Of a stretch of 64,000 nucleotides of DNA, positions 1 through 64,000 are shown one piece after another. How positions within the stretch are numbered: the stretch's first letter is position 1; each line of letters begins with the position of its first letter. This stretch comes from Neoechinorhynchus agilis (lineage: Eukaryota; Animalia; Acanthocephala), in the NCBI GenBank assembly GCA_051530055.1, contig CM121342.1, positions 7,820,691-7,884,690 of the forward strand, written 5' to 3'. The notes under the pieces are model-generated. The model was not told where the DNA came from, did no database searches, and saw only the letters and a program-made list of their open reading frames with translations. The position numbers were made by a program, and so were the translations under genes.

Positions 1-2203
1 GCGAGCGCAATGGCGTAGGGGAACACTGGCCAAATTGGCAAGGACGCCAGAATGGATCTTGTGTTTTTACAAGAATCCTTCGTGTCAGCATAAAGCTTCG
101 ATCGAGAAATCTCTATGCTTTTGGCGTGTATTCACCGACCTCCTCGTCGGATGAAGATGCAGTTGAAGGATTTTATGGAAATCTAGCCGAAGCACTAGAT
201 GATGTACCGAACAGAGACACCCTCCTAATAACCGGTGACTTCAGCGCGATTTTATCGCATTCCGAAAGATCGCTATGTGTTAAAAGGCGAGAATCGGAAC
301 AGCCGGTACTTGGTTGAGGCGCTGGAGCGGCATGATCTCGTGTCTGCTAACACTTTATTCCGGAAGCGTCCGTGGCGTTTGGCGACGTTTATGGGTCAAA
401 AAATCCGTCCAAACATGCCATGGGAAAAAATCCCAAGAGACGCTTAGCTCAGCTTGACCATATATTGTTGAGACGTAGGGAAAAATGTCGGGTCAAAAAG
501 GCTTTCACGTTCACAGTTGATGGGCTGCCAACCGACCACAGATTGGTGATGTGTCAGTTGAGCATGAATGACTCGTTGTTCCGTACGCCTCAACATCCTC
601 CACGTCCATTCTATGGCGCCCTCGCTAATGAGGAGAATAGGAAAGAGTTCGATATCGAACTAGAGAATCAACCGAGCTCGATGCCAGCTGCTGAAACGGA
701 TATTGATTTTTATTACAAGCCAATCTGCGACGCCGTGACCAAAGTGGCCGAGAACACCCTCCCAAAAAATAGGCGTATAAAAGCTGCAAAGGTTATGTGG
801 CAGGAGGACTGTGAATTTATGGCAATGGCTAAGCAGATCAAAACTCTAAGAAAAAGAGGAAAACGATATGAGGCTCGCATTGCAAGTCTTGAACTTGCCA
901 ACCTCTATAATGAAAAGCAAAAAGCTTCGATAGAGGGTGCAGTTCGCGGGATCGCATATAAGGAAGGTTTTGTTCGTACCTCCTTAGCATGGAGAGCGAT
1001 AAACATTCCCACAGGAAGATCCCAAAGACAGCCAACTTTGATTGAAGGTCCCTCCCCGGAAATCAGAAAAAAGAGAATCGCAAATTATTTTGCGGAAATT
1101 CTCAATTCGCCATTATCGTCTTTGGAAGTGAGTCCTGCACTCCGAATTCAGCCAATCCTCGAATCGTTTCTAAGACGGATGTGACCCTTCGATTCGGTAA
1201 ATCGAACGATGATTGGCGGTATCTTAAAGGAGTATGGAGTGCCGCCGATCATTGTCACATCCGTTATGGCATTATATAAAAACACAAGGTCCGCCGTAAA
1301 GACAGCTGGCGGTTTGATATAATACTTTTCCACCACTTCAGGTGTTCTGCAGGGCGACACATTGGCTCCTTTCCTCTTCATCTTGGTGCTTGATTGGGTA
1401 ATGAGATGGGCACTACCGAATGATGAAGATGGATTTCTTCTGTTGAGGAAAAGGGGTCGTAGGTATCCTGAGATACGCGCCTCCTACATGGCATATGCCG
1501 ACGACATCGTATTGATGTCCTCAACAGTCGAAGGAGCTCAACGCATGCTAAATAGACTGTGCGAGAGGGAGAGTATGATTGGTCTGACCATCAACTCGAA
1601 AAAGACGGAATTCTTGACGATTCCGCTGGGCAATTAAAACAGATAGAGCGGTATGTCTATCTGCGAGCTGTCGTTCCTGAGGTGAGTGCGGATGTCAGCC
1701 GACGGAGAGCTATAGCTTGGAGAGCAATGGGGCAACTTAAACCACTGTTTGACAGTGAGTCTTTGCCGGATGAACTCCGTTCGCAGCTGTACAGGACTCT
1801 AATTGAGAGCATTCTCTACTACAATGAAGAGACCTGGACACTGTTACCAACGGCGACGAGGCAGTTTTACCAAAATCATTCATCTCTCTTACGTACGGCG
1901 TTCAAGGTCAGATGGTCAGATAAAGTGACCAACAAAGCACTGTATAAGAGAGCTGGAGTCCAACTGCCCAGTGAATATTTGCGCCGCAGACGACTGCAGT
2001 TCACGAGCAATATAATTCGGTCCAAGGCATCTTGCCCACAGGTCGTGCAACAGTTCCTTTTCTGGAAGCCAACGACATTGTATCGTAAAGGCAAAGGGAA
2101 CTGTCGTGCATACGATGACCTCATTTTAAGAGACGCGAATTGCCCGCATAACAGGACTGCTGTCGTGTATTTTAGATCCCTTGCGGAGTCTAATTCTATT
2201 TGA
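1..2203 (+). mobile_element. Decayed RTE-clade non-LTR retrotransposon (APE endonuclease + RT, frameshifted, internally deleted)
   Basis: ORF pieces 126-317 (VYSPT...LITGDFSA), 235-447 (LVSANTLF), 372-1184 (QLDHIL), 1362-1637 (YMAYADDIVL) and 1559-2203 (LIESILxYNEETWTL). GVLQGDTLAPFLF lies at about 1340-1380. Confidence 0.9.
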
Positions 2204-2417
2204 CGGGCTTATACCTACGGTGCAACGTAGGAAAGTACCGTTGCATACAAAACAAATACAATTAGGTCCTTGACTTTGGCGGCGTCTTCGATATTTAATA
2301 CTAGGAGCTCACACCCATTCTCGCAGTCTCCCCAATCAGCGTCTCAAAATCGCGCAGTAAAACGGAGGCTAAATATCGCATCAATCCTTCCCAGATTGTT
2401 CTTCGCAACGATCTTTC

Positions 2418-4200
2418 TCAGCCTGAACTTCTGCACTTATCCGCGCGGCGGATATTAACATTGAGTTTTGCATACATACATACATTGCATACAGGTCGTA
2501 TATTGTCTAGACATGTCGCTATTCTCCTGCCGAACATCAGCTCCGATGGTGTTTTGCCGGTGGTCTTATGAGGTGTCTTCCGATATGCTAGGAGAAGCTT
2601 CAGAATATCCTTATTTCGGTCATTAAGCGTCTTTATATACCTCTCCGCCAGTCCATTAGTTTTCGGATGATATGGCGTTGATCGTACTGCTTCGATTCCG
2701 TTCGTGACTTGAAAATTGGGGACCGTTATCGGAAACAATCGTTTCTGGGATACCAAACCTCACAAACATTTCGCGTAATCGATTGACAACGCTTTCTGTT
2801 GAGAAATTGGTGCCAAACCATATTTCGGGCCATTTCGTGTATGCATCTACTGCCACCAAATACCATTTTCCTTCGATTGGTCCTGCTATGTCCACATGCA
2901 CTCGCTTGCAACTTGTGGTATATCCCAATTAATCAATGGTACTTCACGTGCTTCAGGGCGTAATCGTTGACAATTTTCACACGTCTCTACTTTCCGGAGA
3001 ATATCTCGATCCAACTCAGGCTACCAACAATAATTGGCGTTTTCACCAGGGTGTCATTGATGCATCATTTCCAAGAAATGGCTTTGGAGTAACTCTGGAA
3101 CCAACATTCTTTGATTATACATTGGTATGCCATCTTCTAGGCTAATCTCCTATCGTTTGTTGTAAATAGCTGCCTGTACTTCTGTGCATTGTTTTGGCTA
3201 TCCTTCGTTCACATAATGTTTCACTTTCGATTTCTATGCTCAAATCTAATCTCTTAGTTTTTTCCGTTTGAATGAGTTTTATCAATTTGATTTCAACAGC
3301 ACTGATCATATCGTTCGCTGTCTGATCAGGCATCCTAGAAAGCGTATCCGCTACTGTATTATCGGCTCCTGGAACATGATGAATCTCGTATTCGTATTGT
3401 CCCACGAAGAGTGCCCAGCGTACAATTCTATTATTTGTCAACTTCGGCAATTCTCTTTTTCTTCCAAAACTATACTCCAATGGCTTGTGATCAGTTTGTA
3501 ACTGAAAACGGCGCACATACAAGTATCCGTGGAAATATTTCACTTCATATACTACTGCCAATGCTTCTTTTTCAATGGACGAATAATTCTGTTCTGCTGA
3601 TTTCAATAATCTCGACGCGAAAGCTATCGGAACTAGACCATAAGATGCGCGATGAAACAACGCCGCGCCGAGTCCTCTTTCGCTTGCATCGCAACTTAAC
3701 GTTATTGGCAATCGTTGATCGAATAGCATGAGTTCTTGACTATTTTTTAAAACTTCCTTAATATTTTTGAAAAATTGCTGGTGTTCGTCTGACCAATTCC
3801 ATGTGCTCTTTGCTGAAGCCAACCAATAAAGACGGGAACAAATCGGTTATGGAAGTTCGCTAACCCGAGGAATGCTTTCAGTTCTTTTTGTTTCGCGGAA
3901 TGGCCGCATTCGTGAGAGCTCTGGTCTTGTCATCGGTCACGCAGATTCTATTGTTCTTGAACTTATAACCAAGATAATTCACTTCGTTTTTCATAAATGA
4001 ACATTTCTTCGGTGATATTTTTAGATTGACATCACGAAGACGTTCAAACACTTGCTCTAATATTCTCCAATGTGTAGCCATGTTTTCGGTTCCTACGATA
4101 ATGTCGTCCAAATATGCACATACTCCAGATATTCCTTTGAACATATTATCGACATAATTCTGAAAGATGGCTGGCGCCGCGGTGTTTCCAAGAGCGCTTG
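2418..4200 (-). mobile_element. Decayed Ty3/gypsy LTR retrotransposon pol (RT, RNase H, integrase)
   Basis: AYLDDIIV at 3878-4144; RNase H motifs CDASERGLGA, YSSIEKEALA and TDHKPL at 3142-3822; HHCC zinc finger remnant at about 2930-3080; integrase core VHVDIAGP and YHPKTNGLAER at 2418-2928. Confidence 0.92.
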
Positions 4201-5134
4201 TAAGGTTGACCCGAAATGATTGGTCATTATGGAAAAACGAGCGAATTTATAGGGAGGTGCGAGGTCGAGGAAGGATGAAACGAATCAGGATTACGAGTGT
4301 TGTGCGAATCGTTTTGATTGTTTTATGAAAATAGCATCAAGGCATTCGATGAGAGGGGGAACGTCAGTTGTGCAAATTTTAGATGCTCTTTTATGAAACA
4401 TTTCAAGTCGACGGATTTGAGATTTGGAAAGGTTGCAAAAGACGGGGGAGCGTAAAATAAAGTTGAAGTAAAATTTGGAGAGATCGGGTGAAGGGATTAC
4501 TAATTGTCGGAGGCGTGAAATTGGAGACCCAGAATTCTTAGGGAGGTGACTCGTAGGATGTCATTTAGAATCTCGGGGGAAGATGTAGGGTTGTGGGAGA
4601 TTGAAGGGATCATTTCGAAATATTTAGAGAAATTAAGGTAGAGTTTGTGATTGGTGCAGAAATCTTTTATGCGTTTGATTTCGTTAGAAGTTAAAGAAAG
4701 AGAGAGGTGGGTGGTGATTGAGTGATGAGGGTGACATCGTCGCCGTATAAGAAGAGTTCAAAGTGAGAGGAGAGATGTTTGAAGTTGTTTAGGAAAATAT
4801 TAAAACGAAGTGGTGACAGCAAGTTGAGATACGCCTTTGGTGAGGGATACAGTGATCGAGGAGGTAGATCGGCAGTGAATGTATTGTTTGCGATTGTGAA
4901 TGTAAGATTCGAGCCAGCGGATCGGCCACAAGTTGAGACCAAAATCGGAGCAAGCCCGGATAAGGAGTGAATGGTTAACGGAGTCGAATGCTTTCGCTAA
5001 GCCCAGTTGAATGAGACGAGTGACATGAAATCGATTATTGTCAAGGTTACGTAGGAGCGTGATATAAATGCAGAGTAGGGCATCTTTTGCCGAAAATCTG
5101 GATCGGAAGCCGAATTGTAGCGGCGATAACTTGT

Positions 5135-5610
5135 TAAAGATAAAATCCATGCGTATGTGGAAGTGGGGAAAATTATATACCCAAAAATCACTTTAATTGA
5201 AATATTTCGTCCAATTACGCTGGACGTCTTGAGTCAATTATCTGAAAAGGAATTCGGCAACCTCATTGTCTCATCAGGAAGTATCCTCAACTTTAGGGGA
5301 AGAAACAGGACACGAACTCCGATGTTTTTTCCCACTCTTTGACTACGGGCCAAAAGATCGATATTAACGACGCATATTTGTTGGTACGCAATGACCATAA
5401 GGTTGAACGTGTTATTATCGAGGCCATGTTCATTCAGGGAACTAATACTTTCGAGGGAAACAAGATAGATTATTGCCTAAAGTTGAGGATACCTCCGGAT
5501 AAGACATTGAGGTTGCCAAATTAATTTTTAAATAATTGACTGAAGAAGTCCGGTGTGATTGGACGAAATATTTCAATTAAAGTCATTCTTGGGTATATAA
5601 TTTTTCCCAC
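5135..5610 (+). mobile_element. 5'-truncated Penelope-like insertion: inverted arms around a GIY-YIG C-terminal fragment, 12-bp TSD
   Basis: GCGATAACTTGT occurs at 5123-5134 and 5611-5622, and is single-copy in the uninterrupted LINE copy near 38.62 kb. Inverted arms at about 5163-5297 and 5477-5610. ORF 5339-5524 (IDINDAYLL...ERVIIEAMFI) resembles a PLE GIY-YIG end. Confidence 0.8.
5534..5578 (+). ncRNA. Minimal type I hammerhead ribozyme
   Basis: AATTGA-CTGAAGA-A-GTCC(GGTGTGATT)GGAC-GAA-ATAT-T-TCAATT: perfect 6-bp stem I, intact core, palindromic ATAT stem III. Predicted cleavage after 5572. Confidence 0.8.
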
Positions 5611-7232
5611 GCGATAACTTGTCTTTGAGAAGTGAAGGAAGGCGAGAACATTTTTCGATGATTTTTGAAAGAGTGAGCAGAATGGAAATTGGACGGAATG
5701 ATTCGGCCAAAATAGGATGCCCATTTTTCGGAAGAAGGATAACTTTAGCAGTTTTGAGCCCTGAGGGGGAGATGTCATATAAAAAGCTGAGGTTTATAAT
5801 GATGGTGAGAGGGCCTATCAGTTCGGGGATGATGTAGTGAAGGGACCAGTTTGGGATTTCGGATTGAGAGGACGAATTTCAAAGTAATTTCTTGAGATAT
5901 TGGAGGACTTGACTCTTCTGAATACATTTCTTTTATCTCTGCTCCTTCCGGCCAATCATCTGAAGGTCTAATTTCTGTATTCAACACATCGCGCAATCCA
6001 TCTCTAATATCTACATTCATTTCGAATGAACTGTCCTATTCTCTATTTAAATTTTTCTTCAATCGCCGGCATTTCACTGTTGCCAATCTGTACATACAAC
6101 CCGGTTTCATTCATCGTCCAGCCATTAAGAATATTGTGAAATGGCTTCCCAAACCAACATTGATTTTATTGCTGGCAATTTCAATGACCCTTCGACGAAA
6201 TGAACCAATATGAGCTTTCTTCATCTCTTACATCGTCTTAGCATAATATACCGAAAAACGCCCATTCATTCTTAGACCTTATTATGCATAGAAAATATTT
6301 AAAATTTTTACTTCAAATAGAGCGACAGGTGTATTTCTTTAACCTAGCTGGCCACGATGCTTTAATATGGTCCATCGGAAGTAACAGTACTTTAAGGAGA
6401 GTTATACACTTGTCCCCTCTAAACATTGCTCTGTTCAGATCAGTTAACCAATTACTTCTATCGCGGAATTATTTAACCAATAATTTGAATTATGCCCTTC
6501 CTCAAATTAGTTGTTTCATCAATAATACAGCTAAGCTGTTTCTCTACCAAGCACAGAGGGTTTTCTAGACCTTATAAAAGTAGACCATTTCGTTTTATTA
6601 GGCGTCAACTGTATCAAGCAAAATAATACGGAAACGATCTTCTTATAAAAGTGCTTTCTAGGCTATATTGGGCAGCTCGCTGTAGACAACAAATGGCGTT
6701 CGACGGCGCTTTTTTGAATCTTTAAACCCTTTCTCTTCGAAGTGGTGGAATATGATTTTGAAGAAAAAATTTATCAATTGGAAATCGAAGCTTTCCTCTT
6801 GGCTAAAAACCTCCACTTTGGACCAGATACTAACTTCTATCTTTGTTTTTAGGCACCCAAACGACCTTCGCCCGATCTCCCTGTAGAATCTACGAACGGG
6901 ATCAAGCGCATAAACTCAATCTTTTTGTCACGGAGCACAATTAATCTGTCCGTTCAGCGTTGGTAGCGATGCTCCATGCCGTGTTCCTCATAGCCTAATT
7001 GCCAGGATTCACACTACGCTTTTCTCGAAATCCTTTTATTACGACGACGATGATGTCGCCAAGACCTTATTTTACCCTGTTAACGGAGTTCCGCAAGGAT
7101 CGCCGTTCTCTCCTACTCTATTCCTTCTAGCATTTCAATACACGGTACAAAACATTCCTTTTAATGCTAGCTTTTGTGATAAAATCTCTGAGCAAATACG
7201 ATGAAACTCTCAATCGAACAGTCCATGGAGTA

Positions 7233-7445
7233 GGTTGTTTTTGGCGTACAAATTAAAATGATTTTATTTTTAAAATCCGATATTTCGGCACAATCTTGTG
7301 CTTTATCAAGGTTGTAAGTTTTAAATATTTGAAGCAACCTTGATAAAGGCACACAATTGTGCCGAAATATCGCATATAAAAAATTAAATCATTTTAATTT
7401 CTACGCCAGAAAACAACCAATATGAACTATTCAATCTTCAAACAA
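7233..7445. mobile_element. 213-bp foldback element with hammerhead-like arms, 11-bp TSD and one-sided tail
   Basis: TCCATGGAGTA at 7222-7232 and 7446-7456. Inverted arms at about 7233-7315 and 7335-7418, then a 27-nt tail at 7419-7445. Confidence 0.85.
7338..7373 (+). ncRNA. Minimal hammerhead, U3-A8 core variant
   Basis: CC-TTGATAA-A-GGCAC(ACAATT)GTGCC-GAA-ATAT-C-GC. The mirror arm at 7277-7311 (-) also has TTGATAA. Confidence 0.6.
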
Positions 7446-7898
7446 TCCATGGAGTATCTAAACACTTTACTGCCTCACATGAACCTTTGTTTTAATTTAG
7501 CAAAAACAAAATGTATCATCCGGCTCAATGCGTATACGCAGAGATCTTAAAATATTCCTTTCTAAACTTTTATCCAACAACTCTCAGTCCTTACTGATTA
7601 ATTCTTTTATACACTACAATTCACGTATCCTCGGGCACACGATTACAATGAATTTATCCCCTAGGACAGGCATTTCCAAAATGTATAAATTGAGGCTGAG
7701 TTCTCTGGAAGCCTGGTTTTTTATTCTAGAGATCGCCTTCCCGAACACAAGCAAGTATTTATCCAAGCGTTTTTCAATCAAATTAATTCGTTGCCACAAG
7801 CTTGGGCTCGATTTCTGAAAGATTTTTGCCTGCAACGGTGCGATCGATGGACATCTAACATACAAATCTGATAAAGACACCTGATTGCGAACCGTTTC

Positions 7899-10800
7899 AT
7901 GCGCAATTTTCGTTGTAACGAAAAAAGCGTTGTTTCTGGTGATTTCCTTTCGAGACCTCCCGATCATCCTGATGATCGTGCAGGTTTGGATGTCGGTGGT
8001 TCGCTAAGCTGTAACAACTTGCGAATTCCAATGTCCTTGGAGAAGCGAGAGCAGTTGCGCTCTGATCTCGAGCATCAATCTCAAGTCCTGGTAAACAATT
8101 CCCAGTTGACATCGACAAAGCAACAATTTCCAAAATACTCTACCGACAAAAGGACGGCCTTTCATAGCCATTTTTAAATCCAAACCTATCCTACCCAAAC
8201 AAATCATGTACGACCAAGCAGTAAGTCCGTGGACTCGGACCTTCAAGAACGATGGTATTAAAAGGATCGATCACATGACATATTACGCCGGCACCCTACG
8301 AATCTACCTGACTTCACACAATTGGTTGGATCACTTTGTCAAGTTTTCGAAATCTAACCTCCCTAAAGAAGTCTACGATATTACGTCCAGTTCTCAAAAA
8401 GTTCAATTTCTGGTTAAAGGTGTTGAACCTTCTCTCAGCAAACAAGAACGGAACGAGTTCGAACAAACTTTTGGATGCAATATAAAGTTCTAAACTCAAG
8501 AAGGACGGGCCAACCTATTCCTATTGCCATGGTAGAAGGACAATGGAATGTGCGTGATGACTTATGTTCTCAACAATTTTGCTCCTTCAACTGCTTCGAA
8601 ATTAACTTCGTGATGAAATAAAACTATGAGCAAGATGATTTCATCTTTCCGCAATGCAATATCTGTCAGCATTGGGGCCATTGGTGCCAACGCTGCCCCA
8701 ATCCTTCTCACAAAAAATGTTGTCACTGTGGGGATTCCTCTCACAGTTCGGATCAATGTACCAGTTCAAATAAACATTGCCCAAATTGTCAAGGACAGCA
8801 TTCGCCTTTTTACAAAGGATGCCCAGAATTCAAAAATTACTGGGCCTGGGCTCAGAATTCTCTTATTAACGCCGTGGAAAAAGCTCATTACTACAACTAA
8901 GCAAGTAGCGCCTAAACTCAATTCATTGCTTCCAACACCCTCCTTTCGACAAGACGCCAACTCTAACTTCTCAGGATTTTCCGGTAAAGTGCCCTCTACT
9001 CACGTGGTAACCATGGAGCTGCTAGAGAGCAAATTAGATGAAGCTTATAACAAGATTCTAATGATTATGCAAGCTCGTTTTACGGAGGCAATGTTGGCTT
9101 TTGAAACAAAGATGAGCGTCTTAATTGATAAGTTAATGAACATTCCGACTATTTTTTCCCCGTGTTTACCAGAACAAAGCTCTACAACACTCAAAAGAGC
9201 GAATGTGTCTGGAGGGGTTGCACGAGCAGCCAAAAAGCCGAATGGTGGCTCTCGCTCACAGCACGAGGATGATGTTGTGATGGATGAAGATCAATCAACT
9301 TCTGAATTCGTTGCAAGAATAATTGAAACCCAATCCAGGCTGATCGACAACGGAACAGCCAATTTGATTTCAAATGCCAATGCGAAGAAACTTTGACTCG
9401 ATGGCTCAGGAGAAGCTAGGCAATGTTAAGGTGTTGCAGTGGAACTGTGGGGGTGCGACCAACCTTTTTAAGCTCACTCGATATTTACCAGGAATATCCA
9501 TAGCTCTCTTTCAAGAGTCAAAAAGCGTTTTTAATTTAGAGCAACTATATGTTCATCTACCCCTTTTAAAGTCTTCGGTTTTTACATCTTTCGTTCATCC
9601 TCCCTATGGACTTGCCACACAAAGCCTAATTTCCATTTTTCAATCTTCCCTTGTTTCCTCACTGATCATGTCCTATTCCTCTGAGGAATTGTCTTACAGT
9701 ATTTTTAAAATACTTTTCAAAAAGAACTATCTCTCTTTTGCGAATATTTACATAAGACCAGGTCTCATTCATCGTTCGCATGTAAAAGACAAAATCAAAT
9801 GGCTCCTAGGGGCTAACATCGATCTCATTGTGGGAGATTTTAATGATCCATCCTTGAAATGGTCTCGGGCCATTGTTAACGCTGTCAATCTTTCCCATTC
9901 TCTTATCATGCCTAACAATCCTTCCTTTCACAATATTTCTACCAACAAACACTTCTTTTTAGATCTAGTAATATTGAAGAAAATTTTAAACCTTTCAATC
10001 GAATATGATCGCCAAGTCTCCAATTTTGTCCTCTTAGGACACGACATCTTGATTTGGTCCATTGGTCCCTTTGACAGGCTGCGCAAAGTGTATCACTTAT
10101 CCCCTTTAAATTTAGCGTTTTTTCGGCTAGTTTGCTAGAAAATTTTCTTACACCTAGGTTCTGATTGCAAATTGTCAGATATTTTACCTTTAGCAAACTC
10201 TTTAATTAATAAAGCCGCTAATCCTTTCTTATGCCACACCGTTAAAACCTTCTCTCGCCCTTATGTGAGCCGATCACTTCGTTTTCTTGGACGCCAACTC
10301 TATGTAGCCCAACGCTCTGCGGATACCCTTCTATGCAAAACCCTATCAAGCCTTCTATGGGCTGCCCGTTGCCGACAGCGACAACGAGGGGATGCTGATT
10401 TTCTTGCTACACTCAAACCTTACTCTTCAAACTGGTGGCGTACCTTTTCTAATAAGGGTAAAGTACCTTGGAGATAAAAATTACGGCTTGGTGAAAATCC
10501 TCGACTTTGGAGGATATTCTTACTCAAACTTTTGACTTCCATTCCGCAGGCTCCTCGACCAACGTGCCGTCAATTTGTTTTCGTAAACTAATACGTAATC
10601 GTACTGATATCTAATTAAATGACATTCTCCAAGTTTGGTCCACAAATCCGAAATTGGGCTCGGCTAACGGCTACCCCGGGACGAAAATTTTCACCTTGCT
10701 TCCAAGGGACTGCATAATCCTCCTTGCAAAGGCTATGCTGTGCTGTTCGCCATACGCGTGGTGGGATATCAATGTTTCTAGACGCATTTTCTTGGTCAAA

Positions 10801-11820
10801 AATGGCGGGAAGGCTATTGTAGAACCAAAGGATGTTCGTCCAATATCACTTCAAAATCCTCTAGTTAGCATATATGAACGCGCCCATGCAAATAGGTTGA
10901 GATCTTTCATTCATGAACATTATTGCATCTCTCCGAACTGTCATGGCTTTCTAAAAGGGAAATCAGTTCATTCTGCCCTTGCAGAGGTTTACTCCAATTT
11001 TTCCTGCTCTAACCATCCCACGAGACCCATTCTTGCCGTGAACATTTCTCAAGCTTTTGATAAGATTTCTTTTATTATTGAAATGCTTGAATTTTTCAGT
11101 CTACCTCACAATTTAATTACACGTGCCCACAATATTTTATTTACAAAATCTTTTTACTACGAAGACGACGCCTCAATGACACTTTACTACCCGTCCAATG
11201 GTGTTCCGCAGGGGTCACCTCTGTCACCAATTCTTTTCCTTATGGCATCACAATACTTGATTCAGAATTTTAAAGTTCGGGCCTCGCTCACCTGCTACGC
11301 GGATGATTTTACTTTTGTCATCTCCACCCACAAAGCAGCTAGAATGAAACTCCTGATTGAGCAATGTATTGATTTTCTTAACTCCTTTTTACCTAAAATG
11401 AACTTATCGTTGAATAAGTCGAAATGTTTATGCATTTTTAAAGTTCGCTCAAGCAAAATTAGGAAAGATTTAATCCTTTTTCAACAATTTAGTGAACAAC
11501 CCTGACACCTCTTCTTCAGGTTTTACGAATACACCCCTTAAAATTAAAATATTGGGTCACACCTTTACTGCTTATCTCTCGCCTAGATTAGATTTGAATA
11601 AAATAAAAAAATGCTCACTTTAGCATCGAAAAAGACGAAGCGCGCCGTTACTCTCGGGTTAAACGCTAATCAATGCCAAACTATTTACAAAAGCTGGAGC
11701 ATTCCTGGCCTGGTCTTTTTCTCTCGAGGTCGCCCCCCGGAACAAAAGGCTTTACTCATCAAAATGTTCCGCGAAAACCTTAATACCCTGTCTTTCTCCT
11801 GGGATGGCAGAACGTTTTGA
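7899..11820 (+). mobile_element. I/Jockey-group LINE, near full length, frameshifted (ORF1 with three CCHC knuckles; ORF2 APE + RT)
   Basis: About 8645-8830 translates CNICQHWGHWCQRC, CCHCGDSSHSSDQC and CPNCQGQHSPFYKGC. APE at 9374-10138 (LQWNCGG, VGDFND). RT at 10654-11505 (RPISL, GVPQGSPLSP, YADD). Confidence 0.9.
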
Positions 11821-11956
11821 TGAGTAAAGCCTTTTGTTCCGGGGGGGCGACCTCGAGAGAAAAAGACCAGGCCAGGAATGCTCCAGCTTTTGTAAATAGT
11901 TTGGCATTGATTAGCGTTTAACCCGAGAGCAACGGCGCGCTTCGTCTTTTCCGATG
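11624..11956. repeat. Long near-perfect inverted repeat at the LINE 3' end (~146-bp arms, 40-nt loop)
   Basis: 11624-11769 is the reverse complement of 11810-11956 with only a few mismatches. Confidence 0.95.
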
Positions 11957-12031
11957 TTATGGTCTAGTTGAACGATACTGATTAGTTGTTTTGGTTTTTC
12001 CTCTCATACTGCCACATGGTGAATAAATCTG

Positions 12032-12056
12032 TATTATTATTATTATTATTATTATT
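12032..12056 (-). repeat. (AAT)n microsatellite tail at the end of duplicated cassette A
   Basis: About eight TAT units on the + strand, directly abutting the segment duplicated at 30.4-30.93 kb. Confidence 0.9.
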
Positions 12057-15000
12057 GCGATCCGCTACACTGAATAATCTTTTATTGTTGTTGAAAGTTA
12101 CATAACATGGATCCTATGGACGATTGACCGATCTGAACCTTTTTGTTCGCTTAGTCGGCTAAAGTGGACCACACGAAGCGTAGTCCGCCAAACATCAATG
12201 TTTTAAAAGCTGAACGGCATTTATAAAACTCATCACGTTTTCAAACTAGAAAATATTTATATCTCAGACTAAGACGCAGCGATGATGTTAGACCTATCCA
12301 TAAAAAAAGACACGAAACTCCCAGGAAAGCGCAGTCATAACGAAAGGCATGAAACTTCCTCCTGGGATTTTTTCTAAAATCGGATTACCGTGTGCTTCTG
12401 GACAGAACTCCCGCACAATATTCCCAACAAATGACATTTCATTTGAACTGGCGATGTCGTGATTGGCGTTTGATGTTCATTATCAATGGATCTTGATGAT
12501 AAACCAGAACCGCCGCAGCGTGAATTACGGAGTTCATGGACCCTGAGAACTCCTGTATTCGTCAGGACCAAAGCGTCGAATCGTACCAATATTCAATACA
12601 TCGTGTTTGGAATTGTTTTCCATTTTAATTGCATTGTTCAGTCTCCCATTTCGTGATTTGCTTTTTCCGATGAATTCACCTTTATTTGGTATGGAGCTCC
12701 GAGAATTCTTCACTCTAAACTTTTCTTATATGCCGACAATGTCACAATCTTCACAAAATCACCCTAAACATCTAACGATGTCATCTACATCAAAGATTTC
12801 TGCACTAATCCAATACTCTACCTGAACTTCTATAAATGCTTCGATTTGATCTCCTCACTCTCCCGCATCCAACGAGCCACCTCCCTCAGAATTCTGGGTC
12901 TCCAATTAAAATCAAATCTGAAATGAGACTACCACATTTCCTCGAAGGCCGAATTTGATCGGAATTCTTTTGACAAGTTAAGCTAGAAATCTAAAACGGA
13001 GAATCACGATTAATGTCCTGCTGCCATTTGCACCCCAATGCTTAAGGAGATGACCGAGATGGTATCCGCGGGTTCTGGGTAGTGAAATGACTGAGACTTG
13101 ATGGGATATTTTATTTTAGCCTAATTTATAATGAACAAAAACCCTCGTCCATTGAAGAAGTTGCTTATGACAAAAAGCTTAATTAAAATTCTATAGACCC
13201 TTTCATTAGTAAGCAGGTAAGAAAAACTAATTTTTATTGTTGTCAAAACTATTTTAAATTCCAACAGCTAATAAATCTAAAATCCCGGGTAATAATGTCT
13301 CGTCCATTTTAGTCGGATAAAATTTCTTCAATGTAATACCGAATCTATATTATGTTATTGTATAATTTTTCCCGGTATAGGTGAGGTCGATAGATTTTCT
13401 TGATCTTTTTCTGAAATCTTCCATTTTTAAGAGGAGTCCTTTTCGCAGCTGCCATTTCGCTAGCTGTTTCAGGCTTGACGTCCAGCTTAGTGTCTACGAC
13501 GACGGCATCTGTTTGTCCCTCGATCTCAAATTTTAGTTCGATTGATTCGATTGGTGCAATTTCGCTCGCGAACTGGGACTTGGCATCTTCTTTATTGCCA
13601 ACGCCGACGGCATCCTTTTCTAATTCAATCTGAGATATGAGTTCGATTGACTCGATCGCCGCCATTTCGCTGGCTGATTCGGACTTAACATTACCTTTAA
13701 TGTCCACGGCGACGGCATCGATTTCTTCTTCAATCTGAGATTTGAGTTCGGATAATGCGACTGTTACAATTTCGTTGGCAGATTTAGACTTTACATCCTC
13801 TTTAGTGTCAACGGCATCGATTTCTCCATCAATCTGTGATTTGAACTCGGTTGATTCGATTGATACCATTTCGTTGGCAGATTCATACTTGGCACCACCT
13901 TTAGTGTCCACGGCGACGGCATCGATTTCTTCGTCAATCTCAGATTTGAGTTCGATTGATTCGATTGCAGCCAATTCGCTTGCAGATTCGGACTTGACGC
14001 CCACTTTAGGGTCCTCGGCGACGGCATCGATTTCTTCTTCAATGTGAGATTTGAGTTCCATTGACTCGATTAATGCCATTTCGCTGACAGATTCGGACTT
14101 GACATCCTCTTTAGGGTCAACCGCGATGTCATCGATTTCTTCTTCAATCTGAGATTTGAGTTCCATTGATTCGATTGCAGCCATTTCGCTTGGAGATTTG
14201 GACACGGATCCTTCTTTAGGGTCCTCGGCGACTTCATCGATTTCTTTAATCTGAGATTTGAGGTCGGTTGATTCGATTGCTACCATTACGTTGGCAGATT
14301 CACACTTGGCATCCTCTTTAGTGTCCACGGCGATGGCATCGATTTCTTCTTCAATCTGAGATTTTAGTTCGTTTGATTCGATTGCTGCCGTTTCGCTGGC
14401 AGATTCGGACTTGACGTCCTCTTTAGTGTCAACGGCGATGGCATCGATTTCTTCTTCAATCTGAGATTTGAGTTCCATTGATTCGAATGCTGCCATCTCG
14501 GTTGCAGACTCGGGCTCAACATCCTCTTCGGTGTCCGCGGCGAAGGCATCCTTTTCTCTTTCAATCTGAGATTTGAGTTCGATTGATTCGATTGCGGCTG
14601 TTTCGCTTGCACATTCGGACTTGGAATCCTCTTTAGTGTCAACGGCATCGTTTTCTCCTTTATTTTCAGCCGGATTATATGTAAATGGCAATTTTGAATC
14701 AATATTCAACAATATGCTATTGTATGAAATTTTCCGGTATAGGTCAGGTCGACACATTTTGTTAATCTTGTTTTGAAATTTTCCTTCATTAAGAGAAGTC
14801 TTTTGCGTATTTCCTTTTCTGTCGGTTAATATCCTTGCACTGTCTTCGAATGGTATCGTTTCTGAAGAGCCGATTGCGGAGTTGTTGGACCGCCCTGAGG
14901 CAACAGGCATTTCCATTTTATTCACCATTTCAATTGTCTCAAATGCGCCAGGTATAGGCGTTCCAAGTTTGAGTTTTGTGGAGTTACTTTCTTTTTTAAC

Positions 15001-16018
15001 GACATGAATAACAGATTTGAGTTTGGTTGTTTCGATTGCTGTCATTTCGCTAGCAGATTCGGACTTGACGTCCTCTTCAGTGTCCACGGCGACGGCATCG
15101 ATTTCTTCTTCAATCTGAGATTTGAGTTCGAGTGATTCTATTGCCCCATTTTCGCTTGCAGACTCAGGCATGACATCCTCTTTATTATTCGAGACGACGG
15201 TATCGATTTCTCCTTTCGTTTCTACTGAATTAGATGAAAATGGCAATTTTGAATCTATATTAAACAATATGTTATTGTATGAAATTTTCCGGTATAGGTG
15301 AGGTCGGTTCATTTTGTTAATCTTGTTCTGAAATCTTCCATTTTTTAGAAGAGTCTTTTTCTTATTCCCTTTTCCATCCGCTATTATCTTTGCAATGCCT
15401 TCGAATGGTTTCGTTTCTGAAGAGCCGACTGTTGAGTTGCTGGACTGCCCTGAGACAATAAGCGTTTCCTTTTTATCAACCATTTCAATTGTCTCAAATG
15501 CGCTAGGTATAGGCGTTCCAAGTTTGGGTTTTGTGGCATTACTTTCTTTTTCAACGACATGAATTAGGGGTTTGAGTTCGGTTGCTTCAATTGATGCCAT
15601 TTCGCTAGCAGATTCGGGCTTGGCGTCCTCTTTGGTATTGATGGACTCACCTTTTCCGACGGCGATATCCACTTTGGTATGCATCCGTTGAACTTCGTCC
15701 TCAATTACAATGTCTCCATCAACCATTTTAGTACTGCTGATTGGGTTCAGGGCGTAGCATCGGTTTTTGGTCGAAAAGGTTGAAAGGCTGCTGATCAGTA
15801 GCACGGCGGTGAAAATTTTCATCGGAGTAATGGTTGGAAGTATACCCTAAAGTAGAGATACAGCTCAAAATTACCTACTCTACGGGATGCGCAAGCGATT
15901 TAGAAATGTTATTAAATACTTGAACAATATTGACGTTTTCATAAAAATTACTGTTTACGTCTTGGTATGTTTACAAAAACTCATTGTTGACATTATGTGT
16001 CCAGAAAAGATTTTCTTG
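12054..16018 (-). repeat. Segmental duplication cassette A (secreted-protein gene plus flanks)
   Basis: Reverse complement matches 27513-30926 throughout the flanks, and matches 17604-~20480. Confidence 0.92.
13345..15822 (-). CDS. Predicted secreted acidic repeat protein, paralogue A (825 aa)
   Basis: Uninterrupted ORF. Signal-peptide-like N-terminus MKIFTAVLLISSLSTFSTKNRCYA. About twelve 35-aa Glu/Asp/Ser-rich repeats and two ~100-120-aa modules with a basic end. Confidence 0.9.
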   Translation of the reverse strand: MKIFTAVLLISSLSTFSTKNRCYALNPISSTKMVDGDIVIEDEVQRMHTKVDIAVGKGESINTKEDAKPESASEMASIEATELKPLIHVVEKESNATKPKLGTPIPSAFETIEMVDKKETLIVSGQSSNSTVGSSETKPFEGIAKIIADGKGNKKKTLLKNGRFQNKINKMNRPHLYRKISYNNILFNIDSKLPFSSNSVETKGEIDTVVSNNKEDVMPESASENGAIESLELKSQIEEEIDAVAVDTEEDVKSESASEMTAIETTKLKSVIHVVKKESNSTKLKLGTPIPGAFETIEMVNKMEMPVASGRSNNSAIGSSETIPFEDSARILTDRKGNTQKTSLNEGKFQNKINKMCRPDLYRKISYNSILLNIDSKLPFTYNPAENKGENDAVDTKEDSKSECASETAAIESIELKSQIEREKDAFAADTEEDVEPESATEMAAFESMELKSQIEEEIDAIAVDTKEDVKSESASETAAIESNELKSQIEEEIDAIAVDTKEDAKCESANVMVAIESTDLKSQIKEIDEVAEDPKEGSVSKSPSEMAAIESMELKSQIEEEIDDIAVDPKEDVKSESVSEMALIESMELKSHIEEEIDAVAEDPKVGVKSESASELAAIESIELKSEIDEEIDAVAVDTKGGAKYESANEMVSIESTEFKSQIDGEIDAVDTKEDVKSKSANEIVTVALSELKSQIEEEIDAVAVDIKGNVKSESASEMAAIESIELISQIELEKDAVGVGNKEDAKSQFASEIAPIESIELKFEIEGQTDAVVVDTKLDVKPETASEMAAAKRTPLKNGRFQKKIKKIYRPHLYREKLYNNII

Positions 16019-16826
16019 GCCTCCAAAACAAGTCGTCTTCTTAAATTTTGTTCTGTTTCTATAAGGTTGGTGCCACCAAAATCCGCTCGATGCTTACACG
16101 TCTCTTGATGATTGGAGATTGCCGACGAATGCTCAAATAGCCTACAAGCTTGCTTATGTTGAGCGACCCTCTTCTCAATGTCTTGCATCGTTTGCCCGAA
16201 ATGAACTTTCTCACACTATTCACAGTGCATTCGGTAGATCCCATGAGTTGGCTCAATTCTACCCTTCCTCTTGAATGTGCTTCTGAGAGCGATTCCTTTA
16301 GTATTGTATATACGAATTCCAGCCTTCTCATTCATAATGGAGTAAATCATTTGATTCGTGTCATCATCAATGAAGTGCACTCTTTCGAAGCATACAGGCT
16401 CTGCAGACGAATTTTGTTGTTATGCGGATGGTAGTTAATGCCTCTGATTTATAATCCATTTGGGATATCGCCTTATTTTCGGCTGCTGTACTATCCTTTC
16501 CCTTTCCTTATTCCATGCAAATCGAGTAGAGGAAATAAGAAAAGCTCTTCGGGAGTACGAAGTAACAGCCGAGATTTTATACTTCATCAGTTGGTGACTT
16601 GGCCAGTGTGGTAGTCCCATGATATGTTCTCCTTGCGATAAAGTGAAGTGCTAACTTTGCTATGTGCAGAACGCTTGACAAGGACGTCCAGGAACGAGAC
16701 TTCATTTATGTCCTCTTCATTGACTGTAAACTGTATGTGTGGATCCTGACTGTTAAGTTCACCATTTAGAGAATCTCTGTTGTTGTTTGAATCAGTCAGA
16801 ATGAATGCATCGTCTACATAACGCTA
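15955..16826 (-). mobile_element. Penelope-like element, RT C-terminal half + GIY-YIG endonuclease (decayed)
   Basis: Minus strand reads RYVDDAF...IQFTVNEEDINEVSFLDVLV...YRK, then GQTMQDIEKRVAQHK...SAISNH...RRLVLEAKKI. Confidence 0.88.
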
Positions 16827-16829
16827 CCG

Positions 16830-17170
16830 CCGATTCACATGACTATGAAGCTCCAAGAACGTCAATTTAAAAGTATAGATCGCTGAACAACATATAACCA
16901 TGAACAACTTACGGAAGCTTGAACAACTAAGACCAAGAACACTCGAAGAGCGCGGATACTTTATGAATAGATCAAAACACACCTTTTCCTCAAGGGACCA
17001 TAATTTGTTGAACAAGGGACCGGACTATATTATGAAGCATCAAATTCGATCTACTAAAATACGATGTGATACAGAGCTTCTTATAAACTCACATCCAGAT
17101 CTGATGAGTTCAATAGTGGCTCACGATACGAAAGCTCGTAGTCACAACGATCAGGAAGACGACTAATTAA
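16830..17170 (+). mobile_element. Penelope-like ORF N-terminal fragment, inverted relative to the adjacent RT
   Basis: ORF 16900-17166 (NRSKHTFSSRDHNLLNKGPDY...IRCDTELLI) resembles, from recall, the N-terminal N-x-S...LL-x-KG motif of PLE ORFs. Confidence 0.6.
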
Positions 17171-17367
17171 ATTTTGATTCATATTTATAATCTGCTCGAT
17201 AGTTCGCGCTACTATAACTCCTTTGGAATGTTCTTAAGGACTTAAATTGTGAACAGTTACAACGAAAATTTCATCTATTAACACATTATTGTCGATGATC
17301 TGAGTGGGTATTTCAAATAAATCCGGATCGTTGTACGTAAAATTGGTTCTCTTTTGCCATCGCCAAC

Positions 17368-17625
17368 TTGACAAAACAGTTAGACGTGGCCACAAGCCAG
17401 ACATTTCGAAAATTGACGAGGTGAGAAGCCATCAGTGATTGGTTTTTGAATTGTGAAAGAGAACCCAAATAAGCGAATCCTAATAGTAGGACCACCTTTT
17501 GAGGTGGCCATGTCAATGAGAGCTTTAACCAACAAACCAAATATTGGCAAATCACTATTGGAAAGATATTTAATGGGAGTGAATCCGTACTCCTTTTTCG
17601 TTTCAAGAAAATCTTTTCTGGGCAT
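17368..17625 (-). mobile_element. LINE ORF1-like fragment with degenerate zinc knuckle; second copy at 27042-27534
   Basis: FSPRQFSKCLACGHV*LFC. Shared upstream of paralogues B and C. Confidence 0.5.
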
Positions 17626-20480
17626 ATAACGTCAACAATGAGTTTATGTAAACATACCAAGACGTAAACAGTAATTTTTATGAAAACGTCAATATTGTTC
17701 AAGTATTTAATAACATTTCTAAATCGCTTGCGCATCCCGTAGAGTAGGTAATTTTGAGCTGTATCTCTTCTTTAGGGTATCCTTCCAACCATTACTCCGA
17801 TGAAAATTTTCACCGCCGTGCTACTGATCAGCAGCCTTTCAACCTTTTCGACCAAAAACCGATGCTACGCCCTGAACCCAATCAGCAGTACTAAAATGGT
17901 TGATGGAGACATTGTAATTGAGGACGAAGTTCAACGGATGCATACCAAAGTGGATGCCAAGCCCGAATCTGATAGCGAAATGGCATCAATTGAAGCAACC
18001 GAACTCAAACCCCTAATTCATGTCGTTAAAAAAGGAAATAATGCCACAAACCCCAAACTTGGAACGCCTATACCTAGCGCATTTGGGACAATTGAAATGG
18101 TTGACAAAAAGGAAACGCCTATTGTCTCAGGGCAGTCCAGCAACTCAACAATCGGCTCTTCAGAAACGAAACCATTCGAAGGCATTGCAAAGATATTAGC
18201 GGATGGAAAAGGGAATAAGAAAAAGACTCTTCTAAAAAATGGAAGATTTCAGAACAAGATTAACAAAATGTATCGACCTGACCTACAACTGAAAATTTCA
18301 TACAATAACATATTGTTTAATATAGGTTCAAAATTGCCATTTTCATCTAATTCAGCCGAAACGAAAGGAGAAATCGATGCCGTCGTCTCGAATAATAAAG
18401 AGGATGTCATGCTTGAATCTGAATGCGAAAATGGGGCAATAGAATCAATCGAACTCAAATCTCAGATTGAAGAAGAAATCGGTGCGGTCGCCAAGGACCC
18501 TAAAGAGGACGTCAAGTCCGAATCTGCCAGCGAAATGGCAGCAATCGAATCAATGGAACTAAAATCTCAGATTGAAAAAGAAATCGGTGCGGTCGCCAAG
18601 GACCCTAAAGAGGACGTCAAGTCCGAATCTGAGAGCGAAATGGCAGCAATCGAATCAATGGAACTCCAATCTCGGATTGAAGAAGAAATCGATGCCGCCG
18701 TCTCGAATAATAAAGAGGATGTCATGCTTGAATCTGAATGCGAAAATGGGGCAATAGAATCAATCGAACTCAAATCTAAGATTGAAGAAGAAATCGATGC
18801 CGTCGCCGTGGACACTGAAGAGGACGTCAAGTCCGAATCTGTCAGCGAAATGGCAGCAATCGAATCAATGGAACTCCAACCTCAGATTGAAGAAGAAATC
18901 GATACCATCGCCGTTGGCAATAAAGGGGATGTCAAGTCCGAATCTGATAGCGAAATGGCACCAATCGAATCAATGGATCTCAAATCACAGATTGAAGAAG
19001 AAATCGATGCCATCGCCGAGGACACCAAAGAGAGCGTTAAGTTCGAACCGGCAAGCGAGATGGCAGCAGTCGAATCAACCGAACTCAAATCTCAGATTGA
19101 TAAAGAAAAGATTGCCATCACAGTGGACACTAAAGAGGATGTCAAATCCGAAACTGCAAGCGAAATGGCAGCAATCGAATCAATGAAACTCAAGTCTCAG
19201 ATTGAAGAAGAAATCGATGCCATCGCCGTGGATACTGAAGAGAACGTCCAGTCCGAATCTGCCAGCGAAATGGCAGCACTCGAATCAATGGAACTCAAAT
19301 CTCAGATTGAAGAAGAAATCGATACCATCGGCGTTGACAATAAAGAGGATGTCAAGTCCGAATCTGCCAGCGAAATAGCAGCAATCGAACTCAAATCTCA
19401 GATTGAAGGAGAAAAGGATGCCGTCGCCGTTGACAATAAAGAAGATGCCAAGTCCCAGTTCGCGAGCGAAATTGCACCAATCGAATCAATCGAACTAAAA
19501 TTTGAGATCGAGGGACAAACAGATGCCGTCATCGTGGACGCTAAGCTGGACGTCAAGCCTGAAACAGCTAACGAAAGTGCAGCTGCGAAAAAGACTCCTC
19601 TTAAAAGTGGAAGATTTCAGAAAAAGATCAAGAAAATCTATCGACCTCACCTATACCGAGAAAAATTATACAATAACATAATGCCGAATGTAGATTCGGT
19701 ATTACATTGAAGAAATTTTATCCGACTTAAATCGACAAGACATTATTACCCGGGATTTTAGATTTATTAGCTGTTAGAATTTAAAATAGTTTTGACAACA
19801 ATAAAAATTAGTTTTTCTTACCTGCTTACTAATGAAAGGGTCTAAAGAATTTTAATTAAGCTTTTGTCATAAGCAACATCAATGGACGAGGGTTTTTGTT
19901 CATTATAAATTGAGCTAACATAAAATATCCGATCATAGTCTCAGCCATTTCACTACCCAGCACCCTCGGATACCATCTCGGCCATCTCCTTAAGCATTGG
20001 GGTGCAAATGGCAGCAAGACATTAATCGTGATTCTCCGTTTTAGATTTCTAGCTTAACTTGTCAAAAGAATTCCGATCAAATTCGGCCTTCGAGGAAATG
20101 TGGTAGTCTCATTTCAGATTTGATTTTAATTGGAGACCCAGAATTCTGAGGGAGGTGGCTCGTTGGATGCGGGAGAGTGAGGAGATCAAATCGAAGCATT
20201 TATAGAAGTTCAGGTAGAGTATTGGATTAGTGCAGAAATCTTTGATGTAGATGACATCGTTAGATGTTTAGGGTGATTTTGTGAAGATTGTGACATTGTC
20301 GGCATATAAGAAAAGTATAGAGTGAAGAATTCTCTTAACGGAAAAAGTAGAAACGCTCCATTTAAATAAAAGTTAATTCATCGGAATAAGGCAAATCAAC
20401 GATTTTAATCGTTAAAAGGGAGACTGAACATTGCAATTAAAATTGAAAACAATACCAAACACGGTGTACTGAATATTGGT
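17604..20480 (+). repeat. Segmental duplication cassette B
   Basis: Shares ~200 bp upstream and the downstream flank with cassettes A and C. Similarity decays after about 20334. Confidence 0.9.
17800..19710 (+). CDS. Predicted secreted acidic repeat protein, paralogue B (636 aa)
   Basis: Same first ~50 aa as paralogue A. One basic-ended module and about eleven 35-aa repeats. Confidence 0.9.
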   Translation: MKIFTAVLLISSLSTFSTKNRCYALNPISSTKMVDGDIVIEDEVQRMHTKVDAKPESDSEMASIEATELKPLIHVVKKGNNATNPKLGTPIPSAFGTIEMVDKKETPIVSGQSSNSTIGSSETKPFEGIAKILADGKGNKKKTLLKNGRFQNKINKMYRPDLQLKISYNNILFNIGSKLPFSSNSAETKGEIDAVVSNNKEDVMLESECENGAIESIELKSQIEEEIGAVAKDPKEDVKSESASEMAAIESMELKSQIEKEIGAVAKDPKEDVKSESESEMAAIESMELQSRIEEEIDAAVSNNKEDVMLESECENGAIESIELKSKIEEEIDAVAVDTEEDVKSESVSEMAAIESMELQPQIEEEIDTIAVGNKGDVKSESDSEMAPIESMDLKSQIEEEIDAIAEDTKESVKFEPASEMAAVESTELKSQIDKEKIAITVDTKEDVKSETASEMAAIESMKLKSQIEEEIDAIAVDTEENVQSESASEMAALESMELKSQIEEEIDTIGVDNKEDVKSESASEIAAIELKSQIEGEKDAVAVDNKEDAKSQFASEIAPIESIELKFEIEGQTDAVIVDAKLDVKPETANESAAAKKTPLKSGRFQKKIKKIYRPHLYREKLYNNIMPNVDSVLH

Positions 20481-21322
20481 CCAAATCTTAACAGAGCGAT
20501 CATTTCTATTGTTTGAAACTCTCATCGCAACCACACTTGTCAACTGATCGCATTGACGAAAACGGACGCACACCGTCAATAAATGAGCGGACATTCCGCG
20601 AACAACGTGGAATCTCCATCCGACAATGAGGTCTCTTTAAATCGATTACGCGGCTGCAATTGTTAGGTGGTTCCTTGGCGCTTGAGAAATTCTTAAAAAC
20701 CTGAAAATGTTGTTTCCCGCTGTGGTCCGCGAGGCGCGGGAAGTTTTCTGACAGAAAATGAATATATTTCACAATTTTGACGTGTGGTGAATATACTCGC
20801 CCGGTGAGAAATCATTTTATTGTACTGAAATATTTTGAAAGGGGAAATATCGCCTTATTAATCATCTAGAAAGGTTTTTTCACTTGCCTCGCGAAATATT
20901 TCAGAAGAAAATGATTTTTAACCGAGATTATCTTCACCACAAATCAAAATTTACCATCTCGATGGATTTTCTCGATATGATTAAAAAGGTTTCCGGTTAT
21001 GGTTCTTTTCTATATTTTGTCTAATAGGCCCCGATTGACAGGTCCGCTACTTCCAACAAGGTTCGGGGACCGTGTGCCCCTGCTCGTAAACCCTGCACTG
21101 TATCGTGTGTGTTCTATTGATTTTAACTACGTCACTGGCAGGTAGTTTTACGCTGAAATTCGCTTTATTGCCTTCCATTGTATTGGGCGCAAAAAGCGCC
21201 TTCTAGGATTTGCCTTCTCCATAAATTCCGTGCCTTCAAAATCTTTGCGATGTTGCATAGACGTCGACAGACCTGTTTATGTTGGGTGACTCTTTTCAGT
21301 GAACGTGTTATCTCGTTGACGT

Positions 21323-21764
21323 TGCGGTATGATAAGAAAACTAGTTTTCACCAGTGTACTTTATTGTAATATTTGTGCTGACGAACTTGTCCTTTTAAAA
21401 CTATCCGAGAGAGAGATTTTCTCTCATCCTCTCTCTTATGAACGTCTATTCTCTGCTCAAATCAATGAACAGTAAACGAGAATCGACCAAGTATTCCACT
21501 CTTATTGATGTTGCACTAAAAAGTGATTTGAACGAGCTACTGGAACTCTAAAGGACTTATTAAGTGAAGCGGTGAGCACAGAGCGGAGGCTATTAAGTGT
21601 GAAATGGAAACTATTAAAAGTGAATAGTTGGTCGAAGTCAAAAAGTACAAAGGGAAAACGCTAACGGTTCAAAGGGGCAGACAAAGGTTTCAAAGCTGAA
21701 TTCTAAGAAGCAGAATAAAGGTTTACAGAAATCGGATAGCAAAGTGGCCGCAAAGGAGAATACG
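21323..21764 (+). repeat. ~440-bp dispersed duplicate (other copy 36971-37413), probably LINE ORF1 or 5' region
   Basis: Near-identical sequence at both positions; Lys-rich partial reading frame. Confidence 0.75.
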
Positions 21765-21899
21765 CTTCTGATAGATTCCATCAGTATGGCAAACTCAAAC
21801 GAAGACTCGTTGGAAAAAGGTCGAAGAAACATCTGAACAAGTAGGAACAAGAGCAAAAGGAGGAACAAATAACTATAAGGATATAAGTTTGACACCAAT

Positions 21900-33633: not shown

Positions 33634-33775
33634 TTATTGTTTAGAGGTCTTCACCCGGTAAAGAGTTTATTAAAGACGTTCTGTGAACGTCGTCGGGTCT
33701 TCTATTAATAACTAACAAACTGATAAAAAATTATTTACAGGGTAAAGACTTCTAAACAAACTCACCATATCGACA
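33634..33775. mobile_element. Decayed member of the 27.1 kb foldback family
   Basis: Shares TTATTGTTTAG..GTCT...GGTAAA...TTTATTAAAGACGTT and the CATATCGACA end. Confidence 0.7.
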
Positions 33776-34379
33776 TTATGAATCACTCTTAAAATTCTTG
33801 GTTTGCTCTTTATCTTCTCACAATTTAAAGGAACGCAATTTCATCATTAAAGCTCAATCGTTCTGTTAAAAAGAGACTGCTTTCGTTAGTTCATATCATG
33901 AAAAACTTTGTTGTTTTGGACATGCAAAATACGCTTTGTTCCGTGTTAATTTTTTGAAATTTTCCATCAATTCAGTGCGGAACGGATTTTACTTTTTGTT
34001 AGACATATTGAAAGTACTGTATAATAAGGAAAACATTGCCCTTTAAGTAATCATTTTAGATAACGCTGCAATTTGGGGTTTTTTCTCATCGAAATTCGAT
34101 AGTCGCAAATATCATCTTACCGGAATAAAAATTGATAGACTGAAGTTTAAGTAGAGTTTATGAATTAGTGCACATTGGTGCGTTTTACACTTTTAATGAG
34201 TAGAACAATCAGAGTGAATATGAGTATTCTACAAATGTTATTTGAGAGGTTTATTTCAGATAAAAAATACGGCTTCTTATGTTTCATTCGATCGTGAATC
34301 ATTTCAAAAACACGTTTTATTTATTTTGTTTACGAAGAGGACTAATGTACCTCTGGGTCCTCGTGATCACTTTAGAGCT

Positions 34380-34640
34380 GATGACGGATCCGGTGTGGAT
34401 AACGAATCCGGAGTTAATGACGGATCCGGTGTGGATAACGAATCCGGTGTGGATAACGGATCCGGTGTGGATGACTGATCCAGTGTGGATGACTGATCCG
34501 GAGTGAATGACGGATCTGGTGTGGATAACGAATCCGGTGTGGATAACGGATCCGGTGTGGATGACTGATCCAGTGTGGATGACGGATCTGGTGTGGATAA
34601 CGAATCCGGTGTGGATAACGGATCCGGTGTGGATGACGGT
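34380..34640. repeat. 18-bp minisatellite (GATGACGGATCCGGTGTG / GATAACGAATCCGGTGTG variants)
   Basis: About 14 tandem units visible directly. Confidence 0.95.
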
Positions 34641-35172
34641 CGACGACAGGTCGACGACGAGAGGATAGATAGGACTACAGCAACCACTTTAGCAAGTTTG
34701 TAAAATTTAGTTTGTTAAAATGAAAACATTTTGCGAATGAAAATAAATTGTGGTACTTAAATCGTAAACATGTGAAGGATATTTTGCTAACAATACATCA
34801 CACATTTTACCATTCTTTAAAAAATATGTTAGAAAAGATGTAAGGGGTGCGACCTGAAGTGCTCAGAAATCACATTTTTCGTTCTTGATACTTATAAACC
34901 ACTCATTTGTTCAGAAACACCAACTTTCTTCATACGAAAATGTAATCTACTATACCATTTTGTGCTTTCCGCACATCAAGATCAAAAGTTACTCTTAGTT
35001 GTAAAAAGTTTATTTTATACAGAAAATCCCGTAATAAGTGTTGTTTCAACTAAATAAGCATTATGGAGAATACATTGTAATTATATCATTTCTCTTTTCA
35101 AAAATTGTGAAATATTACACTTTTGAGAAGTAAAATATTACTGTAAAATTATTATTCGCTTCTGTGGCCGAA

Positions 35173-35408
35173 AATTGTTTGTTTATGACGACAAAATGAT
35201 ATAATATTATTAAATCTGATATTTCGACACAATCTCGTGCTTTTATCGAGGTTTTCTATGTGTTTTATTCGCATTTGAATGTACCCAATGCGAATAGAAC
35301 ACATAAAAAACCATGATAAAGGCCCGATATTGTGCCGAAATATCAGATTTAATAATATGCCATCATTTTTCTATATAAACAAACATGCATAATCAAATCT
35401 TTAAATGG
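35173..35408. mobile_element. Foldback element of the 7.2 kb family (decayed hammerhead arms)
   Basis: Arms at about 35173-35280 and 35285-35387 with GATAA...TGTG(C/T)CGAAATATC. Possible TSD TGGCCGAA/TGGTCGAA. Confidence 0.75.
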
Positions 35409-35779
35409 TCGAAGGTTAGGCAAATGTTTCATGGTAGTTGTGGTGGTGGAAAAGGTACGCTTCGCAACTGAACTAAAAATGTCTTATTTCATTCTTTAAG
35501 TCTCGTCAATCCATCTCCCTCCGATTTCATTCATATCTCGATGAGAGTCACGAGAGGTTGATTCATTCAACAAAGAAGAATGAATGTGGATGCTGTGCGG
35601 TAAACAATTGTACGAATCTCCCATTTGCGAACTCGGGGCTTAAACTACGCTTTTCATTTTAAGCCTAGTAAATGGGGTCTAAACTTTCAAGTAAATTTCA
35701 ACGAAAAAAGGTCTGCAGTTAACTTTGATTGTTTTACCTGAATTGCTCACCTTAGACGGAAGTTCCCACAAGATTAAGT

Positions 35780-36763
35780 ATGTTTGATGGATCTGTGATA
35801 CAAAATGATTTTCAATCACCAAATGCAAATCCATCGGGACCTCCATATTCAAAGCAGACATCTTCGATTCTTACGCCAAGACTGAACGACTTCTTCAGTT
35901 CTCGTTCCCCGCAGCCTGGAAAAACGAGCAACACAAGGGACCCGACAGCAAATAACCTTCGTACCGTTGGGTTTTCTGATCACGTCCGGACTGCTCCGTC
36001 CATTACAGAACCATCTCCGTTGCTTCAACCCTATCCATTACCCATGAGGCCTACAGTTTTAGCTCCTGCTCCTGTAAGACCAAATCTAAATAATGAACCA
36101 TCACAACCAGGAGTAGCAGCTCGTTCGACATTCAGTAATAACTTTTTTAGTCCAAAGCCATCGACATCTTCGGTAAAGTCAGATCAAATGCCCTCAACCG
36201 TTCAAAGGCAAAGTATAATAAATGTGCCTCCAGTGCGACCGAGCCTAGATCCAAAGCCTATTCCACCCGGAGAAGCTCTTCGGTCTACATTTGGCGACAA
36301 TTTCTTCACGTCAAACACACTCAATGCAGAGAAGGAAAGCGTACCGAGCACCATTCCAAACAAACAAAGTCCTATATCTCGTAAAAGTGGTACTCCTCAC
36401 GAGTCAATGCAACCAGCCGAAATGAAACCAAAAATTAGCAATGAAGGTGCTCCAAAGACGACAAGACGTAATGAACTCGGTGATTTTGTCGAAGAATTAA
36501 GTCATGCGAAAAATCAAGATCAAGCTAAGGAGACATTGGAAAGGATCATTAAGACGACCGGATGGAACCTTGAGGTATGTGAAAAACCGAAAACCAAAAT
36601 GAGGTTTGTTGTATTGGACGATTGGCACGTTCCATACATCAAGGATGGGCGTTACGCTGAACGACGTTCAGGTTCATCAATGGAATATGAGATGTTCTTG
36701 GCAGAGGGACGTATGCAACGAAATACGGACTTTTATTTCCGTGACAAAATAAGATTGCCGTAA
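35780..36763 (+). CDS. Unknown protein or large last exon; Pro/Ser-rich with a more ordered C-terminus (327 aa)
   Basis: Long open frame in AT-rich DNA. No family recognised. Confidence 0.6.
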   Translation: MFDGSVIQNDFQSPNANPSGPPYSKQTSSILTPRLNDFFSSRSPQPGKTSNTRDPTANNLRTVGFSDHVRTAPSITEPSPLLQPYPLPMRPTVLAPAPVRPNLNNEPSQPGVAARSTFSNNFFSPKPSTSSVKSDQMPSTVQRQSIINVPPVRPSLDPKPIPPGEALRSTFGDNFFTSNTLNAEKESVPSTIPNKQSPISRKSGTPHESMQPAEMKPKISNEGAPKTTRRNELGDFVEELSHAKNQDQAKETLERIIKTTGWNLEVCEKPKTKMRFVVLDDWHVPYIKDGRYAERRSGSSMEYEMFLAEGRMQRNTDFYFRDKIRLP

Positions 36764-37439
36764 GTATTAAATGCAACGACATGCAATTACATTTAAATTA
36801 GTTTACATTTGCGAAAAATTTAATCAAGTGTATTTTTTGTTCGATTGGAAGACCTAAAGCACGAGAGCCAGAGGTAAAAACGTTGTCGACATTAAACTAT
36901 ATTTGATACTAAGGCTTATTTTTATTAGGTAAAGGTCGTGAATATCCTTAATTTTTCATATACTCTAAAGTGCGGTATGATAAGAAAACTAGTTTTCACC
37001 AGTGTACTTTATTGTAATATTGGTGCTGACGAACTTGTCCTTTTAAAACTATCCGAGCGAGAGATTTTCTCTCATCCTCTCTCTTATGAACGTCTATTCT
37101 CTGCTCAAATCAATGAACAGTAAACGAGAATCGACCAAGTATTCCACTCTTATTGATGTTGCACAAAAAAGTGATTTGAACGAGCTACTGGAACTCTAAA
37201 GGACTTATTAAGTGAAGCGGTGAGCACAGAGCGGAGGCTATTAAGTGTGAAATGGAAACTATTAAAAGTGAACAGTTGGTCGAAGTCAAAAAGTACAAAG
37301 GGAAAAACGCTAACGGTTCAAAGGGGCAGACAAAGGTTTCAAAGCTGAATTCTAAGAAGCAGAATAAAGGTTTACAGAAATCGGATAGCAAAGTGGCCGC
37401 AAAGGAGAATACGGTTAATAATAACACGTTTATTGAATA

Positions 37440-39800
37440 CAAAGAAAGGTTTAGGATTACCCATGTACCTTTGGGTCCTTATCCGTTAATATGGATATAT
37501 GCGGCCGAGGGATGCCCGTTCGGGAGGTAATATCTGGTCGGTGGGATTCCTATTCGGATGGGAACTATCCAGTCGGGGACTGCTCGTTCGGGTGAGAAAT
37601 GTCCGTTCGTTTGAGAATATCCGGTCAGGTTGAAAAGTCCGTTGCGGTGGGAATTGGTGTTTATTGTTTGCAGGGAGCGCTTGTAAGGTTGGTCCACAGA
37701 AAAAGGAGCGTAGGTACAGGGAGGTGCGAGGTTGATGGAGGATGAAACGAATTAGGATTACGAGATTAGTGCTCGTGTGAAAAGGGGGCGATATGTTGAC
37801 GAAATTGTGGTGCTAGGGTTGAGAGGGCATTCGGTGAGAGGGGGAAAATAAGTTGTCCAAATTTTAGGTGCTCTTTTATGAAACATTTCAAGTCGACGGA
37901 TTTGAAATGGTTGCAAAATACGGGGTAACCGTAGGTGAGAGATGGTAAGATAAAGCAGAGGTAAAATTTGCAGAGGTCGGGTGGAGGCACAAGTCCTATT
38001 TCAGATTTGATTGAAATTGGAGACCCAGAATTCTTAGGGAGGTGACTCGTAGGATGTCATTTAGAATCTCGGGGGAAGATGTAGGGTTGAGGGAGAGTGA
38101 AGGGATCATTTCGAAATATTTAGAGAAATTAAGGTAGAGTTTGTGATTGGTGCAGAAATCTTTTATGCGTTTGATTTCGTTAGAAGTTAAGGAAAGGGAG
38201 AGGTTCGGTGGTGAATGGATGATATCGTCGGCAGATAATAAAAGTTTAGAATGAGAGGAGAGAGGAAAGAGGTTTGAGGTTGTTTAGGAATATATTAAAA
38301 AGAAGTGGTGACAGCAAGTTGAGATACGCCTTTGGTGAGGGATACAGTGATCGAGGAGGTAGATCGGCAGTGAATGTATTGTTTGCGATTGTGAAGGTAA
38401 GATTCGAGCCAGCGGATCTGCCACAAGTTTAGACCAAAATCGGAGCAGGCCTGGAGAAGGAGTGAATGGTTAACGGAGTCGAATGCTTTCGCTAAGCCCA
38501 GTTGAATGAGACGAGTGACATGAAATCGATTATTGTCAAGGTTACGTAGGAGCGTGATATAAATGCAGAGTAGGGCATCTTTTGCCGAAAATTTGGATCG
38601 GAAGCCGAATTGTAGCGGCGATAACTTGTCTTTGAATAGTGAAATAAATCGAGATTTAAAACATTTTTCGATGATTTTTGAAAGAGTGAGCAGAATGGAA
38701 ATTGGGCGGAATGATTCGGCCGAAATGGGATGCCCATTTTTCGGAAGAAGGATAACTTTAGCAGTTTTGAGCCCTGAGGGGGAGATGTCATATAAAAAGC
38801 TGAGGTTTATAATGATGGTGAGAGGGCCTAGCAGTTCTGGGATGATGTAGCGAAGAGCCCAGTTTAGGATTTCGGATTGAGAGGACGAATTTCGAGGTAA
38901 TTTTATGAGTTACTGTAGTACTTCATATGATGAAACTAAGGGGAGTATCGGTGATTTGACAAAAGTTTCAGGTGTGGGCGTGAATGATTGTGTGGTATCT
39001 GATGTTGAGCAGTGATTGTAAATTGAATCAGGACAGAGGCTCGGATTAATGGAATCTAGAACTTGTTTTAATTCAGTGGAGGACAAATTAGGGAAGGGAT
39101 CCGGGTGGCGTGGACCAACAGTGTTCTTGACGGACGTTGAATTGCCACCTAAATGAATTTTGGAGAATAGGGCGTTTTTGCGGGCGGCAAGTATTTTGTT
39201 AGTGCTTTATTGTAAACGGGGAAGTCTGGAGAGTTATTGCGATCGGCCTTAGAAGCTTGCCTTTGTAGAAGTTTCAAGATGGGGTTTATCCATGGTGGGC
39301 CGCGGTTGGAGTCCCTAATGAATTTCTTGGGAATTTTCGAAGTTATGGAATTTTTTATGATTGAGATTAGGGATGGCATGGCTGTCAGAATGAAATGTGC
39401 GAATATTAGAGTTGAACAATTTTATGAAAATTTAGATGTGATGATCACGTTTATCCCAAACGGATAAAGTTGAAGATTTTATACGTTGGGGTGGGGTGGT
39501 GGGAGTAATAAAAACAGAAGAGTGGCATTAGTTCGCTTGGGGAGGGCTTTAGAGGCGGATGAGTAGGTGTCGATATTTGTGAACACTTTGTCGAGGTGAG
39601 CGTCAAGACGAGCTGGGAAGTCAATAAGTTGAAGCAACTCGGAGAAGGGTGGAAGAGGAAATAGTTTATTGAAGTCCCCTGCAATTAAGAAATGGTGTGA
39701 ATTTGTGGAGTTTATGAGCTCGAGAGGCCGGAGGGCGATAGACGTTAGCAATGGTGAATTCTCGAAGACTATTTCTTAGAGGACCTGAGAAATAGAAGCT
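37440..39800 (-). mobile_element. CR1/L2-like LINE (APE, RT and C-terminus; frameshifted)
   Basis: IANVYRPP, LIAGDFN, HLDKVFT, PPWINPIL and FILPSLTYG motifs. Confidence 0.88.
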
Positions 39801-40269
39801 AGTGTCCGATAAGGTTCGAAACGTCTTTAATAAATAATCATTTACCGGATGTAGAGCTAAAAAATAATTCCAAGTTAAAGTCACCTTTGAGTATCATTTT
39901 TTAACCTTATTTTGAACTAGCATAATAATGCCATCTCAGATTATGTATTTAATTTTAAATCTGGTTCAAAACCTTGATATATGTGCAAATGACTCCTAAA
40001 TTCCCTTAATTAGGATTTGAGCGGCCTTTGTGCCATCACGCACGGCACCTGCGAATCCTAGGCATTCTTTATTTAAAGCTAAATTGGTCGAAACGAGCTT
40101 GTTGTGAAAGAAATTTTATAAAAAAGTAATGGAAAACGGGTAGTAATAAGCATTAAATCGGTAGCTTATGGGAGATAAAAAGAAATTGTGATAAGTGATT
40201 TATGCAAAATGACATCGTATCTAGTAAAAAGACAGGTAAAGATTCTCCTACTCATTTCGACATTTAGCC

Positions 40270-41200
40270 CAAGTCCTCTATGTCTTTGATAACTTCACCT
40301 TCACCAATCGCTCTATATTTCACTTCTTGGTTCGTCTGAGAGCCATAATCCCATCTCTAGCGAACAGGTTCAAGGAAAAAACTACAAATCCGCAATCCTT
40401 TCGCTTTCCAGCGCATAAGGTTCGTTTTATTTCTAGGATTTTTCAACGCTAACCAAAATGTGGTGCCTCTCTGAAGATATAATCTTTTCTCGATCTTCAG
40501 CACTCTTGTAGAAGAATCCTGCGTTGAATTCGGTATTCTCAAATTCAAATGAAATATTACAAATACCAATAAAAGCATTTTTGGTTCGATGCGGCATGTC
40601 AGGATGACGAGTTCCATGGTCTAGGATGAGACCACGAACCAATCGAGTGCCCATTTCGCGTTCAAGAGGCATTTCGATTACTTAAATCATTTTCAGGTCG
40701 CACGAGTCTTTATCATGGACAATATTGATTGCGTCCACTATAATTTGTGCCAAATGTTCGGCTAGTTTAGCATTTAGTTTGGTACCGACGGCTGTACGGA
40801 CGACTTGTTCCAAGATGTATGGCATCTCGGCCGAAGAAACAGCTACTTTTAGCTCATCGATCGAGCACCTGGTTCCGCACGTTGACCAAAACATTGTGAG
40901 ATCCTCTCTGCTTGCCCCATGAGTTCCCCGATTATTAGTACAATCAATGTAGCCCCATCGGCAATCGTACTTTCTTGAGCGCTTGCAGCTCTCGAAACGA
41001 GACTTGCTATTGTTGAATTTGAATTTCACCCAGTAGAACAGATCCATCATTGGTTATTTTGATATCACCTGCAGCTGAAACGAACACAGGGCCCACTATT
41101 TCCACCTCGACAAGCCGAGGCACTGAGAAGAAAATCTTCTGACTGCCGTTTGGAAACTCTCCCAAAATTCGAGGCCTTTGGAATCATGTTAAATTAAACA
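40270..41200 (-). pseudogene. CCT6: Chaperonin CCT6 (TCP-1 zeta) pseudogene, N-terminal part
   Basis: AGDIKITNDGSVLL; VLIIGELMGQAE; VRTAVGTKL; DLKMI*VIEM; RGLILDHGTRHPDMP; FFYKSAEDREK; GIMALRRTKK*NIERL. Has in-frame stops, frameshifts and short deletions. Confidence 0.85.
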
Positions 41201-41822
41201 TGGAGTCTATGTGTGTTTTGCTAAAAAAATAAACAGTAGTCACCATACTGCTTCTTGATGTCATAGAGAATTGTCGTCGGAGCGAATTTCAAACTTCACC
41301 TTGGCATTGCCCGTCTTAATAGATAAACAACCAAAAACAAAAAATCGATATCCAAACGCAGGGAGTACGCACGAAATCAACGTCGTACTCGGGCCTAGCG
41401 GACCTGCGGATCCGAGCTAAAAGGCCTAACACTCAGTGTGTGTATTTTTTAGACAAGACTGAAGAGTTGAGCACAACGTTCACGAAGTATTTCTAATAAT
41501 AATTATGTCAATGCAAACTTATCCGGGGGTAACAAGTCGCCAAAAAACGAAAATAATAAATGTTCAGTTGACGTAAGGCCCCGAGTGCAGCAGAAACAGG
41601 GGAGCGACGCGAGAGGATTTTCCTGATACAAAGAATAAGCCTCGCAATCCAACGAGGAAATGCGGTCAGCGTCCGGGGGACGATTTAATCATTTTATTAA
41701 TTGTCATCAATTCACTAAAATAAGGTCCACTATTAGCTTTTCAACTACAAACTTCTCTCAAGGCCCCAAGCGAGCGCTATGCTTTGTTTATTAAAACCCA
41801 AAAAAACGCAGTTCTTACATTT

Positions 41823-44800
41823 TTATGATGCTGTTCGACAACTCACTTGATTTTCAGTTGAAGTTGTGCTTCTAGTGCTTCGGCATCCCATTGGTCTGAA
41901 AATGAGACGAGAAGCAATGCTGCACATTGGAAGGAAAAAAAGAGTTGAATTGGCCCAACTGGTCATCATAATAATCATTAAAAACAACCCCATCTGTGAG
42001 AACGACATAAGGATAGACGGAGATAGTGACAATCCTGCAAGAAAAGTCGTGAACGCTGCCATAAAAACCGCCACTCCGACCTGGTGAAGGGCGTTTTTTA
42101 TAGGTCCTTCACAGTCGGTCTCGCGCATGATATCTACTTGTCCATTTTCATGTTTATCAAGCATTTCGATATCAACTGAATTCGATTGTGGTATGCTTCG
42201 TTCGTCCAGCGGATCTGCAATGTCACTATGAAGAAGCGATACACCATAATGAACGGTAAAATCCACTGACAATCCGACAGCAGTGATCATAATGATTGAT
42301 TCCATTACGTTCACACGCCAACCCATCAGAACGAACACGGCAATGGTTTCAGCCAGTGTAAAGGTTATCGAAGTGATCGCAAATAAAGTGATCAGAACGT
42401 TTCTTATTCCTGTTGTTATCAAGAGAGCTATGGCTACGATGAGTATAGAAACAGGTACAGATTGATATGTTCCGTTAATCATGGTAGTGGTTGTCCATGA
42501 TTTATAGGACGATCTTCAATTTATTCAAAGAATTAAGGTGGTTTTTAATTGATGGAAGTTGGCGTAATCTGTATCTGAGATAGAAGACTACTTAAAGCAT
42601 AGCATTTTTATACACATAAAAGAGTTTCAAGTAACTTAATTTTTTATAGATGCTTTAGATGGCAAAACATGTCTTTTTAGAAAGATGTTTTACAAATTGT
42701 TTAGAACTTATTGTGTCGCTTTAGCTGGTTTTATTGTTTCATGAAATAGAAGTTAATTGTTAGTTTGAATTTCCAAGGTCATTTTAGAACAAATACTGTC
42801 CAGAGATTTAAAGTTTTGTTCATTCTGTGCACAAAGAAATCCAGTGAGAAGTTTTAAAAGCCACCGACGCAATGTTTCGCCTATTAAATGTAGTTCGTTT
42901 TTAGCGTTTCGATCCTACGATAGCCTAAATTCGGAACTCGTAAAAGTATGGTTCATCGGATCTAGAGTGTTTTTTCTTTGGGAATGGAAACGGCGGATGC
43001 TGGCGCCAATGAAGACCTAATAAAACTGAAATGAAAAGTGAAAAACAAAGACGCGATAGGCATCGATCTCATACGCTATCGGGTACAAAGAGGAAAATGT
43101 GGGTAGCAATTCAAAGGAAAGGTTCAAATGTCAGCATTTAAAATGCAAATAAGTTCAGATTTTTTGAAGTCCGATAAACCCACGTTGTTTATGTGCTTAA
43201 TTTTTCCATCAACAACCACAACGCGACGAGCCTTTGAAGGTCAAAGGGTACAAGAGCATTGGATACGTAAAATCCGCGTTTTAGAATTTCGTTAGTTGCA
43301 CTCAGGTTGGCATAAGCGCTTTCCATTTTACTAATGTATTGGAAAGTCTGATCATAATTACCGAATGTAGCATTTGCGTTGGCCAAAAACACAAGTCCGC
43401 CGAGTAAAATTTTTGACTCATGTTTATAGGGTAAAAGCCAAACCTTAAATTTCAAAAACAACTTCGTAAAACTTGAACTTTGATCTGAACTTCGTTTACC
43501 CATGAAACTTGAGAAACTGGATTCGAATTGGTCACCACCGCCAATTGCTCCGATCAACAACCTCCAGTCGCTTTTAATTTGAGCTCCATTGATAAATAGG
43601 TTAGATTCCAAGAATTTGGTAATGAATACCTTTTCAAACCACTCAATGTTGTCTTTTGTGAACAACGGATCTTGTTCTATGTTTCGACTTTCTCTAAAGA
43701 ACTTTGCGTTTGTTTCAAAAGTTGGTTGAAGATGTGAAGACCTCTCTCTGCCTTCTACTCCAAAGACAAAATATATTGCTGGATTGTGTGATTCTTTGAT
43801 CTTATAATGCTGGTAGGCTGGAATCTTGTCTTTGAGATTAAATTCAAAATTTTCAGTCAGATGATGAGAAAAGAATCTTTGAGCCATGATAGATTCTGCT
43901 GCTCGCATTCTTGGATAGACAAATACTGCAATAAGACCGCATATACCAAATACAATGAACGCGATTGTCAAGATGTATCGACCACGGATTATAACGAATG
44001 GAAGAAGTTTTCGAAATATTGTATTTGAGAAAGATATAAGTTTTTTATCCAGGGCTGTTTTAATTTTCAAAATGGATTTATATTTGAGAAGTCCACTGAG
44101 TAGATTAGTATCTCGTCCAAGAACTAGAATCGCCGGCACGATTGTCACCGAGAACAAAAAAAGAAAGACGATGCATAGTCCTAGGTAAAGGCCAAAGAAT
44201 CGAAGGTAGACTACACGACTTAGCATGTTGGTAAAGAATGCTGCTGCGGTGGTTGCACTCGTTGCAAATAGAGCTGCAGTTGCATGCCGGACGACATGTC
44301 CTGGTAATGTCAGAAAACTTTAACGGATTTGGTAGTTCGGGACCCGAAACAAGCAAAAGATTTTTGTCGAGAATTATAGAATTTTATTTTGCAAACATCA
44401 CTTATGATCCAGTCTCACCAAAAAATAAAGACGCCACAGATGAGACGTTATATAAAAACCACAAAATGCCTGTATTTATTCTATATTTCACCGCTTTTAA
44501 CGGTTCCATCAATTTCTTCGTTTTTATAAGAAAAATGTCCCAATAATTTTGTTTTTCTGAAGACAATAAACAAGTTTTTCCAAAAATTATATTATTTATA
44601 GTATTTTGTGAGGTTAGCGAATCGATTTTAGGAACAAAAAGGGCTTCACAAATACTGCACTGAGTATTGATGAACAGAAATGTAAGAGGAAAACTCAGTA
44701 CGAGTTGAATATTTTCGAAAGCATAACAGTGGGAGAGAGAGCATTTGATCGTTGATGACCAAACATTTCTACAATTAAAGTTTTCTAACTGGACTTGGTT

Positions 44801-47348
44801 CTCGCCCTTTCTCCATATGTCCATATAGACAAAAGCGTTATCACAAGAGAGTCCAATAAGAAGGAACGTTCCAGCCATGTTGATATATGGAAACAATTCA
44901 ACCTGAAGGATTACCCGGTAGACGGTGTAAGCACACGACATGGACAATCCAACATTTAGTACAGTGACCAAACAAATAAATAGGTTTCCAGTGTAGATCA
45001 TTGAGACCGTTAGAGTGAGAAACACAGCTAGAGCCGTAAAGTACATGTCGTTCTTGACCTGTTGCATCGCAATGTATAAACGACTATGTGCCATGTTGAC
45101 GGCCGTCAATCGTAGAATTCGATGTTTGAGTGATGCTGAGTTTTTCTTGAGCCATTTTGTAATGGTAGTGAAATGAACATAACTTTGGTGATGAGCTGAT
45201 TTTTGAGCTTCACTTTGTTGAAACGGCATAGACTCATAAATAAGAGACAACTCTGCTCCACTGATTTCAAGTTTCGGAGTAATCCAAATGGATGCGATCC
45301 ATGCGCTGGAGGCATTCATAACAGTGAAATACTCAAGCGATTCGTAAATGGACGTATGAAAACAGGCTGATTGGCACATTTGTTGGTGCTGAAGATACAG
45401 TGCGCTTTCGGCTACGAGTTGTGGAATAATTGTTCGGTACAGACCTAGACATGATTTTAGAAGATTAACAAAACTATCGATCTGCTCGTCTGTTAGATTC
45501 GAACAATGAGTGTTAAAGTATCTAGCAGCTCCGGTTGCTACACTTCTCGGTCCTTCGGATTCTATGCTCGAATTCCCAAGTACTGCCATTAAATCGCTTC
45601 CATATTCACATATTGATCTTATTAAAGTAGCAACGCTAATGCCTCCTTTAGGTACTGGTTCAAAATACAGCTGATACGATCGCCCTAAATGAGAAAATCG
45701 GTAGTCTCGGTGCACAATCATAAATCAGAAGAGACAAATGGATTGAACGACGATCGTGCTTTTTTTTAAATCTTACAACGAATCAAAAACCTTTATTCGT
45801 AGATGAAAATAAGAACGACAATGGAGAACTAAACATATAGCTCACGATGATTCAGGGAAAAGGGTGTAAAAAAATTAAATATCGGTGTAATGTAACGTGA
45901 ATAATAGTAAAAGGGTTCAGTAAAATTGCATATTTGTAACATGAGACACTCCTGTAAAAATCATTTCAACTGAACTTGAGTAACAGCTTTTATTCGATAA
46001 AAGGCTTATGGTGTATTTGCAAATCAAATTAATTGAAGTTTATTGACAGACTCCAAAAATTAATAAACTAATAAAATCCATTAGATAGGAGTCGGTAATT
46101 GTTATTTAGATATAACAAAGGGTTTAGAAAACCTTTCAAATTCTGACCCGATTAAGCAAAAGCACACGATGTCAACTGCATTTATGACCATTTGTCTTGT
46201 TTCCAAAATAAAAAAAGTTGTGATAATTCCCAAATTCACTATTTCTCTCGTTTTCCTTCAAAATATATTGTTGTCCCTAGTAAGAATACGGATTTCTCCA
46301 GAATAAACTCTTCTATATAAAATACTGCACATTTTCTGTGTCTGCAATGTTTCTTTGCCAACCTAACATATTTTTTGTCTTTATCCTTAGTTTTTAGCAT
46401 ATTTGAGTATTGTTGAAAAAAGACCTATAATCCTGATTTCTGTGTGAGCTTAATCTTTTTATGCCTGGGTGCGGGAATTCCGATTAAGAACCACTACATT
46501 AAAAGTTCCGTTATAATCTACTTTGAAATGCAACTAAAAAAACCTTTAAAGCAAAATTATCTAATTGCTTTAAAGCGAACCATGACATTTAAAATGAAAT
46601 TTTCAAATATAATCTAAATTAAATGGTAAAAAATGGTTCATCAAATAAACTCACTTAGGTCAAGAGGATATTGTGATTGGTTGCTAATACTTGCGCCGGT
46701 TCTTTGTTCCGCAATTGAATTCGTTGGAACAAGATTAAGCAGATCTGGTAGCATCATTGCACAATATTTGTTAGCATTAGAGGAGTTCATCATTATGATG
46801 ATATCTGTAGTTGGAAGCGCTGAATTCTCATTAAATCCCAAAGCACAATCGTGAAGAAGATTGTTGATCGGTCCTTTTTCTGAACAAACTTCCGACGAAG
46901 GCATAGTATTGGTATGCGCAGAAACTTGTGCAATGCCCAAATCATTAAACACTCTGTTCTTGATTTCGATGAAGACTAACATCTTCCCGGTCATCGTATC
47001 GTTGCCATCAGCGTAGAATCCCTACACGAACAGTAGTTACAAGAGTGTTTAAAAAGAAAGCTTATACTTTCGCTGGATCGGAAAAGTCAGGTAGTTGATA
47101 AAGAGCCAGTCCGCATACTCCAGTTGTAAGAGCAAAACCAAGAACGATCGATACAACAATCCAAGGATGACCGGTTATTAACCGGCTATATCTAAAAAAA
47201 TTTAGTTAAAAAAGACGTTTGCTTACCAACAAAAGAATACGTACGCTAGATTTACAGTTCGCTCAATACAGCATAGTCTAGATGCTATTTTTCGGTTAAT
47301 ATCGAGAACCGTTGATCTACTCGTGGGTTCATCTCCATGCTTAGTCAT
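41823..47348 (-). CDS. DISP1: Dispatched-family sterol-sensing/RND membrane protein (multi-exon; exact structure unresolved around 44.3-44.8 and 42.5-43.2 kb)
   Basis: TM1 followed by LPDFSDP; FPYINMAGTFLLIGLSCDNAFV; RHATAALFATSATTAAAF; AVGLSVDFTVHYG; FSQMGLFLMIIM. Short GT-AG introns. Confidence 0.9.
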
Positions 47349-47889
47349 TCCTTTCACGGTCAGATCTGAAGAATGTGAGTTCCGTTATTAACACAGAGAC
47401 GTAAGGAACACGCTGCAGACATGACATCTTATCCGGGAAGCACGAGAGAGGCTGGCATTGCATAAATGGCGCACTAGACAATATTCGTTGAAAAAGATTG
47501 CGACGAAGTACTGGAAGGACGTCCGTTTAAATTCATTTATTTGATCATTAATTTACGAGACTTTGTAGAAAATAAGGGAAAGTCACAATTGTACACTCGG
47601 TTTTCGTACGGTGCCCTAAAAACTAGAAGGTGATAATAAAAAATAGTACACATAAAGAAATTATCTTGTTGTTTGAAAAAAAGGAGAGAATTTAGTGATA
47701 AATTGTTCGTTCAAAAAATGACTCGAGATCGACTTTGAAACACAAAAACTTATGTCACATTCGAGAATAGGAAAATTGAAGGCGAAAAAACTACCGCTCA
47801 TCTACAAATAGTAGCTTTTTATAAAGAAATATTCAAAGCTATCTTAAATGGAACGAAAGTTCGTGGTGTCCTGCGTCTTTTACTAACAA

Positions 47890-48260
47890 ACAACCTTGAT
47901 AAACGCGTACAAGATTGTGCCTCCGAAATCAATCGGATTTTAAAAATAAAATCATTTTTATAATTTTGGTGAAAATATACTCCGCCGGCCATAACCTATA
48001 TTTGATTTATAGGGGAAATATTTCGCAGAGGAGGTAACCTTGCCTCATCCATCAGTCATTGTTGGTGAGTTTTAGATGAGGCAAGGTTACCTCCTATGCG
48101 AAATATCTCAAATCAAAATCAAATATAGGTTATGACCGGCGGATTATTTTCACCAAAATTATAAACTTTGACTAACCCGAAGGATTTTCTCCAGCGATGA
48201 AAATCATTTTAATTTCCACGCGCCAGAAAACAACCTATATGAACAATTCAATCTTCAAAC
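47890..48260. mobile_element. Nested foldback elements: a 241-bp element (47959-48199, TSD AAAATCATTTT) inside an arm of the 7.2 kb family
   Basis: TSD at 47948-47958 and 48200-48210. Inner arms at about 47959-48047 and 48075-48163, plus a 36-nt tail. The outer element has CCTTGATAA at 47894-47902 and the same tail as 7419-7445. Confidence 0.8.
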
Positions 48261-50134
48261 ATCTGATGTAGCCATTGAAACAAAAATGTTTCGGGATAAA
48301 ATGCATTGTACTGAAATAATCAGTCATCTAAAAAGGATTTGAGTTATTGGGTACGCGGAATCGCCATTACCGATAGTCAGGGACCGTATAAGAAAACAAT
48401 GCTTCCTCTTTAGAAAAATTTCAATCTAATGAAATACGTTTTATCCGGGATCTGACGAGGTTCGCGAAACGTCTTGAATAAACTTAAGTACTCACATAGG
48501 TAGATTTTCCAACGCATTTTATTCCTTTCTTTTGGAAATTACTGATCCATCAGGCTTGTGGCATCAGATTCACATGAGCACAACAATCGCAATCCCAACT
48601 GCTTTCATCCCACCAAAAATTACAAATTTAAATTAAGTCGTTCGGTTCACCTTTTTTCTCCTATGATGAACGTTAACTTTAATAATTCCAATCACATTCC
48701 CCGCGGTACCTCCTCAAATATCGACATCTCTACAAAATAACTAAAAAAATCCGTGTTGCAGAATTCAATATCGAAATTCTTGATCTTTTTTATCTCCCTC
48801 AGCTTCGATCTGTCGAATTTCGAAAACATATCACCGGAACCATTCAGTTTTCAATGCATTCTACTCTTCTGCCTTATTTAAATAAAAATACAAATTAGAT
48901 CAATTGTCATACACTTAAAAGCTAAGTAGCACTGCAAAAACAATATACGGATCGAGGAGTTTTGCCTTGAGTTGTTCTAAGATGTATTTATGAGACGTAT
49001 AAGCATAAAAAGATGTACTTTTATCTTTTGACATTTTTCTAGCAAACAAAATTCGCTATCAGAAAAACGGCAGCAATGTCCGCTTAAACCAACGAATTAT
49101 GATGTTTTTGAAAATTAATGCGATTGCGTTGTGTAGCAGAAGTGATACCAGTTGAATTTTTTTTAAATAATATTGCTCTAGAAAAGTAAAAGCTATAAAC
49201 ATAAGTTTTGAATGTTCATCCAAGCTCCAATTTGCTTTTTTAGTCTCAATTGTAGCTGTTAATGGAATGATCGTCCGGATACCAAGAGTTTTCCGGCGAA
49301 CTTTGTGCACAGCTATTGACATATTTCTTCAAATCACTGAACATCCGCCGTATTTAATATGCAGAATATTCGGAAATAAAACATTCAAAGATAAAACTAC
49401 ATATTTCTGCGTCGTGTGCTCTCAATCTGTTCGCATTTGGATCAAAAGACATTTGGTTACGTCTTCCATGAAAGCCTAATGATTCCCTATTAACTCCGTT
49501 GCTGGATTCGACAACCTCGAATCAACATCACAGAGTCCTATTAGCTGAATTTATTTCATATACAACCAAACCAGCTTCTAAAAATAGTCCTCACAACCTA
49601 TCTTAAAGATTTGCCTTTGTCAAACCTCAATTATGCGACTTTTTAGGTCACAAATTAGCATATAAATGACAGAAAAATTTGGTAGCATTTCAAACTACTT
49701 TCAATTCGCAAACGACACTTATTTTCTAGGTATATTTTTTCGAAGCTATGGGTTTCCCAAAAAATTAAGATTATTAAAATCCTAAAACAAAAGGCAACCA
49801 ACTAAAAAGCAGTTCTTTAAAAAGCGCCGTAAAATATGATTTTTATTACAGTAAGAAAAGGGAACAATATCATGATTTATTTGCCTTTTACATTAAGACG
49901 GCTTCGATTATCTCATTTTTCTCCAAAGTCAAAGAAATAAGGAGAATTGATTGAAAATATTTAGGTATGCAATAAAAATCTGACGTTAGAGAGATATAAT
50001 AATAAACAATGCAGACGATGCCAATATTAGGATCAATATTATTATTTTGGTCGTTTGTCAATAAACGAGAAAGAGATCGCGTTAAAGAGACGAATGTATA
50101 TATTTCGATTGATTGTAAATCGAAATATATACAT

Positions 50135-50285
50135 TGTCGATATGTGAAGACGAGGTATCGAAGAATTATTGTTTAGAAGTCTTCACCTAATAAAGAGTTT
50201 TCTTAAAAACGTTTATGGTTGATGAACCTGACGAGGTATCGTAGAACGTTTTAAACTCTTTATCGGATGAAGACTTTTAAACAAT
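50135..50285. mobile_element. Decayed member of the 27.1 kb foldback family; further fragments at 39805-39872, 48440-48485 and 50927-51003
   Basis: TGTCGATATGTG end; GATGAACCTGACGAGG; GAAACGTCTT(T/G)AATAAA motifs. Confidence 0.7.
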
Positions 50286-51491
50286 CAGTCGAAATATTCA
50301 TTCGACTTTAATGATCCCTCTCTCTAGACATGATTGTTCGTTCCCGGGTTCCCGAGTCAAAACGAACAATCATGTCTTGTGTTTGTCACAAATGCCTTAG
50401 ATTGAATTTATCAAATGACTCTGATTTAATTAATCGATACATATAAATTCGTCTCTTTAACGCGATCACGTGTAACATTCAGTCAAAATATTGATCAATT
50501 ATTTCTTTTAGTAGACCTTTTCCACTTAAAACACATGAGGTTAGGACACAAATTTATAATTCTTAAAAAGAAGTTCTCATCTTCTCCTCTCGGGTGTCGA
50601 AAAGCGAAAAAAATTACAATATTGGTCCTAACCACACCCGAACGCAATCCTTAATAAGACCAAGATCAATAATTAAAATATTAAGAAAATTCATAAGGTT
50701 TTTTGTTCGATCAAGATGATCACAAGCTGAATCCACGGCAAAGAAAGTGTGCGATAGACCCCAAAAATTGAATTTAGGCAATAATTAACACGTTAAATGA
50801 GAGCCTCAGACATAAAGTACAACTTTTTTTTGGATTAAAGTTTAACATTTATAATATAACGTACCGTCGTCCATTGAGCGGAAATGAAATTTATTAACCT
50901 CGAGAATAATGGCGTTATCCATGTTAGAATTATTGCTTAGGTCTACACCCAGTAAATGAATATTTATTAAAGACGTTCTGCGAACCTCCTCACATATCGA
51001 CATTGTTATCTATATTACTTTCTCCAAAACAATTAAAAAAGGTCAATTAAAGAATTTGAAAATTGCGATCGTCCATCGAATTTTTGTGAAACATGTATAA
51101 GTTTATTTAATTCATTACAAGTATCGAATGCAATAGAATCTCAAAAAGCGAAGAAATCGATATTACGTGTATTAAAGGTTTGAAATGACCAATTGAACAC
51201 AGTGCTTGAATAAACATCTATTGAAAATACAAAACAATTGCTTTAAAGGGAAATGAAGGTGAAGAGATCAATAAAAAATCATGAATTTTAGCGATAACAA
51301 AAAAAGAAACGACGACGTACAGAACCATGGATACTAATGGAGACAAATATGGGACGCGAGCACGCGCGGACACGAATACTACAGCGCAAGTTAATCCGAA
51401 CGAATACAACTTTGAATACAACAACAAACAAAGAAGCGGGTACTCGTCGACACTGTTGAACTGGTCATCATTACAAGACTGATTTTGAGCA

Positions 51492-54031
51492 TGGCAGAGT
51501 TTGTACATTTCTGTAGCTGTAACGAGGTGTCCTAGTGGACCTTCGGTCCCGAATATCTCTTTTTCAACTTCCAATTATCCAATATCCACGATCGCCGATG
51601 ACTCACACGGCCGAAGGAAGGAGGAAACTCACTGATGAATCTCCCGCCTACTCCTCGGGAGGAGGTATCTAAGGATCCGGAGGTATCCGGGTACAAAACT
51701 CATATTCGCATATTGTTCAGGGGAAGTCGTTCAATAACTTCCCTAAAGAAAGATGTCGGTTTTGTTGTGTGACTAAAAGGACAAAGCCGAGAAAGGGATT
51801 CTCACAAAACTTAATTAATATAGCCAACTTGTCAGTAGACATAAGAGAATTGAACACTTAGCCCAAGACAATAAAAGTGGCAGAGTTTGTATATTTCTGT
51901 AGCTGTAACGAAGTGTCCTAGTGGAACTCGGTCCCGAATATCTCTTTTTCAACTTCCAAATATCCAATATATATGATCGCCGATAACTAAAACGGCCGAA
52001 GGTGGGAGGAAACTCACTGATGAATCTCCCGCCTACTCTTCGGGAGGAGGTATCTGAGGATCCGGAGGTATCCGGGTACAAAACTCATATTCACGTGTGG
52101 TTAAGGGAAGTCACTCAATGACTTCCCTAGAGAAAGATATTGGTTTTGTTGTGTGACCAAAAGGACAAAGCCGAGAAAGGAATTCTCACAAAACCTAATT
52201 AATATAGCCAACTTGTCAGTAGACATAAGAGAATTGAACACTTAGCGCAAGACAATAAAACTGGCAGAGTTTGTATATTTCTGTAGCTGTAACGAGGTGT
52301 CCTAGTGGACGTCGGTCCCGAATATCTCTTTTTCAACTTCCAATTATCCAATATCCACGATCGCCGATGACTCACACGGCCGAAGGCAGGAGGAAACTCA
52401 CTGATGAATCTCCCGCCTACTCCTCGGGAGGAGGTATCTAAGGATCCGGAGGTATCCGGGTACAAAACTCATATTCGCATATTGTTCAGGGAAGTCGTTC
52501 AATAACTTCCCTAAAGAAAGATATCGGTTTTGTTGTGTGACTAAAATAACAAAGCCGAGAAAGGATTCTCACAAAAACTTAATTAATATAGCCAACTTGT
52601 CAGTAGACATAAGAGAATTGAACACTTAGCCCAAGACAATAAAAGTGGCAGAGTTTGTATATTTCTGTAGCTGTAACGAGGTGTCCTAGTGGACGTCGGT
52701 CCCGAATATCTCTTTTTCAACTTCCAATTATCCAATATCCACGATCGCCGATGACTCACACGGCCAGTGGGAGGAAACTCGCAGTGAATCTCGCCTACTC
52801 CTCGGGAGGAGGTATCTAAGGATCCGGAGGTATCCGGGTACAAAACTCATATTCGCATATTGTTCAGGGAAGTCGTTCAATAACTTCCCTAAAGAAGATA
52901 TCGGTTTTGTTGTGTGACTAAAAGGACAAAGCGAAGGTTACTCACAAACTTAATTAATATAGCCAACTTGTCAGTAGACATAAGAGAATTGAACACTTAG
53001 CCCAAGACAATAAAAGTGGCAGAGTTTGTATATTTCTGTAGCTGTAACGATGTTTCCTAGTGGACCTCGGTCCCGAATATCTCTTTTTCAACTTCCAATT
53101 ATCCAATATCCACGATAGCCGATGACTCACACGGCCGAAGGTAGGAGGAAACTCACTGATGAATCTCCCGCCTACTCCTCGGGAGGAGGTATCTGAGGAT
53201 CCGGGGGTATCCGGGTACAAAACTCATATTCAGGTGTGGTTAAGGGAAGTCGTTCAATCACTTCCCTAAAGAAAGATATCGGTTTTGTTGTGTGACCAAA
53301 AGGACAAAGCCGAGAAAGGGATTCTCACAAAACTTAATTTATACAGCCAACTTTTCAGTAGACATAAGAGAATTGAACACTTAGCCCAAGACAATAAAAC
53401 TGGCAGAGTTTGTATATTTCTGTAGCTGTAACGATGTTTCCTAGTGGACCTCGGTCCCGAATATCTCTTTTTCAACTTGCAATTATCCAACATCAACGAT
53501 CGCCGATGACTCACACGGTTGAAGGTAGGAGGAAACTCACTGATGAATCTGACGCCTACTCCTCGGGAGGAGGTATCTGAGGATCCGGAGGTATCCGGGT
53601 ACAAAACTCATATTCACGTGTGGTTAAGGGAAGTCGTTCAATCACTTCCCTAAAGCAAGATATCGGTTTGGTTGTGTGACGAAAATGTGAAAGCCGAGAA
53701 AGGGATTCTCACAAAACTTAATTAATATAGCCAACTTTTCAGCAGACATAAGAGAATTGAACACTTAGCCCAAGACAATAAAAGTGGCAGAGTTTGTATA
53801 TTTCTGTAGCTGTAACGATGTTTCCTAGTGGACCTCGGTCCCGAATATCTCTTTTTCAACTTCCAATTATCCAATTATACGATCGCCGATGACTAACACG
53901 GCCGAAGGTAGGAGGAAACTCACTGATGAATCTCCCGCCTACTCCTCGGGAGGAGGTATCTAAGGATCCGGAGGTATCCGGGTACAAAACTCATATTCGC
54001 ATATTGTTCAGGGAAGTCGTTCAATAACTTC
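51492..54031. repeat. Tandem array, ~384-bp unit, about 6.6 copies
   Basis: TGGCAGAGTTTG recurs at 51492, 51878, 52262, 52646, 53017, 53401 and 53785. Confidence 0.97.
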
Positions 54032-54267
54032 TCAGATAGCCGTGTGTGGATGATAACTTCAGCACTTAGAATAAATATATTAGCGGCTAGTCAGACTTCA
54101 AAAAATAAAATAATACGAGGATAATTGTCGGCAAGTTGAGAAACTGAAATGAACGACACATTGATGAAATCATGAAGACGCGTATAAGTATTTGAATGAA
54201 CGACAAATGGGCGAGAGTACACACCATGCTGCTATTTAAAAAACAGTCGCTTCATTTTATGGCGATA

Positions 54268-57200
54268 TCAAATCAGGGGGAACATTTTCTTTTTAGAAGT
54301 TCTGTTTCGCCGTTTTCGACCGCGTTGGCATTCAATCTCAATTTCATCAGTACTCGTAGATTTAATAGAACCGTGAGCCTTTGGTGTACCTTTCTTCTTT
54401 TTGCTTACGATCAAATTAATTCCGGCAATAGCTTGCAATACACTCTCGTATTCACTTGAATCCGATGATCCGTAGTTTTGGTTCAATACTGAACAATCGT
54501 TGCAACATTTTTCACTACTCCTTGTATTCGTTCGTACTGCTCGCGATGTGTACTTCATTGATTTCTTTTTAAACGTCAAAACGTTTTTGTCGTTAAACTG
54601 GCTAACACTTGAGGTGCTGGACTTTGTTTTTCTTCTGATCGTATCACCGGATTTCAAATCGTAGAAAAACGCTACAGGCTTTCTTGGTAAAATACATTTA
54701 CCTTTGAATGTGATTGATCGTCGGGCTGCTATCCTCATGAGACTAAAAAATTATTTGAAAATGGAAGTTATTGAGACCGCACTACCTATCGCAGTATTTT
54801 AAGCAATTTTCAGTATAGTCAACACAGCTTTGACCATCAACTACGTTGATCATAAATATCGAGCTGACATTACCGCAAAGTGCGTCTCTTAGAACCATTG
54901 ATACTTTGCTTTGTCGATAGGGAATATGACTGGAGCCATTATCGAGTTTTCGAATACATTCCTTAAGCTAGAAATTGGATTATATCAATTCGTGAACAAT
55001 CGGGAAGCAAAATGGGCCTATCTGGTTTTATTTAAAATGGGTTTTTCTTATCACTAATTTAAGATCAATATTTGAAGAAAAAGATACACAGTGGACGAAA
55101 AGCAAGAGACTATTGAGGGTGGACGTAACTAATTGTGTAATTCAATTGTACCCTTACACGAGTATTTGTAAAAATAAAATGCAAGCCATTTTCGAGCAAT
55201 AAAGCTTTGACTTTGACGCGAATCACTTCTTCACATTGTGATGAAACTTTAAAACAATTTTCAATAAACTTAATTGATTCACTTCTTTTTTTGTTGGAAT
55301 TTTCGGTTTGTAGGATCCGACAAATATTCGATTTAAACTAACTAACTGTTTAAAGAATCAGTGTCAAATTTTTTTGATTTCAACTGTCATCAGTACGAAC
55401 ACTGTGGCAATTTATCTTGACTTACAGCTAATAAACTGGAGTTGATTGCCGGAGTTGCCGAGTCATCGTGCCCTATAGGAACATTTAATCTGTCGATACC
55501 CCGTTCACTCCCGGCTAAATCGATAAATGTCAATCTAAAATATTCTTCATGAAACTTTATTGACGGTGTAAATTTCCTTACCCATGAGTTGCGTTTGTAT
55601 TCTTATCGATTCCTCGCATTTGTATAATCACGTGTGATCGAGATGATTGATTGTTCTTAGAGCTTTTATTTGTAGTTCGATACTTTAAACCTTCGTCCAG
55701 CAACTAAATTATTATTACATATGAACGGCGGTTTACAATGTGGGATCTGGTAACAAAAACCGAACGATTCCAGATTATACGTTCTAGTCGAAAATCAAAT
55801 GTTGACTTTACAGAAACAAATGAACTAGGCCTGCTCGGAATAAAGTATTAAAAGAGAACGGTTTCGGTTTCGTCTAAACAAATTTTGTCTTTAGAATGAG
55901 AATTTGTTCGGTATTAGTGGTTCCTGGCCTAGCTTTGAACGAAAGTTAACCTCTGTTTTGAAAGAAGAATTTAAAAGTAATCATATTTGTAATGTCCTTT
56001 TACAGATGAACGATTCAAGATATGCACAGTTTTAACCAAAAAATCAATGCAGGTTACGTTTACATCCAGTAAATAATTATTTCGATTAAAAACATTTCGG
56101 CGAACCTTGTCGGGTTCATCATCAGTTCTACTCATCCATTTGTATTTTAGAACTGATGATGAACCCGACAAGACTAGCAGAAATGTTCATCACATATCGA
56201 CATTTAATCTTTATTATACGTTGGCGAATCTTGTGCCCGATGTTATCGATACCTATTAATTGCGAAATATTTCACAAGGTTTTCCTTGCTTCCGTGAAAG
56301 CAATAACGACTGAAAAAGCAAGGAAATCCTTGTGAAATATTTCGCAATTAATGAGTATCGATAACACCGGACATAGGATTCGCCAACGTACAATCAAATT
56401 TACCCCGAGGACTTGTATACTTTTTTTAAAAAAAAAGAAAAACCATTACAAATTCGTGTTTTCTTCGACATTAAAGTTGCCCAATTCCATCTGAAACCTT
56501 TAAATAAAACTCTGGCTTATTACTACGGATGAAAAATATAAAAAGGCTAATCAATTTTCGTTTTGCAATACCGAACCATTTGAAGTTTTTTGACCGAATC
56601 GATGACGCCGGTAGTGATATTAAGTATCCTTATAGATCCGTTCGCGTCCTCCAATGCAGTTAACCTGTTTAAATATTAATTTTTTTGTGACGGCGCTAAT
56701 AAAAATGTACAAAATTTTTTAATTCTAACGGTTTCTTTAAATTAAGCAAGTCATATAAAACATTATCAAATATTTCATAGACATTGCAATTGACAACATC
56801 ATAATTGTCCATCATGTCGCCAAAGGAGAAATGAACAAGGCCTCGTTCTTTTTCTGAGCCAAATAAAGTAAAAGTTTTTCCGCTGCCAGTTTGTCCAAAG
56901 CAAACGAAAATTAACTCCCTACGCTGACGAGAAATCAAAAAGTAAGCAATGGACACACAACTCACTCATTCTTTTCTTTTCTCAAAATGAAAGGTCCAAT
57001 CGTTTGCTTGTAAAGAGTGTAATTATCGATAGTTTGATCGAAGACTTGATGACATTTGTGACGTAACTTTAGACTCATTATGGCTCGTGTGTGGTTTAAT
57101 GGATTAAAACCTTTTCGTGGTATCCACGTTCCAATATTATAATCGAATCATCGCCAACTATTCGGATTGCCACATTATCCGCAACATTAAGATATCCAGG

Positions 57201-57269
57201 TCTTTTCCTAACAAAAACCAGCATTGGCTTCAATGCTTTGTCCTTTTTGGAACTTCTGGTCCGGTCCAT
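54268..57269 (-). CDS. Kinesin-13-like motor protein (multi-exon, motor near the N-terminus, basic tail)
   Basis: VFVRKRP; FGQTGSGKTFT; NQSSRSHVI; FIDLAGSERG; INSSLLA joined across an intron to LKECIR; HIPYRQSKVSMVLRD; last exon at 54268-54738. Confidence 0.88.
56060..56202. mobile_element. Foldback of the 27.1 kb family, in a kinesin intron
   Basis: TTGTCGGGTTCATCATCAGTTCTA ... TAGAACTGATGATGAACCCGACAA; ends CACATATCGACA. Confidence 0.8.
56217..56390. mobile_element. 174-bp foldback with a near-intact hammerhead at 56307-56344 (+)
   Basis: CGA-CTGAAAA-A-GCAAGG(AAAT)CCTTGT-GAA-ATAT-T-TCG; G8>A is uncompensated. Confidence 0.75.
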
Positions 57270-57503
57270 GTCTATCTAAATAAAATAACGGTTTAACTTG
57301 ACCTTAAAACAACGATGTTCTTATTGTTGACATCGTGAAAAAAGATATTTTTGCTTCCTTATGCAGTTTATAAGAGAAATGAGCGTAACAGAAAGGAAAT
57401 GTTGGACAACGAATTAACTCGTTTTAAAACTTAAATACAAGAAAATGCAAACTTAAGAAAAGAAGGTAAACTATTCAAATCGAACAAAATTGAGTGAGAA
57501 CAG

Positions 57504-57576
57504 GCCCTCGTAGCTCAGTGGTTAGAGCACTGCTCTAGTAAAGCAGGGGTCGTGAGTTCAATTCTCTCCGAGGGCA
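57504..57576 (+). tRNA. tRNA-Thr (AGT)
   Basis: Cloverleaf GCCCTCG...CTGCT-CTAGTAA-AGCAG...CGAGGGCA with one T-stem mismatch. A T-run follows about 30 nt downstream. Confidence 0.95.
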
Positions 57577-58662
57577 ATCACAGAAAAAGGAAACACACAA
57601 CCTGTTTTTTCCAACAATCCTAAAAGCAATTTGTTTTGTTCAATTTTTTACGCTCAACAGAGCGGATATTTCAGTAGCCCCGACTCCATGGAAACGCTTC
57701 ACCGCTGTTTAGCGTTCTTCCGTACTTAGGTTTATTTTTTCTCTGACGAAAAAAAGTAAAAAACATTTACTGCTGGGTTTCTCAGGTGTGTTTCGCGAGA
57801 ACGGATCTTCCAATGTTTATGCGAGCGCAAAGGGAGACTTTTGTACTCTTTTTCTTTGTGCATTAACAAATAAGTGATCCAGAGCAGTGGTGTGAATGAT
57901 CTTATGGCTTAATCAACAATTTGTTTCGAAAAGTAAAGTCTACAATTCGTTAAAAAGCCTGGATCAACTTAATCCATGAAACTCAAGGTAGAAGGATTGT
58001 ACCGAATCTTTCACGCCTTTAGCTTGACGTTATCTCAAGAAATCCTTCGTTTTAAAGGTATTTTATTTTAAATACCTGAAAGCGTCTAGTTAGAACCATT
58101 TTTGGGTTTATAATGACGTCACTGTGAAATGGCCTACGTCGGTGAAGCAGTGAGCTGTTCAAAAAACCCGTCTCCGTCGACTCACCACCGTCGCCGTTCT
58201 GGACCACTCAGTTGCCGTCCTAAAATTACTTGTTAATCGCGGCAAGTAACAGGAGGTTTGTGGTGCTGTCTCGAGGGGGAGAGCAGCTACTGCCGCGGAG
58301 GACCGAAAGGTGGCGAAATATAGAGAATTAAGTAAGTCTCACGCTTTTGTATCCTTTGGAGCGGATTTACGAAGGACTTATCGAGTAGATTCCAGGCCAA
58401 GACAGGAAATGTGAGAGCTGGTGCCTTCCTACGCCAAAACATTGGTATCGCGATAGAAAAGAGGAAACGCAGTGAGTGTGGTCGCGACCACTGAGGGGAG
58501 CTCTTCTTCGTGGACGGTGGTGATTGTTGAAACGTTTTGTTGTCTTGTGTGTGTAACAAAAAGTGTATATTTGTCTGGTTGGACTGAATAAAAAAAGTTT
58601 ATTTTTGTCCAATTCGTTTATAACAATAAAGAAAATCATCGTTAAAAATCGTTTATATCAAT

Positions 58663-61036
58663 TTATTTAATGCTCGCTTTTAGGAAGATGAACTGTTTCT
58701 CTAAACGTAGCATTGGTATCACATCTACAAATAATTGAGATACGGGTGAATCTTTATTGACGACGGACGGCTTGACAGTTGCCGCTTCGGCCGTCTGGAG
58801 GAGACTTTGACTGGATGGAGCTGTTATGTTAGCCAAGCATTCTATGGTCGCTGGAGTGGATGTGAGGCTGCCCATTTTGTGGCTCAGTTGATTACAAGAA
58901 GTAATGTTGCCGTTATTAGCTACAACCAACAGAAGAGTACATCGATCGTTATCGACCGCTTGGGCATAAACAACGCAATTTTGAGTTTGTAATGTGTTTC
59001 TTCCCAAACTATTCGTTCGGATATCTGATCCAGAACGAACGCGATCAACTGCCGATTCAGCGGTCGAAGATTCCGTTTCGCTCCTCTTACTTATTCTACC
59101 ACGAGATGGTTGTCGATGCGACGGCGTAGGCGGCAAAGGAACAACTTTCGTTTGGACACTAAAATAAACCGGTTTTTCCCTAACATCAACATCGTCGTCG
59201 CATTGATTGAGAATTGAATGAATCGGCTCACAAATACCGGCCCACCAAATAGCAGACCCGATCGAATTCGAGGACTGTGGTGGGTACGCATAGCTTAAAA
59301 CCATTTGAGTCCGTTGTTTCTTTTTGGGTTTCGAATGCTGTTGGGATTGTGAGACACGATGAAGATGGTGATGACTGCCGAATGACTGAGACAAATCCGA
59401 GTTCTCGTCGTGGATGTCGAAATCAGCGGATTTTGGCAACGTGTAACCCCATGCACCTAAGAATTATGCACTTTATTAACCTAGAGCCACACTTGAAAAA
59501 ATTACTGTTTACAGCTTGCCGAGATGCTCCTCGTAGAAATGGTACTTTGTCGGATCCGTTTGGATTTGGATGGAGCATTGAGGTCACCAATCCAATATGA
59601 TAGTTTTGATTCTTCTTTTGGAATGCAACAATCTTACCATGAATGTCCAATGATTTGATCGGAAATTGCTTCAACTCATTGGGACATTCACTCGACCTGC
59701 CTGAATGTCCTCCAGACGGCGGTGCGTTCGACAAAAGAACCGTATAAAAGTAAAAAGTGAACTATACACAAACACAGAGAAAACTTTTTGGCTCAAATAT
59801 TCAGAAAAGAAAAACCTTTGCAGTAAGTCCTTCGTAGAGACGGTTAAACCATGTCACTAATGGAAATTGTTGACGTTTTGAGAAGAATCTGCCCTAAAAG
59901 TATATGATTCAACGAGTCTGATTTGTTCGAAGGAGAGACAAAATTGATTGGAAATTATAGGGTATAAATGCCGATTTTCCTTTCTGTTTGGCACAATTAT
60001 ACTTGATCTCCATTACCTCTGAAAATGTATAGTTGCTCCATTTTTTAATGACAAAACTAGCACTGTGGAGGTGAAGTAAAGAATCAAAATACTTAAATTC
60101 CCTAATTTTGAGTTCAGCAGATAGAATGTGCATAAACACATCTATTTCTTCTCTAAAGATAAATTAAAATGTAAATCTCAACAACAACAACAACAAAAAA
60201 CGTACCTGACCAAGTTCATCAAAGGTTTCATAATTTGAGCTCGACTAATGGTTGACATACTGTTCATACTTGACGATGTCGACTTAAACTCAGAGCTCAG
60301 TGACTTAATAGCAACGAGACATTCACATTTATGATCGATTTGGTTGCAGTTAGTCACATTGGTCGCAAATGATTCGTAGCTTTGTGATTTTTTTAAGGAA
60401 AATAAACTCATGGAAATGCCTTTGGGGTTCATACAAATTGCCTATTTACCGCCATAAATTTAGAAAAAAAAGTAAATTGTAAGAGTTAAACGTGTGGGAT
60501 TGCTAATAAAACAAAAAGAGGATACAATCCAATAAGCTTGCTTCTGATTTGACATAACTGCCTCAAATAGGGAAGGATATTGTTTGAAATGAGTTCTTCG
60601 AAATTGGTATCCGCTTTTTTTTCAGTGATCGTTGTACTATCGTTGCCCAAGATTTGCATTGTTACTTTTTCGCTCAATTCACTATAACACGAACCATAGA
60701 CTCCCTTTAGAGTCTACTGAAGCAATTTCGAACATTTTAACATATCAAATCTCACTTCTTTAATAAAGTTACGCATCGCCCATTTAGTGGATCCTCCAGT
60801 AAATTGGAGAGAATAGTACGCTTTTTCAGCATAGGCGAAAGTACCCAAGAGAGATGCGAGTGCTTGCCATAAAGGAGAATACTTTAAAACGTCTTTCTCA
60901 GAATCCTGTAGAACAACATAAGAAACGTTTTAACAGTCGATCTTACCAATAGTTCTTTGGCTTTGTCGAAGGACATGCAATTAAGTTCTTGGAAAAACCT
61001 GTGCACTGCAATTTCAGTGCGATTCTGTGGACCCAT
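58663..61036 (-). CDS. KICS2: KICSTOR subunit 2 (C12orf66) homologue, multi-exon
   Basis: EIAVHRFFQELNCMSFDKAKE; WQALASLLGTFAYAEKAYYSL; REFKYFDSLLHLHSASFVIKKW; DIHGKIVAF. These match recalled C12orf66 blocks in the correct order. Confidence 0.8.
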
Positions 61037-61509
61037 TGTAATACTTTAGACGTCTAGAACAATCGGAACGCGAGACTGTGTTTTCCAACAAAAATACAAC
61101 TGAAAGAGTTTCTTTTATCCGCGAAAACGGTGTTATCTAATGCACTTGCCCAGCCCCTGCATTGTTTGACCGATGAACATGGCTTTGCAATACACTCCTC
61201 TAACACTCTTTCGCATCGGTTTGCGCTTGAAAATGCCAGCCAACGTGGGACCACTTTTCGTGAGACCCCGGGGTCCTGAGTCAAAACGTAAATTGATGTT
61301 GAGCGAGCGCTTGTTTGTGTTTTAGATGTTGACAACACCTGAAGAGGAGACCGGCGAGTCGCGAAAATTCGATCAAATAAATGTCGGGGTGAGAGACGTC
61401 ACAATAACTATCTTTAGTTTCGAATTAACGAAAATCACGCGACTTCTCATTATTTTTTTTGAGTAAAAGAATCAAATAAGCAGCCAGCGTTCAAATATTT
61501 CAGCGGAAG

Positions 61510-64000
61510 CTGCAGCTCGTGAGTTTTTCGTGATATCCTGCCCGATTATAAAACTTGGGATTAACGGATTTTTCTGTAGCGCACGAGTCTTTCGTGATAA
61601 TCTACAGCTCGTGAGTCCTTCGTGGTTATAAAACATGGAATTAACGGATTTTTCTGTAGCGCACGAGTCTTTCGTGATAATCTACAGCTCGTGAGCCTTT
61701 CGTGATAATCCCCCGATTATAAAACTTGGAATTAACGGATTTTTCTGTAGCGCACGAGTCTTTCGTGATAATCTACAGCTCGTGAGTCTTTCGTGATAAT
61801 CCAGCGCACGAGTCTTTCTGATAATCTACAGCTGTTTTGTGTCGATTAGGGTTTTCTGATAATCTACAGCTCGTGAGTCTTTCGTGATAATCCCCCGATT
61901 ATAAAACACGGGATTAACGGATTTTATTTGCAGCGCACGAGTCTTTCGTGATAATCTACAGCTCGTGAGCCTTTCGTGATAATCCCCCGATTATAAAACT
62001 TGGAATTAACGCATTTTTCTGTAGCGCACGAGTCTTTCCTGATAATCTACACCTCGTGAGTCTTTCGTGATAATCCCCCGATTATAAAACACGGGATTAA
62101 CGGATTTTATTTGCAGCGAACGAGTTTTTCGTGATAATCTACAGCTCGTAAGTCCGTCGTGGTTAAAAAACTTATAATTAACGGATTTTTATGCAGCACG
62201 CGAGTCTTTCGTTATAATCTACAGCTCGTGAGTCTTTCGTGATAATCTTCCGTGGTTATAAAACTTGGAATTAACGCATTTTTCTGTAGCGCACGAGTCC
62301 TTCGTGATAATCTACAGCTCGTGAGCCTTTCGTGATAATCTACAGCGCACGAGTCTTTCCAGATAATCTACAGCTCCGTCATTTTGTCGAGATTCTAGCC
62401 ATCAAAATCCATTAATCCCAAGTCTTATAATCGGAGAGATTATCACGAATCGCAATCCGAAGAGCGTGGGCGCTGAGTTGATTCCTTTATTAAAAAAATA
62501 ACACAATTCGGAGTCTTTCGTGATAATCTACAGCTCGTGAGTCTTGAAATTAACGGATTTTTCTGTAGCGCACGAGTCTTTCGTGATAATCCCATTCAAA
62601 ATCCAGAACTCGAATTCCAAGTCTTATAAGAGTGATCTCAACATTTTTATTCATTGAAAAAATCGCGACTCCGAATTGCGTTATTGATTTTGAATAAAAA
62701 AATAACACGCCCACGTTCGGAGTCTTTCGTGATAATCCCCCCCGATTATAAGACTTGGAATTAACGGATTTTGATGGCTAGAATCTCGACAAAATGACGT
62801 CTCAACATTTTGTCGAGATTCGTTAATTGATAAGACTTGAAATTAACGGATTTTTGTTCATGGCTAGAATCTCGACAAAATGGCGCAAAAATCCATCCGA
62901 AAAATTCCAAGATGATCTCAAGGATTTTCGCAATCGAGATTCCATTGATTTTTTTATTCAAAAATCACGCGAATTCCGAATTGTGTTATTTTTTTGAATC
63001 TAAAAGATTATCACGAATCGCAATTTGAGGGCGAAGAGCGTGGGCGCTGAGTTGATTCTTTTATTCAAAAAATCTCCGAATAACACAATCTCTTGATTAT
63101 GATTCGTGATAATCCCTCCCCCGATTTTAAGACTTGTTCACGGATTTTTGATGGCTAGAATCTCGAAAAATGTTGAAAAATCATCAGTGATTCGCGAGAT
63201 TCCATTGAACAAAAATCAAAATCGTTAATTTTCCGGGAGATTATCACGAATGCAATCTCGCGTGGGCGATTCTGAGTTGATTCTTCCCCCGATTTTGAAA
63301 CTTGGAATTAACGGATTTTTTTTAGATTCCATTGAACGAGGCTCGAAATGAATCTCGAATCAAAATGGCGCATCAATCTTTCCGAAAAAGAATTTTTCCG
63401 TCATTTTGTGAGATCTCAATCAAATCCATCCGTTAATTCCAATTCCATTGAAGGGAAAAATCACGAATCGCACTCCGAATTGTGTTATTTTTTTTATAAA
63501 AGAATCAACTCAGCGCCCAGTCTTCGTGATTTTTGTTCAATAATCCCTCCCCCGATTATAAGACTTGGAATTAACGGATTTTGATGAGAATCTCGACAAA
63601 ATGACGGAAAAATCCATCCGAAAAAGAGTGATCTCAACATTTTAGATTCCATTGAACAAAAATCACGCGACTCCGAATTGTGTTATTTTTTTGAATAAAA
63701 GAATCAACTCAGCGCCCACGCTCTTCGGATTGCGATTCGTGATAATCCCTCCCGATTATAAGACTTGGAATTAACGGATTTTGATGGCTAGAATCTCGAC
63801 AAAATGGCGGAAAAATCCATCCGAAGAAGAGTGATCTCAACATTCTTTAGATTCCAATGAACAAAAATGTTGAGATCACGCGACTCCGAATTTTGTTATT
63901 TTTTTCTTGAATAAAAGAATCAACTCAGCGATTGATCCGAATCGCTCTTCGGATTGCGATTCGTGATAATCCCTCCCCGCGATTATAAGACTTGAAATTA
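61510..64000. repeat. Complex satellite running off the window end (short-unit domain 61.5-62.4 kb; ~200-bp unit in mixed orientation 62.4-64 kb)
   Basis: Recurrent TTCGTGATAATC, TTATAA(G/A)ACTTGGAATTAACGGATTTT and AGCGCACGAGTC. Confidence 0.95.

Follow-up and report, generated by a model that had tools for sequence, protein, structure and literature searches.

The palindromes in the window, that is, the whole stretch of 64,000 nucleotides of Neoechinorhynchus agilis DNA analysed here, are insertions with target-site duplications of variable length, one-sided tails and covarying minimal hammerhead ribozyme motifs, in a geometry that matches Penelope-like elements (PLEs). Each palindrome is probably the scar of one abortive PLE integration in which no coding body was copied. 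The attribution to PLEs is supported; the enzyme responsible and the way in which the two arms were joined are inferred.

Inventory of the insertions

All nine palindromes listed in the preliminary description of this DNA are real: each was recovered by an inverted-repeat search of the 64 kb window (Table 1), with arms 83-95% complementary. Close inverted 14-mers filled 15 bins of 500 nt, compared with 1.5 in dinucleotide shuffles. That list lacked two foldbacks, at 20.8 and 50.2 kb, as well as three copies that are single or lopsided, at 39.8, 47.9/48.2 and 50.9 kb, and the window total is 14 insertions. The palindromes had been assigned to about five mutually dissimilar families. Five unrelated sequence groups were indeed found, but the listed palindromes are not all unrelated, because the foldbacks at 27.1, 33.6, 50.2 and 56.1 kb form one family (A), as do those at 7.2 and 35.2 kb (B) and those at 48.0 and 20.8 kb (C).

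Table 1. Coordinates of the insertions and their parts, counted from the first letter of the window.
Feature	Position	Strand	Remarks
5 kb palindrome	5163-5297 / 5476-5610		inverted-repeat search
5 kb duplications	5123-5134, 5611-5622		GCGATAACTTGT; once in 38618-38629
5 kb tail, 28 nt	5135-5162	-	outer end of left arm only
5 kb left arm	5163-5297	-	87% complementary to right arm
5 kb right arm	5476-5610	+	intact minimal hammerhead 5540-5572, predicted cut after 5572
7.2 kb palindrome	7238-7304 / 7346-7412		inverted-repeat search
B1 foldback	7220-7456		arms 7233-7314 (-), 7335-7418 (+)
B1 duplications	7220-7232, 7444-7456		A[G/A]TCCATGGAGTA
B1 tail, 25 nt	7419-7443	+	end ...CAATCTTCAAAC common to copy B3
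B1 hammerheads	7340-7371 (+), 7279-7309 (-)		U3-A8 variant
C2 foldback	20773-20979		decayed; arms ~20773-20865 (-), 20866-20951 (+)
C2 tail-like stretch	20952-20979		
27.1 kb palindrome	27140-27199 / 27219-27278		inverted-repeat search
A1 foldback	27105-27347		arms 27113-27206 (-), 27207-27307 (+); relaxed descriptor matches
A1 duplications	27105-27112, 27340-27347		ATGAGTGA / ATGAGTTA; empty site 17431-17438
A1 tail, 32 nt	27308-27339	+	
A1 hammerheads	27162-27193 (-), 27225-27256 (+)		relaxed descriptor
32.7 kb palindrome	32676-32757 / 32772-32853		inverted-repeat search
32.7 kb foldback	32662-32895		arms 32674-32757 (-), 32772-32853 (+)
32.7 kb duplications	32662-32673, 32884-32895		TTTACA[T/C]CAACT
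32.7 kb tail, ~30 nt	32854-32883	+	
32.7 kb intact hammerhead	32781-32812	+	strict descriptor; predicted cut after 32812
33.6 kb palindrome	33637-33672 / 33724-33759		inverted-repeat search
A4 foldback	33625-33775		decayed; right-side tail ends ...CACCATATCGACA
35.2 kb palindrome	35193-35275 / 35287-35369		inverted-repeat search
B2 foldback	35176-35406		arms 35176-35275 (-), 35287-35385 (+)
B2 tail, 21 nt	35386-35406		
A5 single arm	39812-39871	+	starts inside stem II (GGTTCGAAACGTC...); 91% identical to left arm of A1
48.0 kb palindrome	47974-48058 / 48066-48150		inverted-repeat search
B3 single arm with tail	47890-48260 (47890-47956, 48209-48260)	+	split by 48 kb foldback
C1 foldback	47957-48199		arms 47957-48058 (-), 48066-48165 (+)
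C1 tail, 34 nt	48166-48199	+	
C1 duplications, 9 bp	47948-47956, 48200-48208		AAAATCATT
A3 foldback	50136-50296		tail on left (reverse complement ...CACATATCGACA); duplication TCGAAATAT...
A6 lopsided copy	50923-51004		60-nt minus-strand arm, starts in stem II
A6 duplications, 9 bp	50914-50922, 51005-51013		GTTATC[C/T]AT
56.1 kb palindrome	56091-56130 / 56148-56187		inverted-repeat search
A2 foldback	56043-56203		covariance model E = 0.0076
56.2 kb palindrome	56205-56291 / 56316-56402		inverted-repeat search
56.2 kb foldback	56204-56420		adjoins A2; arms 56205-56291 (-), 56316-56402 (+)

Marks of insertion

The target-site duplications and one-sided tails noted earlier were borne out. The duplications vary from 8 to 13 bp (8, 9, 9, 12, 12 and 13 bp), and a tail of 25-34 nt stands at one end only. 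Duplication and tail measured 12 bp and 28 nt in the 5 kb element, 8 bp and 32 nt at 27 kb, 9 bp and 34 nt at 48 kb, 12 bp (one mismatch) and about 30 nt at 32.7 kb, and 13 bp (one mismatch) and 25 nt at 7.2 kb. In the 5 kb element the right arm directly adjoins the duplication, while 28 unmatched nt separate the left arm from it.

Three empty sites in the window, with duplications of 12, 8 and 9 bp, prove that the elements are insertions. The site of the 5 kb element is found in a paralogous Gypsy-like copy, where the 12-mer occurs once without the 476-bp insert, and that of the 27 kb element in a duplicated segment. At 48 kb the single arm B3 is split by foldback C1; the halves of B3 are both matched by B1 (blastn) and are joined across the shared AAAATCATT. 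B2 has a possible 10-bp duplication (7/10 positions match), and no duplication was found for C2 at the 20.8 kb locus. C2 has GCGAAATATTTCA, the sequence of the outer arm and the tail motif GGATTTTCTC in common with the 48 kb element.

Several copies are single or lopsided. A5 has no inverted partner and no tail at the 39.8 kb locus, and B3 has no inverted partner upstream. The arm of A6 abuts only the last 15-19 nt of a plus-strand tail (CCTCACATATCGACA). In A3 the two arms differ in length, the right one extending into the CUGAUGA box and the left one ending close to GAA-ACGU. A2 has a long left arm, and the hammerhead region of its right arm is joined directly to the tail end (CATCACATATCGACA).

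Minimal hammerheads in the arms

The preliminary description read the arms outward as stem I, CUGANGA, one extra base, stem II, GAA, a palindromic 4-mer, H and stem I. This layout is intact in the right arms at 5 and 32.7 kb, and the cut sites that had been predicted there are exactly the positions given by our descriptor. A strict minimal-hammerhead descriptor matched two sites in the window against 0.005 expected by chance, and a relaxed one matched four against 0.12, a number reached in 0/200 shuffles. A covariance model found 12 sites at E<0.01, every one inside foldback arms. The motif far exceeds chance expectation and occurs nowhere outside the arms. Rfam's own hammerhead models gave no match in the window at E<=10.

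Stems I and II covary, with compensatory substitutions across the five unrelated sequence groups. Paired cells made up 83.5%, against 51% in shuffles and 22-45% when the partners were slid, and 7/8 stem pairs were changed on both sides. An unpaired extra base sits between A9 and 10.1, the pair G10.1-C11.1 is present (G-U in one family), stem II has 4-7 bp, stem I is short, and a palindromic 4-mer replaces helix III. The extra base, the G10.1-C11.1 pair, the palindromic 4-mer and the U3-A8 variant of family B are defining features of the PLE type (PMC4209133), and the earlier view that the elements carry minimal hammerheads of Penelope type is supported.

The right hammerhead of the 5 kb element (UAAUUGA-CUGAAGA-A-GUCC..GGAC-GAA-AUAU-U/UCAAUUA) matches the strict descriptor with a 7-bp stem I and scores 41.3 bits with the covariance model; the minimum-energy fold of the 47-mer of this arm is the hammerhead secondary structure. 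Most window copies carry changes that, judged from sequence, would be inactivating. The left hammerhead at 5 kb (5201-5233) has G5 changed to C (core CUCAAGA), and that at 32.7 kb (32717-32748) carries a C3-to-A change together with a broken stem II. The 27.1 kb hammerheads have one defect per arm. The 7.2/35.2 kb family has the core UUGAUAA in place of CUGAUGA, which is the U3-A8 covariant known from the literature, and in B2, whose left-arm hammerhead reaches E = 0.006, position 3 or 4 is mutated in both copies. Hammerheads are degenerate at 33.6, 48.0, 56.1 and 56.2 kb: C1 reads U[G/A]GAUGA with a bulged stem II (E = 0.84 and 5.8), the GAA region of A2 is disrupted in both arms, and the right arm at 56.2 kb (56310-56341) has G8 changed to A (CUGAAAA-A-GCAAGG-AAAU-CCUUGU-GAA-AUAU-U). 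Since the two arms differ at 10.8% of positions within the hammerhead and 13.7% outside (p = 0.33), the cores decay as fast as their flanks and there is no selection after insertion.

Comparison with known elements

PLE insertions contain pseudo-LTR copies that are 5'-truncated, inverted and linked head to head, with a 30-40 bp tail at one end, duplications of 8-10 bp and palindromes at the inverted junction (Arkhipova et al. 2013; Craig et al. 2021; PMC3846280, PMC8557442). The window copies likewise have head-to-head inverted copies of a terminal region, an extension on one end only, duplications of similar length, a palindrome at the junction (family A) and frequent extreme 5' truncation. 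The variable duplications and one-sided tails are marks of PLE integration, as had been proposed. Unlike those insertions, the window copies have no ORF between or beside the inverted copies and are therefore only 110-480 bp each, and their arms (60-135 nt) are shorter than the pseudo-LTRs of Adineta vaga (181-218 bp).

The hammerheads show no structural difference from the minimal hammerheads of metazoan PLEs, which have the CUGANGA ... GAA core, the extra base A9/10.1, G10.1-C11.1, a 4-7 bp stem II and short stem I, a palindromic 4-mer for helix III, a U3-A8 covariant variant (here family B) and many sequence families per genome (Cervera & de la Pena 2014, PMC4209133). Paired minimal hammerheads on opposite strands, 100-700 bp apart, were attributed to truncated PLEs in the same work. 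With the architecture thus already described, the earlier proposal of a distinct class of non-coding elements is not supported, and nothing points to a new class of mobile element.

In the biochemically studied PAc, a Poseidon-type PLE of Anolis carolinensis, the ORF starts at stem II and the cut site falls 26 bp past the start codon; reverse transcription is initiated at nt 111-118, the tail spans the distance from one initiation site to the other, and both strands are nicked and extended (Frangieh et al. 2024, PMC11167929). Family A is similar. Its A9-U-G10.1, at the start of stem II, forms an AUG from which a frame runs through the variant-1 arms (the frame of A5 is open), its predicted cut site is nt 26 of this ORF, and its tail-less and tailed ends lie at nt 77 and nt 109, so that the distal end is near the PAc starts and the tail matches the distance that separates a pair of start sites. 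PAc has no sequence similarity to family A, and the AUG is confined to family A; in the other families the extra base is A, with no ORF start. L1 twin-priming inversions, reportedly described by Ostertag and Kazazian in 2001, are similar in using both nicked strands as primers and in placing inverted segments within one set of duplications. They differ in that the L1 inversions involve separate parts of a single RNA, none of which is duplicated, whereas the window foldbacks hold the same terminal segment twice.

Origin of the foldbacks

Palindromic shape, small size and flanking duplications would suit DNA-transposon MITEs with terminal inverted repeats that resemble hammerheads by accident. 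The variable duplication lengths contradict this reading, which the preliminary description had likewise rejected; none of the duplications is TA or TTAA, and no Pfam transposase family matched any window ORF. The ends are asymmetric because of the unmatched tail, the inverted repeat runs the full length of the element and not through the termini alone, and motif and covariation are far above chance, so this reading is scarcely credible. It is very unlikely that the elements are relics of non-LTR retrozymes, in which tandem hammerhead repeats spread via circular RNA. Type I hammerheads are present, and animal retrozymes derived from PLE pseudo-LTRs have been reported (bioRxiv 10.64898/2026.07.22.740005), but the window arrangement is inverted and not head-to-tail, the hammerheads are minimal, without helix III, and not canonical type I (no Rfam Hammerhead_1 match), and the copies end 40-90 nt downstream of the cut site and not at it. 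Hairpin RNA genes retained by the host (microRNA or siRNA precursors) or working ribozyme loci are extremely improbable. The hairpins are very stable and gave sub-threshold Rfam matches to plant microRNA precursor models, but these stay far under gathering scores (e.g. 75.9 vs 144 bits) and are due to the hairpin shape alone; arm divergence is 5-16%, cores are mutated as often as flanks, and the loci are insertions missing from paralogous copies.

A self-standing non-autonomous class, in which a hairpin unit of about 200 bp is repeatedly transcribed and copied by the PLE enzyme, is also unlikely. It would fit the similar arm size in several families, the A1 and A4 junctions at the same TATTAATA palindrome (the A1 arms meet at TATT-AATA) and the 14 insertions found without a coding PLE in 64 kb. 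The positions at which the two arms of A1 differ are clustered and correspond to two different subfamilies, as expected if arm differences were inherited; this sits poorly with arms that started out identical. However, the outer ends coincide with the two kinds of PLE 3' end and not with a 5' and a 3' end, and A1 as RNA is predicted to fold into a single hairpin (-110.9 kcal/mol, z = -19), a poor template. On this point, which the preliminary description had left open, the evidence favours independent formation at each insertion, because the same families contain single arms (A5, B3), a 60-nt arm opposite only about 17 nt of tail (A6) and unequal arms (A3), and because in families B and C arms are paired by element, being 89% alike within an element and about 70-83% alike to sibling elements. 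The decay of the cores at the rate of their flanks also speaks against propagation as units.

Under independent formation by PLE integration, the GIY-YIG nuclease of a PLE would nick the two strands 8-13 bp apart, giving the target-site duplication. Reverse transcription would start inside the template RNA at either of two sites that are separated by 25-34 nt and lie 40-90 nt downstream of the hammerhead, and the two alternative sites would give one tailed and one tail-less end. Copying would run past the hammerhead and stop between a few nt and a few tens of nt upstream of it, and the two short copies may then be joined head to head, either through priming from both nicked strands or through self-priming at a palindrome. 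In 8 of 10 foldbacks the inner arm ends cluster within about 0-26 nt on the upstream side of the hammerhead, which is unlike random 5' truncation of a multi-kb element, and so an extra assumption is needed: either a preferred stop, or arms that are complete short pseudo-LTRs. A Pfam family search assigned none of the ORFs in the 64 kb window to a PLE reverse transcriptase or a GIY-YIG nuclease, and therefore no arm was matched to the end of a coding element.

By these steps the arms would be short or near-complete pseudo-LTRs, and in family A they would also take in the first 25-36 codons of the element's ORF. A read-through transcript of A1 is predicted to lock the hammerhead into the -111 kcal/mol hairpin. 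The hammerheads would be passengers, functional in the source elements and not selected at these loci.

Foldback insertions and their families

An unbiased inverted-repeat search recovered all nine palindromes named in the preliminary description, with arms of 36-135 nt that are 83-95% complementary and spacers of 7-178 nt. Close inverted 14-mers occupied 15 bins of 500 nt in the window, compared with 1.5 in dinucleotide shuffles. Comparison of the arms with the whole window, together with reading of the matches, gave five further copies (see table), which brings the 64-kb window to about 14 Penelope-type micro-insertions belonging to about six families. Members of family A have a hammerhead region in common, and a tail (unmatched end on one side) ending with CACATATCGACA is common to five of the six copies, the 39.8 kb arm being tail-less. 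In family B, the tail ending with CAATCTTCAAAC is present in the 7.2 kb foldback and the 47.9/48.2 kb arm, and the 35.2 kb foldback has a shortened, diverged version of it.

The family A foldback and the unrelated singleton in the 56 kb region adjoin, 0-3 nt apart. Kinesin motor-domain exons lie on the minus strand at either side of this pair (P-loop at ~56.9 kb, SSRSH and DLAGSE at ~55.6 kb), so the pair is probably located in a kinesin intron. The 50.2 kb foldback is nested in another inverted-repeat structure, within which its target sequence TCGAAATAT... is present three times.

Positions of foldback copies, hammerhead sites and other features in the window
Feature	Position	Family or kind	Flanking duplication	Remarks
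5 kb foldback	5135-5610	singleton (5.1 kb)	12 bp	left arm, G5 to C
7.2 kb foldback	7.2 kb	B	13 bp, one mismatch	
20.8 kb foldback	20.8 kb	C		from arm-window comparison
27.1 kb foldback	27113-27339	A	8 bp	arms 27113-27307; broken palindrome or stem II mismatch
32.7 kb foldback	32.7 kb	singleton	12 bp, one mismatch	left arm, C3 to A
33.6 kb foldback	33.6 kb	A		
35.2 kb foldback	35.2 kb	B		both arms, changes at positions 3 or 4
39.8 kb single arm	39812-39871	A		from arm-window comparison
47.9/48.2 kb single arm	47890-48260	B		split by 48 kb foldback; from arm-window comparison
48 kb foldback	47957-48199	C (48.0 kb)	9 bp	
50.2 kb foldback	50.2 kb	A		from arm-window comparison
50.9 kb lopsided copy	50923-51004	A	9 bp, one mismatch	from arm-window comparison
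56.1 kb foldback	56.1 kb	A		
56.2 kb foldback	56.2 kb	singleton		G8 to A
Adjoining foldback pair	56043-56420	A and singleton		
Hammerhead, intact core	5540-5572; 32781-32812			strict descriptor sites
Hammerhead, U3-A8 form	7340-7371; 7279-7309			
Further arms from covariance model	35215-35252; 56088-56128			
Structure around 50.2 kb foldback	50075-50467	inverted repeat		arms 50075-50114 and 50428-50467; small palindrome 50093-50135
Gypsy-type copies	3145-6035; 21.3-24.2 kb; 37.0-39.7 kb	retrotransposon		RT and RNase H matches
LINE-type reverse-transcriptase ORF	10654-11505			
339-bp palindrome	11621-11959			94%, G/C runs
35-aa-repeat ORFs	13345-15822 (-); 17800-19710 (+); 27709-29652 (+)			105-nt tandem repeats
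Segmental duplication	~17.4-20.5 kb; 27.3-30.4 kb			90-97% identical
Adjacent long ORFs	43192-45724 (-)			376 and 440 codons
384-bp satellite	51492-54031	tandem array		6.6 copies, 92% matches
Kinesin exons	55.5-56.9 kb (-)			
Dense repeat region	61480-64000	91-bp and 203-bp tandem units		
Permissive Rfam microRNA-precursor matches (plant and animal)	32672-32858; 35223-35338; 7266-7384; 11728-11851			

Minimal hammerhead motif in the arms

Read outward from the centre, the arms have the order stem I - CUGANGA - one base - stem II - GAA - AUAU, ACGU or AAUU - H - stem I. Both arms run 5' to 3' outward, with the hammerhead sense strand pointing outward on each side. The core boxes C3-U4-G5-A6-N7-G8-A9 and G12-A13-A14, with H17 before stem I, are intact at two sites, and both 27.1 kb arms have the core with one defect each. 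The core of family B is UUGAUAA, the U3-A8 covariant, which was reported for Schistosoma Cercyon elements (PMC4209133). An unpaired nucleotide (A, U or C) between A9 and 10.1 always fills alignment column 11, and the closing pair 10.1-11.1 (columns 12-28) is G-C in eight sequences and G-U in one. The helix III hairpin is absent; the palindromic 15.x-16.x tetramer, through which two copies could pair, comes straight after GAA in all families.

This layout, proposed in the preliminary description, was borne out by descriptor, covariance-model and covariation tests. A strict minimal-hammerhead descriptor found two sites in the window against 0.005 expected by chance; allowing one defect, it found four against 0.12 expected, a number reached in 0 of 200 shuffles. 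In an alignment of ten arm copies from five groups, 83.5% of cells pair, compared with 51% in shuffles and at most 45% with slid partners, and both sides of stems I and II are altered in a compensatory manner in seven of eight pairs. The covariation score was 0.72 against 0.19 in shuffles (0.72 was reached in 0 of 500), on sequences and a structure that were picked under the hammerhead hypothesis and with two arms of one element not being independent. A covariance model made from this alignment and run unfiltered over the window detected, at E<0.01, the ten training sites and two more arms; other foldback arms gave its best sub-threshold matches, weak ones were scattered elsewhere, and no convincing match was found outside foldbacks in the whole window.

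No match to Rfam Hammerhead_1, Hammerhead_3, HH9, HH10 or II was found in the window at the gathering threshold or at E<=10; this is expected for minimal hammerheads without helix III and weighs neither way. Rfam gave only two tRNAs and sub-threshold, hairpin-shaped microRNA matches. Taken alone, the 47-nt sequence 5534-5580 is predicted to form stems I and II of the hammerhead. In the literature, minimal hammerheads show weak in vitro cleavage (PMC4209133) or depend on the element's own protein (PMC11167929). RNAcofold of two copies predicted strand-swapped extended stems, not the 4-bp intermolecular helix III, and is therefore uninformative on the dimer model.

Insertion signatures and origin of the foldbacks

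Three empty sites inside the window show that the foldbacks are insertions. The 5 kb element breaks the reverse-transcriptase region of a Gypsy-like copy, and in the sister copy at 38.6 kb the 12-mer GCGATAACTTGT occurs a single time. The 27 kb element is missing from the duplicated segment at 17.4 kb, where the 8-mer is present once, and the 48 kb element divides a family B arm at the 9-mer AAAATCATT. The variable target-site duplications and one-sided tail of the preliminary description are both confirmed, by six flanking duplications (8, 9, 9, 12, 12 and 13 bp, three of them checked against the empty sites) and by five tails of 25, 28, 30, 32 and 34 nt. In every resolved case one arm bears the tail and the opposite arm directly adjoins the duplication; families A and B each have a conserved tail end.

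The preliminary description attributed these elements to mobilisation by Penelope-like elements (PLEs), and warned that they would be mistaken for MITEs. A cut-and-paste MITE, which should have a fixed-length, family-specific duplication and symmetric termini, is excluded because the duplications vary in length and the tail makes the ends asymmetric; fixed-length duplications were not seen. Non-LTR retrozymes are built of 170-400 bp units that repeat head to tail, each with a canonical type I hammerhead; the foldbacks are inverted, not tandem. The one 384-bp tandem array, considered as a possible retrozyme, has a unit that resembles a first hammerhead half (CUGAUGA-A-UCUCCCG...CGGGAGG, with a 7-bp stem II); it was rejected as a hammerhead, having AGGUAUC in the GAAA position in every copy. 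MicroRNA precursors were also rejected: the permissive Rfam matches, on four foldback-type loci and one more on the unrelated 11.7 kb palindrome, are artefacts of hairpin shape (e.g. MIR2630 with 75.9 bits against a gathering score of 144 bits).

The PLE attribution is supported, as the hammerhead type, variable duplications and one-sided tail fit published PLE insertions. The pseudo-LTRs of PLEs carry minimal hammerheads with an extra base after A9, G10.1-C11.1 and palindromic 15.2-16.2; many families of minimal hammerheads exist per genome, and opposite-strand pairs 100-700 bp apart were ascribed to truncated PLEs (PMC4209133). Also known are an inverted pseudo-LTR beside the element, duplications of 8-10 bp, inverted junctions with palindromes, and a 31-bp tail carried by one inverted pseudo-LTR (PMC3846280); as a general rule, the copies are inverted and 5'-truncated, and one of their ends bears a tail of 30-40 bp (PMC8557442). 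A PLE enzyme nicks and extends both strands, and reverse transcription begins from two internal starts whose spacing equals the tail (PMC11167929). The foldbacks have the form of a head-to-head inverted, 5'-truncated copy typical of PLEs. Judged by their sequence features, the elements appear to be Penelope-derived and agree with what is known of how truncated, head-to-head PLE insertions are built. There is no sign of the distinct new class suggested earlier, each feature being already described for PLE insertions.

In family A, A9 together with the extra U and G10.1 makes an AUG. The ORF would begin MNPTRFETSLINNHLPGVDLSNNS, and the frame stays open through the arms of one sequence variant as MNP[K/T]RFETSLINNHLPGVDLSNNSD; the 39.8 and 50.9 kb copies are open in the same frame. 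Counted along this ORF, the predicted cut site is at nt 26, the tail-less end at nt 77 and the tailed end at nt 109. In PAc, the Anolis carolinensis PLE studied biochemically, stem II marks the ORF start, cleavage falls 26 bp past the start codon and reverse transcription begins at nt 111-118 (PMC11167929). Thus family A matches PAc in the cut site (26 in both), and its tailed end at nt 109 compares with the PAc starts at 111-118. This arrangement of hammerhead, ORF start and copy ends was found in family A only; over five families the tail-less end lies 38-59 nt, and the tailed end 66-93 nt, from the predicted cut site.

No GIY-YIG domain was found in the window with Pfam (16 long ORFs and 102 stop-to-stop ORFs). 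The individually located reverse-transcriptase matches are all in LINE-type or Gypsy-type copies, and there is no coding PLE, with telomerase-like reverse transcriptase and GIY-YIG nuclease, within the 64-kb window, so no arm was matched to a parent. A metagenome scan with the family A arm gave no match.

Formation of the inverted arms

Family A has symmetric foldbacks at 27.1 and 56.1 kb, and its 50.2 kb foldback has unequal arms with the tail on the opposite side. Its single arm at 39.8 kb starts in stem II, and the 50.9 kb copy has a 60-nt arm opposite to only ~17 nt of tail, inside its 9-bp duplication. The 47.9 kb member of family B is a single tailed arm. Within an element of family B or C the two arms are 89% alike, against ~70-83% to arms of sibling elements. 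The single and lopsided copies of families A and B, and the arm likeness within elements of families B and C, favour the view that the inverted pair forms at each integration.

The inner ends of the arms are ~0-26 nt upstream of the hammerhead in eight of ten foldbacks, and the 27.1 and 33.6 kb foldbacks join at the same TATT/AATA palindrome. This clustering and the shared junction point either to arms that represent complete short pseudo-LTRs or to joining through the palindrome, a mechanism proposed for Adineta. Over the inner 60 nt, the two arms of the 27 kb foldback are 95% alike; they differ at ~7 clustered positions in the outer 30 nt, where the left arm has the variant of the 39.8 and 50.9 kb copies and the right arm that of the 33.6 and 50.2 kb foldbacks, i.e. 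two subfamilies. The reading frame stays open in the first variant only. From these sequences, the two arms may come from more than one template.

We regard it as unlikely that the foldbacks are direct read-outs of PLE integration and not random debris. In the corresponding model, a dimeric enzyme would prime on both nicked strands, from two RNAs or from one short pseudo-LTR transcript; reverse transcription would run to a defined 5' end, and the two cDNAs would then be joined at the terminal palindrome. The model fits the clustered inner ends, the shared family A palindrome and the two-subfamily 27 kb foldback. If it is true, mini-insertions of this kind would outnumber any other PLE product in this genome, and would naturally record both sites where reverse transcription starts, as well as the template 5' end.

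State of the copies

Inactivating changes are present in many arms. The hammerhead is not better kept than its flanks at these loci: arm-to-arm differences were 24/222 inside the hammerhead and 63/459 outside (p = 0.33). Since the differences are equally frequent inside and outside, the motif is not conserved at these loci; it is conserved between families, implying selection in the source elements. The predicted transcript of the whole 27 kb foldback is one hairpin (-110.9 kcal/mol, z = -19). A single hairpin of the read-through transcript would bury the ribozyme, so the ribozyme on each strand is, on this folding model, a side effect of duplication in inverted orientation, not something designed.

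Other sequences in the window

The window is eukaryotic DNA of ~40% G+C, with two tRNA genes, several tandem arrays, and LINE-type (endonuclease/reverse transcriptase) and Gypsy-type (RT, RNase H, integrase) pieces detected by Pfam on its ORFs. One Gypsy-type retrotransposon has three decayed copies; the 5 kb foldback is inserted in the first, whose RT fragment also has a weak Pfam RdRP_1 match overlapping the RT match. The near-perfect 339-bp palindrome is directly downstream of the LINE-type reverse-transcriptase ORF, and neither a hammerhead motif nor a clear duplication was found in it. This palindrome and the inverted repeats at 62-64 kb were rejected as foldback members, having no hammerhead motif and being other kinds of repeat; the region from 61480 contains many short inverted repeats and the motif TTGGAATTAACGGATTTT, and is a different repeat.

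None of the three 35-aa-repeat ORFs had a Pfam match, and the second and third are in the segmental duplication. The two adjacent long ORFs at 43-46 kb have many hydrophobic stretches and may be the source of a weak Patched match in the pooled Pfam scan. Neither had a homologue in a search of 5.8 billion proteins, and so the host lineage seems to be poorly sampled; a homologue search with the kinesin exon was also without match.

Significance

The window adds nothing categorically new to biology; its novelty is in the unannotated families, a second example of the PAc-type geometry of hammerhead and ORF start, and hints on how the arms are joined. Hairpin and MITE finders and microRNA-precursor scans will mislabel these loci, while a minimal-hammerhead descriptor or covariance model, with the tail-and-duplication signature, classifies them as Penelope-derived. 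Family A is another lineage with hammerhead, start codon and copy ends spaced as in PAc, the one element studied biochemically. If gathered across the genome, such scars could show, for many families and without experiment, where reverse transcription starts and where the template 5' ends lie.

Follow-up and report, generated by a model that had tools for sequence, protein, structure and literature searches.

A Penelope-like element remnant at a gene-duplication breakpoint in Neoechinorhynchus agilis: probably a chance neighbour rather than a gene carrier

When a multicopy host gene lies directly beside a retroelement, with an open frame running from one into the other, has the element carried the gene? 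This question is raised by a locus on chromosome CM121342.1 of Neoechinorhynchus agilis (Acanthocephala), analysed here as a window of 64 kb, by which we mean the whole stretch of DNA. Two of its genes stand head-to-head around a spacer that contains sequence of a Penelope-like element (PLE), and an earlier note had considered that the gene might travel as 3' cargo of this element. The reading that we favour, with a probability of about 0.8, is that a PLE remnant lies beside genes duplicated locally at the DNA level, that the breakpoint of one copy fell in the PLE by chance, and that no capture, carriage or mobilisation was involved.

The locus contains three paralogous genes, and their description as related genes without introns was correct: all are intron-free ORFs. 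Paralogue A (13345-15822, - strand) is uninterrupted over 825 codons and forms the head-to-head pair with paralogue B (17800-19710, + strand, 636 codons), while paralogue C (27709-29652, + strand) has 647 codons; repeat numbers vary among the copies. Paralogue A has a hydrophobic N-terminus, likely a signal peptide as judged from its sequence, and arrays of 105-nt (35-aa) acidic repeats. A Pfam search assigned no family to the three gene products, and a search of the called proteins (best 8000 low-complexity candidates) found no homologues of A, B or C outside this 18-kb cluster. The gene may be lineage-specific, encoding an acidic-repeat protein that is probably secreted. The copies diverge by 1-3%, and three-way site counts give a near-star tree, with 16 differences unique to A, 18 to C and 16-40 to B, the range for B being without or with its noisy distal 160 nt.

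The spacer between A and B contains two PLE arms. The inverted arm (16019-16862, - strand) starts in the RT domain 12 codons before YVDD (16820-16809) and runs through thumb and linker into a GIY-YIG endonuclease ending ..RRRLVLEA, with four in-frame stops and at least one frameshift (~16600). Its RT-thumb-linker-GIY-YIG identity is given by alignment to an RVT_1-bearing PLE protein (P0001) and 119 further proteins of this kind. In addition, a PLE HMM matches at 16853-16626 (i-E 5.9e-13), PLE endonuclease fragments match with E down to 1.6e-14 and tblastx finds a PLE of the same genome, all of which confirms the PLE RT-endonuclease previously placed on this strand of the spacer. A first word-indexed protein search with the stitched RT-endonuclease gave one match. 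The endonuclease conserves GIY..C..C..Y.GQT..R..QH..SAISNH..H..E, and Pfam GIY-YIG matches it at E 0.0029, under the gathering score; the domain is cut after the catalytic-Glu region, and the conserved Asn-bearing tail is absent. The proposed end of the RT arm at about 16826 proved to be only an in-frame TAG (16826-16824), as homology to another PLE copy of the genome, L003, reaches 16862. The inverted arm has the same orientation as gene A, so that a read-through transcript is physically possible.

The forward arm (16863-17148, + strand) is a fragment of the PLE N-terminal region and includes an ORF at 16900-17166. It is recognised only through L003, a related near-full copy 1.7 Mb away in which the head-to-head architecture is intact: window positions 16861-17148 match the N-terminal region of L003 at 4518-4803, both on the + strand, with 53-60% amino acid identity (E 7.9e-27), in line with the N-terminal piece previously read here. 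Neither a PLE HMM made from 19 distant full-length PLEs nor hhalign recognised this piece (1.5 bits; probability 1%, within the shuffle range), and Pfam searches of the N-terminal ORF and of the B/C upstream ORF returned nothing useful. A metagenome scan for closer PLEs found only a bacterial homing-type GIY-YIG by a ThyX-like ORF (L002) and was of no use. The sequence at 17149-17367, with no strand assigned, is unique to the spacer, being neither PLE nor common to C.

An inverted 5'-truncated copy beside a forward copy is a known insertion architecture of PLEs (PMC8557442; PMC3846280). L003 displays it with arms at 2654-3990 and 5137-6473 that are 99% identical and with pLTR-like sequence at 4141-4204 / 6491-6584. 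The internal inversion that had drawn attention to the spacer is thus real, but it is the standard head-to-head arrangement of PLEs (PMC8557442; L003) and no sign of capture. Like canonical EN+ PLEs of the Penelope/Poseidon-Neptune-Nematis type, the spacer copy has a PLE-type RT (YVDD; partial), thumb, linker and fused C-terminal GIY-YIG in this order, Cys motifs between GIY and YIG with the R..H...H...E series, and an inverted arm abutting a forward N-terminal piece as in L003. Unlike them, it is a relic with stops, a frameshift and truncated arms. The - arm corresponds to approximately positions 1537-2334 and the + arm to 530-813 of a 2.4-kb unit, with no inverted repeat in common; compared with L003, about 920 bp are missing across the head-to-head junction, and the forward arm is cut at about position 813. 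As an insertion the copy is not intact, having no intact ORF, no complete 3' end and no TSD, and neither a pLTR nor a tail extension is detectable. No Rfam hammerhead ribozyme family reached the gathering score in the window, or E<=10 in 15000-18600, as expected if the PLE terminal regions were deleted. The spacer therefore holds the decayed remnant of one head-to-head PLE insertion, of which both outer ends and the junction centre have been lost.

How does the inverted arm end? At 16018 the spacer copy switches from PLE endonuclease to KKIFSGHIMSTMSFCKHTKT and a stop, and the likeness of this ending to the PLE tail is at shuffle level. The GIY-YIG frame had been said to read straight across 16018, and it is indeed open for 20 codons, but this length is at chance level and there is no PLE homology past 16018; these codons would belong to the upstream region of the gene and be open in the PLE frame by chance. 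Endonuclease relatives continue past ..LEA with a conserved tail, IHI..NPTMEGNKSN.., and 120 distant PLE proteins end ..AEA-LYIKxxxPxLNxQ..LFN. The 11 closest relatives, six of them N. agilis copies, are 35-71% identical to the arm, but their alignments stop at query residue 57-63, the breakpoint; from there on the relatives share IHI..NP(T)MEGNKSN.TL.LP. Comparison of the window tail with the tails of these relatives gives P 0.32-0.96 against shuffles, and the relatives' tails score 36-122 among themselves. The possibility that other PLE copies share the spacer ending was thus not borne out, all relatives examined carrying the conserved tail instead.

The window itself provides a control for a real PLE 3' end. 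A second, independent PLE relic (20773-21297, - strand) comprises the last ~310 bp of an element; it encodes, from 21297 to 21057, the genuine endonuclease tail ..TMEGNKANFSVKLP.. and a stop, and it has pLTR-like pieces at 20892-20984 (+) and 20773-20841 (-). Two further window relics in all (21057-21297, 5303-5446) keep the genuine tail. Homology to another PLE copy, L004, stops exactly at 16018, and the L004 ORF continues for 183 nt. Against L003 and L004, the 150 nt before the breakpoint score 47 and 41 (shuffle maximum 17-18) and the following 196 nt reach 11 and 8. This comparison of tails at the nucleotide level has low power, since L003 and L004 themselves show no DNA alignment between their tails; the missing-tail argument rests on the protein-level tail comparison. 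Downstream of the other PLE copies (L003, L004, window 21057-21297 and 5303-5446) there is neither the gene nor the block upstream of it. The L003 element runs 149 bp past ..LEA to its 3' end at 6473, and about 150 bp are absent from the spacer copy. Since this much of the PLE 3' end is missing, the 16018 junction cannot be a retrotransposition (target-primed reverse transcription) junction. It is a rearrangement breakpoint, at which base 16018 is a 1 nt microhomology between the PLE arm and the gene block. The suggestion that the PLE came to lie beside copy A only later, by insertion or recombination, is consequently supported for recombination and not for insertion. A location of the missing tail beyond A's distal end was searched for there and rejected.

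On the gene side of this junction, about 200 bp had been reported as common to all three genes. The shared sequence is 196 bp long and ends at the same base in each copy (A 16018 = B 17604 = C 27513). The A copy (15823-16018, - strand) is 98.5% identical to the C copy (27513-27708, + strand) and 96.9% to the B copy (17604-17799, + strand), as aligned among the three, and comparison of the A copy with the PLE tail, 3' end and pLTR revealed no similarity. B and C do not break at this base, as had been thought, but continue together for 236 bp (17368-17603, + strand; in C, 27042-27112 plus 27340-27512), a block split only in C by a 227-bp foldback MITE (27113-27339; TSD ATGAGT[G/T]A). The whole C unit (27042-29652, + strand) thus consists of the B/C block with the MITE, the 196-bp block and the ORF. 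The supposed "ORF1-like" fragment in B and C is unsupported, as the 236-bp block has no match in Pfam, PLE-HMM, LINE-ORF1 or other comparisons and no recognisable coding or TE homology. Because B and C share 236 more upstream bases that are not PLE, the base equivalent to 16018 is a breakpoint only in A.

The boundaries of the three duplicated units are staggered. Upstream and distal boundaries lie at 16018 and at most 7480 for A, at 17368 and 20480 for B, and at 27042 and at least 31075 for C; B matches C from 27042 to 30395 of C, A matches C in inverted orientation from 27513 to about 31075 of C, and the distal ends of the A and B units are more than 500 bp apart in extent. Two of these six boundaries lie near PLE debris, the second relic beginning 293 bp past B's distal boundary in convergent orientation with B. 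The copies lie within 18 kb, or 24 kb counting flanks. Past the stop codon, A-C homology carries on through over 1.4 kb of non-coding sequence on the 3' side, to about 7480; it is broken by a LINE (7895-12053, + strand; TSD ATTGCGA[A/T]CCG; C site empty) and picks up again on the far side, so this homology is at the DNA level. Both the LINE and the MITE in C were inserted after the duplications that they interrupt. An (ATT)8 at 12027-12050 was considered as a retro-tail of the A unit and rejected, being part of the + strand LINE with its own TSD, beyond which A-C homology continues. The end of the A-C homology has neither a poly(A)/microsatellite tail nor a PLE end, no direct repeat >=7 bp was found as a TSD at the ends of the A, B and C units, and no end of any gene unit has pLTR-like sequence in comparison with L003 4141-4204 / 6491-6584 and window 20892-20984.

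Clustered copies, non-coding flanks with differing ends, no retro-signatures and single-copy-specific TE insertions with TSDs together mark DNA-level segmental duplication. The locus resembles local segmental duplication of secreted repeat genes in its staggered boundaries, non-coding flanks, varying repeat number and post-duplication TEs, and the only oddity is that one boundary lies inside a TE relic. We infer that A, B and C are local segmental duplicates whose copied segments had different ends. C has the widest context, and a C-like context may be ancestral on grounds of parsimony, since a single breakpoint is then enough, where otherwise two would have to coincide in one base, given the near-star tree. 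The proximal duplication or deletion breakpoint of A (16018/16019) would then have fallen inside the PLE endonuclease coding region, after the ..LEA codons, and the role of the PLE would at most be that of a landing site or of one side of a deletion.

Could the PLE nevertheless have moved the genes? In a 3' transduction, a read-through transcript would have carried the gene, a head-to-head dimer would have put copies on both arms (A and B), and B would later have seeded C. The PLE arm and gene A are adjacent in the same orientation, PLE insertions do form inverted dimers (L003; PMC8557442) and PLEs have mobilised a host gene in the related rotifer Adineta vaga (PMC3846280), yet this scenario is highly improbable and already largely refuted. 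The earlier note had itself named two observations that would speak against gene capture, and both were made: other PLE C-termini are different and mutually conserved, and at the breakpoint neither of the other paralogues borders on a PLE. The junction lacks the PLE's last ~150 bp with its conserved endonuclease tail; with 236 bp of other sequence at the equivalent base of B and C, a second event at the exact same nucleotide would be needed; the disparate distal ends of A and B show no retroelement-type end or TSD; the forward arm by B derives from the N-terminal region and supplies no 3' end; and no dispersed gene copies were found (called proteins; best 8000 low-complexity candidates). Trans-mobilisation between PLE pseudo-LTRs, as for the A. 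vaga NRPS gene, is scarcely credible. That gene is a dispersed copy, framed by direct pLTRs plus an inverted pLTR and flanked by an 8-bp TSD, and its allelic site is empty (PMC3846280). N. agilis shares with this precedent from its sister group a Syndermata host (superphylum-level group) and a multicopy host gene beside PLE sequence, and B even has PLE debris on both sides (16019-17148; 20773-21297, the latter with pLTR-like pieces). Unlike in A. vaga, however, A, B and C have no pLTR-like sequence upstream and no framing TSD, copies are local only, and the PLE piece comes from inside the coding sequence and has no 3' end; moreover, the left and right relics belong to different subfamilies (72-76% versus 86-95% nucleotide identity to L003), and B and the right one run towards each other.

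A chimeric retrocopy, in which the gene mRNA was reverse-transcribed to its 5' end (16018 = TSS) before a template switch onto PLE RNA in the endonuclease region, would account for a doubly truncated PLE piece joined in the same orientation, with 1 nt microhomology, to an intron-free gene unit at its 5' end, and 5'-chimeras of this kind are known for LINE-1. We regard it as very unlikely, because A-C homology extends >1.4 kb past the stop codon to an end without poly(A)/microsatellite tail or TSD, because the 5' end of the PLE arm meets the forward N-terminal piece just as it would in a head-to-head insertion that was already there, a configuration that a template switch would not create, and because B and C, equally intron-free, include sequence upstream of the supposed TSS. 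Finally, the PLE may have acted mechanically, its unstable inverted dimer, or nicking by its endonuclease, provoking a break whose repair duplicated the neighbouring gene in inverted orientation into the A/B pair, with later erosion of the centre by deletions. Inverted repeats can seed palindromic duplications, an inverted repeat of >3 kb has the relic in its centre, and B's distal boundary too has PLE debris close by; if true, PLE dimers would give rise to palindromic gene duplications in acanthocephalan genomes. This too is unlikely, since what remains of the two arms comes from different regions of the element, with no inverted repeat between them, the spacer is asymmetric, with A lacking the 236-bp block expected in a fold-back copy of B, and with at least three PLE relics within 64 kb chance proximity is not unlikely.

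Read as local duplication beside a PLE remnant, the locus documents an N. agilis PLE family with classical head-to-head insertions and adds little beyond annotation. It also illustrates how a frame that stays open through a breakpoint, together with a neighbouring gene in the same orientation, can look like gene capture. Because PLEs do mobilise genes in rotifers (PMC3846280), the explicit criteria used here, namely the element 3' end, pLTRs, TSDs and junction recurrence, are a useful template for screening other loci. Independent of the PLE, the orphan three-gene cluster, with its fast repeat variation and probably secreted products, may interest parasitologists.

The three paralogous genes A, B and C have uninterrupted reading frames at 13345-15822 (minus strand), 17800-19710 (plus) and 27709-29652 (plus), respectively. 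Upstream of the ATG they have a block of exactly 196 bp in common (A 15823-16018, reverse complement; B 17604-17799; C 27513-27708), which the earlier note had put at about 200 bp. A further 236 bp are common to B (17368-17603) and C (27042-27112 and 27340-27512), split in C by a 227-bp MITE-like foldback element (27113-27339; TSD ATGAGT[G/T]A) whose empty site in B is 17438/17439. Downstream, the homology of B ends at 20480 (A 12585, C 30395). That between A and C reaches beyond this limit to 12054/30926, where A carries a plus-strand LINE (7895-12053; TSD ATTGCGA[A/T]CCG at 7884-7894 and 12051-12061) with ORF1 (8626-9396), endonuclease (9374-10138), RT (10654-11505) and AATAAA plus an (ATT)8 tail, and picks up again past the LINE (A 7894-7826 and 7582-~7480; C 30916-~31075). 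C has the widest shared context on both sides, and poly(A) tails, retroelement ends and TSDs are absent from the ends of all three units. Judged by their staggered shared boundaries, A, B and C are DNA-level segmental duplicates. C lacks the LINE at this site (30916-30926), which places the insertion after the A/C duplication.

The final ~150 nt of B's downstream homology (20330-20480 vs A 12585-12735 and C 30245-30395) hold 24 B-specific differences (~16%, against ~1.5% divergence elsewhere), possibly through past gene conversion or through misalignment of clustered indels. The LINE 3' region contains a ~400-bp foldback (~11560-11990), and relatives of the 227-bp foldback lie at 33623-33698, 39806-39877, 50924-50988 and 56054-56127.

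A and B stand head-to-head, and the spacer between them contains a relic of a Penelope-like element (PLE) at 16019-17148. Its inverted arm (16019-16862, minus strand) encodes distal reverse transcriptase (..FLELHSHVNRR*RYVDDAFIL..), thumb, linker and GIY-YIG endonuclease (GIYRMHCE*CEKVHFGQT..RVAQHK..SAISNH..CKH..RRRLVLEA); four in-frame stops interrupt this coding sequence, which also shifts frame near 16600. The arm is identified as a PLE, as the earlier note had read it, by alignment to P0001 (a PLE protein fragment with an RVT_1 domain and GIY-YIG end), a PLE HMM match (i-E 5.9e-13), an exhaustive protein search with matches to E 1.6e-14, and tblastx matches to two loci of the same genome, L003 and L004. 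The supposed truncation of the reverse transcriptase at 16826 is merely an in-frame TAG; homology to L003 extends to 16862. The forward arm (16863-17148, including an ORF at 16900-17166) also proved to be the expected PLE N-terminal piece through its homology to the forward copy's N-terminal region in L003 (E 7.9e-27; ..NRSKHTFSS..LL.KGPDYIM..IRCDTE..); profiles from distant PLEs did not recognize it. Since 17149-17367 and 17368-17603 matched nothing in searches of both stretches, an antisense ORF1-like fragment upstream of B and C is unsupported.

L003, at ~9.50 Mb on chromosome CM121342.1 and 1.7 Mb from the window, preserves the arrangement intact as a PLE dimer (2654-6584), in which a 5'-truncated copy on one strand adjoins a near-full copy on the other. 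Its arms (2654-3990 and 5137-6473) are 1337 nt each, with 99% identity, and the pseudo-LTR (pLTR) is marked by direct repeats spaced 2382 bp apart. Such a head-to-head truncated and forward copy is a published hallmark of PLE insertions (PMC8557442; PMC3846280). Compared with L003, the spacer copy lacks ~920 bp across the head-to-head junction; its forward arm is cut off at about position 813, and its inverted arm is missing the final ~149 bp. The small foldbacks that the inversion had been thought to mirror (27113-27339 and its relatives) are unrelated to the PLE. The L003 ORF is already broken into several frames despite its 99% identical arms and 2382-bp unit; either copying started from a defective master or frameshifts are tolerated by the element. 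At 10369-8882 of the same locus there is a more distant PLE in a better state of preservation (HMM score 263).

The GIY-YIG frame does stay open for twenty codons across the 16018/16019 junction, as the earlier note had observed in proposing that the gene travelled as 3' cargo of the PLE. Chance readily gives a stop-free run of this length where sequence is AT-rich, and the continuation, KKIFSGHIMSTMSFCKHTKT*, does not resemble a PLE tail: against genuine tails it scores no better than shuffles (P 0.32-0.96), whereas genuine tails score 36-122 against one another. After ..AEA, the endonuclease of 120 PLE proteins goes on as LYIKxxxPxLNxQxxSYKLxLFN. The closest endonuclease relatives are annotated N. 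agilis proteins on the same 16.4-Mb chromosome record; alignments of the 11 closest, which are 35-71% identical and include six N. agilis copies, end at query residue 57-63, the breakpoint, and their tails share IHI..NP(T)MEGNKSN.TL.LP, which recurs with a frameshift in P0122. Genuine tails also occur in two other relics of the window, at 21297->21057 (..TMEGNKANFSVKLP..*) and 5303-5446 (..IIEAMFIQGTNTFEGNK..). The tail motif is absent from the other frames of the 196-bp block. DNA homology to L004 stops exactly at 16018; strong alignments with L003 and L004 are given by the 150 nt leading up to the breakpoint but not by the 196 nt that follow, a comparison of low power given that the L003 and L004 tails are themselves unalignable. 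The junction, GAG GC[C] / AAG AAA ATC, shows 1 nt of microhomology. On this sequence evidence, the PLE does not run on into the 196-bp block.

Because the PLE has lost its own 3' end, the junction cannot stem from target-primed reverse transcription of PLE or PLE-plus-cargo RNA. B and C had been thought to break at the same base; both instead continue past it into common non-PLE sequence, and the cargo model would thus require a second event at the identical nucleotide in the B/C ancestor. In the documented case of PLE-mediated host-gene mobilization, in Adineta vaga (PMC3846280), the gene is a dispersed copy between pLTRs, with a TSD and an empty site. A, B and C differ from that case: all copies are local, and neither pLTR-like sequence nor TSD occurs at any end of the units. 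A hammerhead ribozyme is also absent. The capture or cargo model is refuted by what had been specified beforehand, a different C-terminus elsewhere and B and C without PLE at the junction. The sequence observations behind it were largely right, and its stated alternative, that a PLE recombined next to copy A, stands: with the breakpoint confined to A, a single rearrangement there suffices.

A breakpoint inside a PLE relic is unsurprising, since the 64-kb window holds at least three separate ones. The second (20773-21297; 86-95% nucleotide identity to L003), of a younger subfamily, lies 293 bp from the end of B homology and retains the element's last ~310 bp on the minus strand, with genuine endonuclease tail and stop, and two pLTR-like pieces in inverted orientation (20892-20984, plus; 20773-20841, minus). 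In the third (5163-5610), the plus-strand tail (5303-5446; ..ERVIIEAMFIQGTNTFEGNKIDYCLKL..) is flanked by 87% inverted repeats (5163-5297 and 5476-5610). The window as a whole is TE-rich. Three dispersed repeats between B and C have copies 15 kb off (21323-21764 = 36971-37413, 98.9%; 22013-23316 = 39382-38047, 91%, inverted; 24260-24511 = 38052-37826), and an LTR-retrotransposon RNase H fragment (3142-3822, minus; RT_RNaseH_2, E 1.4e-29) and two tRNA genes (31269-31341, minus, and 57504-57576, plus; Rfam 70.2 and 68.9 bits) are also present.

Most likely, a PLE inserted head-to-head and decayed in place, after which a C-like gene would have been copied locally twice with unlike end points, directly to give B and inverted to give A. 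A's proximal end would have been joined within the PLE endonuclease region, either at duplication or when a subsequent deletion took away both the PLE 3' end and A's distal upstream. The LINE would later have entered A's flank and the foldback MITE C's upstream. This order of events is probable rather than proven, A, B and C being almost equidistant. The spacer feature itself is an unexceptional TE remnant on the boundary of a segmental duplication.

The products of A, B and C start alike (MKIFTAVLLISSLSTFST..), likely with a signal peptide. They had no Pfam family matches, and a search of 5.8 billion proteins, covering at most 8000 low-complexity candidates, gave no homologue beyond the window's own copy. 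Acidic repeats of 105 nt (35 aa) make up most of each gene and form higher-order modules whose number varies per copy, with ~11 copies of the 105-nt unit in A and in B vs three 489-nt modules in C. Repeat architectures so strongly unlike, in frames that are all open, suggest that repeats turn over rapidly in this acidic, lineage-specific and probably secreted protein.
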